Shown here piece by piece: positions 1 through 64,000 of a DNA stretch of 64,000 nt; the stretch's first letter is position 1; every line of letters begins with the position of its first letter. Under the pieces are notes generated by a model, which saw nothing but the letters and a program-made list of their open reading frames with translations, did not search any database and had not been told where the DNA came from. The position numbers and the translations under genes were made by a program. The stretch lies in contig CBDFIQ010000001.1 of assembly GCA_965248195.1 (NCBI GenBank), positions 384,001-448,000 of the forward strand, in the 5' to 3' direction. Source of the DNA: Longimicrobiales bacterium. GTDB taxonomy: Bacteria; Gemmatimonadota; Gemmatimonadetes; Longimicrobiales; Gaopeijiaceae.

Positions 1-27
1 GGATCTTTTCGCGGATCGTGTCGGCCA

Positions 28-324
28 TCAGGAGCTATCCCCCAACCAGAGCCGTGTCTCGAGGCCGTCGTTCTCGGACCGGTGATCGGTAATCACGTAC
101 GTCGTGCCATCAACGACTATGGTCTCGTCGCGATCGATGCCCGAAAGGATCCCGGTAGCGATGAGCACGGTGCGCGACTGTCCCACCGTCACGAGCTGAC
201 CCTCCAACTCCATCACCTCGTCCATAAATTTTTCCGCACCCCACGTCTCGACACCGCCGAACACGACCGGGTCGCCGCCGCGTTTCAGCGCCGCCTCGAT
301 CTGAGCCTTTGTGTGGACGGCCAT
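28..324 (-). CDS. Phage head-tail joining protein (gpFII-like)
   Basis: 98 aa downstream of the capsid gene; C-terminal 'DETIVVDGTTYVITDHRSENDGLETRLWL' pattern typical of head-closure proteins. Confidence 0.65.
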   Translation of the reverse strand: MAVHTKAQIEAALKRGGDPVVFGGVETWGAEKFMDEVMELEGQLVTVGQSRTVLIATGILSGIDRDETIVVDGTTYVITDHRSENDGLETRLWLGDSS

Positions 325-330
325 CGCGCG

Positions 331-471
331 TCAACTCTCCTCGACGAAGAGCTTCACGGTCAGGTCGTCCGTCGCCACGGAGTTACTCGGCCCGCCGGCG
401 TAGTCGGCCGCCGCGTCCCCCGCCGCGTAAATCGAGGTCGAGATAGTCGGCGTGACCTCGATGACCTTCAT
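331..471 (-). CDS. Small phage hypothetical protein (46 aa, possibly internally deleted)
   Basis: Not in the ORF track; reads MKVIEVTPTISTSIYAAGD...KLFVEES*; start overlaps the upstream stop and it fills the gap in the operon. Confidence 0.5.
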   Translation of the reverse strand: MKVIEVTPTISTSIYAAGDAAADYAGGPSNSVATDDLTVKLFVEES

Positions 472-692
472 CACTCAGCTCCAACCTTGGGTGCCGCCTT
501 CTTGGTGCCCTTCGTTTTCGCCGGCGCGGTGGCGCCCTGTCCGTCGTAGACCTGGGCCCGGTTGCTGAACAGCAGCGACCGACCGAAGACCGCACCTACC
601 GTCTGCTTCGAGCGAGCAGGCAGCGCTTCGCCGTCTTCGCCACGCACGCGCGCAAGCATCCAGACCTCCATGGTCTCTTCATCCTTTGCCAC
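471..692 (-). CDS. Phage hypothetical protein following the major capsid gene
   Basis: GTG start with GAGGTGG RBS; Lys/Ala-rich tail; operon position. Confidence 0.6.
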   Translation of the reverse strand: MAKDEETMEVWMLARVRGEDGEALPARSKQTVGAVFGRSLLFSNRAQVYDGQGATAPAKTKGTKKAAPKVGAE

Positions 693-788
693 GATTCCAC
701 CTCGCAGGTTTATGGACTCGCCCGCAGCGGGGAAGGACCCGGGAGGCCCTTCCCCAACTGCTCTCCGAGTAATCACGTTTCCCGGTGA

Positions 789-3344
789 TTACGAGACGTC
801 CGCGTCCTGAACGGCCGAGAATGCCGCCGGATGCCGTACGGCGATTCCGGCCATCTGGAACGAAGTCAACTCTATCACGCCCTGCTTCTTCAGCCGGTAC
901 GGATCGACCACGAGCTCGTAGGCGCCCCAGTAGCCGACCATGAGCTGAGACCACACGCCGAAGTAGACCGCATGCAGGTTCGTCCCCGTGCCCTTGATCA
1001 GGGTCGAGGGCACCTGCGTCGAGACGTGAGCCGGGTAGCCGTTGACCTCGCCTTCCATGCCGCCCGTCCACACCGGACGCCCGTTCGAGGTGACGAACTC
1101 CTCGGTTTTCTTGAGCTTGCCCCGCACGCCCGGCGTCGTCAGGTACGCCATCGATCCGATGTCGGCGTTGGCCGTGGCCACATCGGTTTCGAGATCGACC
1201 ATGTGCGCGTACGTCGGAGCTCCACCGTTCGTGCCGATCGCCACATCCCCGATCCCCGTCGTCTGCCGCACACCGGTCGGTTGGTTGCTGGCGCCCGATC
1301 CGTTGATCGCCGCCAAGTCGATTCCGAGCGCAGTGATCAGCGCAAGGTCATTCTTGACCAGCATGTCGATGTCGATCACGCCTTCGTTCAAGAGCTGCCG
1401 GCTGTAGGCCGTGCTGCTCTGACCGGTCTTAGGGTTCAACGCGACCTGGGTGAAGGTCATATCGCTGTCGGCCACGTCGGAGCCCGGATCTTCCGCGACC
1501 CAGGTAAACGTGCCGGCCGCGTTCTGCTTCGGGAATGCGACCGGACCGCGCAGTCCGGTGAGGATCGTCGCCCCGAGCTGTGCGACCTTCATGCGCGCCC
1601 GCAGAAGATCGATGAAGTCACCGGCCTCGGTGAACACGATGTCTGCCCCCGCGGCCGCTGTGCCCGTATCGAGGGCGGCCTGCATGTCGTGGATCTGGCC
1701 CATCAGCCGCTCGCGCGTGGCGAACGGGAGGTTGCGGTCTCCATCGACCGCTGCCCTCATCCGCATCAGCCCCACGTTGCTGACCGGAACACGATCGGCC
1801 ACGACCGCCGGCCGCCGGACCGGGAAAAAGATCCCACCGTGGTCCTTGTAACCCTTCGGCAGGTCTTTCGCGATCTGGTCCGACACCTCGCGCTCGAACC
1901 CATCCCAGTGATCGCCCTTGTCGGCGACGCTCATGATCGCTCGTGTGATCATATACCGCTTGCTCTCCGCCTGCGTGAGCTCGAGGCCGGGCGACGTGAG
2001 AACCTTCAACGTTGCCTCGGTCTCCGCACGCAGGATCTCCGCCGCCTGCTCGGCCGTCACACCGGTCTTCAGAAATCCCTCGATCCGATTGCCGACATTG
2101 TGCTCTTTGCAGAGCGCGATCAGTCCGTCGACCCTGTCCTGCTCGACCGCACGATCCTCTTTCGCTCGAACCTCCAGCGGCGTCAGCGTTGCGACTCCGC
2201 CATCTCCGGCCCCGGCTTGGGCCGCCGCGTCTCCTGGCTTCACGGTTTCCTCCTGGCCGCTTGGGGCCGTTGGATCCGGGGTAGTTGAGTCTTCGGCCGA
2301 CGCGTCCCCGTCCGCATCGTCAGTCTTCGGTTTTCCGATCATGTCCAGCACAATTGCCTCGCGTGCCTCTTCCGCTAGCACAGCGAGATCACCGAGTGAG
2401 AGCACAGGAGCGTCGGGAGCGGGCAGGATCCCCGAATGGATTCCTGTGGCCGCGATGTCGACTCCGTCGTCCGCCTCCGCACGTGACCCGCGTAGCGCAC
2501 TCGACTCGACGCCGAGCTCGCCCAGCACCTCCTCGAGCGTCCCGAGTCGGTCCACCATGCCAGCGTCGAGAGCTTGCGTCGCCGTGAGCACCGCGCCCTC
2601 GCCGTACCCGTTCCGCACACGCTTCTCGTCGACGCCCCGGGCTCGTGCGACCGCTTCAACGAACATGCCGTAGAACTCGTCGACTCGGCCTTGCATATGC
2701 TTCTCGGCAGCCTCGGAGAGAGGCTCGTGCGGGTTGCCCTCGGCCTTGTATTTGCCAGCCTTCACGATCGTGCGGGTGATGCCGGCCTCGGCCTCGGCCT
2801 TCGAGACCTCGGTGTGCATCGCGAGGACCCCGATCGCGCCGGCCAAACCCGACGGCGTGATCACGATCTCGTCCGCATTGACTGCCACCCAATAGGCGGC
2901 GGAAGCGATCACGCCATCCACCGCGGCGATGATCCTCTTCTTGCCGCGCGCCTCGAAGATGCGAGTCGAGAGCTCCTCGACGCCTTGCACGCTGCCCCCT
3001 GGAGAATCGACGTGGATCACGATCGCGCCGATGTCATCGTTCGCCATCGCTTCGTCGAAGGAGTCTCCGAATCCCTCAAGCGATGTGCCGCCCGAGAAGC
3101 GCGTCATTGAGTCCATGCGAGGAGCGAGCACCCCAAAGAGCGGGAGCACCGCGATGCTTCCCCCGGTCGGCTTGATGTGGTCATGGCGCCGCGCAGTGAT
3201 GTCTTGCATCTCTTCATCGCTGATCTCGCCGCCCTCGAGCCGGAGGTTCAGGATATCGATGATTTCCTGCGCTTTGCCCGACTCGATCGCCCACGGCACC
3301 CCGCTGATGAAGCTGAGGACGCGTCTCGGCTCAATGATTCGCAT
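789..3344 (-). CDS. S49 (SppA-type) prohead protease fused to scaffold region and HK97-fold major capsid protein
   Basis: N-terminal 'VDSPGGSV', 'ASAAYW', 'AGKYKAEGNP' S49 motifs; C-terminal capsid motifs 'WVAED', 'GSGASNQPTG', 'VNGYPAHVS', 'FGVWSQ', 'VRHPAAF'; GGAGG RBS before ATG at 3344. Confidence 0.92.
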   Translation of the reverse strand: MRIIEPRRVLSFISGVPWAIESGKAQEIIDILNLRLEGGEISDEEMQDITARRHDHIKPTGGSIAVLPLFGVLAPRMDSMTRFSGGTSLEGFGDSFDEAMANDDIGAIVIHVDSPGGSVQGVEELSTRIFEARGKKRIIAAVDGVIASAAYWVAVNADEIVITPSGLAGAIGVLAMHTEVSKAEAEAGITRTIVKAGKYKAEGNPHEPLSEAAEKHMQGRVDEFYGMFVEAVARARGVDEKRVRNGYGEGAVLTATQALDAGMVDRLGTLEEVLGELGVESSALRGSRAEADDGVDIAATGIHSGILPAPDAPVLSLGDLAVLAEEAREAIVLDMIGKPKTDDADGDASAEDSTTPDPTAPSGQEETVKPGDAAAQAGAGDGGVATLTPLEVRAKEDRAVEQDRVDGLIALCKEHNVGNRIEGFLKTGVTAEQAAEILRAETEATLKVLTSPGLELTQAESKRYMITRAIMSVADKGDHWDGFEREVSDQIAKDLPKGYKDHGGIFFPVRRPAVVADRVPVSNVGLMRMRAAVDGDRNLPFATRERLMGQIHDMQAALDTGTAAAGADIVFTEAGDFIDLLRARMKVAQLGATILTGLRGPVAFPKQNAAGTFTWVAEDPGSDVADSDMTFTQVALNPKTGQSSTAYSRQLLNEGVIDIDMLVKNDLALITALGIDLAAINGSGASNQPTGVRQTTGIGDVAIGTNGGAPTYAHMVDLETDVATANADIGSMAYLTTPGVRGKLKKTEEFVTSNGRPVWTGGMEGEVNGYPAHVSTQVPSTLIKGTGTNLHAVYFGVWSQLMVGYWGAYELVVDPYRLKKQGVIELTSFQMAGIAVRHPAAFSAVQDADVS

Positions 3345-4896
3345 CAGGTGGTCCTCCAGTGAGTAGGGCCGCGATGCGTGACCCATGTCCGTTGAGTTGC
3401 CCTGAAGCCTCGACGAGGGTGTCCTCGTCGGCCGCCAGGAGAGCCGTCACAAGGGCGTCCTCGCTGTTAGAGGCCCCGATCGCGACGCCCTTACGCCGTG
3501 CGAGCTCCTGCTCGCGAGCCAACTGGTCGAGCACGTCGGTAAAGTCCCGGCCCTGCTCCGCAGCGAGGCGAGTGCGCGAGTCTAGCCCGAGTTCGAGGGC
3601 GAGCTCCGCCGCCTTGATGTCTTTGAGCGGATCGATGTTCGGGAAGCCGCGGCCCTGCCAGTCGTGCCGCTCGAGAGCTGCTCGATCGCGCATAGGCAGG
3701 TCGATCGCGCCCATGGTGAGCGCCCACTTCAGCCACCATCGGAAGACTGGAGCGTGAACATGCGTGTAGGTCCGACGCTGGAGCCGCCGGTAGATGTCGC
3801 GCTCTTGGAGCGAACCGTGGCGGATCGAGCTGAAGTTCACGTCACGGAGATCACCAGTCAGGCTGTGGTACGAGGTTTTCAGGCCCGCGGCGATCGTGTG
3901 CAGGATGATTTTGTTGAATTCCCCGAACGCCCCGTTCGGGTGCGTCGGGTCGAAGAAATTGGCCTTCAGCCCTGGAGGCAGCACGTCGAATACGCCGGGC
4001 TCCATGTCCCACGTGAAATCCTTGGCGGCGTCGGGTGAGTCCGGGTCCGGCACTGCGCTCGCGTCGTCATACTCGAAGACACCGCTCTTCGAGGCCGCAA
4101 TCCGTGAGGCGATGAGCTCCGCCTCCTGTAGAGCGGACAACATCTGCGCGTTCATGATGATCGGAGCGAACCACGAGACCCCGCGAGTCTGTCCTGGCCG
4201 ACGAATCTGGTAGCGGTGGATGATCTGCTCCGCGGGGATGCGTACGCGCTGACGCCGAAAACTTCCCTGGAAGTCAAACGGATGCGCGTCCCACATCCAG
4301 TATGCGACGGGCCGAGCCCACTTGTCCGTCTCGACGCCCATGCGGATCTCGTTCGTACCCTTGCCCGCGGGCCTATTGAACTCCTCGTCGAGTTGGTCGG
4401 CGTCGAGAAGCTGGACGGCGAAACCGAAGTCGTTCCGGAAGCCGGGCAACATGCGCAGGATCCCCTCGCCGTCCATCGCCTCGGTCTGCAGCACGACCTC
4501 CGAGATCCCCTGCCACGACAACCGCCCATCCGCCGAGGAGGATCTCGGATCACCCCAACGACGCCACGCCTCTTCGATCTTCTTAGCCGCGCCCTCATCG
4601 AGTTCGCCGTCGAAACCGAGCGGCTGAGACTGAAGCCGAATCCCGTGCGGGCCGATGATGTTGTCGGCGAGCAGATCGACGAAGCGGGAGCAATGCGCCG
4701 TATTCCGGGCCATCTCGCGAGCTCGCTTCCGGAGCGTGCGAAGGTCGCCACGCACCTCTGCGTCCGCGCTCCGGATCGAGGCGAGGATCCAGTCTTCGGT
4801 GAGACGATTCTGCACCGCGCCGCGGAAGGATGTCCCCTTCGGGTGAGCCCGTGCACCGCGCATCCGCCGAGATGCCTCGCGCAGCGGGTTACCCAT
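3331..4896 (-). CDS. Phage portal protein, lambda family
   Basis: 'RARE.ARN', 'GVETDKWARPVAYW', 'RPGQTRGVSWFAP', 'LTGDLRDVNFSSIRHG', 'IDPLKD' motifs. Confidence 0.95.
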   Translation of the reverse strand: MGNPLREASRRMRGARAHPKGTSFRGAVQNRLTEDWILASIRSADAEVRGDLRTLRKRAREMARNTAHCSRFVDLLADNIIGPHGIRLQSQPLGFDGELDEGAAKKIEEAWRRWGDPRSSSADGRLSWQGISEVVLQTEAMDGEGILRMLPGFRNDFGFAVQLLDADQLDEEFNRPAGKGTNEIRMGVETDKWARPVAYWMWDAHPFDFQGSFRRQRVRIPAEQIIHRYQIRRPGQTRGVSWFAPIIMNAQMLSALQEAELIASRIAASKSGVFEYDDASAVPDPDSPDAAKDFTWDMEPGVFDVLPPGLKANFFDPTHPNGAFGEFNKIILHTIAAGLKTSYHSLTGDLRDVNFSSIRHGSLQERDIYRRLQRRTYTHVHAPVFRWWLKWALTMGAIDLPMRDRAALERHDWQGRGFPNIDPLKDIKAAELALELGLDSRTRLAAEQGRDFTDVLDQLAREQELARRKGVAIGASNSEDALVTALLAADEDTLVEASGQLNGHGSRIAALLTGGPPDANH

Positions 4897-5152
4897 CGTC
4901 GGTCTTCGACTTGCTCAGGTCGTAAAGCCCCGCGCTCATCACGTTAAACATCCAGCGCCAGCCGGTGAGCGAGAGGAGTAGAACGCCGCCCGAGAATATC
5001 CAGGCCTCGACGCTCGTAAGGCGCGCGATGCCCCATGTGACCAGCGCCCAGCCGCCGAGCAGCGTGACCGATACCGTGATCTCGGCCGCCACGGAACGGA
5101 CCGCGCGTAAAGCCTCACGAAACCGCACCGAAGACCACCTTCCGCCTTTCAT
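4889..5152 (-). CDS. Small membrane protein upstream of portal
   Basis: Two hydrophobic segments; overlaps the portal start; start codon uncertain. Confidence 0.55.
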   Translation of the reverse strand: MKGGRWSSVRFREALRAVRSVAAEITVSVTLLGGWALVTWGIARLTSVEAWIFSGGVLLLSLTGWRWMFNVMSAGLYDLSKSKTDDG

Positions 5153-5366
5153 GGCCTTGTCTCCGTGTGGCCTGGATCCTAGCCCATATTATCCCCCGCT
5201 CCTGACGGTACTCCGGCAGACGCTCGGACTCGAAGCGCCGATCGCCGACCTCCGTCACCCTGAAGGGGTCCGACTGGATTGCTTGGATCGCCTTGGTGAG
5301 CTGGGCGGCTTCCATCTCGTCGAGCGTGAGGCCATCGACAACGCTGGCGTCAGTCAGGTCGGGCAA
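5115..5366 (-). CDS. gpW-like head completion protein
   Basis: 83 aa before the portal gene; helix followed by 'RVTEVGDRRFE' hairpin and a basic tail. Confidence 0.6.
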   Translation of the reverse strand: MPDLTDASVVDGLTLDEMEAAQLTKAIQAIQSDPFRVTEVGDRRFESERLPEYRQERGIIWARIQATRRQGHERRKVVFGAVS

Positions 5367-5439
5367 AATACCGTCCCTTGTGTGGTACTATGGATTCATC
5401 CACTAGGAACAGTATGTGCAACGCTCGCCCTGCGTAATT

Positions 5440-5484
5440 GGCGTTTTCGCCATGGGCGTTTCCGCCATGGGCGTTTTCGCCAGG
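5440..5484. promoter_or_regulatory. Three tandem 15-bp units, each a GGCG-N4-CGCC palindrome (putative operator array)
   Basis: GGCGTTTTCGCCATG / GGCGTTTCCGCCATG / GGCGTTTTCGCCAGG, read directly. Confidence 0.7.
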
Positions 5485-5739
5485 TTAGGCTGCGTCTGTG
5501 AAGAGGTCGGGGCTCGAGTGGTAGAGCTCGTTGAGCGCCTTCTGTGGAGGGAGTTCGCTATCCAGCATGTCCCGAATGCGCTCGGCGTAATGACGGACGG
5601 TGCGAGGCGAAATCGTCTCGTCGTTGTGGTGACGATGTTTCAGTTGCGCCGCGGCCTTGGTGTACGACAAATGATCCCGGCCCACGAGCATAACGACCTC
5701 CCGCTCTCGTAGTGTGAACCGAGTCTCTTGCTTCGCCAT
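5485..5739 (-). CDS. LuxR/GerE-type helix-turn-helix protein
   Basis: 'FTLREREVVMLV...SYTKAAAQL...ISPRTVRHYAERIRDML'; GAGGA RBS before ATG at 5739. Confidence 0.8.
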   Translation of the reverse strand: MAKQETRFTLREREVVMLVGRDHLSYTKAAAQLKHRHHNDETISPRTVRHYAERIRDMLDSELPPQKALNELYHSSPDLFTDAA

Positions 5740-5744
5740 GGTCC

Positions 5745-6020
5745 TCAGGCGCCGCTTGCGTGCGCGGGGATCTGATGACCGAAACATTCGATGTCCTCCT
5801 TGTAGCGCTCTCCGATCTCGCGCTGGCGATGAAGGAACGCATAGATTGAGACCGTGCGGTCCCACGGGTCTCTCACGAACGTGAAAACCTGGAGAGCCGC
5901 TCCGCGTCGGCTCCGGAGCTCGGCCAGCGTGAGGTGGATCTCGTGCATCGAAAGCCCGAGCGCGGCCCGCACGGCCTGGCCGCCGGTACGGGGGACGTGA
6001 GCGAACACGGCTGGTCTCAT
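5745..6020 (-). CDS. Short or truncated sulfotransferase-family protein
   Basis: PAPS-binding-like motifs 'FAHVPRTGGQAV' and 'FTFVRDPWDRTVSIY'; ATGA overlap with the terminase stop; only about 91 aa. Confidence 0.65.
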   Translation of the reverse strand: MRPAVFAHVPRTGGQAVRAALGLSMHEIHLTLAELRSRRGAALQVFTFVRDPWDRTVSIYAFLHRQREIGERYKEDIECFGHQIPAHASGA

Positions 6021-7912
6021 TTCTTCCATCCCGTAGCCCAGTTCTTTTTACGAGGGGGCGCTGGACGTGCGGGCTTCTCCTCGGCCTCCTCCTCGACGGG
6101 CTCCCGAAGTTTGTCCGCCATCGTGCCGAGCCGCTTCACCAGCGGGTCGCCGAGCGAGTAGAGCGCTGCGAGCGCGTAGACCTCGAGGTCGATGGCCTCG
6201 TTGCGGTCGCGGTTCTGCACGAAAGCGTATACGAACTTCCTACCCTGGCGGACTTTCTTGCGGGTCTCAGCACCGAATTGGGCGAAATACTCCGCGTCCG
6301 CGCCCGTCTTCGTCGGCCCACAAAAGTGCATGTAGCCGGGTCCGCCGGGCTCCTCGCGGGAAGCGGTCAGAGCGAGCCGGCGGAAGATGATCGTCTTGAA
6401 GCTGTGCGTGTTGATCGTCCACGGCTTCACGCGAGACCGATTCGGGCGCTTCAAGCGCTGGAGCGCCTCTCGCACCCGGGCGTCCGCACCCTTCGACGCG
6501 TAGATCCCACGGCCTTCCTTGCCACGGATGAACCGGAACACGCGATCCTGCAAATAACCGGAGTCGATCATCGTCGCGCGAATCCGGAGATCCCGGCCGG
6601 ACTCGTGACGGTACGTCTTCGTGAGCATGTACTCGAGTTCCTGCCAGACCTCGTCCTGCTCCGGATCGCCATGCAGACGTTCGTGCGTGATCAGCCACGA
6701 CTCTTCGCGGTCGCCCCAGCCTTTGACAGCGACCTCGAGCCGGTCGTCCTGGACGTCGACGGACGCGGTGAGCACACCGACGCCGTTCGGTATCTCGGCC
6801 GGGTATTTCTGTGCGGTACTGGCGAGGTCGCCAGGCTCGAACGTCTGGTCTCGTTCCTCCCACGGCTCGCCGAGCTGCAGGTTGATGAACGTCTTCAACT
6901 CCTCGGGGCTGCGCTTCTTCTCGAGCCATAGCGCCGCGAGCTCCGGCCACGTCACCCATGGGGAGTAGAGCGCCGAAATGTGGAAGCCGGGGAAGCGGCC
7001 CTCCGGATTCGTGGCACGCCACTCACCCCCCTCGAGCATCCGGCGCTTTTCGATTTCCTCGATGATCGAGCCGCACTCCCCGCAGACGTACACCGCCGTC
7101 TCGGGCCGATAGACCGTCTCGCCGTCTACCTCCGCACTCTCCCATTTCACGCTCTTCCACACGAGCACCTGGTGCTGATCGCAGTGCGGGCACGGCACGA
7201 AGTACCTGCGCATATCCGACGCGAGCCATTCCGGCCAGATACGGCTCGTCTCCAGATCGCCCGGTGAGGAGACCAGCAAGACCTTGCGGTTCCAGAAGTT
7301 GCGAGTGCGCTGGATGCCGAGGCTCAACGGGTCGCCCTCCGTGCCGGCCGAAGCCGGGTAGCGGTCGATCTCGTCGCCAAGGAAATCGCGGATCGGATCC
7401 GACGACAGATCGGCCGCCGAGTTCGCGCCTACGATCGTCAGGAGGCCTCCCGGGTAAGTCTTCTGGAGCGTCGTGTTGCCCGAGTCACGGGTCCTCGCGT
7501 CCGCCACCTTACCGCGCAGTGCCTTCGAGTCGCGGAGCATCGGAGCCAGCCGCGTCTTGCTCCATCCCTGCGCCTTCTTGAGCGTCGGCTGTACCACCAT
7601 CGCCGGGCATGGGTCCTTGTGGATCCGTGATCCCAAGTAGTTCATCACCACTTCGGTCTTCCCGACCTGAGACGCGGAAGCCCACACCACCTTACGCACC
7701 AAGGGATCGCCGAGCGTGTCCATGATTTCGCGGAGGTACGGCACACGACTCGTGCGCCATGGCCCCGGCTCAGGACACGACTCGGGCGAGAGGACGCGGT
7801 AGCGGTCCGCCCATTCGGAGACCGTCATGCGGACCGGCGGCTGGAGACGGGCACGTATCTCTTCCGCGCCGACCGCATGGGCCCGGGCGCGGGAGTCCGC
7901 GACCACGCTCAC
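6017..7912 (-). CDS. terL: Terminase large subunit, lambda GpA family
   Basis: Walker A 'ASQVGKTE', Walker B 'FLGDEIDRYP', 'VPCPHC', 'VDVQDDRLE', 'IDSG', 'RNEAIDLEVYA'. Confidence 0.97.
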   Translation of the reverse strand: MSVVADSRARAHAVGAEEIRARLQPPVRMTVSEWADRYRVLSPESCPEPGPWRTSRVPYLREIMDTLGDPLVRKVVWASASQVGKTEVVMNYLGSRIHKDPCPAMVVQPTLKKAQGWSKTRLAPMLRDSKALRGKVADARTRDSGNTTLQKTYPGGLLTIVGANSAADLSSDPIRDFLGDEIDRYPASAGTEGDPLSLGIQRTRNFWNRKVLLVSSPGDLETSRIWPEWLASDMRRYFVPCPHCDQHQVLVWKSVKWESAEVDGETVYRPETAVYVCGECGSIIEEIEKRRMLEGGEWRATNPEGRFPGFHISALYSPWVTWPELAALWLEKKRSPEELKTFINLQLGEPWEERDQTFEPGDLASTAQKYPAEIPNGVGVLTASVDVQDDRLEVAVKGWGDREESWLITHERLHGDPEQDEVWQELEYMLTKTYRHESGRDLRIRATMIDSGYLQDRVFRFIRGKEGRGIYASKGADARVREALQRLKRPNRSRVKPWTINTHSFKTIIFRRLALTASREEPGGPGYMHFCGPTKTGADAEYFAQFGAETRKKVRQGRKFVYAFVQNRDRNEAIDLEVYALAALYSLGDPLVKRLGTMADKLREPVEEEAEEKPARPAPPRKKNWATGWKK

Positions 7913-8553
7913 GCGGCAGGCTCCATCTCGTCCACGATGCGCTTGGCCAGCTTCGGCCCGATGCCCTTGATCCGGGTCACATCCCCAAGCGCGCGGAGCT
8001 GGGCGAAGGTCTCCACCCCCGCAGCGACAAGCGCCCGATACCCTGGAAAGTCCTCCGGGAGGGGATCGGCCGCAGCTTCGCCTTCCAGTTCGAGCGAATC
8101 AGCGACGCTCGCCATATCCCTGAGCAACCCCTCGCTGCACACCCGCATCGCTTCCGTCCCTTCCGCCGGCGTCGGGATGCCGACAACCTGCGGGCCCCAC
8201 GATCCGGGCACAGACAACAGTGCCGCACGGAACGCGTCGGCTACCTTGCCCACGACGGTGCGATGGTCAGCGATGGCGATGAGTTCGCCCTCCGCCTTCG
8301 CCACCTCGATTCGACGACGCCGCACTTCGAGCTCCGCCTGCTCGAGCTTGGCCCGGCCCAGCGCTGAATCGGACGGGCGAACACGCTCACGCTCGCGCTC
8401 TACGTACCAGGCGACCGCTTCGCGCAGATCGTAGAGGCGTGTGCCCCGCCGACCCGGCTTCGATGGCAAACCCAGGTCGTCGAAGTTTCGTATTTGGCGG
8501 CCCGTAAGGCTCAACACCTCGGCCAACTCCTTCTGTGTGACCTCAAGGGTCAT
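7909..8553 (-). CDS. terS: Terminase small subunit (Nu1-like) with C-terminal helix-hairpin-helix extension
   Basis: N-terminal wHTH 'VTQKELAEVLSLTGRQIRNF...GLP...YDLREAVAWY', coiled coil, C-terminal 'IKGIGPKLAKRI'. Confidence 0.88.
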   Translation of the reverse strand: MTLEVTQKELAEVLSLTGRQIRNFDDLGLPSKPGRRGTRLYDLREAVAWYVERERERVRPSDSALGRAKLEQAELEVRRRRIEVAKAEGELIAIADHRTVVGKVADAFRAALLSVPGSWGPQVVGIPTPAEGTEAMRVCSEGLLRDMASVADSLELEGEAAADPLPEDFPGYRALVAAGVETFAQLRALGDVTRIKGIGPKLAKRIVDEMEPAA

Positions 8554-8554
8554 A

Positions 8555-8643
8555 GGAAACGGAAATCAGTTTTTTCAACCCCCGTCGCTAGCGAAATTCG
8601 GCTCTCTTGCGTGACCCGTCGGGGGAAGTGACGAGAAGGACCC
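8555..8643 (-). other. Lambda-like cos packaging region (cosQ / cosN-like / cosB-like)
   Basis: Minus strand reads GGGTCCT (8637-8643)...CCGACGGGTCACG...TTTCGCTA...TTTCCGTTTCC directly upstream of terS, paralleling lambda cos. Confidence 0.65.
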
Positions 8644-8668
8644 GCGACGATCTAACCGGCAGTCCCGC

Positions 8669-9346
8669 TCACCGCGCTGTCCTCACCGCCCGATCGAAGC
8701 TCGCCTCGAAGTTGCTCTCGAAGCTCTGCTCGAACACGGTCTGGGCCGTGACCTCGAACTCGAGCGAGGGCTCGATTTCGGCTTTCGGCGTGAACGAGAA
8801 GAGCATCCTGAGCTTTCCGACGCGACGCTGACCCCGTGGCTTACGCTTTCCCCCACGCCGTCCAAGCCGCTGCAATATCGCCCCGGTGCCGTCGGACTTG
8901 CGGATCATGAACGTGCGCTTCTTGCCCCTGTGGACCTCGGCCCTCGGGCCGCTGCCCCAGCGTTCGAACTCCAGACGCCGGGGTCGCATGACCCTCGACA
9001 CCACACCGGTCTTGCCCCTCCGCACTTCATCGGGCACGGCCAGGCGTGTGCCACGAGGCCGCACTGTCCCGCCCTCCTCGAACTTGAACAAGAACCCACG
9101 GCTTGGGTCGATTTCTACGATGGCCTCGAGGTCTCGCTTCGTGCTGAACTTGCTGACCTTCACGCCCTGCAGCACGTAGGGCCTGCGGATCGTGAAGCGC
9201 CGGCGCATCCCGTCGCGCTGCACAGCCTGGATTCCTTTGGCGGTGTGATTGATCGCCAGCGACGTGGCAAACGGCACCTGGTCGCGGAACAGGAAGCGGA
9301 GCGACCGCACGACCTCGGCCGCATTGGTATCCACGTCGATTCTCAT
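8669..9346 (-). CDS. Phage protein, gpZ/tail-completion-like
   Basis: 'QVPFATSLAINHTAK...FTIRRPYVLQG...EEGGTVRP' pattern; Arg-rich; located just upstream of cos/terS. Confidence 0.6.
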   Translation of the reverse strand: MRIDVDTNAAEVVRSLRFLFRDQVPFATSLAINHTAKGIQAVQRDGMRRRFTIRRPYVLQGVKVSKFSTKRDLEAIVEIDPSRGFLFKFEEGGTVRPRGTRLAVPDEVRRGKTGVVSRVMRPRRLEFERWGSGPRAEVHRGKKRTFMIRKSDGTGAILQRLGRRGGKRKPRGQRRVGKLRMLFSFTPKAEIEPSLEFEVTAQTVFEQSFESNFEASFDRAVRTAR

Positions 9347-9458
9347 GCCACCGCCCTCCGGTCATGCCCCTCGACCGTGATGTGCCCCAAGTTATCGGGC
9401 CCGAGCATGGAAGTATTCGGTGCTATTTGGCACCTCTGTGACGCCCTTCGCATGAATG

Positions 9459-9511
9459 AAAAAACCCGACACCTCGATCCCCTTGCGCTCTCTGGGGGTC
9501 GTGGTGCCGGG
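9459..9511 (-). terminator. Intrinsic terminator in the late-operon leader
   Basis: About 17-bp imperfect stem (9465-9482 with 9495-9511) followed by T6 on the minus strand. Confidence 0.7.
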
Positions 9512-9552
9512 GTCCCGGTATGGGGTGCCCGACGTCGCTTTTACTGTCTACA

Positions 9553-9582
9553 AAGCTAGGGCTTCTGGTCCTGCCGGGTCAA
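9553..9582 (-). promoter_or_regulatory. Putative sigma70 promoter for the late operon
   Basis: TTGACC-18 bp-TAGCTT on the minus strand. Confidence 0.5.
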
Positions 9583-9684
9583 CAGGAGCAGGTCGTCTCG
9601 TGCATCACGTGTTGTTATCGTGTTCCGTAACGCGATAATGCACGATCAAAATGATGGGTAGTGTACTAATTACCCTCGAAGGGC

Positions 9685-9891
9685 CTATTCGCCATCCTCG
9701 GATGCGACCGGCTGCCGTGTGATCCGTCCCTTGTACATCTCAAGATTCGTCGCGATGGCCTTTTTCAGTAGTTCGTAATCGGCCTCGCTCATGGGGATTG
9801 GCATCCGCAAAGTAGCAGTTCCGCCATCCAGTAGAACCGGGAGATCAAACGGTTCACTAGCTCTCATGCGGTACCCCCTTTGTGGACCCAT
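9685..9891 (-). CDS. Small hypothetical protein
   Basis: ORF track; protein-like composition; start uncertain. Confidence 0.4.
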   Translation of the reverse strand: MGPQRGYRMRASEPFDLPVLLDGGTATLRMPIPMSEADYELLKKAIATNLEMYKGRITRQPVASEDGE

Positions 9892-10369
9892 GAGCCAACG
9901 TTCTGAGAAACGCTAGGATCAACCGAAGGGACGGGGGTAGGCGGTCGCGTTCGTTGCCCGCAAAGGTGATGACCGTGACCTCCTGCCCCCAACTCGTATA
10001 CCGACGAGTCACGTCCTCAATGTACCGGACGTGACGGGCGAGACGATGGGCATGTGAGTCAAATGCTCCAGCCATCGGGCGGTTCAACCATAGCCACAGG
10101 TGGCCAGCGTCCCGCTCCCCGCCCTGTCTTACATGGCCCGCGCAGGACTGAAGGGTGCAGACGCCCGGTAGCGCGTTGATGCGGTCGCACCACGGTACAA
10201 TATCGGGATCAGGGTAACCGACACCGCCGGAATCTCCCTCTGGGACGAGCTGTACCTTCGCCTCACCCCACGACGCCAAAACAAATTCCTTGTCGGCGTT
10301 AGTCAGCCATCGATTCTCTGAAAACAGATTTTCGCGTGTCAACCCCTTCGGCCCCTTCTCAAGATTCAA
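9857..10369 (-). CDS. Hypothetical protein with TYW3/Taw3-like N-terminal motif
   Basis: 'DPDIVPWCDRINALPGVCTLQSCAGH' resembles the D..I.....IN....T.SSC.G motif. Confidence 0.55.
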   Translation of the reverse strand: MNLEKGPKGLTRENLFSENRWLTNADKEFVLASWGEAKVQLVPEGDSGGVGYPDPDIVPWCDRINALPGVCTLQSCAGHVRQGGERDAGHLWLWLNRPMAGAFDSHAHRLARHVRYIEDVTRRYTSWGQEVTVITFAGNERDRLPPSLRLILAFLRTLAHGSTKGVPHES

Positions 10370-10599
10370 ACTGACCCACTACCAAGTAGAAGGGAGGTGG
10401 TGCCTATGATATTCTGATGCCCCTGGTCAAAGCCCCAGGGGCCACCTTCCCGGTTTGTTTGGTCGTTGGGTCGGCTGGCATTTGCGAACGGCTCGGATGT
10501 TCTCCAGACGGGCCAGTCGGTCCAGCGGCCAAGCATTCGGAATATACGGTGTTGTGCGCCGTTCGTGAAGTATCCTGCATCCGTTAAGGGGGTAGAGTA

Positions 10600-11205
10600 G
10601 TGCCTAATCCTGACCAGAGCCTCGACCAGTTTCTGGCCGAATTGGAGGCGGAGTACGCGGCTCTCGGCGACAAGATCGCCTTCATCCGTGAGCGCCTTGG
10701 TCTTGAGCCGGGCCAGGGGGATACGGGGCCGCTCCAGTCGTTCGGTATGGCATCTAATGGCTCTCGATCCTCTGGCACGGTCCGGGGTGACGAGTTTTTC
10801 GGCATGTCGCTCCCAGACGCAATCAGGGCCTATCTCGCAATTGTCAAGAAGCCCCAAACGCCAAAACAGATAGAGACGGCCATTCTCTCCGGTGGCCTCA
10901 TCACCACGGCAAAGTACTTCTATGCCAACGTCTTTACGGCGCTCAAGCGGCTCCGGGAGTCTGAAGAGGTTATTCAGGTGCCAGGCAGCGGCTATGGGCT
11001 GGCGGAGTGGTATAAGGGCCGGACGATGACGCCCGAGCAGGGAGCGGCAGTCAAGACCAAGGCCACGAAGCGCCCCAAAAAGAAGGCCAAGAAGCCGCCG
11101 ACCGCCTACCAGCGCTTCGTCTCGGAGCAGTTGAAACAAGGTAAGACAATGAGTGACGCCGCTGCTGCCTGGCGTGCCCAAAAGGCTGCTATGGACACGT
11201 CCTAG
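10600..11205 (+). CDS. Winged-HTH DNA-binding protein with Lys-rich linker and HMG-box-like tail (moron)
   Basis: N-terminal coiled coil; 'FFGMSLPDAIRAYL...TPKQIETAILSGG...VFTALKRL...GYGLAEWY'; tail 'KKPPTAYQRFVSEQLKQGKTMSDAAAAWRAQK'; the only clear plus-strand gene in the prophage. Confidence 0.75.
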   Translation: MPNPDQSLDQFLAELEAEYAALGDKIAFIRERLGLEPGQGDTGPLQSFGMASNGSRSSGTVRGDEFFGMSLPDAIRAYLAIVKKPQTPKQIETAILSGGLITTAKYFYANVFTALKRLRESEEVIQVPGSGYGLAEWYKGRTMTPEQGAAVKTKATKRPKKKAKKPPTAYQRFVSEQLKQGKTMSDAAAAWRAQKAAMDTS

Positions 11206-11506
11206 CGCCCCCACACACGAACCCCCGTAGCTCGTCCGGTCTGTCACCGATCAAAACCCTGCGGTTGCGCTGGTGCACGCAAGTATGTTATTGTCCTAGT
11301 TTGAAGTGGTCGGCTTGATCCGCTTCCGCTGTTCAGCACTACGGACACGCGGGTTTTCGTCAGTTCAGCCGCCGCCGGGCTCGCCTTCAGACTACTGGAG
11401 ACGACATCGGGAAGCGGTGATTTGGCCTTGAAGATGTTGGTGATGGCCAATCACGCCCCCGTTGAGGTGGTGGTAGGAACTGCTGGTAGACGAACCTCCC
11501 GCCTTT

Positions 11507-11668
11507 TTAGCTCTTTATCAGGAAGAAGAGCTGTGCGCAGGCGACGAAGAGGGTCAGGAAGGTGAGAACGACGACGACCCGGGTCAGGACGGTCGTGGTC
11601 CGGTTCAATCGCTCCACAAAACGCTTGGTGAGGACCGTGTTCAGCGTGATGCATCGATTACTCGCCAT
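11507..11668 (-). CDS. Small membrane protein (53 aa)
   Basis: Not in the ORF track; MASNRC...ERLNRTTTVLTRVVVVLTFLTLFVACAQLFFLIKS* has one clear TM helix. Confidence 0.4.
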   Translation of the reverse strand: MASNRCITLNTVLTKRFVERLNRTTTVLTRVVVVLTFLTLFVACAQLFFLIKS

Positions 11669-11813
11669 GAGCCTGACGTGGCCGCTACGGATAGCGGTAG
11701 TAGAGCTAGAGCACAGTACATCCAGGTTCCTGCAAGTAGCTCCTGTCCTTGAATGCGACGTTGACTTGTTTCCTCTGCGGGCCAGGCGGAACGGTTCGCG
11801 GAGTACAACCCCG

Positions 11814-12026
11814 TCATGAGCCGGCGGGTCCTGCGGCCACGGTTTCCCGCTCCGTGTCCCCTCGCTCGTCCGTGCTGTCCAATGTCCGCCATTCCACGGT
11901 CCGGATACGGCCCGTTTTGAAGTGCACGTACAGGTGGCCCGTGTGCTCGTTCTCCGGCAGCAGACGTAGCCGTGCGTCCACGATCTCCTGGAGCACCCGG
12001 CGGACCTCGGTGTCGCTGCTCACCAC
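11814..12026 (-). CDS. Small protein, YezD/DUF2292-like pattern
   Basis: Helix followed by 'TGHLYVHFKTGRIRTVE'; overlaps the upstream gene. Confidence 0.5.
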   Translation of the reverse strand: MVSSDTEVRRVLQEIVDARLRLLPENEHTGHLYVHFKTGRIRTVEWRTLDSTDERGDTERETVAAGPAGS

Positions 12027-12202
12027 CCCATGTTCCTCACGATCCAGCGCCAGGCCCAGACGTTCAGCGGGATCACCGATAGCAGCAGCCCGCTCAGAAG
12101 GCCGACCAGGATGAGCGTCGTCACCACGCCATAGAACGTCTTGCGGATGCGGGTGCCTGGGGGAAGACCCGGCTTCATCGTGGTCTTGCCGTTGCGCCTC
12201 AC
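12020..12202 (-). CDS. Small membrane protein
   Basis: GGAGGTGG RBS, GTG start, one long hydrophobic segment. Confidence 0.55.
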   Translation of the reverse strand: MRRNGKTTMKPGLPPGTRIRKTFYGVVTTLILVGLLSGLLLSVIPLNVWAWRWIVRNMGW

Positions 12203-12411
12203 GCCACCTCCCTCACGTCCCGGTGAACTCGGTTCAACAACCGCGAGAATCCATTCATGTTTCGGGATCTTCTGGTTCGACTTCTTGATGGTCGGGCTCT
12301 TCGCTACCGGGAGCTAACGGCTTAGGGCTCACCGCACGGGGCGATCGGAGCGATTGGCAAGAGGTCCAAGATGCCCTGCCTGGGGGCAGCACATCCCGAA
12401 CCGGTAGTGTC

Positions 12412-12957
12412 CTAATTTGAATCTGGTAGCCGCCCCATATTGGTTCTCATCTTTGGGAGCGCGTCTCCAGGGCCGTCGTGGCGGAAGGCGACAAGACGAA
12501 TCGCCATGTCTGCTGCCCGGCTTTCTACGTGCCGGATAGCCGTGCGGAGATTTGGGGTACGGTCAGTAAGGTAGTTGGAAAGTTCGTTGTCCGGGACGAT
12601 GATGATGCCGGCGTCGATCACGCCCGCCATGAGGTCGTCACGAAGGTGAATCACGTCCACGGCCAGTAGGTCGCTCCGGCCAGAGACTTGAACCTCAACC
12701 CCGACCTTCGCGCCGCTATCGTTGGCCTTCGACCAATCGATCCCCCCGACTGTCACTTTGGTCCATCCGCCAGCTTGCTCGAAGCCCGCGTCGATCATCT
12801 CCCTGAGTCCCTTTGTGCCGTTCGCGTGCTTCTTCTCCTCAACCCGTAGGTCGACCTCAAGCGTTGCTATCGCCTCGTTTACGAGTTCGTCGAGGCCGAG
12901 CCTGGTGCTCCGTGCCCCGAAGCCGTTGTAGTCACGTACAGTGGTGACCTTTGCCAC
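12412..12957 (-). CDS. Type II restriction endonuclease, BglII/BstYI/BamHI-like fold
   Basis: 'IDW...VGVEVQVSGRSDLLAVDVIHL...IDAGIIIVP' catalytic pattern; directly downstream of the MTase. Confidence 0.7.
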   Translation of the reverse strand: MAKVTTVRDYNGFGARSTRLGLDELVNEAIATLEVDLRVEEKKHANGTKGLREMIDAGFEQAGGWTKVTVGGIDWSKANDSGAKVGVEVQVSGRSDLLAVDVIHLRDDLMAGVIDAGIIIVPDNELSNYLTDRTPNLRTAIRHVESRAADMAIRLVAFRHDGPGDALPKMRTNMGRLPDSN

Positions 12958-12959
12958 GG

Positions 12960-13895
12960 TCAGGACGCCACGGCGTCCAAGGTAGGAGCGTCCCGGGACT
13001 CCTCCACGTGGTCGTCGTTCTGGTGGTGCTTGATACCGCCGTTAAGCCTGGCGATCGTGGCGTCAGGTGACTCAATTTCGATCCCGATCCAATGCCGATG
13101 CCTTTGCTCGCAGACAGAATAGGTAGTCCCACTTCCCCCGAAGGGGTCGAGTACCAAGTCGCCAGGATACGTGCTGATCTCCACAATCCGCTCGATCAGT
13201 TTCGTGCTCACAGCATTAGCGCTCCGCTCGCTCGGCTTGAACTTCGAGTGACGGACCGGCGGGATGTCTGTCCACACATCCTTGAGGTTCACGCCGTTGA
13301 GATTCATGGCGCTACGGTGCCCGCCGTAGTCCCGGATCTCGCCGCCGCAGTGCCGGCAGGTCTCGATCGGGGTCCTGATCCGCTGGAAGCGACCCGGCTT
13401 TCCTTTTGTGAAGTAGAGAAGCGAGTAGTGGGCCGGATAGAGCCTGCCGGTGATCGGCAGGCAGCTCTTCTGCTCCACGGCGATCCAATGCCGGAAGTCG
13501 AGTCCCCGGACGGACAGGAACGCCCCGAGGTGGATATTCCACTTTGGCAGATTGTACACGAAGATCGCGCCCCCAGGCTGGACGATGCGGATGCACTCGT
13601 CGAGCCAGCCGTAGCACCATTCCAGGTAATCGTCCTCGGGATGGTCGTCGGAGCTTTTCGCGCCGTACTTTTTGTTGAGGTTGAAGGGTGGGTCGGCGAA
13701 GACGGCATCAACGGTCTCAGATTCGATGGCAGGCAGAATATCCATACAGTCCGCTTGGTAGAGTCGGCCCAGGTCGGTCACCACCACCGGCTCAATCGCT
13801 AGGCGTCCTTCTGCCATTAATCCCCCCTCCGTTCGTCGTGGGTTTTCTGCCTCGTATCCTGCATGATCGAGGCCTGGAGCGCCAGTGTCGGTCAT
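12960..13895 (-). CDS. Beta-class amino-DNA methyltransferase, M.BamHI-like (probably N4-cytosine); alternative start at 13817
   Basis: Motif IV 'DPPFN' precedes motif I 'VLDPFGGSGTT'; 'LYPAHYSLLY', 'TCRHCGGEIRDYGG', 'DVWTDIPPVRH'. Confidence 0.92.
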   Translation of the reverse strand: MTDTGAPGLDHAGYEAENPRRTEGGLMAEGRLAIEPVVVTDLGRLYQADCMDILPAIESETVDAVFADPPFNLNKKYGAKSSDDHPEDDYLEWCYGWLDECIRIVQPGGAIFVYNLPKWNIHLGAFLSVRGLDFRHWIAVEQKSCLPITGRLYPAHYSLLYFTKGKPGRFQRIRTPIETCRHCGGEIRDYGGHRSAMNLNGVNLKDVWTDIPPVRHSKFKPSERSANAVSTKLIERIVEISTYPGDLVLDPFGGSGTTYSVCEQRHRHWIGIEIESPDATIARLNGGIKHHQNDDHVEESRDAPTLDAVAS

Positions 13896-14551
13896 GCCAC
13901 CTCCCTCACGTCGCGGTAGGCCCGGATGAACGCCGCCGCGACTTGCGGGACGATCGCGTTGCCGTAGGCGCGCAGGCGTCCCACGCGGTTGGGAACCCCA
14001 TGAGCCAGCGGGAATGTGCCGGATTCAACGCGCCGCGCTTTCCCGTCCCCGCACGGGATGTACTCACCTGCCCAGGTAGCGCCAGGTTGCCCGCCCCGTG
14101 AGATGCGCGGTCCTTCGAGTCTCCCATCGTCGGCCTCGCCCAGCCCGCCATCTGTGCTGCCGCTCCGAGCGTCAGACCCGCTCCGTTGCCGTTGATTCCC
14201 TTCGCCTTCAAGCGCTCGACGCGCTCCAGGTGCTTCTCCGGGTCGCAACCCACGTTGAACGCTTGAGCGTCCGGCGTCGGCCACCCTGCGGCGAGCGCCA
14301 TCGTCTTGCGGCTGCTGTCGTTGTTGCCCGCTGCGTTGTATCCCTTCTGCGCTGGTGTCCCGGCCATCGGCGTCGCCCAGCCCGCCATCTGGGCCGCTGC
14401 TTTTAGGTCCAGGTTGTGACCGCTCACGCTGCCGATTTTGACGAACGTCTCCAGTGCCTCGTTGCTGTATTGGCGCATATCGTTCCTCCGCGATCAGGTT
14501 CCGCAGCCACTCGGCGGCATACGGCTCGATCTCGTTGTAGTAGGCTCTCAC
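13892..14551 (-). pseudogene. Phage C5-cytosine methyltransferase with catalytic core deleted
   Basis: Retains N-terminal '[18 protein letters not shown]' and motif X '[18 protein letters not shown]'; no FxGxG or PCQ motif. Confidence 0.75.
13906..14478 (-). CDS. Alternative-frame C5 MTase polypeptide (motif IX-bearing, EcoHK31I beta-like)
   Basis: Repeated 'GW(A/P)TP' units and '[16 protein letters not shown]'; GAGG RBS before ATG at 14478; nested in the gene above. Confidence 0.6.
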
Positions 14552-14628
14552 GACGCTTCATGCCTCATCGCTCGCTCGGGGTGTGGGTGACAGAACATCA
14601 GCATTGGCAAGGCCGATGTGTGAAGGCG

Positions 14629-15099
14629 TTAACTGGCATCGGAGGTCTCCCGGTTCGGGCTACTGATTCTTTCTGGCTCACCGTGCCGCTCGACCAAGAA
14701 GCTTAGGTGGTCGACGATCATCGAATGGAACGGATACTCCCGGCCTTGGTCGGTGTGCTCGTGGAAGCGCATCGAATATTTCAAGAGCAGTCCGAGGCGC
14801 ATCATGGTTTTGGCCGCGATGACCTGGTGGGCGAGCAGTCGGGTCTGCGTGATCAGATCGTCTCCAGTCGGGGCGGGTGCCGTCTGCAGGTCCCGGATCA
14901 CCGGATGATCTTTGAGATTTGCAGAGTACAGTCGTCCGGTGGTCGCACGCTCGCGCACGGCCTGGTATTGCCATCCGATGGCCGGCCACTCGAAGTCTTC
15001 GATGAACGCGAACGCCTCCTTGGCGAGCTTTCGATCGAAAAGCGCGAACCTCACGAGTTCGGTCGCGGCCGCTTCTGCGCTCTCCATCAGGTGGGCCAT
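14629..15099 (-). CDS. Phage hypothetical protein
   Basis: GAGGAG RBS before ATG at 15099; overlaps the helicase stop. Confidence 0.65.
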   Translation of the reverse strand: MAHLMESAEAAATELVRFALFDRKLAKEAFAFIEDFEWPAIGWQYQAVRERATTGRLYSANLKDHPVIRDLQTAPAPTGDDLITQTRLLAHQVIAAKTMMRLGLLLKYSMRFHEHTDQGREYPFHSMIVDHLSFLVERHGEPERISSPNRETSDAS

Positions 15100-16007
15100 C
15101 GTGACTCCTCGTCGGGCGCTGCCTGGCGGACGCCATGGTGGCGATAGTTGAATTCGAGAGGCACGTCGATTCCCTGACGGCCGTGGCGGTTCTTTGCGAT
15201 CATGAGCCATGTGCGCCGCATGTGATCTTCATCCTCTTCCCGGGTGTGATCGAGCAGCCATACGAAGTGTGCGGCCCGCTCGAGCGCGGGGCAGGAGTCG
15301 AGTCCCTCAGCACGGGGCCGGACCTTAGGGAGAGAATTTCCGCGGTTCAGCTGGCTCGCCACGATGAGCAGCGACTTCGTGGCCTTCACGAACAGTTGCA
15401 GTTCTTTGGCCGCATCTTGGAGCTCGGCGAACTTCCGGGCGTCGCTACTCGCTGAGAGGATTTGGAAGTAATCGAGGCAAAACACTCGTACATCGTGAGC
15501 CGCATGGAGCTCGTACATCCATGCGAGAGCCGCCGCCGCATCTGGGATGTCGTCCGTGTGCTCGTTCGAGAAGAAGCGCCCGAGTGTGCCTCGCTCTCGG
15601 CCAGAGCGGATGGCCTCGGCTGCGGCTGCCGCTTTGCTGACGTCGTAGTGTCGGCCGGCCGTGATGGACCTCTGAGGGACCTGCGTGATGATCGAGTCGA
15701 TTGAAGGCGACGCTTCTTCGGCGTCGATCTCGAGTGTGAGGAAGCCGACTGCGACGCCCTGCATCACGATGTCCGCAGCCAGGTTCCAGAGCACTCGCGT
15801 CTTGTTGGAGCCGGTCCTGCCGCCGACCACGGCCAGGCGTCCTAGCGGGATGTTGCCGGGCGTGATCGACGTCACGCTGTCGCCGAGGTCCGGGATGAAA
15901 GAGGCGCAGACGTAATCGCGGCCGTGGTGCCTGCCCTCGCCGGCGGCAATCTTTCGCTTCTCCTGCCAAAATGGGGAGAGCAGGTCCAAGAATCTGAGTT
16001 CAGTCAT
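15087..16007 (-). CDS. DnaB-like replicative helicase (C-terminal domain)
   Basis: Walker A 'GRTGSNKT', 'FLTLE', 'LDYFQIL', 'SQLNR', 'IAKNRHG'; ATGA overlap with the upstream gene. Confidence 0.9.
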   Translation of the reverse strand: MTELRFLDLLSPFWQEKRKIAAGEGRHHGRDYVCASFIPDLGDSVTSITPGNIPLGRLAVVGGRTGSNKTRVLWNLAADIVMQGVAVGFLTLEIDAEEASPSIDSIITQVPQRSITAGRHYDVSKAAAAAEAIRSGRERGTLGRFFSNEHTDDIPDAAAALAWMYELHAAHDVRVFCLDYFQILSASSDARKFAELQDAAKELQLFVKATKSLLIVASQLNRGNSLPKVRPRAEGLDSCPALERAAHFVWLLDHTREEDEDHMRRTWLMIAKNRHGRQGIDVPLEFNYRHHGVRQAAPDEESRWPT

Positions 16008-16903
16008 CGGCGGGCGTTCGCTCGCATCGCTTCCAGATGGGCGGTTTGGGATGGGCTGTGAGGGAGCGTGTTGTTGGGGTTGGGTTGAGATGCTCTTGCA
16101 CTGGCGGACCCACCGAAATCGGGCGCCTTGCTCAGCCACAAGCGGAACGACGCGTCCCAGTCGAGTTGAGTCCGGCCGTTCGCCTGGGCGTGCAATCGGA
16201 ATCGTTCGGCCTCGCTCTCCACGTCGACTCCGAGCTCCGACGCCTTCGTGGCGTGCGTCTCAGACGGCCCCCAATCGTCTGGCAATCGCCTTTTTCTTTT
16301 TGCCCCCCGATAGGGGGGTTTTTCTTTAGCAGTATTCCGTTCTTCCGTATTCCGTTCTTCCGTATTCCGTTCTTCCGTTCTTCCGTGATCGGGTAGGGGA
16401 TCGGGTATCCCCTTCGGAGGGGATGGGGGAGGGGATAGGTCCGGGAAAGGCCTGACGAGCTCGTAGTAATCCGCGAAGTCGTTGACAACCTTGAGTTTAG
16501 GCAAGCCGCAAAGGTGCTTCATTACATTCTTGCGGTGGTTGTCGTTCGTTAGCGTTCGGCTCGGCTCGAACTTCAGGGCGTTGCGCAGCCAGAAAACGTT
16601 GCGTTCACGCATCAGCCATCCCATTCGAGGGGGATTGGGTATCCCCTCCGGTATGGGATTGGGTATCCCCTCCGAAGGGGGTTCGCCTTTAAGCTCGAAG
16701 AGAGCGTTTCGGACGTCTTCGGGTGGCAGGTTCGTCGCCTCGGATAGGACCGCCTCCGCAGCCGGAATGACGTCGATCCCCGTGGCCCCAAGGCGCAGCT
16801 TCAGGTGGAACCAGACGAGTTGTGCAGCCGCGCTCATGTCCACGAACTCGGGGCTCTCCAGGAGCACCGTATGGATCGCCCGATAGTCGCCCCGCTCAGC
16901 CAT
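16004..16903 (-). CDS. Phage replication initiator (O-like, DnaT-like C-terminus)
   Basis: Precedes the helicase; C-terminal 'RRLPDDWGP...ERFRLHAQANG...DWDASFRLWL'; internal DNA repeats. Confidence 0.75.
   Translation of the reverse strand: MAERGDYRAIHTVLLESPEFVDMSAAAQLVWFHLKLRLGATGIDVIPAAEAVLSEATNLPPEDVRNALFELKGEPPSEGIPNPIPEGIPNPPRMGWLMRERNVFWLRNALKFEPSRTLTNDNHRKNVMKHLCGLPKLKVVNDFADYYELVRPFPDLSPPPSPPKGIPDPLPDHGRTEERNTEERNTEERNTAKEKPPYRGAKRKRRLPDDWGPSETHATKASELGVDVESEAERFRLHAQANGRTQLDWDASFRLWLSKAPDFGGSASARASQPNPNNTLPHSPSQTAHLEAMRANARR
16303..16674. repeat. Iteron-like repeats inside the initiator gene (putative origin)
   Basis: TATTCCGTTCTTCCG x3.5 (16333-16385); GGGAT(T/C)GGGTATCCCCT(C/T)CG at 16397, 16631 and 16655; C6-GATA-G6 palindrome near 16303 between T-rich tracts. 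Confidence 0.75.
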
Positions 16904-17135
16904 CAACGGCCCGCCCTTTCTTGAGTATGGTGATTTCCCGGCACAGACAGCCGATGGCGAGCGCCAAAAGCAGGACGTCGCCACCGTCGCGGGCGCTGAT
17001 CTCGTGGACCAGCTCGTACGCCGTGTCCACGGCGCTGTGTACGTCAAAGTCCTGAGTCGCCAGGATCGCACTGACGCTCGGCGGCGTCAGATGGGCCAGG
17101 AACGGAACTGCGTTGTCGGGGAAAGGATCGCTCAT
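16896..17135 (-). CDS. Phage hypothetical protein downstream of the C4-like RNA
   Basis: ACAACGGAG RBS region before ATG at 17135; overlaps the initiator start. Confidence 0.6.
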   Translation of the reverse strand: MSDPFPDNAVPFLAHLTPPSVSAILATQDFDVHSAVDTAYELVHEISARDGGDVLLLALAIGCLCREITILKKGRAVDG

Positions 17136-17192
17136 GACGGTCGCTCCGTTGTCAGCTGTGACCGGAGCGACGACCGTGTTTAAGCGACCAGC

Positions 17193-17274
17193 GCCCCGGG
17201 GGTTAAACACCCTACAACGGCCGGGCCGGCGCTTTTTAGGCCGAAGCCCTGGACATGGGCGCCGCCCCCGGAGC
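17193..17274 (-). ncRNA. C4-type antisense RNA with flanking a/b targets
   Basis: Closing stem GCTCCGGGGG/CCCCCGGGGC, internal UUCG hairpin; GCCGTTGT and GTGTTTAA segments complementary to ACAACGG and TTAAACAC copies both upstream and downstream. Confidence 0.75.
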
Positions 17275-17386
17275 ATAGACACGAAAAAGCCGCCAGGCTG
17301 TCGGGGGCGGTTGACCGCCGTTGTGGAGTGTTTAAGCTCCACGGTCACCATGGCCCCGTTGGCGCGCCTCGTCAAGTGTGGCGTTC

Positions 17387-17632
17387 TCATCTTGAGCCCC
17401 GTACCCGCGGATTCCGCGGCCGCAGGGGCCCCTCCGGCTCCTGCCACTCGCCACTCTCCAGCAGATCCAGCGCCCGCCCCGCGATCGCTTCGAAATGCCC
17501 TGCACGGTGCCTCAGATCCCGCTTCGCCTCTAGCCGCTCCATCAGTTCGTCATGCGTCCCGTGCGGACAGCCCGTCAGCGTCTGCCGCGCTATACGCTCC
17601 AGCTCGCGCGGTACGAGAGCCTGGTGGCTCAT
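17387..17632 (-). CDS. Phage hypothetical protein
   Basis: ORF track; abuts the upstream ORF. Confidence 0.5.
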   Translation of the reverse strand: MSHQALVPRELERIARQTLTGCPHGTHDELMERLEAKRDLRHRAGHFEAIAGRALDLLESGEWQEPEGPLRPRNPRVRGSR

Positions 17633-17761
17633 TCACTCGCTCCCCTTCGGCAGCAACCGTAGCGCACCGCTTCCGGGTTGCAGCGACATCCGACGCGCTA
17701 CCAGCTCGGCCATCGTGACCACCTCGTTGGATTCATCGTCCCACACTTCCACATGGGTCAT
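17633..17761 (-). CDS. Small phage hypothetical protein (42 aa)
   Basis: MTHVEVWDDESNEVV...KGSE*; fills the gap between neighbouring genes. Confidence 0.4.
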   Translation of the reverse strand: MTHVEVWDDESNEVVTMAELVARRMSLQPGSGALRLLPKGSE

Positions 17762-17762
17762 A

Positions 17763-18386
17763 TCACAGAGCCCCCACGAGCCTTGCAGCGTCAGCGACCA
17801 TCGAGAACTCCTCGTCGGTCCCCCCATAGTCCGGATGCGTGCGCTTCGCTGCCTTGCGGTACGCGGCTTTCGGATTGGACTGCACGTCCTCCAATGAGAG
17901 CCCCGACACACGAGCCAATACCGACTCCGGACTCTCCGCGGACGTCTTCGCCGGGATCTGTAGCCAGCCGGTGTACTGCTCGCCCGTCGTGGTGATGCCG
18001 TAGCGATCGAGCCGGAGGAGATCCTCGAGGCCCTTGGCGATGGCCCTGAGGTTCCCCTTCCACTCTGTGAAAGTGTCGCACGGGTACGAAAGCGGGCCGT
18101 GCTTCGAATCGAACGAGAGGATGATGCCCGGATGCTCAGGCGAGGCCGTCGCCTTGATCCAGCCATCTTTGCGGATGTGGCGACGCTCGACGGCCATCTG
18201 CAGCACGACGCTCTCGGCGTCGAGTTGCCAGAGCTCGTGATCCAGCAGAGACATTGTGGCGTCCCAGTCTACGCCCTGGACGGTGCTGCCCCTCCATCGG
18301 TCGCTCTGCTTCCGAAACGGATGCTGCCGGCGCTCCCCCGTCATCGGGCCCGGCCACCGCTCGATCGGTACGACTTTCCAGTCCAC
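17763..18386 (-). CDS. Phage protein with C-terminal J-domain
   Basis: 'AYRKAAKRTHPDYGGTDEEFSMV' HPD motif; 'CDTFTEWKGNLRAIAKGLEDL..LDRYG'. Confidence 0.85.
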   Translation of the reverse strand: MDWKVVPIERWPGPMTGERRQHPFRKQSDRWRGSTVQGVDWDATMSLLDHELWQLDAESVVLQMAVERRHIRKDGWIKATASPEHPGIILSFDSKHGPLSYPCDTFTEWKGNLRAIAKGLEDLLRLDRYGITTTGEQYTGWLQIPAKTSAESPESVLARVSGLSLEDVQSNPKAAYRKAAKRTHPDYGGTDEEFSMVADAARLVGAL

Positions 18387-18526
18387 TAGGCTCCCTTTTC
18401 TTTAGTCGGGTCCCGTATCTCGCCATCGACCACTTCGTATAGAGCTATCTGAGAGCGCCCGGGAACGTGGCCCACCTCAAACGCGCCGACACCAGTAATC
18501 GTGATCCTCGCAGTCGTCTTTTCCAT
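18386..18526 (-). CDS. Small phage hypothetical protein (46 aa)
   Basis: Not in the ORF track; strong GAGGAGGAG RBS; MEKTTARITITGVGAFEV...EKGA*. Confidence 0.5.
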   Translation of the reverse strand: MEKTTARITITGVGAFEVGHVPGRSQIALYEVVDGEIRDPTKEKGA

Positions 18527-19289
18527 TCACTCCTCCTCGGGGGCTGGTAGAGCACCCACAGCGGTATGGCCTCCAATGCCAATGGGGCTCGTCGTTGTTC
18601 TTCTCGGGCAGGTATTGGCCGTCCACCTTGTCGGGCCGTACCCACTTAGCGAGGAAGTCCACAGCGCCCTTACGCTCCACCCGGTAGACCGCGCCCTCCA
18701 CAACGTCTGCCCCGTGTTGGGACGGTTCGAGCGCCGCCTTCATGGCATCCAATGAGAGAGCACCACCTTCGTGAATCACATAAGGGCGCTGTAGTCCAGC
18801 TTGAGAGGTACGCCAGGCCAACTCAGCGACTGTGACACGCTTGGTTTCCCGCATGAGGTCGAAGACAACAAAGGGTGAGAACCCACCGTGTGCTGTGTCG
18901 TAGATAGTCCCATGGGCGAGGGCCATCCATTCGCCCACCAAACGTTCGCCCTCGTTGAGCAACCCGTTAAAGAGAGAAAGCCGTTCACGCACCCATATCG
19001 CGAAAAGGTGGTGCTGCTCGAATGGTGAGGTTGTTGCAGGATAACCCGCCCGCCCTAGCGCGTGGATTTGCCCGTCTACCTTCGCAACCGCACAGCAGGA
19101 CCCGTCTAGCTTCTCTTGAACAATGATTATGTCGTGGCGGTCACGGGTTAGCTCCAAACAGATACGAGCCTGGCCTTCATGCACATGGTGGTCGCTCGGA
19201 CCCAAGCGGCTCTGCGGAAGGTGACCGATGCTGCCATAGGACTTTCGACCTAACGGCTTGCTCGCTCTCTCACGTCCGGCTTCCATCAC
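18477..19289 (-). CDS. RNA ligase family nucleotidyltransferase
   Basis: Motif I 'QEKLDGS', then 'GEW', 'FVVFDL', 'VEGAVYR', 'AKWV'. Confidence 0.85.
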   Translation of the reverse strand: MMEAGRERASKPLGRKSYGSIGHLPQSRLGPSDHHVHEGQARICLELTRDRHDIIIVQEKLDGSCCAVAKVDGQIHALGRAGYPATTSPFEQHHLFAIWVRERLSLFNGLLNEGERLVGEWMALAHGTIYDTAHGGFSPFVVFDLMRETKRVTVAELAWRTSQAGLQRPYVIHEGGALSLDAMKAALEPSQHGADVVEGAVYRVERKGAVDFLAKWVRPDKVDGQYLPEKNNDEPHWHWRPYRCGCSTSPRGGVNGKDDCEDHDYWCRRV

Positions 19290-19984
19290 TCACCCCCCGC
19301 AGATAGGCCGGTAAACTCGACGACCCACACCCACGGGTTCGTGTCCCACGAGTAGCCGCGCTTGTCGTTGAGGGAGTCCCAGAGCTCACGGAACCCGACG
19401 CCCGGTGGTTCAACCCAGCCAGAGTTCAGGCAGTCGGTGCAGCCGAGCCCGTCCGCGTAGCGGTGGTCACAGCCGACGCCTTCTATGCCTTCGGCAATGC
19501 AGTCAGACTCGGTGGCGTCCTGCACCCGCTCGACCCGGACGGCCGTCACCTCTAGCCAGATGCGGGAGAAGGCTTTCGGCATGTGGAATGATCGACGCCA
19601 CTTACCCCAATGCCCCCAGTGATCAGGCTTGATACCGTCCGCCTGATATTGGATGAACCCCTCGCAATCTTCACCGACGAAGTGGACGGATTCCTTTGGG
19701 GAGAGAACATCGTAGGCGTTCGTAATGCGCCACGTCTCCCGCACGTAGAGCAGGTCGCCGGGCTGAAATGGCAGCCTCACGTCGTGCCAGTCGTTGAGGT
19801 CGTCGTCAACCCGCCACCATGTGCAGATCCATCCCGGACCGATCTGGGGCTCCGTGAACCGCGCCGCTGGCTGGGGCCTCACCACCCTCCGCGTCTGGCT
19901 CTTCCGCCCGTCGAGGACCGCCCGGACCATCTCGGCGGACATCAGGATCGGGCGCTCACGCACTTCGACGGCACTCGCCATCAC
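19286..19984 (-). CDS. Phage ASCH/PUA-like protein
   Basis: 'ERPILMSAEMVRAVLDGRKSQTRR', 'GDLLYVRETW', 'HMPKAFSRI.LEVT.VRVERVQD', 'NPWVWVVEF'. Confidence 0.8.
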   Translation of the reverse strand: MMASAVEVRERPILMSAEMVRAVLDGRKSQTRRVVRPQPAARFTEPQIGPGWICTWWRVDDDLNDWHDVRLPFQPGDLLYVRETWRITNAYDVLSPKESVHFVGEDCEGFIQYQADGIKPDHWGHWGKWRRSFHMPKAFSRIWLEVTAVRVERVQDATESDCIAEGIEGVGCDHRYADGLGCTDCLNSGWVEPPGVGFRELWDSLNDKRGYSWDTNPWVWVVEFTGLSAGGE

Positions 19985-20175
19985 TCACCCCCCAAATCAA
20001 GAGACAGCATCCAAAGGGCGTTCATTGGGACCAATACCGTCCCTGCCCGCAGGCCGTGATCTCCCCATAGCATCTCGAAGCGGGTCCCTCCATACGCTCT
20101 GACGAGCTGCATGATCTCCGCCGCGCTCTGCTCAGGCTCGACCGTGGTGGATTCGTACTTGATCGCCTGGCTCAC
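19981..20175 (-). CDS. Phage hypothetical protein, probably truncated
   Basis: 'YESTTVEPEQSAAEIMQLVRAYGGT' N-terminus with a short unrelated-looking tail; GGAGGTG RBS. Confidence 0.5.
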   Translation of the reverse strand: MSQAIKYESTTVEPEQSAAEIMQLVRAYGGTRFEMLWGDHGLRAGTVLVPMNALWMLSLDLGGE

Positions 20176-20361
20176 GTGCTCACCTCCACGTCGGCCAGAA
20201 GCGGGGCGTCGCCGTGGATCCGGTCTATGAGCTCGCGGAAGCGGTCCGGGCCGGACCTACGCCAATGTGGGGCGTTGTGAAAACCGTTGACAAAGGTACC
20301 GACTTTCGGGACCGCTTCGGGCCTGGAACGACGCGATCCGCTACCTCCGCTACCGTGCGTA

Positions 20362-20706
20362 TTAGGCGTATCTGTGCGGTTTAACGGGTTCTGTGAGGTT
20401 TCTGGGGAGGAACTGGGGGTTCTTGGCGTCGTCGGAGAACGCTCTGCGCAGATGCGAGATCGCTCGAGAGAGCACGTCCTCGGTCGCGACGCCCCAGATG
20501 TCTCTCAGGAGCTCGTCTTTCCCCACTGGGTCACCGGGGTCGCGGGCGAGGCGGAGGAGCACCTTCATGACTTTGGGCTCGACGCGCGTCTCCCCGCCGG
20601 GCCCGCGGATCCGATTGAGCCGCGGATCCACCTCCCAGGTGCCAACCCGGAACGGCTGCGGTTTCGGCGCGGAAGCGCCGCCTGAGGACTCTAACTCGCG
20701 GTTCAT
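20362..20706 (-). pseudogene. Truncated CadC/OmpR-type winged-helix regulator
   Basis: 'EPKVMKVLLRLA...VGKDELLRDIW...LSRAISHLRRAFSDDAKNPQF' breaks before the usual 'ET.PKRGYR' wing. Confidence 0.7.
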
Positions 20707-20946
20707 CAAGGGGTTTACGACGCCAGAACAGCCGTTGTTGAAACGTTGAGGGGCTTCGTCAGAACTCCCTCGGTACACCCTCAGACTTCCTCCAGGGGTG
20801 CCGAGCATCCTCGCCGCTATAGTGGGGTCGCCACCGGCAATATGGCCGGTGGAACTCGGCTCTTCAAGAGCGAGGACACGTGCATCGGGTGCGGCGGCGC
20901 GGACACGTCACCAGAAAACGAGCCCCGTTAGGCGAGGAGAAAGAAG

Positions 20947-21633
20947 ATGAGAGAACTGACGCAACGGACGATCACCGTAAACTCCTCGGCCAGAGCCGAA
21001 TGGCTCGTGATTGCCCTGTTGATCGCGCTCAGCGCCCTCCCGGTCGGGGCCGGCGCCGTCCGCCTGGCCGGGCTTGCCAGCGGCGTGGAAATCACACCGG
21101 AAAACGCGCGGTTCTTCGCCGCCCCCCTGCCCGTGGTGCTGCATATTCTCAGCGTCTTCCCCTACTGCGTTCTGGGTGCTTTCCAATTCTCCCCCAGCAT
21201 ACGCCGCCGGAGACCCGGTTGGCACCGCGGTGCTGGACGACTGTTGGTTCCCCTCGGACTTGTCGCCGCACTTTCGGGTCTGTGGATGACGCAGTTCTAT
21301 CCCCCTGTCGACCACGACGGCCCACTTCTTTATGCCATCCGCATGGTGGCGGGCTCGGCGATGGTTTTGTTCATCTGCCTCGGTTTTGCCGCCATCCGCC
21401 ATCGGGACATCGCCCGGCACCGCGCCTGGATGATGCGTGGCTATGCGATCGGCCTCGGGGCCGGCACACAGGCGCTGACCCATCTGCCCTATTTCCTGTT
21501 CGAAGGCATACAGGGTGAGCTCAGCAGAGCGCTGGCTATGGGCGCGGGCTGGGCGATCAACCTCGCCGTGGCGGAATGGATCATCCGCAGAGGGCTGGCT
21601 CATCCAGTCCGCATTCTCGTTCAGGAGGCGTGA
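20947..21633 (+). CDS. DUF2306-like membrane protein
   Basis: Multiple TM helices; 'WHRGAGR', 'HRAWMMRGYAIG', 'INLAVAEW'. Confidence 0.85.
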   Translation: MRELTQRTITVNSSARAEWLVIALLIALSALPVGAGAVRLAGLASGVEITPENARFFAAPLPVVLHILSVFPYCVLGAFQFSPSIRRRRPGWHRGAGRLLVPLGLVAALSGLWMTQFYPPVDHDGPLLYAIRMVAGSAMVLFICLGFAAIRHRDIARHRAWMMRGYAIGLGAGTQALTHLPYFLFEGIQGELSRALAMGAGWAINLAVAEWIIRRGLAHPVRILVQEA

Positions 21634-21820
21634 GACGCCGTCCTAGCTCCCCCAGTGACGCAGAGTCGCCGGTCCCCCCATCGTAGGTAGGTGACACCTC
21701 ATTCGCGAGGCCACACGTGTTGAACGATCTGTTGCCCCTCTGCTGCCGTTGATTGGGGATCCTCCGTGCTCCGGCGTGAGTATTCAGATAAGTCCTCAAC
21801 TCGGATCCAAGGAGGCGGCC

Positions 21821-22408
21821 ATGAGGCTCTCTCGTGCAGACTTCGTCCCGCTGCTGGCCATCGTAGCCGGTGGGGTGATCGGCGCGTCGTTTACGTTCGG
21901 AGCGCTAGTTTCCCGGTCGCCCGCCGACGATGTGCCCATGCGGTCGCCCGCCGACGATGTGCCCATGCGGTCGCCCGACCGAAAGTCGAGCGTGTTCGAC
22001 GAATGCGCCGACGACCGCGCGGTCCGCCTCCTCGGTTGGGTCGACAGGTGCCCTGACGTCCGCGTGGACGGCTTCGACGGGGAAGTGGATCTATCAGCCG
22101 CTCCCGTGTTCACGCCGATGACCGTCAGGCCGGAGATCAGAAACCGGAGTGAGGTCCAGACAGCCTTGATGAGGGAGTACCCCCCAATTCTTCGGGATGC
22201 CGGAATCGGTGGGACGGTGGTCGTGTGGTTCTTCATTACCGAAGACGGCGTAGTTCAGGACAAGAGGGTGTCTCGGAGTTCAGGTCAGGTGCAGTTCGAC
22301 GAGGCGGCCCTCGAGGTCGCAGACGTTTTCAGATTTTCGCCTGCTCTGAACCGGGACCACAGGGTCCAGGTTTGGATTGAGGTGCCGATTACTTTCCAGG
22401 TCCGGTAG
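21821..22408 (+). CDS. Energy transducer TonB-family protein
   Basis: N-terminal TM anchor; 'YPPILRDAGIGGTVVVWFFI...SSG...DEAAL...FSPA...VPITF'; AAGGAGG RBS; 27-bp tandem duplication at 21914-21967. Confidence 0.85.
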   Translation: MRLSRADFVPLLAIVAGGVIGASFTFGALVSRSPADDVPMRSPADDVPMRSPDRKSSVFDECADDRAVRLLGWVDRCPDVRVDGFDGEVDLSAAPVFTPMTVRPEIRNRSEVQTALMREYPPILRDAGIGGTVVVWFFITEDGVVQDKRVSRSSGQVQFDEAALEVADVFRFSPALNRDHRVQVWIEVPITFQVR

Positions 22409-22501
22409 CGGCTGCGCGCGAGTTCGGTAGGAACCAGATGCCGACGGGGTAGCGCAGCCGCTACACCCCTCCGGCGGTCGTCGTCTGATACGGAGGACCA
22501 C

Positions 22502-22840
22502 ATGAGTGCGCGGGTCCCACTAGCGAGGCGGGTCATAGCCGCACTCCTTCTGGTGCTGCTAAACGCATGTTATAGCTGGCGCACCACAACGATCGGCCCA
22601 GCGCAACTCATTGCTGAAGAGGAGCCGTCGGTTGTTCGGGTCACGCTGACGGACGGAAGGCAACTGACCTTGCGCGATCCGACCATCCGAAACGACTCCC
22701 TTGTTCACGAGAATGGTAGGGCGCGGGTAGTCCTCTCTGATGTCAGCGCGGTCGAGATCTGGCACTTCAGTGTAGCGAAGACCATCGGGATCATTATTCC
22801 TTTTCTCTTCGCGCCGCCCCTGATTGAGGGAGCCAGGTAG
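22502..22840 (+). CDS. Hypothetical lipoprotein
   Basis: Lipobox 'LNAC'; GGAGG RBS. Confidence 0.7.
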   Translation: MSARVPLARRVIAALLLVLLNACYSWRTTTIGPAQLIAEEEPSVVRVTLTDGRQLTLRDPTIRNDSLVHENGRARVVLSDVSAVEIWHFSVAKTIGIIIPFLFAPPLIEGAR

Positions 22841-23064
22841 AGGTAGAGCCTACGCGGACGCCTGAAATGGGTCATCCACGGGTACGATTCGACGAGCTGA
22901 CGGAGGCGGCGGGCGGCGCCAACCCTCAGCTCGTAGCCCATAGCTCACAGCTCATCTGGCGGGTACAAAGAATTCGTCTCATCTTGCTGACGCGGGCGGG
23001 CAAGCCACGGTTCGCTCCTTCGTTTACGCACTGAGTTGAGTTTGACGCTCAGCAGGAGGTTGTC

Positions 23065-23716
23065 ATGAGATTCTCGACTGGTCTGGCTCTTTTGGTGGCA
23101 GTTGGCGTCGTTGCGACCAGCGACCCAGCCGTTGCACAGGAGAGCGCATCACACCGACATATGGGACACGTTTCGGATGGGTTCCGAGGCACTCCGGAGG
23201 GCCAGGGGTTGCTTCCGACTGCCGCCGCTGAGGCGCAGGTCGCTGCCACACACGCGGGCCTGGCTCTGCGGAACCCCGACGACCTGGGCGCGATTCAGCG
23301 GCACATCGGGCATGTCATGAATGCGATCGATCCCACTGTGGAGGAGTCCGGTCCGGGAAACGGGTACGGTCTGGTCCAGGCTGCCCAAGGCGTGGCGAGG
23401 CACATCGGCCTCGCGGCCAACTCCGATGGCGCGTCGGACAACATCAAGACCCACGCAAACCACGTGTCGACGGCTGCGAACAACGTTGTGGCGTGGGGCC
23501 AGCATGTGCTGGAACTCGGCGAGCAGGTCAAGAACGCCGAGTCGGCTGGCGCCGCCGCAGAACTCGCGCAGGAAATTCAGACGGCCATTCAAGCCATCGT
23601 CGATGGGACCGACGCGGATGGAAACGGTCGCACCAGCTGGAGCGAAGGGGAGGGGGGGGCTGGCTCAAGGCGAGCAGCACATGGGTCTCATGAAGCGGGG
23701 TGAGGGAATGAACTGA
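23065..23716 (+). CDS. Secreted helical His-rich hypothetical protein, frameshifted near the 3' end
   Basis: Signal peptide; G8 run at 23652-23659; removing one G gives 'EGGLAQGEQHMGLMKRGEGMN*' ending at 23716. Confidence 0.7.
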
Positions 23717-23831
23717 GTGGGCTTTGAGCTGTGAGCCGTGAGCTAGTGATGCCTTGGCGATGGCGGTGCGCCGAGGCACTACCTGTCATTTGGGGCGTTC
23801 GGCGGGTCTGTACGACAAGGAGGAAACGATC

Positions 23832-25001
23832 ATGAGAACGCGCCGCACGCCGACTCCGGTAGCCATCCTCGTTATGACAGCTTGCGGGGCGCTGGCGCCC
23901 CCGGCCGTCGTCCGTGCGGCTCCACAGCAAGCCGCCCCGAGCACCCCTACCCCCGCCGCCGACTTGCGCGTCGAGACGCTCGCTTCGGGTCTCGACACCC
24001 CTTGGGATCTTGCCTGGGGTCCCGACGCTGCGATCTGGTTTACGGAGCGAGCAGGTCGTGTATCTCGGGTAGATCCGGAGACAGGAGCGATCACGCTCGT
24101 GGCCGAGATTGCCGTACACGAGCGGGGCGAGAGCGGCCTGATGGGCATGGCCTTCCACCCGGATTTCGAACAGGAGCCCTACGTCTACCTAGCTCACTCG
24201 TATGCCGCCGGGAACGGTATCGAGAATCGCCTGATCCGCATGCGCTACGAGGGGGGACGCCTGACCGCTCGGGAGACTCTCGTCGATGGGATTACCGGGC
24301 GTCGCAACCACGACGGGTCGAGGCTCGTCGTCGGCCCGGACGGATTCTTGTACATGACCATGGGGGACGCCGGAAGCCGTCCCATGGCCCAGGACCTCGG
24401 CTCTCTGTCTGGCAAGGTCCTGCGGCTCACGCTGGACGGAGGGCCGGCTCCCGGAAATCCGTTCGGGACGCGTGTCTACTCTTATGGCCACCGGAACCCG
24501 CAGGGCATCGTCTTCAACCCCGAGACGGGTGACCTGTACGTCGCCGAGCACGGGCCCAGAACGAACGACGAGGTGATGCGGGTCGAGATGGGCGGCGACC
24601 ACGGGTGGCCGTCCGTCCACGGCTTCTGTGATGGAGACGTGGATGACGAGGAGGACTACTGCGACGACAACGACGTGGTAGAGCCGCTCGAGGCGTGGAC
24701 GCCGACCGTGGGGATCTCCGGCCTCGACTACTACGGGTCGGACCGGATCCCCGCGTGGAATGGAAGCCTCCTCGTCACCTCACTGCGGGGCGCGGCACTC
24801 TGGCGGCTCGAGTTGTCGGAAGACGGCCGCTCGGTCGTGAGCACCGACGCAATCTACCGCGGCGACTACGGTCGCCTGCGAGACGTTCTGGTGGGTCCTG
24901 ACGGCGAAGTGTACATCGCTACGAGCAACGAGGACGGGCGCGGCCGGCCGGGGTCGGACGACGACCGGATCCTGAAGATCACGCGGCGGGGCGTGAGCTA
25001 G
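23832..25001 (+). CDS. PQQ-dependent sugar dehydrogenase (GSDH/sorbosone family)
   Basis: 'GLDTPWDLAWGPD', 'GLMGMAFHPDF', 'HDGSRL', 'YSYGHRNPQG', 'GRLRDV'. Confidence 0.93.
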   Translation: MRTRRTPTPVAILVMTACGALAPPAVVRAAPQQAAPSTPTPAADLRVETLASGLDTPWDLAWGPDAAIWFTERAGRVSRVDPETGAITLVAEIAVHERGESGLMGMAFHPDFEQEPYVYLAHSYAAGNGIENRLIRMRYEGGRLTARETLVDGITGRRNHDGSRLVVGPDGFLYMTMGDAGSRPMAQDLGSLSGKVLRLTLDGGPAPGNPFGTRVYSYGHRNPQGIVFNPETGDLYVAEHGPRTNDEVMRVEMGGDHGWPSVHGFCDGDVDDEEDYCDDNDVVEPLEAWTPTVGISGLDYYGSDRIPAWNGSLLVTSLRGAALWRLELSEDGRSVVSTDAIYRGDYGRLRDVLVGPDGEVYIATSNEDGRGRPGSDDDRILKITRRGVS

Positions 25002-25066
25002 CCGGTGTTACGTCCGGCGCTCTTCGCGCTGGGGCTGCCGTTGGTGTTGCTCTAGACTGACGAGCT

Positions 25067-25102
25067 TCTGCTTGCGCCTACCGGCCCACTCTCGGATGTT
25101 GA
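25067..25102 (+). repeat. Repeat A copy 1 (36-bp promoter-like core), preceded by gene X 3' fragment at 25021-25058
   Basis: TCTGCTTGCGCCTACCGGCCCACTCTCGGATGTTGA; also at 54110, 59875 and 63883. Confidence 0.9.
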
Positions 25103-25177
25103 CGTCGGTTTGGGCCCGGAGAAGCAGGCCTCGCAAGGGGTGGCAAGACGTGCGACACACGCCAAGGGGACGACATC

Positions 25178-27358
25178 ATGAAGACACGGAAAGTGGGGCT
25201 TCTGGTCACCGCCACGTTGCTGACCGTCGCGGTCGCCTGGGTCACGCCCCTGCCTGGTCAGGCCGCCCAGAGCGACGAGATCACCGGTGTCGTGACGAGC
25301 GGCAATGGGCCGGAAGAAGGGGTATGGGTCATCGCCGAGACGGACGACCTGGCCACACGCTTCGTCAAGACCGTGGTCACCGGGGACGGCGGGCGCTTCC
25401 TGATTCCAGAGCTCCCCGAAGCCAATTACAGGGTCTGGGTCCGCGGGTACGGCCTCGTCGACTCGCCGAAGATCGACGCGACACCAGGGACCGACATCGA
25501 GCTCCAGGCGACCGTTGCGGCCAACGAGGCCGAAGCCGCCCAGGTGTATCCGGCCAACTACTGGTACTCACTGATCGAGCCGCCTGATGCGAGCGAATTC
25601 CCCGGGACCGGGCCGAGCGGCAATGGGATCGCCACGAACCTCCAGACGCAGGGCCAGTGGGTGGACATCCAGAAACAGGGTTGCATGCTGTGCCACCAGC
25701 TCGGCACTCGGGTCGTCCGCCAGATCGAGAACATCGACGAGTTCGACTCGACGCTTGCCGCCTGGGATTACCGGGTCCAGATGGGGCAGCGGGGCGGCCA
25801 GATGAGCAACGTCATGAGCCGATTCGGCCGACAGCGCGGGCTGCAGATGTTCGCCGACTGGAGCGACCGGATCGCGTCAGGCGCGCTTCCACCCAGGCCG
25901 CCCCGTCCGCAGGGCGTCGAGCGCAACGTCGTCACGACGATGTGGGAGTGGGGCACCGAGATCGACTACATCCACGACGAGATCGCGTCCGACAAGCGCG
26001 ACCCGACCGTGAACGCCAACGGACCGGTCTACGGCGTGAGCATCTCGAACGACGAGCTCGCCATTCTCGACCCGGTGACGCACGTGGCGACCAACCTCGA
26101 GGTCCCGCTACGGGCCGATCCCGCGACCGTGCGGCCGATGATTGCCGGATCGATGCAGGTGCCGTCGCGGTTCTATGGGGAGGAGCTGATCTGGAACGAC
26201 CCGGCCAACCCGCACAACCCCATGATGGATCAGAAAGGGCGGGTCTGGATGACGTCGGCGATCCGAGGTCGTGCGAACCCCGAGTGGTGCCAGGAAGGAT
26301 CGGACAACAAGTACGCGAGGTACTACCCAATGGCGAACAGTGGGCGGTCCGCGGTCTACTACGACCCGTCGACGGAGAAGTTCGTCATGATCGACACCTG
26401 CTTCGGCACGCACCACCTGCAGTTTGCCGAGGACGATGACAACACGCTCTTCTTCAGCGGTGGCGGCCAGGTCGTCGGGTGGATCAACACCGACGTCTAC
26501 GACGAGACGGGCGACGAGCAGTTCTCGCAGGGCTGGTGTCCTACCGTCATCGACACCAACGGCGACGGCAGGATCACGAAGCCATGGAACGAGCCTCAGA
26601 GTGGGAACATCGAGAACTTCGACCCAACCAAGGACACACGCGTGGGGGCGGGCAGCTATGGCCTCGTGGCCGACCCCGAGGTGGGCACGGCGGTCTGGCT
26701 CTCCTCGACGCGGTACCCGGGCAGGGTCGTGCGCTTGGACATCGGCGACAACCCGCCGGGGACCTGCATCACCGAGATGTACGAGGTGCCGTCGGTGCTC
26801 GACGCGAGCGTGCCAGAGGACGAGACCGGCTTCGGCCCGCACGGCATCGACATCGACCGCGACGGCGTCGTCTGGACGGCGCTCTCGGGCAGCAGCCACT
26901 TCGCCTCGTTCGACCGGAAGAAGTGCGACGCGAACGGACCGGAGATCCTCGACGGGCGCCACTGCGTCGAGGGATGGACGCTCTATCCGACACCGGGCCC
27001 GAACATCCGGAACACCGATCCGCCGCTGCGGGCGGACTACCACTACTACAACTGGGTGGACCAGCACAATACGTTGGGTCTGGGCAACAACATCCCGATC
27101 GCCAACGGGTCGAACTCCGATGCGTTACTGGCGCTCATCCCGGACACGGGCGAGTGGGTTGTCCTGCGCGTGCCGTATCCACAGGGCTTCTTCAGCCGCG
27201 GGCTCGACGGTCGTATCGACGACCCGGACGGCGGGTGGAAGGGTCGCGGCGTGTGGGCGACGTACGGCGCGGCGGTCACGTGGCACATCGAGGGCGGCAG
27301 GGGGGTCAAGCCCGGGATGATCAAGTTCCAGGTTCGCCCCGACCCGCTAGCCAACTAG
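25178..27358 (+). CDS. Secreted protein with carboxypeptidase-regulatory-like N-domain, one CxxCH heme motif and beta-propeller region
   Basis: Signal peptide; 'GVWVIAET', 'WVRGYGLVDS', 'CMLCH', 'RVPYPQGFFSRGLDGRIDD'. Confidence 0.8.
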   Translation: MKTRKVGLLVTATLLTVAVAWVTPLPGQAAQSDEITGVVTSGNGPEEGVWVIAETDDLATRFVKTVVTGDGGRFLIPELPEANYRVWVRGYGLVDSPKIDATPGTDIELQATVAANEAEAAQVYPANYWYSLIEPPDASEFPGTGPSGNGIATNLQTQGQWVDIQKQGCMLCHQLGTRVVRQIENIDEFDSTLAAWDYRVQMGQRGGQMSNVMSRFGRQRGLQMFADWSDRIASGALPPRPPRPQGVERNVVTTMWEWGTEIDYIHDEIASDKRDPTVNANGPVYGVSISNDELAILDPVTHVATNLEVPLRADPATVRPMIAGSMQVPSRFYGEELIWNDPANPHNPMMDQKGRVWMTSAIRGRANPEWCQEGSDNKYARYYPMANSGRSAVYYDPSTEKFVMIDTCFGTHHLQFAEDDDNTLFFSGGGQVVGWINTDVYDETGDEQFSQGWCPTVIDTNGDGRITKPWNEPQSGNIENFDPTKDTRVGAGSYGLVADPEVGTAVWLSSTRYPGRVVRLDIGDNPPGTCITEMYEVPSVLDASVPEDETGFGPHGIDIDRDGVVWTALSGSSHFASFDRKKCDANGPEILDGRHCVEGWTLYPTPGPNIRNTDPPLRADYHYYNWVDQHNTLGLGNNIPIANGSNSDALLALIPDTGEWVVLRVPYPQGFFSRGLDGRIDDPDGGWKGRGVWATYGAAVTWHIEGGRGVKPGMIKFQVRPDPLAN

Positions 27359-27416
27359 CCCGCCGTGACCAGTCTGGCTACGGACATCGCCTTCTTGAAA
27401 ACGGGAGCGCTCTATC

Positions 27417-28619
27417 ATGCCTAGCATCAGAGTTTCCAGATCCCTGTGGGCGTTCGGTCTCCTCGCTTTGGCCGGCTGTAGTGGGGTCGAACCAGCGGTG
27501 TGGCAGGAGGCGTTCCCCACCTTCACGAAGCACACGATCGCCGAGTTGGACGGGGGATCCTACGCGGTTGTCTTTGACGTCGATGGTGACGGGATGCAAG
27601 ACGTTGTAGCGTTTCCCGGGGGCAGAGCCGAACTGATGTGGTTCAAGAACCCGACCTGGGAAAAATTCAACATCACAACAGGGACCGAACGGTTCATCAA
27701 CATGGCCCCGTATGATGTCGATGGGGACGGCGATGTGGACCTCGCCATCGCCAGCGAGTTCGCCCTAGGGGACTCCAACAACGGCGGATTGATTCATTGG
27801 GTCGAGTCTCCCGACGACCCGACCACGAACCAAGAATGGGCGCTCCACTCCATAGATGCCGTCCCCGCGTCGCACAGGATCAGATGGGGAGACATAGATG
27901 GCGATGGGAGGAAGGAGCTCCTGAACCTCCCGATTATCGGGATCGGGGTCACCGGCCCCGAGTACGTGGGTGCGTCGCAGTTCAAGGCTTATCACATTCC
28001 CGATGACCCCACGGGTGCGTGGGAGCAGCAGGTGCTAGACGACTCCCGCCTGGAGGTGGCGCACGGCATCAGCGTCGTGGATTGGGACGGCGATCGGGCT
28101 GAGGATATCCTGACGGCCAGCAACGCCGGCGTCTTCCTATTCCAACCGGCGCTGGGAATTCAACCCCGGCACATCGGGGCCGGCCTTGACGCGCCGCGTC
28201 CGAATCGAGGGTCGAGCGAGGTCAGCCTCGGCACCTTGGGCGGCGACCGCTTCTTCGCCACGATCGAGCCGTGGCACGGCACCGACGCCGTTGTCTACAC
28301 GGCGGGCGACTCGGAGGAAGGCCTCTGGCTCCGCGAGGTCATCGGGACCGAGTTCGAGGGTGGACACGCGTTGATCGCCGTAGATCTGAACGACGACGGA
28401 TATGACGAGATCGTCGCGGGAGGCCGAGGCGGAGATTGGGCCCTGATGATCTACCGGTATCTACCGAGCTCCGACTCCTGGGAGAAAATTCCGCTGGATA
28501 TAGGCGGCGTGGCGGTTTCGGGTCTCTACATCAGCGACATCAATGGAGATGGTGCACTCGATATCATTGCCATCGGGGGAGCCACCGACAACGTGGTCTT
28601 TTACGAGAACTCGCGATGA
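27417..28619 (+). CDS. FG-GAP/VCBS repeat lipoprotein
   Basis: Lipobox 'LAGC'; repeated 'D.DGDG..D' motifs. Confidence 0.88.
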   Translation: MPSIRVSRSLWAFGLLALAGCSGVEPAVWQEAFPTFTKHTIAELDGGSYAVVFDVDGDGMQDVVAFPGGRAELMWFKNPTWEKFNITTGTERFINMAPYDVDGDGDVDLAIASEFALGDSNNGGLIHWVESPDDPTTNQEWALHSIDAVPASHRIRWGDIDGDGRKELLNLPIIGIGVTGPEYVGASQFKAYHIPDDPTGAWEQQVLDDSRLEVAHGISVVDWDGDRAEDILTASNAGVFLFQPALGIQPRHIGAGLDAPRPNRGSSEVSLGTLGGDRFFATIEPWHGTDAVVYTAGDSEEGLWLREVIGTEFEGGHALIAVDLNDDGYDEIVAGGRGGDWALMIYRYLPSSDSWEKIPLDIGGVAVSGLYISDINGDGALDIIAIGGATDNVVFYENSR

Positions 28620-28717
28620 GCCCCCTAGGCTAGGGAATCGCCCCCTCCGTCGTCAGCCGGATCCTGTAGAGATCGGTGTGGGACCTCCGCAGCCAGCGCC
28701 GTACCTGAGTATATCCC

Positions 28718-31150
28718 ATGAGTATATCCCCGTCCGTCGCTGGATCGATCAAGCCCGATAGGACAATCAGGAAACTCGCGATGGGCCTGACACCAACCGG
28801 ATTCCTCACTGGATCGCTGACGGCCGGGTTACTCTTCATATTGCCACTGCAGCTGACGGCTCAAGCTCCGGTTGCCACTGAAGCCGACCGTATGCAAATC
28901 GATGGTCCGCCTCCACCTGTAGCCCCAGACGTGATCAGCAGGGACGATGAGGGCGGAGCCACTGTTCGGGCCATCCGAGTGACGGAACCCATGCGGATTG
29001 ACGGCGAGCTTGACGAGGCCTTTTACCGGACGACCCCGTCGATCTCGGACTTCGTTCAGAGCGTGCCCGATGAGGGGGCAACCCCGACCGAGCACACAGA
29101 GGCCTGGATCGCCTTCGACGACAGCAACGTCTACGTGTCCGGGCGCGTATGGGACTCCGCGCCGGAGAGCGAATGGGTTGCCAACGAGATGCGGCGGGAC
29201 GCACAGCAGATCCGGTCGAACGATAACTTCGGGGTCTTCCTGGATACCTTCTACGATCGCCGCAGCGCCGTGACATTCTATGTGAATTCGCTCGGTGCGT
29301 TTACCGACATGCAGATAACGAACGAGGGAAATCCCAACCGCGACTGGAACCCGATCGTCGACATCCAGACCGGTCGCTTCGACGGAGGCTGGACGGTCGA
29401 GATGGCGATTCCCTTCAAATCTCTCCGCTATCGTGCGGGCAGGGAGCAGGTCTGGGGGATCCAGTTGCGGCGGAACGTCATTCGCAGGAACGAGTGGAAT
29501 TATCTCACGTTCCTTCCACTCTCTGTAGCCGGAAACGGCTCGATGGGACTTTTTCGCGTGTCGATGTATGGAACACTGGTGGGAATCGAGGCACCACCCT
29601 CCGGCTGGAATCTGGAGGTCAAGCCCTATGCAATCTCAGGGCTCGAGACAGACATGAACGTCGATCCTGTGATCTCCAACGACGTCAACGTGAATGCGGG
29701 GTTGGACATCAAGTACGGAATCACCGAGAACCTGACGGCGGATCTCACCTTCAACACGGATTTCGCACAAGTCGAGGTGGACGAGCAGCAGGTCAACCTG
29801 ACCCGGTTCAGTCTCTTCTTCCCGGAAAAGAGGGAGTTCTTTCTTGAAGGCCGGGGAATCTTCGACTTCGGGAGAGGTGGGAATACTGGTGGGGGCGGTC
29901 TCAGAGGTGGCGGTGGCGGCTCTGGTGGCAGAGGCCGCTCTGGTGGTGGAGCACCTACGCTCTTCTACAGCCGACAGATCGGTTTGCAGGATGGAGAGCC
30001 GATCCCGATCCTCGCAGGCGGGAGGATCACCGGAAAGATCGGCTCGTTCGACGTGGGAGCCATAGGCATTCAGACAGACGACCATCCAGACGCCGGAGCC
30101 GAGTCCACCAACTTCACGGTGCTTCGTCTCCGCCGCGACATCCTCGCTCGAAGTAGCGTGGGAGTCCTCTTCGAGAACCGCTCGACTTCCATCAAGGGGA
30201 CAGGGGGATCCAACCAAGCATACGGAGTCGATGCAAGCTTTGCCTTCTTCGACAATGTGAGCTTTCTGGCCTACTACGCGAAGACAAGAACCGAAGGGTT
30301 GCGCGGAAACGACGAAAGCTATCGATCCAGCTTCAACTATGCCGCGGACAAATGGGGTGCATCCATCGACCATCTCATGGTGGGAGATGACTTCAATCCG
30401 GAGGTCGGGTTCGTTCGCCGAAAGGACTTCCGACAGACATCGACTTCGGGACGCTTCAGTCCCCGTCCCGAGTCCATCTCGTGGATTCGTCGGCTCACCT
30501 TTCAGGGGAACCTCGAGTATCTGGAGAACGAGCGGATCGGCTTCGTAGAAAGCCGCAACTGGGGAGGAAGCTTCCAGATCGAGTTCGAAAACGGCGATGG
30601 CTTCAGCATCAATTCTAGGGAAAGTTATGAGAATCTGATCGAAGACACGGACATTTCAGGCGCGACGATCCCTTTGGGCCGATACTCCTTCCGCGATGTT
30701 CAGGTGAGCTACATCTTCGGCCCACAGCGTCGTATGTCTGGCAACGTATCCGTGAGGAAGGGTAGCTTCTACTCGGGCGACATCACGTCCGTGGGTTTCA
30801 GTCGCGGTCGAATTGAGGTTCTACCACAGCTCTCTGTCGAGCCCAGCATCGAGTTCAACTGGATCAGTCTGCCAGATCAACAAGAGTTCGAGGGCGAGTT
30901 CAATCAACACGTCACCCGGGCCCGGGTGAGCTACAGTCTGAGCCCTCGCACGTTCGTGAGTGCACTGGTCCAATACAACGCGGGCAGTGATACCTTCAGC
31001 AACAACTTTCGGCTGCGGTGGGAATGGGCGCCGGGGAGTGAGCTTTTCATCGTGTACACTGAGGAGCGAATCACGGACGTGTTTGACCGGTGGTCCGAGC
31101 TCTCGAACCGTGGACTGGTGATCAAGGTGAACCGGTTACTTCGGATCTGA
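28718..31150 (+). CDS. DUF5916/CBM9-like outer membrane protein (start may be 28781)
   Basis: 'IDGELDE', 'WTVEMAIPFKSLRY', 'NTDFAQVEVD', 'FPEKREFFLEG'; beta-barrel-like C-terminus. Confidence 0.85.
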   Translation: MSISPSVAGSIKPDRTIRKLAMGLTPTGFLTGSLTAGLLFILPLQLTAQAPVATEADRMQIDGPPPPVAPDVISRDDEGGATVRAIRVTEPMRIDGELDEAFYRTTPSISDFVQSVPDEGATPTEHTEAWIAFDDSNVYVSGRVWDSAPESEWVANEMRRDAQQIRSNDNFGVFLDTFYDRRSAVTFYVNSLGAFTDMQITNEGNPNRDWNPIVDIQTGRFDGGWTVEMAIPFKSLRYRAGREQVWGIQLRRNVIRRNEWNYLTFLPLSVAGNGSMGLFRVSMYGTLVGIEAPPSGWNLEVKPYAISGLETDMNVDPVISNDVNVNAGLDIKYGITENLTADLTFNTDFAQVEVDEQQVNLTRFSLFFPEKREFFLEGRGIFDFGRGGNTGGGGLRGGGGGSGGRGRSGGGAPTLFYSRQIGLQDGEPIPILAGGRITGKIGSFDVGAIGIQTDDHPDAGAESTNFTVLRLRRDILARSSVGVLFENRSTSIKGTGGSNQAYGVDASFAFFDNVSFLAYYAKTRTEGLRGNDESYRSSFNYAADKWGASIDHLMVGDDFNPEVGFVRRKDFRQTSTSGRFSPRPESISWIRRLTFQGNLEYLENERIGFVESRNWGGSFQIEFENGDGFSINSRESYENLIEDTDISGATIPLGRYSFRDVQVSYIFGPQRRMSGNVSVRKGSFYSGDITSVGFSRGRIEVLPQLSVEPSIEFNWISLPDQQEFEGEFNQHVTRARVSYSLSPRTFVSALVQYNAGSDTFSNNFRLRWEWAPGSELFIVYTEERITDVFDRWSELSNRGLVIKVNRLLRI

Positions 31151-31213
31151 GTAGGGCACGGGGGGGAACGTGCAATTCTGACCAACAGCCTGTCGGCTAG
31201 GTACGGCGGGCCT

Positions 31214-31336
31214 ATGAAACGCCTACGCCAACTGATCCATGAGATACACCGCCGCAGTCTGTGGCGGGTTGCTCCATTGTCTCAGCGGTACGTCGAGATC
31301 GCGGCTGAGTACGGCGTGGAGTGCCCTCCTACCTGA
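31214..31336 (+). pseudogene. 5' fragment of a membrane-anchored protein gene (MKRLRQLIHEIHRRSLW...)
   Basis: Recognisable N-terminal motif that is lost after about 19 codons. Confidence 0.45.
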
Positions 31337-32405
31337 CCCGTACGTACTTCTGCAGGTTCCGCGGGACGGGCTCACCGCCGTACATGTTCCCCTCGCGATC
31401 CACCGCGACGAACTCTGCCCCGTTTCCGAGCACGACCGCAGGGTCTCCCCACGGGTAGACGATGAAGTCCGTCACCCAGCCCGTCTCGGCTGATCCGATC
31501 CGGATCCCCATCTCCCAGCCCGGATTCTGCACGTTGTCGGACTCCGAGTCGGCCACAAAGATCTGCCCGTTCGTGTCGAACGCGATTCCGCTCGGCCGCC
31601 CGAACTGCGTCCACGTGGCCAGGTGCGTCCCTTCCTGATCGAAGATCTGGACTCGGTTGTTGCTCCGGTCCCCGACGAAGATCCGTCCCCTGGAGTCCAT
31701 CTCGATGGCGTGCAGAGCACGGAATTCCCCGGGTGCGTATCCGGTCTGGCCCCACGACATGATGAACCGACCGTCGCTCGTGAACTTCATGACGCGGTTG
31801 TTTCCGTCGTTGTTGTGGCCGTCCGCGATGAAGACGTTGCCGTTGGGTGCCGCGACCACGTCGGACGGGGAGTCGAAGCTGTTCCGATCGCTGCCGGCCA
31901 TGCCCGGTGTGCCGAGGCGCAGCAGCACGTCACCCGTGGGGCTGAACTTGTAGACCAGGTGCCCCCGCTGGTCACCGTCCGGGATGTTGTCCGAGCCCAC
32001 GGCGTCGGTTACCCAAACGTTGCCATCACGGTCGACATCGATGCCGTGTGGCCAGATGAACAACCCGCTGCCGAAGCTCTCCACGACCTTCCCGTCGAGG
32101 TCGAACTTGACTATCGGATCAAGGTCGGAATCCACGCACTCGTTGCCGAACCGGCTCGGTGTCACATCGAATCCGCGGGCGTCGCAACGTATCACCGCCC
32201 ACAGGTGATCTCCGTCCGGGTCCATCGTGACCTTGCCGACCGCGCCCATCCGTCTTCCGTCAGGCAGCTGGGCCCAGCCGTCCACCAGGCGGAAGGGGCT
32301 GGGGCCCGAGGTCTGCGCTGTCGCCTCCGCGGGAACCATGAGTGCCAGCGCCGCGACGGCGCACATCCACGGGACGAGACTCGACTTCCGGCTCCGGGTC
32401 GACAT
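31329..32405 (-). CDS. NHL-repeat protein (peptidyl-alpha-hydroxyglycine lyase-like)
   Basis: Signal peptide; 'WPHGIDVD.DGNVWVTD', 'GRIFVGDRSNNRVQIFDQEG'; GGAGG RBS. Confidence 0.88.
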   Translation of the reverse strand: MSTRSRKSSLVPWMCAVAALALMVPAEATAQTSGPSPFRLVDGWAQLPDGRRMGAVGKVTMDPDGDHLWAVIRCDARGFDVTPSRFGNECVDSDLDPIVKFDLDGKVVESFGSGLFIWPHGIDVDRDGNVWVTDAVGSDNIPDGDQRGHLVYKFSPTGDVLLRLGTPGMAGSDRNSFDSPSDVVAAPNGNVFIADGHNNDGNNRVMKFTSDGRFIMSWGQTGYAPGEFRALHAIEMDSRGRIFVGDRSNNRVQIFDQEGTHLATWTQFGRPSGIAFDTNGQIFVADSESDNVQNPGWEMGIRIGSAETGWVTDFIVYPWGDPAVVLGNGAEFVAVDREGNMYGGEPVPRNLQKYVRVR

Positions 32406-32582
32406 GATCGTACCTCCTCTGGACAGGCTCGAGTGTGGGACGGCAACCGTACGCGGGAGTCTCGAGGCGGTCAAGGCTCTGGATGGGGCTGTGGTCAGGG
32501 TACTCAAGAGGTCGCGATGGCCTGCCGGAGTCTCGGCGGATATCCTAAAACAGAATCCCCTGGATCGCTCGGAGGAAGACGA

Positions 32583-33800
32583 ATGAGGCAAGGACCTGAA
32601 AGGCACCGGAGCACCGGATTGAACCGTCGCGAGTTTCTCGGCGTTGGGGCGCTTCCACTGGCGGCTGGATTGGCGGCCAAGGATTTCGGTGCCAAGAGCA
32701 TCGGCACGAAGCACGAGACGAAGAGGAAGCAGTCTGCACAGGCGATTGTTCGCGTCGGCCTCGTGGGCGCGGGCGGTATCGTGCAGAGGGCCCAGCTTCC
32801 GAACTTTCGACAGATCCCGGGATGCGAGGTCGTTGCCGTGGCGAATCGCAGCTTGGCTTCCAGTCAGAGAGTTACTGAGGCGTTCAACATTCCGACGGCT
32901 TATGCCAACTGGAAGGAATTGCTGGACGACGAGAGCATTGACGCCATCATGATCGGAACCCCGCCCTACATGCATCACATTCTGACCTTGGAGGGGCTCG
33001 AGAACGGGAAACACGTGCTGTGCCAGTCTCGCATGGCCATGAACGCACAAGAGGCCCGAGACATGCTGGAGGCGGCGCGGCGCCACCCGAATTTGGTCTG
33101 CCAGCTGGTCGTGGGCCGGCGCCAAGCCGCTTTGGCACGACTGATCGAAGATGGATTCCTCGGTGAGCTGCTCTCCGCCGATATCCGCAGGCTGGGATCC
33201 GACGCCTCGCTCGGTGCTTCTCCAGACAGACGACGCGGCTTCGTCGACTTCGGAGCGGACTTGCACTGGCGCGTAGACCCCGACCTCAACGGGTTCAATA
33301 TCCCGTTGGGCCTGGGTGCTGCCTATGAAAGCATGAGTCGGTTGTTGGGGCGGGCGACACGGGTCATGGCGATGACCAAGGTGCACGCGCCGCATCGACG
33401 CGCTGCGGACGGGCAGATGGTTGCCAAGGGCGGAGTGGACCACGTGGACATTCTCTACGAGGTCGTCAACGGGGCACAGGTTCACCTGAGGGTGAGCTCG
33501 ACAACGGCACTAGCGGGCGGAAATCAGACCTGGCTCTTCGGCAGCGAGGGAACCATCCACATTGGCGGCGGCCGAATCCTCGGTGGACGCCGCGGCGACT
33601 CCGAGCTCCGTGAGATTCCCGACTCCCCGCAGGAACCGAGCGTTCGGCGCGTGGGGGTGGAAGAGCGGTTCGTCAACACGATTCGGGGAACCGCCGAGAA
33701 CACCACGGAATCCCTTGAAATAGGTGTCGATTACATGGAGTTCTCGGAGGCCGTGCATCGCAGCGGGCAGACCGGTCGGGCTGTGAATCTACCGTTGTGA
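32583..33800 (+). CDS. Gfo/Idh/MocA oxidoreductase with Tat signal
   Basis: 'NRREFLG'; 'VGLVGAGG', 'IGTPPYMH', 'GKHVLCQSRMA'. Confidence 0.9.
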   Translation: MRQGPERHRSTGLNRREFLGVGALPLAAGLAAKDFGAKSIGTKHETKRKQSAQAIVRVGLVGAGGIVQRAQLPNFRQIPGCEVVAVANRSLASSQRVTEAFNIPTAYANWKELLDDESIDAIMIGTPPYMHHILTLEGLENGKHVLCQSRMAMNAQEARDMLEAARRHPNLVCQLVVGRRQAALARLIEDGFLGELLSADIRRLGSDASLGASPDRRRGFVDFGADLHWRVDPDLNGFNIPLGLGAAYESMSRLLGRATRVMAMTKVHAPHRRAADGQMVAKGGVDHVDILYEVVNGAQVHLRVSSTTALAGGNQTWLFGSEGTIHIGGGRILGGRRGDSELREIPDSPQEPSVRRVGVEERFVNTIRGTAENTTESLEIGVDYMEFSEAVHRSGQTGRAVNLPL

Positions 33801-33904
33801 GTTCCGGGGTCGTGCGCAGGTAACAAGAGCAGTTCTTTGACGCGCGGGTCGGCAGATGTCACGTTAAGCCGCTGAAGTTCCTCTTCGGCACAGGAGGATG
33901 TATC

Positions 33905-34936
33905 ATGCGTAGACCCGCCAGTGTCCTACTCATCCTTCCAGTTTTCTTGGTCCAGGCTTGTACTCGGTCACAGAGCAGCGAGCTTCCTATTATCGACGTT
34001 CACAACCACGCCCAAAGCCCCTCCGCTTGGGGCCCGCCACCCGTCATGGCCTGCGCAGCGGAGGTGACGTTCCCTGCGCCCGAGCCGGGGGCGCTACCGT
34101 CGCCAGATCGCACCGGACGTCCGCAAAACGGCTATAACCTGGAGTCGGCCGCGGAGTGTGATTCGGAATTCATGATCCAGGGGCAAATGACGGATGAGGA
34201 CGTGATGCAGCGGACGTTCGAGATGATGGAGCGCTACAACGTCGTCACCAGTGTCTTTACCGGCTCGATGGCCCGCCTTAATCAGTGGAAGGCGGCGGCG
34301 CCGGACCGTGTCATTCCGGCAATCGGTGTGGCGCCAACAGATTCGCTTCGGAAATGGGCCTCGGAAGGGACGATCGAAGTCCTCGGGGAGTTCTTTTTTC
34401 AGTATGGAGGCGTGTCACCCACGGATCCAATTGTGGAACCGTATTTCGCGCTCGCCGAGGAGTTGGATCTTCCTATCGCGTTCCATGTTGGCTTTGGTCC
34501 GCCCGCCACGCCGTACGTGCGCGGCCCTACGTACCGTATGAGCCTCAGTAACCCTCTGCTTCTTGAAGATTTGCTAATTCGTCATCCGAATGTGCGCATC
34601 TATCTGATGGAGGCCGCATGGCCCATGCTCGATCAGGTCATTGGGCTTCTCTACGCTCACCCCCAGGTTTACCTCGACATCGGCCGCCTCACCTGGGAAA
34701 TTCCGAGAAAGGAATTCCATACGTACCTCAAGCGGATCGTCGAAGCCGGCTTTGGGAAACGCGTCATGTTCGGCTCTGACGCGATGATCTGGCCGGACGT
34801 GATTCCGATTGCGATCGAAGCTGTCGAAACAGCCGAGTTCCTGGACCCGACCCAGAAGCGGGACATTTTCTATAACAATGCCGCTCGGTTCTTTCGTTTG
34901 AGTGAAGAAGAGATCGCCAAACATCACGGCCGGTAA
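33905..34936 (+). CDS. Amidohydrolase family 2 lipoprotein
   Basis: 'IIDVHNH', 'LPIAFHVG', 'RVMFGSD', 'IFYNNAARF'. Confidence 0.88.
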   Translation: MRRPASVLLILPVFLVQACTRSQSSELPIIDVHNHAQSPSAWGPPPVMACAAEVTFPAPEPGALPSPDRTGRPQNGYNLESAAECDSEFMIQGQMTDEDVMQRTFEMMERYNVVTSVFTGSMARLNQWKAAAPDRVIPAIGVAPTDSLRKWASEGTIEVLGEFFFQYGGVSPTDPIVEPYFALAEELDLPIAFHVGFGPPATPYVRGPTYRMSLSNPLLLEDLLIRHPNVRIYLMEAAWPMLDQVIGLLYAHPQVYLDIGRLTWEIPRKEFHTYLKRIVEAGFGKRVMFGSDAMIWPDVIPIAIEAVETAEFLDPTQKRDIFYNNAARFFRLSEEEIAKHHGR

Positions 34937-34976
34937 CCCGCGGGCACGGCCTTTACTGGGGCAAATCGAGGCACTC

Positions 34977-35008
34977 ACGCCCGATCCCATCACTCGCCTG
35001 AACGCAGC
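34977..35008 (+). repeat. Degenerate Ser/Thr kinase start fragment (TPDPITRLNAA)
   Basis: Matches the starts at 54172 and 63954, with ACG in place of ATG. Confidence 0.7.
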
Positions 35009-35025
35009 ACATAAGGAGTCCCCTC

Positions 35026-36024
35026 ATGATAGTACCAGCTCCCTTCTTGACGGTTGCTCTTGTTCTCGCGCCGATACTTCAGGCCGATCCGCCGGGGGTC
35101 GTCGTGTGGAGTTCTTCGGAACTGGAACAGCGGAATGCGGCTCTCTCCACCGGGGTGGGCCCGGTCGGCAACCGCTCGTCCCGCGAGACCCTTGCCGACT
35201 ACGTGAACCCCACCGGAGCTCATCGCTTCCGATTTATTCGTCGAGAGTCGGACGGAATGGACGCTCACCCCGAGATACATGATGACATCGAGGATGTCGT
35301 GTTCATACAGAGCGGCGAAGCGACCTTGCTTGTCGGCGGTGAAATGATCAACCGCAGGGGTGATGGGGGCGATGGCATTGCGGGGGGGGTGCGGTATCCT
35401 GTGGCCGCAGGCGATATCATCCGCATTCCGGCCGCCACCCCTCACGGCTACTTGGTGCCCGAAGGGGGGCATGTTACGTACGTGCTTGTCAGGGTCCCGG
35501 CATTGGTAGGTGAGGCTGTTGTCAGTGCCGACACGCGGCCAATTCAGGACGACCCGCCGGGATTCGCCATGTGGGATTCTTCCGAGCTGGAACAGCGGAA
35601 TGCGGCTCTCTCCACCGGGGTGGGCCCGGTCGGCAACCGCTCGTCCCGCGAGACCCTTGCCGACTACGGCGACCCCACCGGAGCTCACCGCTTCCGATTT
35701 ATTCGTCGGGAGTGGGACGGCATGGATGCTCACCCCGAGATACATGGAGGTATTCCTGGATCTTATGGCATCATCGACGTCGTGTTCGTGAAGAGCGGGG
35801 GGGGTACCATGCTTGCGGGCGGTGAAATGATCAACCGCAGGGGTAGCGGGGGCGATGGCATCGCGGGGGGGGTGGCGTATCCTGTAGCCGCAGGCGATGT
35901 CATTCACATTCCGGCCGCCACCCCTCACGGCTACCTGGTGCCGGAAGGCGGGCACATTACCTACGTGCTCGTACGGGTCCCGGCGTTCGAAGGCCAGACC
36001 TCTACGTCTTCGCCCTCCCGGTAG
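35026..36024 (+). CDS. Secreted tandem-duplicated cupin protein
   Basis: Two near-identical halves, each with 'HPEIH' and 'GD(I/V)I.IPAATPH'. Confidence 0.8.
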   Translation: MIVPAPFLTVALVLAPILQADPPGVVVWSSSELEQRNAALSTGVGPVGNRSSRETLADYVNPTGAHRFRFIRRESDGMDAHPEIHDDIEDVVFIQSGEATLLVGGEMINRRGDGGDGIAGGVRYPVAAGDIIRIPAATPHGYLVPEGGHVTYVLVRVPALVGEAVVSADTRPIQDDPPGFAMWDSSELEQRNAALSTGVGPVGNRSSRETLADYGDPTGAHRFRFIRREWDGMDAHPEIHGGIPGSYGIIDVVFVKSGGGTMLAGGEMINRRGSGGDGIAGGVAYPVAAGDVIHIPAATPHGYLVPEGGHITYVLVRVPAFEGQTSTSSPSR

Positions 36025-36235
36025 AGGCGGACGGACGCTAGCCTGACGGGCCGGAAGGCCCGCGTGGACTGCGTGTGTTCGATATGGGCAGCGGGGGGGT
36101 TGTCGGCGAACTGTGCGACGAGTTCGAGGAGGCGCTTCGGGGGCGGTACGGGTTGTCGGTTTGAAACGCGAGATCCACCGCCGTAAGGGCCCGTGAACAG
36201 ATGAGAGGGACGCCCGACCAACCCGTGAACCGGAG

Positions 36236-37834
36236 GTGGCCGTGAAATACGAGCGCATTGTGTCAGTTCTCCTTCTCCTTTTGGTGAGCCGCCCTGGCCC
36301 TGCGTTGGGCGCTGGCGGGGCGCTCGCGGCGCAGGAGCCGTGCGTGACTACCTCGACCGTGGTATGCACGGAGTCCGGCCCCGTGCGTGGCATGGTCGTC
36401 GGCAACGTGCGGGGGTTCGTCGGAATCCCATACGCCAAGCCACCGGTGGGAGAGCTTCGGTTTCGCCCACCCCAGCGGGCGGACACGTGGCAGGGCGTGC
36501 GCTCGGCAGAGCAGGTCGGACCGGTGTGCCCTCAGATCCGTAATGGCTCCGTGGTCGGAAGCGAGGACTGCCTCACTCTCAACATCTGGACCGCTGCGGG
36601 CTCGACGGAGGAGCGTTTGCCTGTGATGGTCTGGCTCACTGGCGGCGGGAATCACGGATCTTCGGGCGGCGCCTACGATGGAAGCCTCATGGCCCGGAGC
36701 GCGAACGTCGTGTTCGTCACGTACAACCCGCGCCTCGGCGCCCTGGGGTTTATGGCGCATCCGGCGCTTGACCGGGAACGCTCGGAAGGAGTCTCGGGGA
36801 ATTACGCCACGCTCGATAAGATCGCGATGCTCCAGTGGCTACAGCGAAACGTCCAGGAGTTCGGCGGCGATCCCGATCAGGTCTTCCTGTTCGGAACATC
36901 AGCTGGCGGCGCGAACATCTGCGCGCTTCTCACGTCTCCTCTCGCGCGAGGGCTTTTCCACGGGGCGTCGATGCAAAGCAGCGTGCCAACCGGATGTGAG
37001 CTGCCAACACTCAGCGACGTGCAGCAGCGGACCGGAGCTCGCGTCGCGACAACAACCGGCTGCGCGGACGCAGCGGACGTCGCCGATTGCCTGCGTGATT
37101 TGACCGTGGAGGAGCTCGTGTCTGCGCTTCCCGGCGTGACGAACGTCTTTCCCCGCTGGTATGGGCCCAACGTCGACGGTCACGTCCTCCGGGAGCAGCC
37201 GATCGCGGCCATCCGAGGTGGGCGACATTCCCCGATGCCCGTCATCATCGGAACGACCCTCAACGAAACTCGCGGGTGGCTCAACCGGGCTGATCCGGTG
37301 ACCGATGCCGCGACGTACGCCGACGCGTTAACCCGGGTGTTCGGCGCAAGGGCGGTTGGCCACATTCTCGACCGTTATCCGTCGGAGGCCTTCCCCACGC
37401 CACAGCTCGCATTAGAGGCCGCGACAACGGACGCGTATTTCAATTGTCAGACGCGACGTGTCGCGCGCGCCCTCACAGGCGCTCAGGACGCACCGGTGTA
37501 CAGGTATCTCTTCACGCACGCGATGGAGACGAGCGCGGCCACGAGGGCTCGGGGTGCGGGCCACACAGTCGAGCATCGGTTCTTCTTTCCCGATCTCGCC
37601 GCGGGTCAGCCGAGCGTCACTGAGGTCGTCCTTCAGGATTCGATGGTCCGCTATTGGTCGCGTATGGTGCACACCGGCAATCCCAATGGCGGCGGGAACA
37701 CCGCGTGGCCACGCTACGAGATCACGACCGATCCCTATCTCGAGCTGAGCACGGAGACGCGTCCTCTATCCAATCTAAACGGTAGCCTTTGCGACTTCTG
37801 GGATGGGGTGCAGCTTCCATGGCCGCACCTTTAG
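36236..37834 (+). CDS. Type B carboxylesterase
   Basis: 'GIPYAKPPVGELRF', 'SEDCLTLN', 'FGGDP', nucleophile elbow 'GTSAG'. Confidence 0.93.
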   Translation: MAVKYERIVSVLLLLLVSRPGPALGAGGALAAQEPCVTTSTVVCTESGPVRGMVVGNVRGFVGIPYAKPPVGELRFRPPQRADTWQGVRSAEQVGPVCPQIRNGSVVGSEDCLTLNIWTAAGSTEERLPVMVWLTGGGNHGSSGGAYDGSLMARSANVVFVTYNPRLGALGFMAHPALDRERSEGVSGNYATLDKIAMLQWLQRNVQEFGGDPDQVFLFGTSAGGANICALLTSPLARGLFHGASMQSSVPTGCELPTLSDVQQRTGARVATTTGCADAADVADCLRDLTVEELVSALPGVTNVFPRWYGPNVDGHVLREQPIAAIRGGRHSPMPVIIGTTLNETRGWLNRADPVTDAATYADALTRVFGARAVGHILDRYPSEAFPTPQLALEAATTDAYFNCQTRRVARALTGAQDAPVYRYLFTHAMETSAATRARGAGHTVEHRFFFPDLAAGQPSVTEVVLQDSMVRYWSRMVHTGNPNGGGNTAWPRYEITTDPYLELSTETRPLSNLNGSLCDFWDGVQLPWPHL

Positions 37835-37943
37835 CAGCGGGCTAGCAGATTATTCCTCAGGCCCTGGCCAGTGGAGCCCTCGGCACCCACTGTGCCACAG
37901 GCCGGATCTCCGGCGTTGACCCACAGAGGAAGAAACAGGAGGC

Positions 37944-39194
37944 ATGATGGGAGTTGAACGCATGGGCCTTGCCCTCGTCCTCGCTGCCGGGCTCGCCGGC
38001 TGCGGCGCCGAGAACCAGACACAAACAGCGGGCCAGATCGTGAAGGGTGGATCAGACGAGACCGGCGAGTACATCGCGGCCTCGAACTGGTGGAAGCCGG
38101 CCCCGGACCACACCGACCCGGCCGCTTGCCCGAGCGGCGGGGGCGGCGGGGGCGGGGGCGGTGGCCGTGGCGGCGGTGGCGGCCAGGCGAACACCGGCCC
38201 GTGCTGGGTGTGGGGAGAGGTCTCGGGCCTAGCGGCGGACAACCCGAATCGGATCATCGTCGCGGTGTGGGGCGACCGGGACCAAGTATCCGGTCAAGGG
38301 AGGCCCGGTGGCAGCAACTACGTCCTCGAAGTGGACGGAAACGGTGATCTCATCACCAGATGGACCCAGTGGGACACTCTCTTCAACACGCCCCACCAGG
38401 TCTACATCAGCCCCTACGACCCCGAGCGCGCCATCTACATCATCGAGCGCGGCGGTAGGCAGCCCGGCCCCAACGGCGTCGACGTGCACGAGTCCATCTA
38501 CAAGTTCAGCAACGATGCGAATACGCTGATCTGGAAGCTCGTCGACCCGGCGTCGAAAATGAGCCGCCAGGAACAGCGGGCGATGACCGATCTCGGGCAA
38601 ACCGACTTCGGCGACCCGTCGGTGCTGACCTTCCTGCCGGACGGTCAGCACTTCCTCCTCGCCGACGGCTACCAGAACGGCCGCGTTCAGAAATGGACCA
38701 CCGACGGCGAGTGGGTGAGCGAGTTCGGCATGATCGATCGCGACCCGGGCCCCGGCGGCGCTCCCGGCGCGTTCGATCTCATGCACGGTATCGCGGTGGA
38801 CCGCACGGGCCGGATCTACGTGGGTGACCGCGACAACGAGCGCATCCAGATCTTCACCCCCGAGGGCGAGTTCATCGAGGAGTGGCCTGGCGTGATGGAT
38901 CCGGTCGGCATCTTCATCGACGAGAGCGAATCGGTCTGGGTCGTCTCCGCAGCGCTCAACCGCCTGCTCAAGTACAACACGGAGGGCCAGCTCCTGTACT
39001 ACTGGGGTGCGTACGGGCGGACGCGGGGCGGCTTCCCCGGCGGCTTCGCTCGCCCGCACGAGGTCGATGTGGACCAGGAGGGCAACGTCTACATTACGAG
39101 CTGGGACTGGCCGGGTTATCTCAGCAAGTTCACGCCGAAGCCCGGCGCGGATCCGGCCAAGCTGATCGGTCAGAAGCTCGGCAGCGGGAGCTGA
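37944..39194 (+). CDS. NHL-repeat lipoprotein
   Basis: Lipobox 'LAGC'; 'ADGYQNGRV', 'HGIAVD..GRIYVGDRDNERIQIF'. Confidence 0.88.
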   Translation: MMGVERMGLALVLAAGLAGCGAENQTQTAGQIVKGGSDETGEYIAASNWWKPAPDHTDPAACPSGGGGGGGGGGRGGGGGQANTGPCWVWGEVSGLAADNPNRIIVAVWGDRDQVSGQGRPGGSNYVLEVDGNGDLITRWTQWDTLFNTPHQVYISPYDPERAIYIIERGGRQPGPNGVDVHESIYKFSNDANTLIWKLVDPASKMSRQEQRAMTDLGQTDFGDPSVLTFLPDGQHFLLADGYQNGRVQKWTTDGEWVSEFGMIDRDPGPGGAPGAFDLMHGIAVDRTGRIYVGDRDNERIQIFTPEGEFIEEWPGVMDPVGIFIDESESVWVVSAALNRLLKYNTEGQLLYYWGAYGRTRGGFPGGFARPHEVDVDQEGNVYITSWDWPGYLSKFTPKPGADPAKLIGQKLGSGS

Positions 39195-39259
39195 TCATCT
39201 GCCCTCATTCCGATATCGGCACGCCACCATCCGGGTTCTTCTTTAGCAGCGCATTTTCC

Positions 39260-40741
39260 CTACCACGTCCACGACGCATCCACGGCTTTGACCGCCAACC
39301 CGAGCGCCTCGCGCTCACGGTCCCGGCGGTCCGGCGCGTGGGCGGCCGGTGAGCGATGGCTCTGCACGACGATCACGAGTTCGCGAGAAGGGATGATGTA
39401 CGTGCTCTGGCCCCCCGCGCCCGAGGCGTTGTAAGTGTCCGGGGGGAGGCTGGGGATCCGGCCGCCGCGCCCGGACTCGTCCGCGGTGTTCAGCCAGAAG
39501 AGGCCGCCGTAGTACGGGCGATCCCACGCAGGAGCCGGTGAGCTCACGAAGTCCACGAACTCCTCACTCAGCAGTCGCCTTCCGTTCCACACGCCTCGCT
39601 GGAGGTAAAGGAGGCCGAACCGCGCCCAGTTCCTGGCCGTCCCGAAGTTGTAGCCGGTGAGGAGGAAGTTGCCGTACGGGTCGGTCTCCAGAGTGAAGCG
39701 GCGAATCCCGATTTCGTCGAAGAGAGCGCGCTGCGGCCACGTGAGGTACTCCTCGCCAAGCTCGTTCTCCACGGTGCGCCGGACGATGTATCCGAGCGTC
39801 CACGGATCCGAGTTCCGGTAGCGGCCCACCGTGTTGGGCGGAAACTCGGCGTCCCGGCTCACCGAGAACGCGAAGGCATCGATGGGCGCCACGTAGCCCA
39901 GGCGATGGTCCACCTGCCCCGGCACGAACGAGCGGGCCAGCTGCTCGGGAGTTGCGCCCGTGTTGCTGAAGCGGAGGCCGCTCGACATGCGCAGGAGGTC
40001 CGCGACCCTGATGGCCGCGCGCGGGTCCCCGTCCGTGTTCTGCCACGCGGGCACAGGAGCGGGTTGCCACAGCTCGAGGTGACCCATCTGGATCAGGCGC
40101 CCCACGAGGGTGGCGGTCATGCTCTTCGCCATCGACCAGCTCTCGAGTTGCATGTCCCGGTGCGCGCCAGTCCCGTACTCCTCGGCCACGATCCGTCCCC
40201 GATGCACCACGAGGAACGCCGCACGATTGTCGTCGGGGTTTCCGAAGAAGACGCCGACCGCCTCGGCGAGAAGCTCGGCATCGACATCGTCCGCCATCGG
40301 CTGGTCCGGGAGCGCGTCGCCCATCGGCCACGGAGTCGAGGCCGCGTCGGGAAGGGCGCTCGTGACCTTTCGAGGCGTGAAGAAGACGCCATTCGTGTGG
40401 TCCGGGAGGATCACGCATCCCTGGTCGCCGAAGTGACGTGCCCGGGCTTCGACGCCTCCGTACGAGGCGGTGACGATGCGGCGCTCGTCATCGACGGCGA
40501 ACGCGAGGCGACCACTCTCGTAGTCTCCGACCTGCTCGTCGGTCCACAGGACGCTGTTGTACAGCGCCTCCTCACGCACCCGCCCGGAAACCCAGATCCC
40601 CGAACAGAAACGCTTCGCAGGGCCAGTGAGGGTCAGGTAGATCGGAGTCCCGCCGTCGGATGCACCCGCACTCGCATCGTCACAAGCCAGGGTGGGGACA
40701 ACGACGAGCGCGACGAACGCGAAGGGGACGAGCGGTCTCAT
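39260..40741 (-). CDS. Serine hydrolase, beta-lactamase class C-like (lipoprotein)
   Basis: SxxK 'SWSMAKS', 'LLRMSSGL', 'YRN', 'ARFGLLYL'; ATGA overlap with the upstream gene. Confidence 0.88.
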   Translation of the reverse strand: MRPLVPFAFVALVVVPTLACDDASAGASDGGTPIYLTLTGPAKRFCSGIWVSGRVREEALYNSVLWTDEQVGDYESGRLAFAVDDERRIVTASYGGVEARARHFGDQGCVILPDHTNGVFFTPRKVTSALPDAASTPWPMGDALPDQPMADDVDAELLAEAVGVFFGNPDDNRAAFLVVHRGRIVAEEYGTGAHRDMQLESWSMAKSMTATLVGRLIQMGHLELWQPAPVPAWQNTDGDPRAAIRVADLLRMSSGLRFSNTGATPEQLARSFVPGQVDHRLGYVAPIDAFAFSVSRDAEFPPNTVGRYRNSDPWTLGYIVRRTVENELGEEYLTWPQRALFDEIGIRRFTLETDPYGNFLLTGYNFGTARNWARFGLLYLQRGVWNGRRLLSEEFVDFVSSPAPAWDRPYYGGLFWLNTADESGRGGRIPSLPPDTYNASGAGGQSTYIIPSRELVIVVQSHRSPAAHAPDRRDREREALGLAVKAVDASWTW

Positions 40742-41927
40742 AGGGGCAGGTGGACCGCCTCTCCTGTCTGAGCACTGCGATAGACGGCCTCGGTAAACTC
40801 CATGTAATGGACGCCCGTTTCGAAAGGCACCATCGTAATCTCCTCGATGCCGCGGATCGCGTTGATGAACTCCTCCTCGACGCGGGAATACGCCTGTTCC
40901 CCCTGCGGGTTGGGCACGGGAGAGAGCTCGGAGTCGCCCTGGCGCCCAGCGAAGACATTCATCCGCTCGTCGACGTGGAGCGTGCCTTCGGTTCCGTAGA
41001 TCCAGGTCTGATTCCGTTCGAGAGGCCCGTCGAGGCACTGAACCTCATGTGGACTTGAGCCCCGTTCATCAGTTCATACATGATATCCACGTGGTCGGGG
41101 ATGGTCACTGAGGTCAGTTGACGGCGATTGTCGTATCGGTAAGGAACGTGGACCTTGGACATCGCCATGACCCGGGTGCCCCGGCCCAACCAGCGCATCA
41201 TCGACTCCTTGGTTGAACCGATATTCAGGGAGTTCATTCCGCTGAACCGGCGCTCATGGCGCCAGCTCAAATCACCGTCGGTATCAGCGAATCCCCCAGG
41301 TCCCGTTCTACCGCCCGTCTGCAAGCGCTGGATCTCGACCGAGAGCACTTCGCCAAGATATCCTTCACCGATCAGCCGCTTGATCACATTGTCGATCCGG
41401 TAGCTCGTCGACGTCGGCACCAACTGGCTCACCAGCTCAGGATGGCGTAGCGAGGCCTCGAGCATGTCTCGAGCTTCCTGTCCCGTGTTCGCCATGCGTG
41501 CTTGGCACAGCACATGTTTGCCAGCCTCGAGGGTGGCAAGCGTAAGGGTGCGGTGCATATACGGCCACGTCCCGATAAGGACCGCATCTACGCCGTCATC
41601 GTTCAGCAACTCTTCCCAACCGCCGTACGGCCTCGGAATATCGAACTCGTCCGTGACTCGCCGGCTAGACTCGAGACTGCGATTCGCCACCGCAACGACC
41701 TCGCATCCCGCGATACGTCGAAGGGCCGGAAGCATCACGTTACGAACGTTCGCACCCGCCCCGATGATCCCGACACGGATCGTACTCTGTACGGACCGCC
41801 TCCTCGTTGCCCTCTCGGAGCCGAACTCGGTGGCTCCGGCGGCAGCCACAAGCGGGAGAGCTCCCACGGAAAGAAACTCTCGGCGATTCAGTCCCCCAGT
41901 AGCTTGGCTATCGAATCCGTCGCTCAT
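40738..41927 (-). pseudogene. Gfo/Idh/MocA oxidoreductase with Tat signal, single frameshift near 41012 (may be a sequencing error)
   Basis: Paralog of 32583-33800; one missing A in 'GGA AAT CAG' splits it into the ORFs 40959-42029 and 40738-40962. Confidence 0.8.
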
Positions 41928-42169
41928 TTTCGTCTCTGCCCCGTCGCGTTGGTCGAGTCCCGAATGAATGCACAAAACCGGGAAGGTCGTCATCGCGATC
42001 AGCGTACCGGCGGGTCGAGTCGCACGCAAGACTCGCGATTACGATCAGTGACGGCACCGGACGGTGTGACCTCGGAACCCGATCTTGAGCCTCAATCCCG
42101 CGCCTCGTGACGCGGAAGGGCGTTTGAGCTAGGATGGCCCCCCACCCACGGTAGCAAAGGAGACGAGGA

Positions 42170-43147
42170 ATGGACGGTGCGATCGTCGTGAGCCAGGTCG
42201 GCGGACCCGAAGTTCTGCAGTGGTCCCGACAGGACCCGGGCGAGCCGGGCGCCGGGGAGGTGCTGGTTCGCCACACCGCGATCGGGCTCAACTTCATCGA
42301 CGTGTATCACCGTACTGGCCTCTATCCTCAGGAGCTTCCGTTCACGCCCGGAGTCGAAGGGGCGGGTGTCGTCGAGCAGGTCGGGTCCGGCGTAGACGAC
42401 CTCCAGGTGGGTGACCGCGTGGCCTACACCGGCAACGGCCCTGTGGGCTCGTACCGCGAAGGCCGGGTTCTGCCGCGCTCGCGACTCTACGCGGTGCCGG
42501 ACAGCATCGACGACGATACGGCAGCGGCGATCATGCTCAAGGGCTGCACCGTCGAGTATCTGGTGCGTCGCACGTACCCCGTGAAGTCGGGGGACTGGGT
42601 CCTGCTCCACGCCGCGGCCGGGGGCGTCGGTCTGCTGGCGAGCCAGTGGCTCAAGGCTCTCGGAGCCCACGTCATCGGCACGGTCGGCTCGGAGGAAAAG
42701 GCCCAACTCGCCGAGGGGAACGGGTGTGAGCACACGATCCTCTACCGAGACGAGGACGTGGCGGCGCACGTGAAGGAGATCACGCAGGGCCGCGGGGTCG
42801 ATGTCGCATACGACGGGGTGGGCGCGGCGACCTTTCATGGCTCGCTCGATTCGCTCCGGCCCCGAGGCATGATGGTGACCTTCGGCAATGCCTCCGGACC
42901 GGTGGAGCCGATCTCGCCGCTGTTACTCACCCAGAAAGGAGCGATCTTCCTCACCAGGCCGACGGTCGGGCATTACTACGCCACCCCGGAAGACGCGGCC
43001 GAGGGTGTGGCCGCCCTCTTCGACGTCGTGGGCTCTGGGAGGGTGCGCCCCCACATAGGCGCTCGCTACCCGCTCGCGGAGGCGGCGGAGGCGCATCGGG
43101 CTCTCGAGGCCCGCGGCACCGTTGGATCCACGGTTCTCGAGCTTTAG
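42170..43147 (+). CDS. qor: NADPH:quinone oxidoreductase (zeta-crystallin/MDR family)
   Basis: 'AIGLNFIDVYHRTGLYP', 'HAAAGGVG', 'FGNASG', 'FLTRP'. Confidence 0.92.
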   Translation: MDGAIVVSQVGGPEVLQWSRQDPGEPGAGEVLVRHTAIGLNFIDVYHRTGLYPQELPFTPGVEGAGVVEQVGSGVDDLQVGDRVAYTGNGPVGSYREGRVLPRSRLYAVPDSIDDDTAAAIMLKGCTVEYLVRRTYPVKSGDWVLLHAAAGGVGLLASQWLKALGAHVIGTVGSEEKAQLAEGNGCEHTILYRDEDVAAHVKEITQGRGVDVAYDGVGAATFHGSLDSLRPRGMMVTFGNASGPVEPISPLLLTQKGAIFLTRPTVGHYYATPEDAAEGVAALFDVVGSGRVRPHIGARYPLAEAAEAHRALEARGTVGSTVLEL

Positions 43148-43364
43148 GCCGTCGCGCGGGGCGCTTTGAGATGCTTGCCGCCCCACTGAGTTGGCACACT
43201 GGTGGCACACAAAATCGGGTCTGACCCAGCGCACTCGACAACCACCGACCATTGCGCAACGAGGGGCGCTCCCCGCACCCTGTCCAACGAAGCAGGAGAG
43301 GAAGATCGCGGTCCCTCGCTGGGACCCGCGGAGTCTCTTGACCCACAGGACGGAGGTGTGCGCC

Positions 43365-43949
43365 ATGTTCGAGACCCCTACCCGTCGCCGCTTCTTCTGT
43401 GGCGCGGCCACGGCCACCCTTGGGCTCCTCATGCCCCGTAGCAGCTTCGGGTCCCCGGCCCGATCGGCGGCCCACCAGGAGGCGAGCCCCGAGGCCAGGC
43501 TGCGTCGGCTCGGAATCGAGCTGCCCCCGCCGCCGCAGCCCGTAGCGACCTACGTACCTGCGGTGATCGTTGGGAACATGTTGTATGTGGCAGGCCATAC
43601 GCCGCGGCGTCCGGACGGCTCGCCGGGCTACCAGGGCAAGGTCGGTGAAGACTTCACGATCGAAGAGGGCTACCAGGCAGCGCGGGTCGCGGGCGTCAAC
43701 ATCCTGTCCACGGTGCGCAACACCCTCGGAACCCTCGACCGTGTCGTGCGGCTCGTCCGTACCTTCGGCATGGTCAACGCCGTTCCGGACTTCGGGCAGC
43801 ACCCACAGGTCATCAACGGGTGCAGCGACTTGTTGGCCGAGGTCTTCGGACCAGACGCGGGCAAGGGTACACGCGCAGCGGTAGGCATGGGGTCGCTACC
43901 GTTCGGCATGGCCGTAGAGGTCGAGACGTTCTGGGAGATTCGGACGTAA
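43365..43949 (+). CDS. RidA/YjgF family protein with Tat-like signal
   Basis: 'TRRRFF'; 'RLGIELP', 'VINGCSDLL.EVFG', 'RAAVGMGSLP'. Confidence 0.88.
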   Translation: MFETPTRRRFFCGAATATLGLLMPRSSFGSPARSAAHQEASPEARLRRLGIELPPPPQPVATYVPAVIVGNMLYVAGHTPRRPDGSPGYQGKVGEDFTIEEGYQAARVAGVNILSTVRNTLGTLDRVVRLVRTFGMVNAVPDFGQHPQVINGCSDLLAEVFGPDAGKGTRAAVGMGSLPFGMAVEVETFWEIRT

Positions 43950-44074
43950 CGTACGGCCCGCTACCGCCCTGCGGCGGACGCAGCTCGTGGAGAGGATCGA
44001 TCTCACGCCGCCCCCTTGGTCGCGTAGGTGGACACTTTAGGGCAAAACGAGTCCCTATGGCGCTGGGAGCGCCG

Positions 44075-45109
44075 TCAGGCGCATACGTTGCCCAGCCTGC
44101 CCGCCCCTCCACAGTAGCTCGCATCCTGAAGCTGAATGACGATGCCGTCAGGGTCGGTGAAGAACAGCTCTGGCGTGCCACCTTCTGCACCGCCCAGCTC
44201 CTCACTGCGCATGCGCACCCACGAAACCATCGGCCCCGGTGCGCCGGTGGCGTTGCCTCTGGGCCTCACGCCGAACTGCGAAAGAGCTTGCTGGACCCTG
44301 TCCGGATCGAATCCATCCATCACGAGACAGACTTGCGTGATGCGAGGCGTCGCGCCGGCTGCCGCGCTGGCATCGATGAGAAGGCGCTGAGGTCCGGATC
44401 CGACGCCCAGCATCGGCACCGTTCCATGGCGTCCCTTCACCGTCATTCCAAAGAGCACCTGATAGAAGTCCAGGGAACGCTCCTGGTTCGGAACGCTAAG
44501 CGTGAAGCTCTGGAAGTCGCGCACGACGAGCACGCCGTCGAGCGGCGTTGCGCTTGGACACCCGTCGCCCAGGACTCCGGGTCCGCCGCAGTAACGCCGA
44601 TCCTGAAGCTGGAAGCGAAGCCCATCGGGATCGTTGACGTAAAATTCCGGTGTCCCCTCGTTCGCGCCGCCGTTCTCGGGACCGCGCGATCTGACCCACG
44701 CCCTCATCGGACCGGCTCCGGAGGTTCTCGTTCGCGACACGCCGTGTCGGGCCAGAACCTGCGTGATCCGATCGACATCGAAGCCCTCGACCGTCATGCA
44801 GAAATGGCCCCAGCCTGGTCTCGCCTGCTGGCTCATGGTGATGTACTGGGGTCCGGAGCCAACCCGGATCCCCGTGGCCCCGACGCTGTAGCCTGCGTTT
44901 AAACCCTGGGTCCCGCCCTGTGTGTGATTGATGGGCCAGCCGAAGAGCCCCTGATAGAACTCCATCGAGCGTCTCTTGTCTGAAACCGCGATCGCTATGT
45001 GGTTCAGCGTGCGCAGCGTGAGCGTGGCCTCCTGCGCCAGAAGCCGACGTGCCGCCGCGAGCATCGGGACTGACATGAGAAGCGACCTGCGAGTCATCTG
45101 AGAGGTCAT
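44075..45109 (-). CDS. Two-domain VOC/glyoxalase family protein with Tat-like signal
   Basis: 'TRRSLL'; 'LNHIAIAVSD..RS.EFYQ.LFG'; 'DPDG' twice. Confidence 0.85.
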   Translation of the reverse strand: MTSQMTRRSLLMSVPMLAAARRLLAQEATLTLRTLNHIAIAVSDKRRSMEFYQGLFGWPINHTQGGTQGLNAGYSVGATGIRVGSGPQYITMSQQARPGWGHFCMTVEGFDVDRITQVLARHGVSRTRTSGAGPMRAWVRSRGPENGGANEGTPEFYVNDPDGLRFQLQDRRYCGGPGVLGDGCPSATPLDGVLVVRDFQSFTLSVPNQERSLDFYQVLFGMTVKGRHGTVPMLGVGSGPQRLLIDASAAAGATPRITQVCLVMDGFDPDRVQQALSQFGVRPRGNATGAPGPMVSWVRMRSEELGGAEGGTPELFFTDPDGIVIQLQDASYCGGAGRLGNVCA

Positions 45110-45337
45110 CTGATCCTCCTCTGCTCCTGCGTTGGCTGGCCGATGGGTGGACGGATCGCGAGGAACAGTAGCACGGAGCCTCTCAACTCGATAGACACCG
45201 CAGCTGTCAATTGGGCGACGCCGCCAACCCGTCATCTTGTGCGCGAACGCCCGTCATGTCGTATCATGACGAGTCAGCCACCAGGGAGTGTAGATCGGTC
45301 CCGGTAAACGTCGGCCGGAGTGGGGAGAGGACTAGAC

Positions 45338-47422
45338 ATGGCAACGAAAGACGGCCATCCGGGGAACGACCCGAAGCTCGAGAACGAGAGGGGTCTGAAC
45401 CGGCGAGATTTCGTCAAGACGGGAGTTGCCGCCGGGCTGGGTTCGGGCGCTCTGTTGGGGTCAGACGAGGCGAAAGCGCAGGTCTCAGCGACCGGCGCCG
45501 AACAAACCGTCTGGGACTATGAAGTAGATGTTGTTATCGCGGGAGGCGGGTGCGCAGGCCTGACCGCGGCCATTCGCGCGAGGGATCTCGGGGCCAGCGT
45601 GCTGGTGGTCGATCAGAACTTCGACCTTGGCGGCAGGATGTTGCACAGCGCGGCCCGGATGTCGCTCGGCGGAGGCGACCCGGTACAGCAGAGAGACATG
45701 AAGGGCGAGAGCGACCGGGAGGGACTCATCACGGTAGCTCCGGCCGAGGACCCGGAAGAGCTCGATGACAACATCGACCTCCTGTTCACGGACCTCACCG
45801 ACTGGTCGGTCGTCGACCCCAAAGCTCAGAGCCCCTACCGGTACAACGAGCGGGAGCTGGCGCGTGCTTGGGCCGAGAACTGTCCGGCGACTCGGCAATT
45901 CCTGATCGACAACTACGTCCGGTTCTCGAGGGTCAGCGGCACGCATGGCGGTGGAGGGTTATCGCGCGCGCGGTTGGCAACCTGCTTCCTCATGCTGGGC
46001 GACAAGACGGACATCAAGGCGGGAACCATCACGGCGGAGGACGCGGGCGTCGCCGATCGCGAGCGTTCGAGCGCGTTCGCGCCTGTGCAGATGAACAACG
46101 CGAGCCGCTCCGTCGGACCCAACGCTGTGACGAACGGTGCGGCCCTCTCACGGTCGCTCGAGTTCGCGGCAAGGGAGAAGGGCGTCGAGTTCATGCTTCA
46201 TCGGCGTTTCGACGAGATCGTGCGTGAGGAACCCTTCGCGGGCAGGGTTCAGGGAATCACGGCGCACTATTCGCCGCGGCAGCACCCCGAGACCGGTGAG
46301 CTTCTGCAGAGCTATTGGCAGAACGGCAATATTGACGAGCAGCGGGAAACCGTGACGATCAGGGCCCGCCAGGCCGTCATCCTCGCGAGCGGCGGTCACG
46401 CCGGAAATCCCGAGGTCCGCAGCATGTTCTACCCGGCCTTGCGGGAGCCCGCCTTCTCGACCAGCGGTCAGGCTCTGTTAGGCCCCATAGGTCAGGACGC
46501 ATCAGCGCTCATTGCAGGCCTGAGGGTCGGCGCGAACCTGGCGGGGATGCAACAGAACGTCTCGTATTTCACCACGTTCCACATCTCGACGCGCCTCGGT
46601 ACGCGCGATGCGTACACCAGCATGATGCCCGGTCACCCGACGTTCGGTTTCCGCAGCTCCGCCGGGTTCAATGTGGGCAACTCGGGCTTCGAAGAGTTCA
46701 TCGCCGTGAACCAAGTCGGGAAGCGTTTCTTCAACGAGGTCCGGCTTCCAGCAAGGCCCGGTCCCAGCGCGTACCCGGGCGACGGTGGCGCGCCGGGGCG
46801 GGGGCTCGCTCACACGCCGCTCGACTGGCGCAACTGCCGCAAGGAGTGGGTCCGGGAGATGTACAACTACGACCACGGCCTCGATGCGGCACTGGCGCTG
46901 AACGAGGGGTCGGAGCCTCCCGACTACTACTCGGGGCCGCTTTGGGCGGTCTTCGATCAGGATGCGGTCGAGCGTAACGGGTGGGAGCTGCGCTACCCTT
47001 ACGTGTCCGACAACGGCTACTTCTTCCGAGCCGATACCATCGAGGATTTGGCCGAAAGGATTTACGCGGGCCATGAGTTCCAGCGGGTGCCGCTGAGTTA
47101 CCTGGCCGAGACGGTCGCCACCTGGAACGGCTATGTGGAGGCCGGTGCCGATCCGGAATTCGAGCGTGAGGCGGATGCCCCCATGAGTCGCATCGCGAGA
47201 CCCCCCTTCTATGCGCTCTCGATCATGGTGATCTGGCACGATTCCTATGGCGGCCTGCGGGTCAACGGCCGGCAGCAGGTCGTGGACATGCAGGGCCAGG
47301 TCATTCCTGGCCTCTATGCGGGAGGCGAGGCGGTGGGGGGGTTCAACAAGCATGGCCTGGGCAAGGCTCACGTCCATGGTTACATCGCCGGCACCCATGT
47401 CGTCGAGGAGCCGTCCCGCTAG
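45338..47422 (+). CDS. FAD-dependent oxidoreductase (FAD_binding_2, flavocytochrome c/KstD-like) with Tat signal
   Basis: 'NRRDFVK'; 'DVVIAGGGCAGL', 'VILASGG', 'GGLRVN', 'IPGLYAGGE'. Confidence 0.9.
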   Translation: MATKDGHPGNDPKLENERGLNRRDFVKTGVAAGLGSGALLGSDEAKAQVSATGAEQTVWDYEVDVVIAGGGCAGLTAAIRARDLGASVLVVDQNFDLGGRMLHSAARMSLGGGDPVQQRDMKGESDREGLITVAPAEDPEELDDNIDLLFTDLTDWSVVDPKAQSPYRYNERELARAWAENCPATRQFLIDNYVRFSRVSGTHGGGGLSRARLATCFLMLGDKTDIKAGTITAEDAGVADRERSSAFAPVQMNNASRSVGPNAVTNGAALSRSLEFAAREKGVEFMLHRRFDEIVREEPFAGRVQGITAHYSPRQHPETGELLQSYWQNGNIDEQRETVTIRARQAVILASGGHAGNPEVRSMFYPALREPAFSTSGQALLGPIGQDASALIAGLRVGANLAGMQQNVSYFTTFHISTRLGTRDAYTSMMPGHPTFGFRSSAGFNVGNSGFEEFIAVNQVGKRFFNEVRLPARPGPSAYPGDGGAPGRGLAHTPLDWRNCRKEWVREMYNYDHGLDAALALNEGSEPPDYYSGPLWAVFDQDAVERNGWELRYPYVSDNGYFFRADTIEDLAERIYAGHEFQRVPLSYLAETVATWNGYVEAGADPEFEREADAPMSRIARPPFYALSIMVIWHDSYGGLRVNGRQQVVDMQGQVIPGLYAGGEAVGGFNKHGLGKAHVHGYIAGTHVVEEPSR

Positions 47423-47466
47423 TCGCCACCTAGCAGTGGCTTGTAGCGTCGCGCTTGCCGCCTGCC

Positions 47467-48540
47467 CTAGGGACGTGTCGGCATGGCCCGCCTGCCGTTT
47501 ACGATAGGCGGAAAGTCCCTCACCTCGTCATACACGGCCCTGATAAAGCGATCCTTGCTTTGCTGCGTGTCGCCCTGGGTCGTCTGCTCATACGGCGCCG
47601 TCAGATTCGCGGCCAGAACTTCCTCCAGCGACTTGCCCTCGTCGCGTAGCGCCGTGACTTTCGCCACGATGTCAACCAGCATGGCGCGATACGGCAGGAG
47701 ATCCTCTCTATGGATGAGCGTGCCATGGCCGGGGATCAGCCACGTGTCGGGACCGGCGATCGTCTGAAAGAGATCAATCGCCTCGATCATGCCCTTGATC
47801 GAGCCGCCGCTGGTCTGAGCGGCGAAGGGAAAGCCGAAGTTACGGTAGAAATCCTCGATGTAGATCACGTTAGCATTGCGGAAGCGAACGACGGTGTCCC
47901 CGGCAGTGTGGGAGGGCATCACCGGGATGAAATCCACCGTTTCGCCGTTCATGTACAAGGTAACGGCGGGCTCGCCGGGCGCGGAGGGATCGTAACGATA
48001 GGTCACCACCGGAATGTGGGCCGGATCGCGTGCCGGGGCCGGCTGGCCGTTGGGGCGCCGCGGATTGATCATGTCGAGCCGCAGATTTTCCTGCGCGAAG
48101 ATCACCGCCCCCTGGTTCGCGAAGAAGGCGTTGGCGCCCGTATGGTCCCCATGAATATGTGAGTTGACCAAGACCTTGATGGGGCCGTCGGTAAACGACC
48201 GGATCGCCGCCAGTGTCTTTTCGGCCACCTGTCGGTTCTGGGTGTCCACCAGCAGGATGCCATCCGGTCCGAAGAGCACCATGGCCCTGCCGCCGGACGC
48301 GTCTGGGTGTCCCCGATCAAGGCCTTTCGAACCGTGCAGAACAAGAAGATTCGGCGACATCTTTTCCGTCACCATAATCTGAATCTGGTCCCACGGCGTC
48401 TGGTAGCCCTCCGGAAACGTGTACGGGCCCTCTCCCGTCGGAACCACGATGATGGGATATTCCGCATCCTGTGCCCACACCATCGATGGAATGGTTACCA
48501 TCACGGCCACACACAAGAACAACAGTGCTGATTTTCTCAT
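47467..48540 (-). CDS. MBL-fold metallo-hydrolase, secreted
   Basis: 'NSHIHGDHTGAN', 'HTAGD', 'IPGHG'. Confidence 0.9.
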   Translation of the reverse strand: MRKSALLFLCVAVMVTIPSMVWAQDAEYPIIVVPTGEGPYTFPEGYQTPWDQIQIMVTEKMSPNLLVLHGSKGLDRGHPDASGGRAMVLFGPDGILLVDTQNRQVAEKTLAAIRSFTDGPIKVLVNSHIHGDHTGANAFFANQGAVIFAQENLRLDMINPRRPNGQPAPARDPAHIPVVTYRYDPSAPGEPAVTLYMNGETVDFIPVMPSHTAGDTVVRFRNANVIYIEDFYRNFGFPFAAQTSGGSIKGMIEAIDLFQTIAGPDTWLIPGHGTLIHREDLLPYRAMLVDIVAKVTALRDEGKSLEEVLAANLTAPYEQTTQGDTQQSKDRFIRAVYDEVRDFPPIVNGRRAMPTRP

Positions 48541-48564
48541 GAGCCCACTCCTTAGAGGCGGCGC

Positions 48565-49320
48565 CTAGCGGATATTCAGGGTCTCTCGGATCTCTCTCGC
48601 CGAGGCACCCGTTTGATATACGGGAGTCGCCCGGTCGAATTCGATGGCTCTGGCCAGTGGACCGACGATGACCGGGTCCAACCCCATGTCTCGGACCAGA
48701 TCGGCCACGATGGCCAACGCTTCCTCGTCGTCGCCAGCCAAAGGTACGCCGATCCTTTCGCCGTCAAGTATCGGGGTCGCGTACATGCGGGGGCCGACCG
48801 TATTGAACGCTTTCACGAGCCGAACGCCGGGCAGGTATTGGGCCATAGCCAGGCCCGTCCCCATCTCTAGCCACTCTTCCGTGAGGGGCCCGTCCCGGTC
48901 CGCACGAGGATTGCTGATGTCGATCACGACCTTGCCTTGCATCAAGTGGCCGAAATCCTCACCGAGCTGTGGAATCGCGATGGGGGGCACGGCCAGCAGG
49001 ATTACGTCGCCAAAAAAGGCAGCGGCATCCGCGTAACCGGCGCTGGCCCGCGGCGCCGCGCTCTGCACGAGCTCCATGAGTTCCTGGGGATTACGGGATG
49101 CGAACAGGATTTGATGGCCTGCTTCGGCCCACTGGAGTCCCATGGAGGCACCCATGTTGCCGGCTCCAATGACTCCAATCCTCAACGAGCGACCTTCCCG
49201 CTCGGCCAGGCCCGCTTGAGCGAGCAAAGGCGAGGAGCCAAGTGCGAAGGCCATCGCCGAAGCCATGAAGGCGATCAGCGGGAGTCGGAAACGCAAGATT
49301 CCGAACGTAGTCCTTGTCAT
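48565..49320 (-). CDS. NADPH-dependent F420 reductase-like oxidoreductase with signal peptide
   Basis: 'IGVIGAGNMG', 'VVIDISNP', 'VKAFNT', 'AGDD'. Confidence 0.88.
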   Translation of the reverse strand: MTRTTFGILRFRLPLIAFMASAMAFALGSSPLLAQAGLAEREGRSLRIGVIGAGNMGASMGLQWAEAGHQILFASRNPQELMELVQSAAPRASAGYADAAAFFGDVILLAVPPIAIPQLGEDFGHLMQGKVVIDISNPRADRDGPLTEEWLEMGTGLAMAQYLPGVRLVKAFNTVGPRMYATPILDGERIGVPLAGDDEEALAIVADLVRDMGLDPVIVGPLARAIEFDRATPVYQTGASAREIRETLNIR

Positions 49321-49406
49321 GTTTGAGATCAGCCGGGTCGGAGGATGGGAGTTTCAGGGCACATATATACCCGCACGGCGAACATACGCCGTCCATATCA
49401 ACGGGT

Positions 49407-49444
49407 CAAAGCCCGTCAAGGCTATAAAATGTTGGCGGGCTTTG
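49407..49444. terminator. Intergenic hairpin, possible terminator
   Basis: CAAAGCCCGTCAA ... TTGGCGGGCTTTG, 13-bp stem with one wobble. Confidence 0.45.
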
Positions 49445-49580
49445 TCTTACTGAGTGGAGCCAGCCTCGCTCAGGGAGGGTGCCGCACTTGGACGAGGGCC
49501 TTTGAAATCCCTATCCCTATCGCGGCTGGTAGATGCCCGGCCCCAAGAAACCCAACTGAAAGGGATGCGGTCGAACGCCC

Positions 49581-50051
49581 CTAACGGCGCGCGTAGCCAG
49601 CGATGAATCGGAAGTCCATCGTGTAGGACCACGTCAGGTCGGGACCTGGGAACTTGGGCCTGTTCTCGTTAATGGGCCGTGCCCGAATGGCGACAATGTA
49701 GCGCTCGCCGGCCCTGTACAGGGTGGCAGCCATCGACGCCTGGGCGCCCCGAAAATCAATCTCGGAGGGAAGGGCCGCTAGCAGGCGGGCGCACACCGGG
49801 GTATCCTCGTGCGCGCCGCCCAATTCCACGAGATCGTCAGCCGTGAGCCCAGTGAGTTGCATCCGCTCACGAGTATCGGCGTGTTCAGGCGCGGTCAGGA
49901 CCTCGATGAGCTCGGCCCGCACGTCGGCGTCCGGCGCCCCGCACGGGCCCCGGCCTTCGGGGGGGCCCTGTGCGGCGACAGGAACAGCCGCGATCATTCC
50001 GGCCACGATCAGAGTCCAGGAGCCTCTCGTCATAACTGTGCTCCTCATCAT
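49581..50051 (-). CDS. Secreted hypothetical protein
   Basis: Signal peptide; ATGA-type overlap with the upstream gene. Confidence 0.7.
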   Translation of the reverse strand: MMRSTVMTRGSWTLIVAGMIAAVPVAAQGPPEGRGPCGAPDADVRAELIEVLTAPEHADTRERMQLTGLTADDLVELGGAHEDTPVCARLLAALPSEIDFRGAQASMAATLYRAGERYIVAIRARPINENRPKFPGPDLTWSYTMDFRFIAGYARR

Positions 50052-50530
50052 CGGTAGGTGCAGGCTGGGTACGGCGTGCCGGCGGGATCGGCCGTGCTGA
50101 ATTGGTATACCCTGTCAGTTTCGAGGATGATCCCGTCCAGTACTCGCCCCGACAAGCGCTCGAAGTAGGCGAGGATCGCGACGTCCCCCGTGCTCGGGCC
50201 ACTCTTCAGTTCCGACGGCAAGGGGTAGTTCTCGCACTCAATTGGCTGCACGATCGTCCCAGTGAGCGTCGGATGTGTGTGCACGTATCCGAGCGCGTCG
50301 GTCGGCACTGCCCTGGGGATCGAGGACACGGGAATATGGCAGGCATCGGACCGCAAGATGATGTGGTCCACTTCAAAACGCCCGTCTCGTTCGACGATCC
50401 ATCCGAATCGTTCACGCTGGTCCGCCACGGGTTTGTCGGGAAACGACAGGTCCCACAGCACGGCCAGTTCGTTTCGAAACTGGGGGTCGTCGAAATACGG
50501 TTCCGGGGGGCACTCGACGACCTGGGGCAC
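50048..50530 (-). CDS. JAB/MPN-like metalloprotein domain
   Basis: 'RERFGWI', 'YVHTHP', 'GPSTGD' fit the E...HxH...SxxD signature. Confidence 0.6.
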   Translation of the reverse strand: MPQVVECPPEPYFDDPQFRNELAVLWDLSFPDKPVADQRERFGWIVERDGRFEVDHIILRSDACHIPVSSIPRAVPTDALGYVHTHPTLTGTIVQPIECENYPLPSELKSGPSTGDVAILAYFERLSGRVLDGIILETDRVYQFSTADPAGTPYPACTYR

Positions 50531-50825
50531 ACTTGCGCACCGGGCACCTCAGTTACTAACCCATCACCTTGTGCGCGAAGGCCCTGGGGCGAGGGGGGCC
50601 ACAGCCGGGAACACGGGGGCACAATCTTTCCAGAGACACTCCGTTGGCTGTGGCGTGACTACCCAGCAGACCGATAATGGTGTCGTCGACGCGTGGTCCA
50701 CCGGAGGCCTCGCGGTTGCCCCGGTGTCGTTCCCGATCTACGATTCGCGAATTCATCGCGTCGTGACGCCCATGAGGGTTACAGCGCCGTTCTATGACCG
50801 CGGGGAATCAGGAGCAACGAGCATC

Positions 50826-52997
50826 ATGAAAGTCGACCCTCGACCCTTCCGCACGTGGACTCTCCTGCTTTGCGTCGGCCTCGCCTCCGTGGCCTCGATG
50901 GCGACGGCGGCTCCGGCGTCCGCTCAGGTCCAGACGGGGACCGAGAACGGCGAGTGGCGCTATGTCGGCGGCAACGCCGGGCACACCCGCTACTCACCTC
51001 TGGAGCAGATCGACGCCGCCAACTTCGCGGATCTCGAGGTGGCGTGGATTTGGCGGGGGGACAACTTCGGCCCCAACGTCGACTACTTTTTCCGGTCCAC
51101 GCCGCTCTACGTCGATGGAGTGGTCTACACGATTGCCACGCCGCGCCGGCAGGTGGTCGCGATCGACCCCGCCACGGGCGAGACGCTCTGGGTGTTCCGC
51201 GAGCCCGAGACCGTCAGGCACCTGCGGTCCCCCAGGCAGGCCTACGGCAAGGGCCTCGCTTATGCCGAGGTGGACGGTCGCGGCGTGATTTTCGTCATTA
51301 CACCCGCGTTCTTCCTCTGGGCTCTAGACGCCAAAACAGGACTGCCCCTGGAGGATTGGGGCACCCCCATTCCGCTGGACGATTTCCCGCAGACTGGGGG
51401 CGTCGACCTAATCCCTGGCCTCGTCGGGGACTGGGGCCGCTGGCAGGACTATCTCGCCCAGGGCAACACCTACGACCCGGACCACGGGATCCCGAGAGAA
51501 CTCGGAATGGTCAGCAGCTCGGCGCCGCCGATCGTGGTCAACGGTGTGGTAGTCGTAGGCACCGGCCACGAGGCCAGCTACAACCAGACCCGGATCGAGA
51601 ATGTCCCGGGTGATATCCAGGGCTACGATGCCAGAACAGGAGAGTTTCTCTGGAAGTTCCACATCATCCCCCGGCCCGGCGAGTTCGGACACGAGACGTG
51701 GGAGAACGACGCCTGGCAGTGGTCCGGGGACATGTCGCAATGGGCTCTCGCGTCCGCCGACCCCGAGCTGGGACTCGTCTACATGGTGACGAACGCCTCG
51801 ACCGTGCAGACGTACACGGGCCAGCGCCCCGGAGACAACCTCTTCGGGGGCAGCGTCATCGCGTTGGACGTGAGGACCGGCGAGCGGAGATGGCACTTCC
51901 AGATTCACCACAGCGACCAGTGGAACTACGACCTGCCGACCCCGCCCATGCTGATGGACCTGACGGTGGACGGAGAGCAGATCCCGGCGTTGGTCCAGAA
52001 CACCAAGCAGGGCCTCGTCTTCGCGTTCAACCGGGAGACCGGTGAGCCCATTTGGCCGATCGAGGAGCGCCCGGTCATCCAGACAGAGGTCCCCGGCAAC
52101 TACACGGCGGCCACCCAGCCCTATCCGACCTTGCCGGAGCCGCTGGACGACATCGTGTTGAACGGGCTCACCGAGGAGTTCGTCATCGACTACACGCCGG
52201 ATCTGAACGCTCAGGCGCAGATCATGCTGAGTCAGTTCCGGATCGGGGGCCTCTACGTGCCGCCGCTTCCCTATAATCACGACAACGGCTTCCGCAACAA
52301 CGTCGGCTGCCAGGGGGCCGGGAACGTCATCCCGCACCCCCCGGTCGCGGATCCCACTACTGGCACGATATACGCATCGCACTACCGGAACTGCAGCGCC
52401 CCGGCGTTCATGGAGCCCACGGATGGGGAGGCCGCGGATATCCCGGACTATGCTTCGCCCGGTGCCGGCTACTCCACGCCCACCTTTACTCCGACGACGG
52501 GCACGACAGTGGCGGCGTGGTTGCCAGGCGGCGGGCCCGATCTGCGCCGCGAGCCGCTTCCGAGGATCGAGGGCCTGCGGCTATGGAAGCCGATGGACAA
52601 CCAGCTCACCGCCATGGATATGAACAGAGGCCGGCGGACCTGGTCGGTGACGGTCGGCGAGACTCCCGAGGAGATCCGGAACCACCCTCTTCTAGCGGGA
52701 GTGGACGTTCCCAATACGGGAGGCACCGGCTTTTCGATCCAGATGGTGACGGGGAGCGTCTTGGTCCAGACCAGTGCGTACAGCTCGGGGCCTGGGCAGT
52801 CGGTTCCCGACGAGCCGTTCGAGCTCCACGCGCGCGACAAGGGGACCGGCGAGATCCTGGCGAGCGTCGAGCTCCCGGCCCCCGGCCAGTACGGGATGAT
52901 GACCTACATGCACGAGGGCAAACAGTACATCGTGGTGCAGATCGGTAACGTCCACGTAGACTTTCCGGGCTCGCTGGTGGCGCTGACTCTGCCCTGA
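50826..52997 (+). CDS. PQQ-binding quinoprotein, glucose/quinate dehydrogenase-like
   Basis: 'RYSPLEQI', 'TPLYVDGVVY', 'PGDIQGYDARTGE', 'RPGDNLF', 'WHFQ..H.DQWNYD', 'GKQYIV'. Confidence 0.92.
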   Translation: MKVDPRPFRTWTLLLCVGLASVASMATAAPASAQVQTGTENGEWRYVGGNAGHTRYSPLEQIDAANFADLEVAWIWRGDNFGPNVDYFFRSTPLYVDGVVYTIATPRRQVVAIDPATGETLWVFREPETVRHLRSPRQAYGKGLAYAEVDGRGVIFVITPAFFLWALDAKTGLPLEDWGTPIPLDDFPQTGGVDLIPGLVGDWGRWQDYLAQGNTYDPDHGIPRELGMVSSSAPPIVVNGVVVVGTGHEASYNQTRIENVPGDIQGYDARTGEFLWKFHIIPRPGEFGHETWENDAWQWSGDMSQWALASADPELGLVYMVTNASTVQTYTGQRPGDNLFGGSVIALDVRTGERRWHFQIHHSDQWNYDLPTPPMLMDLTVDGEQIPALVQNTKQGLVFAFNRETGEPIWPIEERPVIQTEVPGNYTAATQPYPTLPEPLDDIVLNGLTEEFVIDYTPDLNAQAQIMLSQFRIGGLYVPPLPYNHDNGFRNNVGCQGAGNVIPHPPVADPTTGTIYASHYRNCSAPAFMEPTDGEAADIPDYASPGAGYSTPTFTPTTGTTVAAWLPGGGPDLRREPLPRIEGLRLWKPMDNQLTAMDMNRGRRTWSVTVGETPEEIRNHPLLAGVDVPNTGGTGFSIQMVTGSVLVQTSAYSSGPGQSVPDEPFELHARDKGTGEILASVELPAPGQYGMMTYMHEGKQYIVVQIGNVHVDFPGSLVALTLP

Positions 52998-53105
52998 TTC
53001 GTGCCCAGCATCCCCCGGGCCCACATCCATGCGGGTGAGCCCGTGAGCTGCGAGGTTGTTCTTCCACTCAGCTTGCCCACCGCCCTGTCGTACAGGCACC
53101 GCCGT

Positions 53106-53963
53106 TCAAACCGAAGCAAGACGATGCGCCCGGAGGAAGGACCGTATCTGGCGCACCGCCAGAGGAATCCGCTCCTGGGGCTCTTTCCACGGGAAAATGC
53201 TCACTTCGGCCTTCGGCGCGAGCATCGCGGCCTCCATGGCGACGGCGTATGGATGCGCGGGGATATCATCCGGCAGGATCAGTAAGGGCGTCTGGCAATT
53301 GCGCACGAATTCGCGTGTCACGGTGAAGACGAAGTCGGCGTTGGTGCGGTACATCCTCGTCAGAAATCGGTCGACCATTTCCATCGTGACGTCGGGCCGA
53401 CGGGCGGCCAGCGCAGGACCCCAGCCCCTCATATTGTTTTCGTAGAAGTAGTCGGGCGTCTCCGGACTCCAGCCGCTGGGCTGCGCCAGCACGGCAGCGA
53501 CGACTCGGTCGGGCGCGCGTTCGAGCAGGTTCCAGATGAAGGGGCCGCCGATGCAGAAGCCCAGTACCATGAACTTGTCGATGCCCAAGTGATCCATCAG
53601 ACCGAGATGGTCATCGGTATGGGCATCCCACGGTCGGTCGACCTCGAGCGGGCCGGAGGACTGGCCGTCATTGGCGTTTCGCAGGTCCGACCCGATGCAG
53701 CGGTACTCTCCCTCGAACTCCTCGATCGGGTTGAAAGGTCCGCGGGCCAAGCCGGAAAACGTCGAGTTCAATCCCCCGCCGGGGATGAGCAACAACGGGA
53801 AGCCGGAACCGGCCTCCTCATAGTAGATACGAACGGGGCCTCTTTCGTAGAAGGAAATGTCCGTCCCACTCTGCCCAGTCTGCCGACCAAACACGCGCTG
53901 CGCTGCGGCCAGCGCCGTCGCCGCGGCGCCCGCTGCCAGGATGCTGCGTCTACTCGGATCCAT
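53106..53963 (-). CDS. Alpha/beta hydrolase with Tat-like signal (Cys at the nucleophile elbow)
   Basis: 'SRRSILA'; 'LLIPGG', 'GFCIGG'. Confidence 0.85.
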   Translation of the reverse strand: MDPSRRSILAAGAAATALAAAQRVFGRQTGQSGTDISFYERGPVRIYYEEAGSGFPLLLIPGGGLNSTFSGLARGPFNPIEEFEGEYRCIGSDLRNANDGQSSGPLEVDRPWDAHTDDHLGLMDHLGIDKFMVLGFCIGGPFIWNLLERAPDRVVAAVLAQPSGWSPETPDYFYENNMRGWGPALAARRPDVTMEMVDRFLTRMYRTNADFVFTVTREFVRNCQTPLLILPDDIPAHPYAVAMEAAMLAPKAEVSIFPWKEPQERIPLAVRQIRSFLRAHRLASV

Positions 53964-54109
53964 GATCGGCGTTCTCCTTACTCATTGTCGAGTCAGTGTC
54001 AAACGCTGAAAAACGGGCTGAAGTTAGCTACCGGTAGGATTTATTATCAAGGACGGTGTCAACAAAGACCGAATACACTTAGACGACGATTCTGGACGTC
54101 TGAGACGAT

Positions 54110-54145
54110 TCTGCTTGCGCCTACCGCCCCACTCTCGGATGTTGA
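54110..54145 (+). repeat. Repeat A copy 2
   Basis: 35/36 identical to copy 1. Confidence 0.9.
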
Positions 54146-54171
54146 GCGCAGCCTGAACTCGGAGTGCGCCA

Positions 54172-54321
54172 ATGTCCGAACCCGTCACCCGCCTGAACGC
54201 AGCCCTAGAGGGCCGCTACGCCATCGAGCGTGAGTTGGGCGAAGGGGTCATCGGCGAGGGAAGACACCCGATCAGATTGCGAACTGGAGTGCGTCCAACA
54301 GACAGGGAGCCAAAACTATGA
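54172..54321 (+). pseudogene. 5' fragment of a Ser/Thr protein kinase gene (49-aa ORF)
   Basis: MSEPVTRLNAALEGRYAIERELGEG breaks in the Gly-rich loop; stop overlaps the next ATG. Confidence 0.8.
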
Positions 54322-55289
54322 AAACTAGCACCGGGCAACCGCTCTCACGACGGGCTGCTCTACGTAGCATGGGGGTCGGGATCGCCCTCATTACGAGCGT
54401 CGCAGCTGGCGGATGTGCATCGCAAATAGACGATCCGGCGCCACGGATCATTGTCTCAGGAGCCTCCGGTCAGATCGGTGGCCGGGTAGTGGAGGAGCTG
54501 CTCGCTCGCGGAGTTCGACCCGCAGACCTCATCCTGGTGAGCCGAACGCCCGAGCGACTCGAACGATACGCAGAACTCGGGGCCAGCACCCGGTTTGGCG
54601 ACTTCCTCCAACCCGAATCCCTGGAGACGGCCTACGAGGGCGGTGACCGGATGCTCCTGATCAGCCTCAACAGCAGCAACCCCGATCCACGAGTACCGGC
54701 GCAGCGTGTCGAGCTTCAGCAGACCGCCATCGACGCGGCCATCGAGGCCGGGGTAGAGCACATCGTCTATACCTCAATCGTGGACGCTGACAACAGCGTG
54801 TCCCCGATTGCGGTATGGCACCGAGCGACGGAGGCAGACCTGCGGGAGAGCGGGGTCACTTGGACGGCGCTCAGGAATCAGTGGTATGCAGACGGACTCG
54901 TGACCCAGGCCGCTCGCATGGTTGAGGACCGTCGCGTGGTGGTGCTCCCGGACGATCCTGGGACCGCGTTCGTGACCCGCGAGGACTGTGCTGTTGCGGC
55001 AGCCGTTGCGCTCATGACGCCTGGCCACGAAAACCGAGTTTATGAGATCACTGGTCCGGCACTGGTCCGAATGCGCGACATCGCCTCGATCGCCAGCGAG
55101 ATCAGTGGCATCGAAATCGAGGTGATCGAGGCGGGGCCAGAGGACGAGGTTCGGGCACCTCGGCCTTCTGGAACCACCCTGACAACTCACTTCAGGGACA
55201 TCACTGGAGAGCCTGGCACCACAGCCCGAGACTTGTTGGAGGCGAACCGAGATGTGCTTCTGGAGGCCCGTGGGGGTGAGAGCCGGTGA
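54318..55289 (+). CDS. NmrA-like NAD(P)H-binding protein, Tat lipoprotein-like signal
   Basis: 'SRRAALR...AGGC'; 'VSGASGQIG', 'AGVEHIVYTS', 'H.ATE'. Confidence 0.88.
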   Translation: MKTSTGQPLSRRAALRSMGVGIALITSVAAGGCASQIDDPAPRIIVSGASGQIGGRVVEELLARGVRPADLILVSRTPERLERYAELGASTRFGDFLQPESLETAYEGGDRMLLISLNSSNPDPRVPAQRVELQQTAIDAAIEAGVEHIVYTSIVDADNSVSPIAVWHRATEADLRESGVTWTALRNQWYADGLVTQAARMVEDRRVVVLPDDPGTAFVTREDCAVAAAVALMTPGHENRVYEITGPALVRMRDIASIASEISGIEIEVIEAGPEDEVRAPRPSGTTLTTHFRDITGEPGTTARDLLEANRDVLLEARGGESR

Positions 55290-55424
55290 AGTTGGAGCAC
55301 CGCTTGAGTTCACCTCGGGTTCGAGCTGGGCGGGGAAAGGACGCCGAGGGACTGCCGCCGCAGTTCAGCGAGATCCAATGGCTGGAAGTCGCCGATGCTC
55401 CCGATCGAATTGTGGAGGGGTTCA

Positions 55425-55451
55425 CGTCTTCGTGGAAGGCGTGGTGATCGT
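55425..55451 (+). repeat. Repeat B, partial copy (27 bp)
   Basis: CGTCTTCGTGGAAGGCGTGGTGATCGT, identical to the core of the other copies. Confidence 0.85.
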
Positions 55452-55546
55452 GCGAGCTGACCCTGGCTGACGACCTCAAGCACGAGCGCAGTTCAGGGAG
55501 CCACTTTTTCTCTAAACTACGACAAGAAAATGACGGAGGTGGTGTC

Positions 55547-56539
55547 ATGTCACGATTGATCTTGTCCCTGGCTTTGTCGCTGGCGCCTCTCAGCATGAAC
55601 GCTCTCAGCGCCCAGACCTGTGACCCAGATGGTACCGTGAAGTTCGTGTGCGGTACCACCAACCCGGAAGACCTTTTCCTCGTTCCGGGTACCCCCTGGG
55701 TGATCGCTTCTGGACGATACTCCGATTCGGAAGGCCCGATCTACGCGGTCGACGCTCGTGATCACAGCGCCCGGGAAATCTTTCCCGCGGGCAGATTGCC
55801 ACCGCAGCACGAGAGGGACACCTATCGAGCCTGCCCTGGGCCGAACACCGTGTTTCAACCACACGGACTGACCCTGCGGGAAGGCAGCGGCAGCGTGCAT
55901 ACGCTATACGTGGTTGGCCATGGCGCGCGCGAAGCCATCGAGGTCTTTGAACTGGATGCCAGTGGCGCCCTTCCCACTATGAAATGGATCGGTTGTATCC
56001 CTGCGCCGGAAGGCACCCGGCGCATCAACTCCATTACGGCCTTGCCCGGCGGCTATCTCGGAGCCACCAATTTCGACACCACCGGCGGAGAACTCTGGGA
56101 ATGGCACCCCACGACTGGCTGGATCGAAGTGCCGGGCAGCCAGATGCGCGGTCCTAATGGCCTGGTTTCCTCTGATGACGGGCGATGGTTTTACATCGGC
56201 GGCTGGAGTGACCAGGCACTGGTGCGACTGTCGCGTGGCCAAACCCCGGTGCGAGTCGATCCGATCCTTGTTGGCTTCAACGTCGACAACGTGCGCTGGG
56301 GACCCGATGGCAAGGTGATCGTCGCCGGTCACGTGACTCGTTGTGAAGGGTCCGACCCCTGTGAACTGGCTGCCGCCCGCGTCGCCGAGGTCGATCCGAA
56401 CACGTTTGCTGTCCGGCAGTTGGTCGACTACAAGGGCAATGATTTTTTCAAGCTTGGAACCGTGGCGATCGACGTAAGTGACGAGATCTGGATTGGTGGC
56501 ATCAACGGCAGCTATGGAATCGCCCGCTTTCCACGGTAA
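55547..56539 (+). CDS. Six-bladed beta-propeller, paraoxonase/SMP-30-like
   Basis: Signal peptide; 'NPEDL', 'FQPHGL', 'GPNGL', 'VDNVRW'. Confidence 0.8.
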   Translation: MSRLILSLALSLAPLSMNALSAQTCDPDGTVKFVCGTTNPEDLFLVPGTPWVIASGRYSDSEGPIYAVDARDHSAREIFPAGRLPPQHERDTYRACPGPNTVFQPHGLTLREGSGSVHTLYVVGHGAREAIEVFELDASGALPTMKWIGCIPAPEGTRRINSITALPGGYLGATNFDTTGGELWEWHPTTGWIEVPGSQMRGPNGLVSSDDGRWFYIGGWSDQALVRLSRGQTPVRVDPILVGFNVDNVRWGPDGKVIVAGHVTRCEGSDPCELAAARVAEVDPNTFAVRQLVDYKGNDFFKLGTVAIDVSDEIWIGGINGSYGIARFPR

Positions 56540-56552
56540 GCGGGTCGAGTCC

Positions 56553-56594
56553 GATCCCCTGGCTTCGCGTCTTCGTGGAAGGCGTGGTGATCGT
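56553..56594 (+). repeat. Repeat B (42 bp, encodes IPWLRVFVEGVVIV)
   Basis: Identical at 57841-57882 and 62437-62478. Confidence 0.92.
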
Positions 56595-56719
56595 TGGTTC
56601 GATTCTGATGGCGTTCGGGATCTGATCGTCACGCTGGGGCTACCGGGGGTGTTGCTGAAGTGGATCCGATGTCGTCTGGGGTGGTGCCGTCCCCGTGATT
56701 TTCCGCGTATGTTGCGGGC

Positions 56720-57238
56720 ATGACCAATAACAGGGTCTACATACTGCTTACGCTGCTCCTCGCCGCGTGCTCGACGAGCACCCCCGTGGAGGTTGGGTCA
56801 ACCGCGCTCCTCACGACCAACCCCGCAGCCGGAACTGCGGGCGTTGATGTCAAGGCTCAGATCGAGGTGCGGTTCGATTCCCCGATCGCGTCTGGAGCCG
56901 GACACCCCATAGCCCTCCAGGTCGGAGACTGCCCCGGACCGGTCGTAGCGGGTACGTGGTCGAGGACCGCTGACGGCATGGGGCTGAGGTTCACGTCGAC
57001 GCAACCCCTCGATCAGTCCACTCGGTACACCATCCACGTGGGTGGTGGCCTGACAGATGCCGACGGGGCCATCATCAACCTCGACCTCAACGGCCTCGCA
57101 CTCGGTGGAACGTGGGTGACGCTCGACATGGTTATGGGCATGACCGGCATGGGCATGGGCCAGTCACACAGTGGGCCGGAGTGGCTCTACCTGAACGGGA
57201 TGTACGGGCTCGCTTTCGCTTTCAACACGGGACCGTAG
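56720..57238 (+). CDS. Ig-like (Big_5-type) domain lipoprotein with Met-rich tail
   Basis: Lipobox 'LAAC'; 'IEVRFDSPI', 'PLDQSTRYTIHV'. Confidence 0.75.
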   Translation: MTNNRVYILLTLLLAACSTSTPVEVGSTALLTTNPAAGTAGVDVKAQIEVRFDSPIASGAGHPIALQVGDCPGPVVAGTWSRTADGMGLRFTSTQPLDQSTRYTIHVGGGLTDADGAIINLDLNGLALGGTWVTLDMVMGMTGMGMGQSHSGPEWLYLNGMYGLAFAFNTGP

Positions 57239-57318
57239 CGGAAACCGACGGCGCTCCTTTCTCGCTCGACGCGCCGACTGGTTAGGGAACCGTCTCATCT
57301 GAGAAAAGAGGGATTGAA

Positions 57319-57813
57319 ATGAGCGTTACTGATGAGCTGTTGAGGAACAACGACACCTACGCCGAAGCGTTCGACAAGGGCGAGCTGCCTATGCCGCCGT
57401 CCCGTCAGGTTGCGGTGGTGGCCTGCATGGACGCCCGGCTCGATGTCTATCGGATCCTTGGACTCGAGCTCGGGGAGGCCCATGTGATTCGGAACGCTGG
57501 CGGGGTGATCACTGATGACGCGATCCGGTCGCTCGTCATCTCTCAACGCCTGCTCGCGACCCGGGAGATCATCCTGATCCATCACACGGACTGCGGCATG
57601 CTCACCTTCCGGGATGACGAAGTCAAAGCCGCGATCACCGAGGATGTGGGCGTGAGACCTCCGTTCGCTTTAGAGGCATTCCCCGACGCGCGGGAGGACG
57701 TGCGGCAGTCGCTCAGACGTGTGAGATCGAACCCCTTTCTCCCCCACAGCGAGGCGGTACGCGGCTTCGTCTTCGACGTGAAGACCGGTAAGCTGCGAGA
57801 GGTGACTGACTGA
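57319..57813 (+). CDS. Beta-carbonic anhydrase (clade D-like)
   Basis: 'ACMDAR', 'RNAGG', 'HHTDCG'. Confidence 0.93.
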   Translation: MSVTDELLRNNDTYAEAFDKGELPMPPSRQVAVVACMDARLDVYRILGLELGEAHVIRNAGGVITDDAIRSLVISQRLLATREIILIHHTDCGMLTFRDDEVKAAITEDVGVRPPFALEAFPDAREDVRQSLRRVRSNPFLPHSEAVRGFVFDVKTGKLREVTD

Positions 57814-57840
57814 AGGAGCGGGTGGGCAATTGACTCGCCA

Positions 57841-57882
57841 GATCCCCTGGCTTCGCGTCTTCGTGGAAGGCGTGGTGATCGT
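57841..57882 (+). repeat. Repeat B, preceded by a kinase-end remnant (ERVGN*, 57816-57833)
   Basis: Identical 42 bp; TTG start overlaps the remnant stop as at 62426. Confidence 0.92.
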
Positions 57883-57962
57883 CGGCTCTATCCTGCCGAA
57901 GAGCATGTAGTATGCCATTGACCTCTCGGACGTCGGGGACACTGACCGGGTGAGCTTAAGTC

Positions 57963-59543
57963 ATGCATAAAGAGCAAGATCCGAAGCGATTGACTGGGGG
58001 AAAGAAGGAGCTGTTGTCGATTTTGGATCGATTCGAGTCAGCCATCGTTAGCATGAAAGGCCGTTCGATCACCACGTTTGCCCTGCTGAAGCGCCTGCGG
58101 CCCCTCCGCGCCCTCGTAGTATTCGCGGTGGCCTGTAGCGACACTGCGCAGATTACGCAACCCGAAGCCAGAGGGTCCTCACTGTTCAGCACTAGTCCAG
58201 CATCGAAAGCCAGCGGGGCTAGCTTCCGGTCGGTGAGCGCCAGCTCCTTGCACAGCTGCGCTGTGACGAAAGCGGGGGGCGCATACTGCTGGGGCCAGAA
58301 CGGCGATGGCCGTCTCGGGGACGGCACGAACACGGCCAGTAGCGTGCCGGTACCGGTCTCGGGCGGGCACAAATTCCTGTCGGTGAGTGCGGGCTCCTTG
58401 CACAGCTGCGCTGTGACGACAGCGGGGGACGCATACTGCTGGGGCTCTAACGCCGATGGCCGTCTCGGGGACGGCACGAACATGGACAGCAACGAGCCGG
58501 TGCAAGTCTTGGGGGGAAACACCTTCCGGTCGGTGAGCGTTGGCGGCTGGCATAGCTGCGGGGTGACCGCTGCCAGGGACGCCTACTGCTGGGGCTCTAA
58601 CAGCACCGGCGCGCTCGGGGACGGCACGTTCACGACCAGCAACAAGCCGGTAGCGGTATCGGGCGGGCGCAGCTTCCGATCCGTGAACACCGGCGTGCGC
58701 CACAGCTGCGGTGTGACGACCGCGCGGGTCGCCTACTGCTGGGGCTTAAACGGCAGTGGTCGGCTCGGGGACGGGACGGACACGTTCCCGGCCGAGAACG
58801 AGCCGGTGGCGGTCTCAGGCGAGTATACCTTCCAAACGGTGACCGCCGGCGGCGACCACAGCTGCGGGGTGACGACGGAGGAAGCCGCCTTTTGCTGGGG
58901 TGAGAACGAGGATTTCGGCCAGCTCGGGGACAACACGGAAACGAACAGCAGCGTGCCGGTACCGGTCTCGGGCGGGCACAAATTCCTGTCGGTGAGTGCG
59001 GGCTCCTTGCACAGCTGCGCTGTGACGACAGCGGGGGACGCATACTGCTGGGGCTCGGGCGGGGCTGGCCAACTCGGGGACGGCACGAACAATAGCAACG
59101 GCGAGCCGACGGCGGTCTTAGGCGAACTCACCTTCGAGTCGGTGAGCCCCGCTCTCGCCCACACGTGCGGGCTCACCACCGGCGGAGCGGCCTACTGTTG
59201 GGGCTGGAACGGCGATGGCCGTCTCGGGGACGGCACGAACACGAACAGCAATGTGCCGATCCTTGTCGAGCTCACACTCCCTACGCCCCAGCACGAGCTC
59301 GACCTCTTGATCGACGACGTACAGGCCCTGGTCGATGCTGGCGTCTTGCTGCCGTCAGCGCAGGCGAACGGGTTGTTCGCCAAACTCAATGCCGCTATCG
59401 ACGCTCTGGAAAAGGGTAACACTAGGGCTGCTATCCAGCTCCTTGGGGCGTTCATCCAAGAAGTTCACCAAATCCTCTCGCCACAGTACGGCCAGCCACT
59501 AATCGACACCGCGCAGAGCATCATTGACCAGTTGAGGCCGTGA
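57963..59543 (+). CDS. RCC1-repeat beta-propeller lipoprotein with helical C-terminal domain (start may be 58053)
   Basis: Seven 'H(S/T)C.....AYCWG....G.LGDGT'-type repeats; 'AVAC' lipobox. Confidence 0.92.
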   Translation: MHKEQDPKRLTGGKKELLSILDRFESAIVSMKGRSITTFALLKRLRPLRALVVFAVACSDTAQITQPEARGSSLFSTSPASKASGASFRSVSASSLHSCAVTKAGGAYCWGQNGDGRLGDGTNTASSVPVPVSGGHKFLSVSAGSLHSCAVTTAGDAYCWGSNADGRLGDGTNMDSNEPVQVLGGNTFRSVSVGGWHSCGVTAARDAYCWGSNSTGALGDGTFTTSNKPVAVSGGRSFRSVNTGVRHSCGVTTARVAYCWGLNGSGRLGDGTDTFPAENEPVAVSGEYTFQTVTAGGDHSCGVTTEEAAFCWGENEDFGQLGDNTETNSSVPVPVSGGHKFLSVSAGSLHSCAVTTAGDAYCWGSGGAGQLGDGTNNSNGEPTAVLGELTFESVSPALAHTCGLTTGGAAYCWGWNGDGRLGDGTNTNSNVPILVELTLPTPQHELDLLIDDVQALVDAGVLLPSAQANGLFAKLNAAIDALEKGNTRAAIQLLGAFIQEVHQILSPQYGQPLIDTAQSIIDQLRP

Positions 59544-59570
59544 GGGTTGCTGAGTCGACCTTCGACTCCT

Positions 59571-59601
59571 AGCCCCGAGCGTCCCAGCGGCGTTCGGGGC
59601 T
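59571..59601 (+). terminator. Hairpin terminator after the RCC1 gene
   Basis: AGCCCCGAGCGTC / GGCGTTCGGGGCT stem followed by a short T run. Confidence 0.55.
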
Positions 59602-59874
59602 TTCGCTTCGCTGGGCTCCGTGAGCGTGATCATCACATCCATGATCTTCGCGCTGGGGCTGCCGTCACTGTTGATCTAGACTCGAACATAAGCACCCCAT
59701 AGCGCCCCTCTAAGCCACGAAACCACTCCAGCCTAACCAGAAGAGCGTCACCGCCACTAGCGCGGATGCCCGAGTCACGTTCACCGATGGGCTCTTCATC
59801 GAGCCAAGCTAGGGCTCCTCGAATCGAGCGGATAGATCGGCTCTGCCGGCCCGAAGCACTCGGCCCGACAGGCC

Positions 59875-59910
59875 TCTGCTTGCGCCTACCGGCCCGCTCT
59901 CGGATGTTGA
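59875..59910 (+). repeat. Repeat A copy 3, with gene X 3' fragment at about 59601-59682
   Basis: Identical to copy 4. Confidence 0.9.
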
Positions 59911-60039
59911 CCTCGGTCTGATCCCGGAGTGCGCGAGTGACGGCCCACCCTAAACTCGCGCGTGCTTCGATCCGAGACCCCCAGCTGGTGAGGGGTGCAG
60001 GCACTATAAACAGTTATGAACAGCCACGGTTAGGAGTAA

Positions 60040-62247
60040 GTGATGAAACGAGAGAACCGACGACCGGGCTTGGTATGCATCACCTCGGCCGCTCTGGTCG
60101 TGTTCGCCGGTGTGTTCGTTCCGCGGTCCGCGGCTTTTGCTCAACAGGCCTCCTATACGGATCAGCAGGCGAATAGTGGGGCTTCAATTTATCAGGCGGC
60201 GTGCGGCGCCTGCCATCTCACTGATCTGCTGGGCGGCACCGCGCCCCAGCTCGCGGGAACCAACTTCCGTAACACTTGGGGGGGTCGGCGCGTCTCACAG
60301 GTGCTGCTGTACATACGCTCTTCCATGCCGCCCGGCGGTGAAGGGTCGCTGAGCGACGAGGAGTACTCCGCCATAACCGCGTACATCATGAGCCAGAACG
60401 GAGTCGACCCGGGCACGACTCCTTTGAGCTTCGCGTCGGAGGGGGGATTGGCGATGGCCGAGGGGGCCGTGCTGGCCGCCGGCGGCAACACACCCATTCC
60501 CGGTGTTGCGGGTTCGATCCCCTCGCCAGGGGGCAGAAACGCCGTTCCCCCATATGGCGGGCTGTCCGAGACTCCCACCGGAGTTACCCGGACGTTTAGA
60601 AGATTGGAAGGGTTCACGCCGGTTACCGACGCAGAGCTCAGAAACCCACCAGACGGCGAATGGCTCAGCCCGCGGGGAAACCTGGGCTCGTGGGGCTATA
60701 GCCCGCTGAGTCAGATCACCACCGAGAATGTCCATCGCCTCGAGCTCGCCTGGGTCTGGGGGATGGAGGATGGCACCCGGAGTCAGCCGGCGCCGTTGAT
60801 TCGAGACGGAGTCATGTTCCTGCCGAACTGGGGCAACACGATTCAGGCACTCGACGCTGCCACGGGAGATCTTCTCTGGGAGTACCGCCGAAATTTCCCC
60901 GAGGGCATGAGTCGCGGCCGCGGCCGGGTTCGGACCCTGGCGATTTGGGAGGACATGATCTACGTGTCCACCAACGATGCCCAAGTGATCGCTCTGGATG
61001 CCCGGACCGGTGTGCTTCGGTGGGAAGCCAAGCTCGCCGAGCCGAACCTGGGCTACGAGAACTCGAGCGGCCCGGTCATCGCCAACGGCAAGATCATCAA
61101 TGGCATCAACGGCTGTACCCGTTTGATCCCGGAGAGCTGCTTCATCACCGCGCACGATGCCCGGTTCGGGGATGAGCTCTGGCGCACTTTCACGATCGCG
61201 CGCCCAGGCGAGCCCGGCGGAGACACGTGGGGTGGACTTCCTTTTGAGCTGCGTGGCGGGGGCGACGTCTGGAATATCGGGAGCTACGACCCGGAGTTGG
61301 GGCTCGTGTACTTCGGCGCGTCCCAAATGAAGCCGCGGGCGCCGGTGAGTCGGGGGACCGTCCGGACCGAGGCGGATTCGATCCTATACAGCAGCTCGAC
61401 GCTGGCGTTAGATGAGAACACCGGACGTATCGTATGGTACCGGCAGTACGTTCCGGACGAGTCACTCGATATGGACGAGGCCATGGAGCAGGTGCTGATC
61501 GACATCGATGGCCAGCCAACGCTCTTTCAGATCGGAAAGCACGGCATCCTCTGGAAGCTGGACCGCCGCGACGGCCGGTTTCTTGGCCTGAAGGAGACGG
61601 TCTTTCAAAACATTCTGGAGCTGAACTATGAGACCGGTACGAGCACGTATCGGCCGGACATCCGCGATGCACAGGTCGGCGAGTGGGTTTCGGTCTGCCC
61701 CTCCACGGCCGGGGGAAAAAATTGGCATGCGACCAGCTACCACCCGGAATCCGGCCTGATGGTTATCCCGCTCAGCCAGACCTGCATGGAGAGCGTTGCC
61801 AGCGAGATCGAAATGGTGTTGGGGGGCGGAGGCACCGGGCAAAGTCGGATGTGGTCGGAAATGCCCGGAACGAATGGGAACCTCGGAAAGCTCGCCGCCT
61901 ACGATGTCAGGACACTGGAGGAGGTCTGGAGCGTGGAGCAGCGGGCTCCATTCCTGACCTCGATTCTCACTACCGCTGGGGGGCTCGCCTTCGCTGGCGA
62001 TTATGACCGACGGGTTCGGGCGTATGACGTCACGACCGGTGAAACGTTGTGGGAGAGCCGCTTGGGCACCGCGGTTCAGGGCTTTCCAACCACTTACGAG
62101 GTCGACGGGGTGCAGTACCTCGCCGTACCCACTGGCGTGATTGGAGGGAGCCCATGGCGGGTTTCGACCTTCCTCGCGCCCGAGATCCTGATTCCGCCTG
62201 GTAACAGGCACAACGCGATGTACGTGTTCCGGCTGGGAGAGCTATGA
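60040..62247 (+). CDS. Cytochrome c-PQQ alcohol dehydrogenase-like fusion
   Basis: N-terminal 'CGACH'; 'YSPLSQI', '[13 protein letters not shown]', '[10 protein letters not shown]', 'DGVQYLAV'. Confidence 0.92.
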
Positions 62248-62300
62248 CGTAGGGTTCCACGTGCTCGATCCCAACAACAAGTCTCGGCCTGGTACGGACC

Positions 62301-62429
62301 TGGGACATTCATCCCGACGGCTCGCGCTTCATCATGGTGGCTTCAGCCGGAGCCGGCGGAGGCGCCCTAACCGAGGTCTACCTGGTCACCAACTGGTTCG
62401 AGGAGCTTCGCGAGCGGATGGGAAATTGA
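62301..62429 (+). pseudogene. 3' fragment of a kinase/TolB-like propeller gene
   Basis: WDIHPDGSRFIMV...VYLVTNWFEELRERMGN*, the usual C-terminus of kinase-PD40 proteins. Confidence 0.7.
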
Positions 62430-62436
62430 AGGCTCA

Positions 62437-62478
62437 GATCCCCTGGCTTCGCGTCTTCGTGGAAGGCGTGGTGATCGT
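62437..62478 (+). repeat. Repeat B
   Basis: Identical 42 bp within MKAQIPWLRVFVEGVVIVG. Confidence 0.92.
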
Positions 62479-62561
62479 CGGCAAACTGAAGAACTAGCGG
62501 CCTCGCATTAGTCCCATCCAGCCACCGCACCGCCCAAGCATCACCCATAGCTTCACCGCGG

Positions 62562-63575
62562 CTAGTTCCCTCTCACCCAGTAGAGGCAGCCGGGCCCGGC
62601 GCCGTCGCCCATCGGGATCTCGTGGGTAACCTCGAGCGTATTCAGATCCACGACGGCCACCCGGTCCGCGGCCCGCAGCCCCAGATAGGCGTGTCTGCCG
62701 TCTGGGGCCACCAACAAAGCGCCGTCCCCCAGGTCGCCGGAGCCGAGGGACACTCGGGTGATCTCCGTGCGAGACGCCGCGTCCATGACGACGAGGGTTG
62801 CCGCCTCGCCGTCGATGATCAGTGCCCGACCGTCCGGCGTGAACTTAAGGCGATTCGCGTCTTCGAGGCCCAGGTCGAGCGTCTCGACGACGGCTCGGCT
62901 GGCGACATCGATGATTGACACTCCACCGTCGTTCCGGGTTGCGGTCCAGATTTCTCGGCCATCCGGTGACAGATCGATGCCTTCAGGCCGTTCACCCGGC
63001 ACCGGAATCACGGTTAGCCTCGACGCGGCGGGGCCTGCCGAGATGCGCTCGACCATGGTTACGGAATTCGAGCCAATGTTCGACATGAACATGGTGTCGG
63101 TGTCGCGGTCGAGGACGAGCAGGTGGGTGCCGTCCTGGCCAATCTCAAGCGTCCACTCGATCGCGTCGGTCGATGGATTGTAGCGCCCGATCGACTTGTA
63201 GCCTTCGATGGTGAAGTACACCTTGCCGTCGGCAAAGAGCACATCATGCGTCCGGCTGCCGGGGCCAGGGTCGACTCGCCGGACTTCCGTTTGCGCGGTC
63301 AGGTCAATGACTGAAATCCCGTCCACCATGCTGGCCACGAACGCCCACCGGCCGTCGGCGGATGCGGTGACCTCGTGCGGATCTCGGCCCGTCGGCACGC
63401 GTCCCAGCTCCGTCCCGCTGGCCGGATCGACAATCGCCAGCGCGCTGGCGTCTCGGAGCAACACGAGAAGTCGTCCGGATGTCGGTGACTGGGCGCTGAC
63501 CGCGGCATGCCCAAGGACCAGCGCGCCGAGCGCTACCAACGCGACCCGTCGGAGCACCGTGCTCACTGAGTGCAT
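62562..63575 (-). CDS. YncE/YVTN-type beta-propeller protein, secreted
   Basis: 'PTGRDPHEV..SADGR', 'PEGIDLSPDGREIW', 'RLKFTPDG'; GGAGG RBS. Confidence 0.88.
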   Translation of the reverse strand: MHSVSTVLRRVALVALGALVLGHAAVSAQSPTSGRLLVLLRDASALAIVDPASGTELGRVPTGRDPHEVTASADGRWAFVASMVDGISVIDLTAQTEVRRVDPGPGSRTHDVLFADGKVYFTIEGYKSIGRYNPSTDAIEWTLEIGQDGTHLLVLDRDTDTMFMSNIGSNSVTMVERISAGPAASRLTVIPVPGERPEGIDLSPDGREIWTATRNDGGVSIIDVASRAVVETLDLGLEDANRLKFTPDGRALIIDGEAATLVVMDAASRTEITRVSLGSGDLGDGALLVAPDGRHAYLGLRAADRVAVVDLNTLEVTHEIPMGDGAGPGCLYWVRGN

Positions 63576-63729
63576 CTGATACCTCCGTGTGTGCTGAGGT
63601 GGCTCTGTGGTGACGCCGACCACACGACTGCTGACAATACAGCCTACCACCGCATCCGGCCCGCGGGTCCAATGCAGTATGTGCGGGCCGCGCACTCTTC
63701 TGCGAAGAGGGTCCAGCGGATCCTCCTCT

Positions 63730-63877
63730 CCGCCTCCTCCTGCGCATGAACAACGGCATCGGCTTCCTGCTCCGCATCACCGACGTTGAGAAGCAGCCCT
63801 TCCGCTCGATGGGCTTCGTGAGCGTGATCATCACATCCGTGATCTTCGCGCTGGGACTCCCACTCGTGCTGCTCTAG
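63730..63877 (+). pseudogene. 3' fragment of a membrane protein gene (gene X)
   Basis: RLLLRMNNGIGFLLRITDVEKQPFRSMGFVSVIITSVIFALGLPLVLL*; shorter copies at 25021 and 59601. Confidence 0.6.
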
Positions 63878-63882
63878 ACTCC

Positions 63883-63918
63883 TCTGCTTGCGCCTACCGG
63901 CCCGCTCTCGGATGTTGA
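63883..63918 (+). repeat. Repeat A copy 4
   Basis: 36-bp core upstream of the kinase start. Confidence 0.9.
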
Positions 63919-63953
63919 ACGCGGTCTGATCCTCTGATACCGAGGACCGCACA

Positions 63954-64000
63954 ATGTCCGATCCCGTCACCCGTCTCAACGCAGCCCTCGAAGGCCGCTA
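63954..64000 (+). CDS. Start of a Ser/Thr protein kinase gene (runs off the window; may be intact or another fragment)
   Basis: GAGGA RBS; MSDPVTRLNAALEGRY, matching 54172. Confidence 0.7.
   Translation, partial: MSDPVTRLNAALEGR

Follow-up and report, generated by a model that had tools for sequence, protein, structure and literature searches.

Leftover ends of a kinase-gene Y unit frame singly shared genes in the islands of marine Gemmatimonadota

Remnants of both ends of a paralogous kinase-gene Y unit frame unrelated genes in the flexible islands of a marine Longimicrobiales genome (G000), and the pattern spans multiple genera of marine Gemmatimonadota. We studied it from a stretch of 64,000 nucleotides, here called the window. 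The remnants, or stubs, have a recurrent anatomy and polarity and are restricted to islands, whose cargo genes are reshuffled one at a time; one of them, core B, is conserved as DNA and its flanks are recombined. On balance, we lean towards the reading that the framed genes were mostly joined illegitimately, and that the kinase ends persist as promoters and homology patches.

The repeats derive from a single paralogous unit, in which core A leads into the start of a Ser/Thr kinase-WD40 gene, and the kinase end leads into the start of gene Y. Core A is the promoter-like 5' region of the kinase gene, with putative -35 (TTGCGC) and -10 (GATGTT) elements 17 nt apart, and core B corresponds to the first ~16 codons of gene Y, whose start is overlapped by the kinase stop codon (57816..57896). 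In the sequence pieces searched, 10 of 21 full-length kinases run directly into B, which shows that kinase start and kinase end come from the same gene, as the first-pass annotation had supposed; the intact X-kinase-Y locus that it anticipated was looked for and not found. A paralog of gene X elsewhere in G000 encodes a 535-aa membrane protein with a guanylate/adenylate cyclase domain. The kinase stubs are anchored at the 5' end while their 3' ends are spread: 28 of 40 kinase-domain hits start within the first 30 nt and five are short internal pieces, so that they are not randomly decayed paralogs. Planted internal pieces were detected equally well. A sigma70-like pattern is present upstream of 64% of kinase starts (n = 94), against 5.5% of random 90-mers and 20% of divergent gene heads.

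The first 22 kb of the window (1-22 kb) hold a prophage, with its integrase just beyond the window edge. A glucose/sorbosone dehydrogenase gene (GSDH, 23832..25001, + strand, as are all features below unless stated or given without strand) is followed by a gene X 3' stub (24976..25058, X end at 25021) and core A (25060..25122, A at 25067), behind which lies a 726-aa cargo gene (25178..27358). After GSDH, the relative G011 has the X end and A, G006 the X end alone and G005 nothing related, and in G005 and G006 the 726-aa gene stands behind a C-type kinase promoter stub. From 27 to 53 kb, most junctions between genes are without a stub. This region holds an 11-codon kinase-start stub with a mutated start codon (34977..35009) upstream of a cupin gene (35026-36024), a C-type kinase promoter stub (45231..45297) ahead of an FAD oxidoreductase gene (45320-47422), and a shorter piece related to the latter stub (50558-50584).

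The stubs then become denser, and are found at 10 of 14 gene junctions in 53-72 kb, compared with 12 of 36 in 22-72 kb. An X-to-A intergenic piece, core A (54110) and kinase codons 1-25 (start at 54172) form a segment (54062..54251) ahead of a gene for an NmrA-like NAD(P)-binding protein (54318..55289). G006 and G011 have this gene at 97% identity, there preceded by the same kinase-stub tail behind a C-type promoter. In G000 it is followed by a core B eroded on both sides (55418..55451) and an internal kinase fragment covering codons ~33-42 (55462..55490); this fragment and the other promoter type at 45231 had been overlooked in the first-pass annotation. An SGL/gluconolactonase-like beta-propeller gene (55547..56539), with different neighbours in G005 and G006, is followed by core B with a longer, 24-codon gene Y stub (56550..56629, B at 56553), an X-like piece (up to 56663), a Big_5 lipoprotein-like gene (56720-57238), a carbonic anhydrase gene (Pro_CA, 57319-57813), the kinase 3' end with core B (57816..57896, B at 57841) and a gene for an RCC1-repeat protein (57963..59543). 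The next segment (59601..59937) comprises an X 3' stub (59601-59682), a mosaic intergenic piece and core A (59875) with a 5' leader (59868-59937). It precedes a cytochrome c-PQQ dehydrogenase gene (60040..62247), of which G011 has a 97% identical copy among different neighbours. A kinase 3' end of ~43 codons (62301-62429), core B (62435-62482, B at 62437) and the recurrent 'KLEN' tail (62483-62551) make up 62301..62551. A YncE-like beta-propeller gene (62562..63575, - strand), with two copies in G006 and one in G011, is followed by an X 3' stub (~63746-63877), core A (63883) and a kinase start (63954) that together reach the window end (63746..64000). This kinase start ends after 38 codons, further cargo and stubs continue to ~69.9 kb (window-equivalent), and IS elements lie 1.7 kb beyond the window end.

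All copies of A, B, X end, kinase start and kinase end listed in the first-pass annotation were recovered in place on the + strand; as a correction, the YncE cargo lies on the - strand. Pfam agreed with its labels for NmrA, Big_5, Pro_CA, RCC1, cytochrome c-PQQ and YncE, and the gene that it called PON-like gave only a weak SGL hit (E 0.003). The enrichment in exported proteins that it suggested is modest by a crude heuristic (16/26 in the window, 31/76 in a G011 island and 79/254 in the core).

The proposal of a single hotspot does not hold, as the repeats are genome-wide and multi-genus and the window is only their densest cluster. G000 contains 31 A, 24 B and 34 kinase starts, of which 3 are full-length, there are ~110 stub loci per genome, and the densest 20 kb (C1:438-458 kb) has 11 stub loci, the next best having 6. 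Stubs are confined to flexible islands: core blocks contain none of the 31 stub loci, and none occurs at 255 core-chain junctions. With ≤2 mismatches allowed, the 29-nt B core is found 17 times in G000 and its reversed control in none of all 151 genomes, so the B repeats are not due to chance. The core occurs exactly in 53 GTDB loci, 49 of which have no intact Y, and 22 genomes carry B, with a match in 12 of the 81 genera that were sampled.

The cargo sits where the kinase body would be, with the expected polarity of a 5' stub ahead and B behind. For 5' stubs, the next gene is in sense orientation in 143/173 cases and the previous gene in 98/173, while for B loci it is the previous gene that is mostly in sense (45/52, compared with 32/52 for the next), against a background of 0.57-0.65. 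Of the 24 B loci in G000, 12 have a 5' stub or kinase start on the same strand within 5 kb upstream and one has it on the opposite strand; in the GTDB loci the counts are 27/40 upstream and 12/37 downstream. G057 has cargo ORFs fused on either side to a kinase end and followed by an intact Y.

Sister species share the cargo gene by gene, at 91-98% identity (90 of 117 blocks in this lineage are single genes), core blocks being collinear at 82-89%. Cargo order is not conserved among relatives: neighbours were retained in 1 of 14 cases. At a tRNA-Gly site, G000 and G006 carry co-oriented A stubs with different cargo, and at a tRNA-Arg site the cargo differs between G000 and G005 and the stubs are oppositely oriented.

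We favour a mechanism in which the kinase-gene Y unit expanded and its leftover ends came to frame unrelated genes, incoming DNA being joined probably mainly by illegitimate recombination followed by selection, so that islands would be shuffled by single genes. Promoters for the cargo would come from the 5' stubs, as their sigma70-like pattern suggests, and both kinase ends would offer short homology patches for some crossovers, which is probably why these ends have been kept and multiplied. The DNA would arrive by natural transformation, with RecA/DprA-type pairing at a stub and illegitimate joining at the other end, possibly by Ku/LigD; repeated breakage and selection may trim the units down to gene ends, and tandem arrays may form by unequal crossover or from circles between direct copies. 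A dedicated recombinase is not required. ComEC and DprA are present in 6/6 high-quality genomes of the genus, but do not show competence, because most control genomes (10-11/14) carry them too; Ku is found in 4 of these 6, with a LigD-like neighbour in G000.

Several observations count against this explanation. Of 420 shared-block edges, only 40 are close to a stub in one genome or the other, including 8 for which this is so in both genomes, leaving 380 with none, and stubs are no commoner at edges (30/420) than at island junctions generally (15/87 and 15/124), so that the proposal of stubs as anchors driving accretion is not borne out. Five edge rows have the G000 cargo ending at B, and in none of them does the relative's copy end there too. 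Microhomology of 2-3 nt is rare (4 of 30 scored junctions, the compared genomes not being direct donors), B cores of 35-50 nt are close to the lower limit for RecA pairing, cited as ~30 bp (PMC2884548), and a generic E. coli-type sigma70 scan did not call A a promoter. These edges, together with cargo and B not travelling together in the observed cases, would also be expected if the stubs were passive scars with promoter capture only, that is, kinase paralogs in islands repeatedly hit by indels whose promoter end was selected, whose B end hitch-hiked with recent transfer and neither of whose ends recombines beyond chance. We consider this a possible, though not the more probable, account. Promoter selection alone explains the 5'-stub polarity, and deletion-born fusions are general in bacteria (PMC12803068).

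What speaks against passive scars is core B, which has no promoter role and is nevertheless kept as a 30-50 nt core across these loci and genera. B is conserved as DNA, third positions included: conservation by codon position is 0.96/0.96/0.95 in stubs and 0.91/0.91/0.71 in intact Y genes (n = 12), and intact Y paralogs of G057 also keep B although their bodies differ. All four combinations of left and right flank types occur around B (4/7/5/5), which shows that its flanks have been freely recombined and supports crossovers inside it; as evidence that cargo is taken in by homologous recombination, this is indirect. Moreover, promoter-type swaps between species map to the shared kinase stub, the same cargo (the NmrA gene and the gene at 25178) being found behind different promoter types. 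Going further, the kinase ends may form a self-spreading, recombinase-free plug standard in several marine Longimicrobiales genera, whose anchors multiply by drive. We put this forward only tentatively; if true, a gene between a kinase start and core B would gain a promoter and homology to dozens of landing sites in many species, and units with anchors would spread further than those without, kinase and gene Y themselves being discarded.

It is improbable that A or B serves as the attachment site of an unlinked site-specific recombinase that inserts and reorders cassettes, as in an integron. The near-invariant cores, the tandem cargo-B-cargo-B arrays, and the 21 tyrosine-recombinase and 13 IS110 matches in G000 are in line with it, as is the loss of similarity to Y at nt 45-48 in 24 of 46 B copies; this peak is partly due to one recurrent junction, core B followed by the 'KLEN' tail, which was amplified and has eroded forms. 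Neither A nor B folds better than shuffles or contains a hairpin or palindrome above shuffled sequence, 5 of 14 stem changes are compatible against 41% expected, no terminator-like site was found at A or B, and Rfam gave no match across 22-64 kb of the window. A motif search over 555 edges returned nothing but stop-codon words, and most moved genes are stub-free. With no fixed crossover, junction motif or hairpin, the recombinase acting in trans that had been suggested finds no support. An attC-like profile built from G000 has 33 hits in the genome and none in the window, the IS110 family examined is seated in attC sites, and the IntI-like genes (C1:1061968 and 1112706) are >600 kb from the array and interrupted by IS. 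The stubs probably act as borrowed promoters, and now and then as patches for recombination, and not as integron-style sites.

Old rearrangements followed by recent inter-species gene conversion of coding regions, with stubs homogenised likewise, would place block edges near stop codons (47/90 within -3 to +15 nt) without trimming and would account for the equal stub identity within and between genomes. This reading is very unlikely, given that core genes, which have more flanking homology, remain at 82-89%, that the cargo has a patchy distribution among species (the relatives' sequence searched contained 16 of 30 window genes), and that polarity and the origin of the reordering are left unexplained. 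Least credible is an origin of the tight-ended single-gene units from mRNA by reverse transcription or from misassembly: group II-type reverse transcriptase matches occur in 5/12 genus genomes but not in G000 or the complete G005, the stubs contain a -35 region absent from a transcript, contigs from three further studies bridge stub-cargo joins, and G006 and G011 have the GSDH-X and YncE-X junctions in common.

A literature search found no matching description of such framing by kinase ends. Integrons carry arrays of single-gene units, mostly co-oriented and reordered between genomes, and a CALIN needs no integrase but needs attC, an imperfect hairpin (RYYYAAC...GTTRRRY) that follows each cassette and whose shape is seen elsewhere in G000. 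The present units are likewise mostly co-oriented and differ in order, but the array has neither attC nor a nearby IntI, crossovers are not fixed and most units are site-less, and both assignments were rejected. Like lpl, the stubs keep together one gene's 3' end and the next gene's 5' start (kinase end-Y start; X end-promoter-kinase start); lpl paralogs swap halves with one another via a central conserved region, whereas here the gene ends are conserved and foreign genes fill the middle.

Neisseria minimal mobile elements (as defined in PMC3082526) also hold different whole genes between conserved sequences without mobility genes, but each sits between two intact conserved genes at a single orthologous site. 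This class, invoked in the first-pass annotation, was rejected, as our flanks are truncated, multi-copy and absent from core blocks, with few B loci retaining Y. T4-type phages have PeSL, promoter-containing intergenic repeats in hypervariable regions proposed as homologous crossover points by which unrelated genes are exchanged and expressed (PMC2839356, PMC4122927), and phage boundary sequences put module edges at gene edges, with boundary-targeted recombination debated against illegitimate recombination plus selection (PMC3233612). The likeness lies in a repeated sigma70-like promoter (of predicted activity here) at gene boundaries of hypervariable regions, in the proposed swapping and expression of unrelated genes, in module edges at gene edges, and in the same debate. 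Unlike PeSL, the stubs lie on a bacterial chromosome (exact search of viral contigs gave no A or B core), derive from two different ends (5' and 3') of a protein-coding unit, vary in length, lack a terminator stem-loop and are shared across species and genera. PeSL form mini-circles from neighbouring copies; among our short-read contigs we found no circle or rearranged molecule of the strain, the joints seen reflecting other loci of the stub family. In the homology-facilitated illegitimate recombination arrays of V. cholerae T6SS effector-immunity and Rhs/CDI orphan modules (PMC5361080), a conserved gene stretch anchors incoming DNA, the other end is joined illegitimately, and recurring events of this kind assemble arrays and leave truncated pieces without an integrase, giving one conserved and one variable end, as in our 5'-anchored stubs. 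Those arrays concern one functional class at few fixed loci, whereas here unrelated enzymes and surface proteins are spread over dozens of loci, from which the anchor gene itself has for the most part disappeared. Many bacterial gene-gain hotspots have no explaining mobile element (PMC5635113) and resemble the islands in fast turnover, lack of own mobility genes and ties to transformation or homologous recombination; they recombine at flanking core genes, whereas here the genes turn over one by one within the island, which has repeated stubs of its own.

The lineage shows phage-like single-gene mosaicism over hundreds of kb of chromosome, between species at ~84% identity. Stub and stub-free junctions stand side by side with countable markers, which makes the question testable. 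Annotators of Gemmatimonadota genomes are cautioned that short 'kinase' ORFs and kinase-start fusions are in many cases scars. If the favoured explanation holds, a regulatory gene family has been put to new use as a source of portable promoters and landing patches.

The source genome (G000) comprises 4.86 Mb in two contigs, with the window at G000:C1:384001–448000, and every repeat copy that the first-pass annotation had listed in the window was recovered with a repeat finder and by direct reading. Its cargo labels agree with Pfam except for the 'PON-like' gene, which has just a weak SGL match; the YncE cargo gene lies on the opposite strand. Core A lies 25–65 nt 5' of the start codon of a kinase gene, whose product of about 900 aa combines Pkinase with PD40/WD40-like repeats. 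The start of gene Y and the kinase stop overlap, and the first 16 codons of Y make up core B. Across seven full-length kinases with B behind them, nucleotide identity falls from 0.83 at the start to 0.42–0.51 in the body and rises again to 0.67 at the end. B directly follows 10 of the 21 full-length kinases in the genome pieces examined, and at least three upstream types besides A (A2, C and D) precede kinases. Intact Y, of about 235 aa, occurs in other genera, and 49 of the 53 exact-B loci are stubs (leftover kinase, X or Y ends) without it. The weak lead to Y function is DUF6090 (Pfam E 0.06; an Atlas cluster with 15% DUF6090), a name with no match in the full-text literature searched. The X pieces come from the 3' end of a membrane gene, a paralog of which in the source genome carries a cyclase domain; with the X query used, the 151 family genomes contain no intact ortholog, the longest pieces being partial or a 500–575 aa paralog. 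The intact X-kinase-Y locus that had been anticipated was not found in these genomes. A full-length kinase directly 5' of intact Y occurs in two cases, with frameshifts in each, and at locus L125 (G004:C72, a genus relative) tandem units of B stub, putative D-type promoter and kinase start surround one full-length kinase, which is preceded by an X end.

The source genome has 31 matches to A, 24 to B and 34 to kinase starts, three of the latter full-length. With wider profiles there are 83 5' loci and 113 stub loci altogether, which form the largest intergenic repeat family after insertion sequence (IS) ends. The expected clustering of same-orientation copies is observed, since the densest 20 kb of the genome is in the window, with 11 loci, all on the + strand (the next densest has six). 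Beyond the window the array continues with a further kinase end plus B and with three additional kinase-start stubs, unrelated genes coming after each of them. Window positions 1–22400 are an IS-interrupted prophage region, with an S49-capsid fusion (789–3386), lambda-type portal, terminase gpA and Nu1, DNA methylase, DnaB-like helicase and an RNA ligase (18477–19289); its integrase lies outside the window (G000:C1:358171–359421), and belongs to a set of five related integrases of 445 aa, of which four lie close to a tRNA-Met call. In 1.26 Mb of the genus relative G011, none of the 31 stub loci is inside core blocks. The X-A-kinase query matches all 11 other genus genomes, and B, with up to two mismatches, turns up in 22 of the 151 family genomes and in 12 of the 81 genera; its reversed control gave no match. 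Of the exact-B records, 51/53 are titled Gemmatimonadota or Longimicrobiales; short contigs labelled as Vicinamibacterales and Gammaproteobacteria (L200, L243) also carry exact B cores, reflecting either cross-phylum transfer or mis-binning. Phage as the stub carrier was rejected, because viral contigs hold no exact match to core A or B (only exact matches were considered).

In four genus relatives, two control regions retain collinearity, in blocks of up to 16 kb at 81–89% identity. The window genes, 16 of 30 of which were matched in relatives' pieces, are shared one at a time at 91–98% identity, with other neighbours and orientations, and adjacency is retained in one of the 14 neighbouring pairs with both genes in the same relative's pieces; these pieces, except G011:C5, were picked by stub or cargo matches, which biases the counts toward stubs. 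Cargo order, whose conservation the first-pass annotation had named as evidence against its array, is therefore not conserved in relatives. The sole window pair kept adjacent (in G006) consists of a beta-lactamase-like gene (− strand) and a GFO oxidoreductase (+ strand) at 31329–33800, which are 1.7 kb apart in G005. In the G011 stretch, which is free of that bias, the 13 chains of at least 8 kb average 84.2% identity, with one reaching 90%, a level reached by 40 of the 102 chains below 4 kb; its island at 260–375 kb is tiled by single genes mapping all over the source genome. One-ORF blocks account for 90 of 117 shared blocks, and 47 of them finish −3 to +15 nt from the stop codon, while 16 finish within the gene. 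Orthologous sites were compared at two tRNA loci, each against a single relative. Other gene ends also appear to be reused: a 37-nt piece located at the 3' end of a cupin gene (window 36003–36039) has further copies, one of them ahead of B at G000:C1:155662, and resembles the terminus of a PQQ-type gene.

The polarity of the stubs indicates where cargo sits. A sense gene is found behind 143 of 173 5' stubs and ahead of 98, and ahead of 45 of 52 B cores and behind 32, against a background of 0.57–0.65; the 52 loci include some behind intact kinases, and without eight such loci 28 of 34 are preceded by a sense gene. Of the 24 B loci in the source genome, 12 are preceded by a co-oriented 5' piece at a distance of up to 5 kb (two of these pieces being one intact and one broken kinase), and one by an opposite piece. 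The gene calls for these counts, and for those of adjacency, promoters and junctions, come from our own codon-usage caller instead of a standard tool. The kinase-body slot for cargo is real. In G057, a genome of another genus, the upstream region and 12–14 kinase codons are fused to cargo, cargo is fused to the kinase end, and intact Y follows, which shows an intermediate stage. Among 40 kinase-fragment matches, 28 start within the first 30 nt, five are short internal pieces and seven are other kinases, while planted 60-nt pieces were detected 18, 17 and 18 times of 18 at three positions. This 5' anchoring rules out random decay of kinase paralogs, an origin that had been raised at the outset. 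In-frame fusions of the first kinase codons to cargo ORFs (326–670 aa) also occur, at G000:C1:243173, 981369, 1100176 and 1406614 and at C2:3330360, and are candidate deletion-born chimeric genes.

The pattern TTG-16/18-xAxxxT lies 5' of 64% of 94 kinase starts; among 5000 random 90-mers its frequency is 5.5%, and among 620 divergent gene heads 20%. This enrichment suggests a promoter, yet an E. coli-type scan does not call it. Contigs joining a stub to the cargo gene NmrA are present in RNA runs, in small shares, and as contigs are no sign of transcription.

Misassembly at the repeats, also considered in the first-pass annotation, is unlikely, as the stub-to-cargo junctions at 54.2, 56.6, 57.9, 59.9 and 62.5 kb are bridged, with little divergence, by contigs of the best-matching run and of runs in three other studies; none of these contigs crosses a whole stub plus both flanks. 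The GSDH-X and YncE-X junctions are common to G006 and G011.

It is possible, if rather doubtful, that the stubs are passive scars. Neither genome has a stub at 380 of 420 edges of shared blocks, 30 of the 420 have one in the source genome, no more than the 12–17% of island junctions that do, and none of five cargo rows ending at B in the source genome ends at B in relatives. Against this, conservation by codon position is 0.96/0.96/0.95 in 54 B stubs versus 0.91/0.91/0.71 in 12 intact Y, and B stub identity is equal within and between genomes. Two left and two right flank types of B occur in all four combinations (4/7/5/5, from 92 distinct copies with the remainder unclassified, one flank type being a unique junction). 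The NmrA gene in G006 and G011 retains the kinase-stub tail but has a C-type region ahead, and the gene at 25178 has A ahead here and C in relatives. Edges near a stub in the source genome are near one in the relative too more often (8 of 30) than other edges are (10 of 390), these edges not being independent.

A recombinase acting in trans is very unlikely: two IntI-like genes (C1:1061968 and 1112706) and 33 attC-like matches exist in the genome, the genes are IS-cut, the window has neither, and 555 edges carry no motif besides stop-codon words. GATC was rejected as a breakpoint word (27 observed versus 43 expected; only stop-codon words enriched). Hairpins were likewise rejected: stretches of 67–86 nt from A or B gave z values between −0.8 and +0.25, and a 9-pair stem in B has z −1.4 as RNA, with 5/14 compatible changes (no bias). 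The attC-like clusters (G000:C1:468000–506000 and 1081000–1105000) are interrupted by an IS110-family element, and targeting of stubs by IS110 was dismissed because the family examined targets attC. Reverse-transcription origin was likewise discarded, since G000 and G005 lack a reverse transcriptase. Near an IntI-like gene, 17 tRNA genes form a compact array (G000:C1:1071378–1073597). A 1377-nt IS, presumably IS256-like, occurs at G000:C1:449653–451029 and many other places (roughly 100 near-identical copies), and is 100% identical to copies in G057; a second IS, of 1567 nt, is likewise abundant.

ComEC and DprA are present in 6/6 high-quality genus genomes and Ku in four, with a LigD-like gene (labelled by eye) adjoining Ku in the source genome. 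Scored junctions (30 of 41) show a 2–3 nt overlap in four cases. Exactly one unmatched base separates the units in five, and none has 0 or 1 shared base (small numbers). Single-base fill-in is a trait of Ku/LigD joining.

On balance, we favour a two-layer mechanism, in which general gene uptake by illegitimate joining would be overlaid by a kinase-Y promoter slot with homologous ends. It would work like the PeSL cassettes of T4-type phages and phage boundary sequences (PMC2839356, PMC4122927, PMC3233612), and can be likened to HFIR-built T6SS arrays (PMC5361080, PMC2884548) and the lpl two-gene unit (PMC2568036). It does not belong to the integrons nor to the MMEs (PMC3082526). We found no description of such kinase-end framing in the open full-text literature searched (subscription papers and supplements, beyond that scope, could bear on this), nor by term search in the accessible part of a marine Gemmatimonadota survey (PMC11316326). 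Incoming DNA would be joined by illegitimate recombination, with selection trimming it to whole genes, and the expanded kinase-Y unit would offer a promoter-bearing slot. Conserved kinase and Y ends may supply the homology used in a minority of crossovers. A gene that lands downstream of a kinase start would be expressed, and kept, and each success would copy the kinase and Y ends anew.
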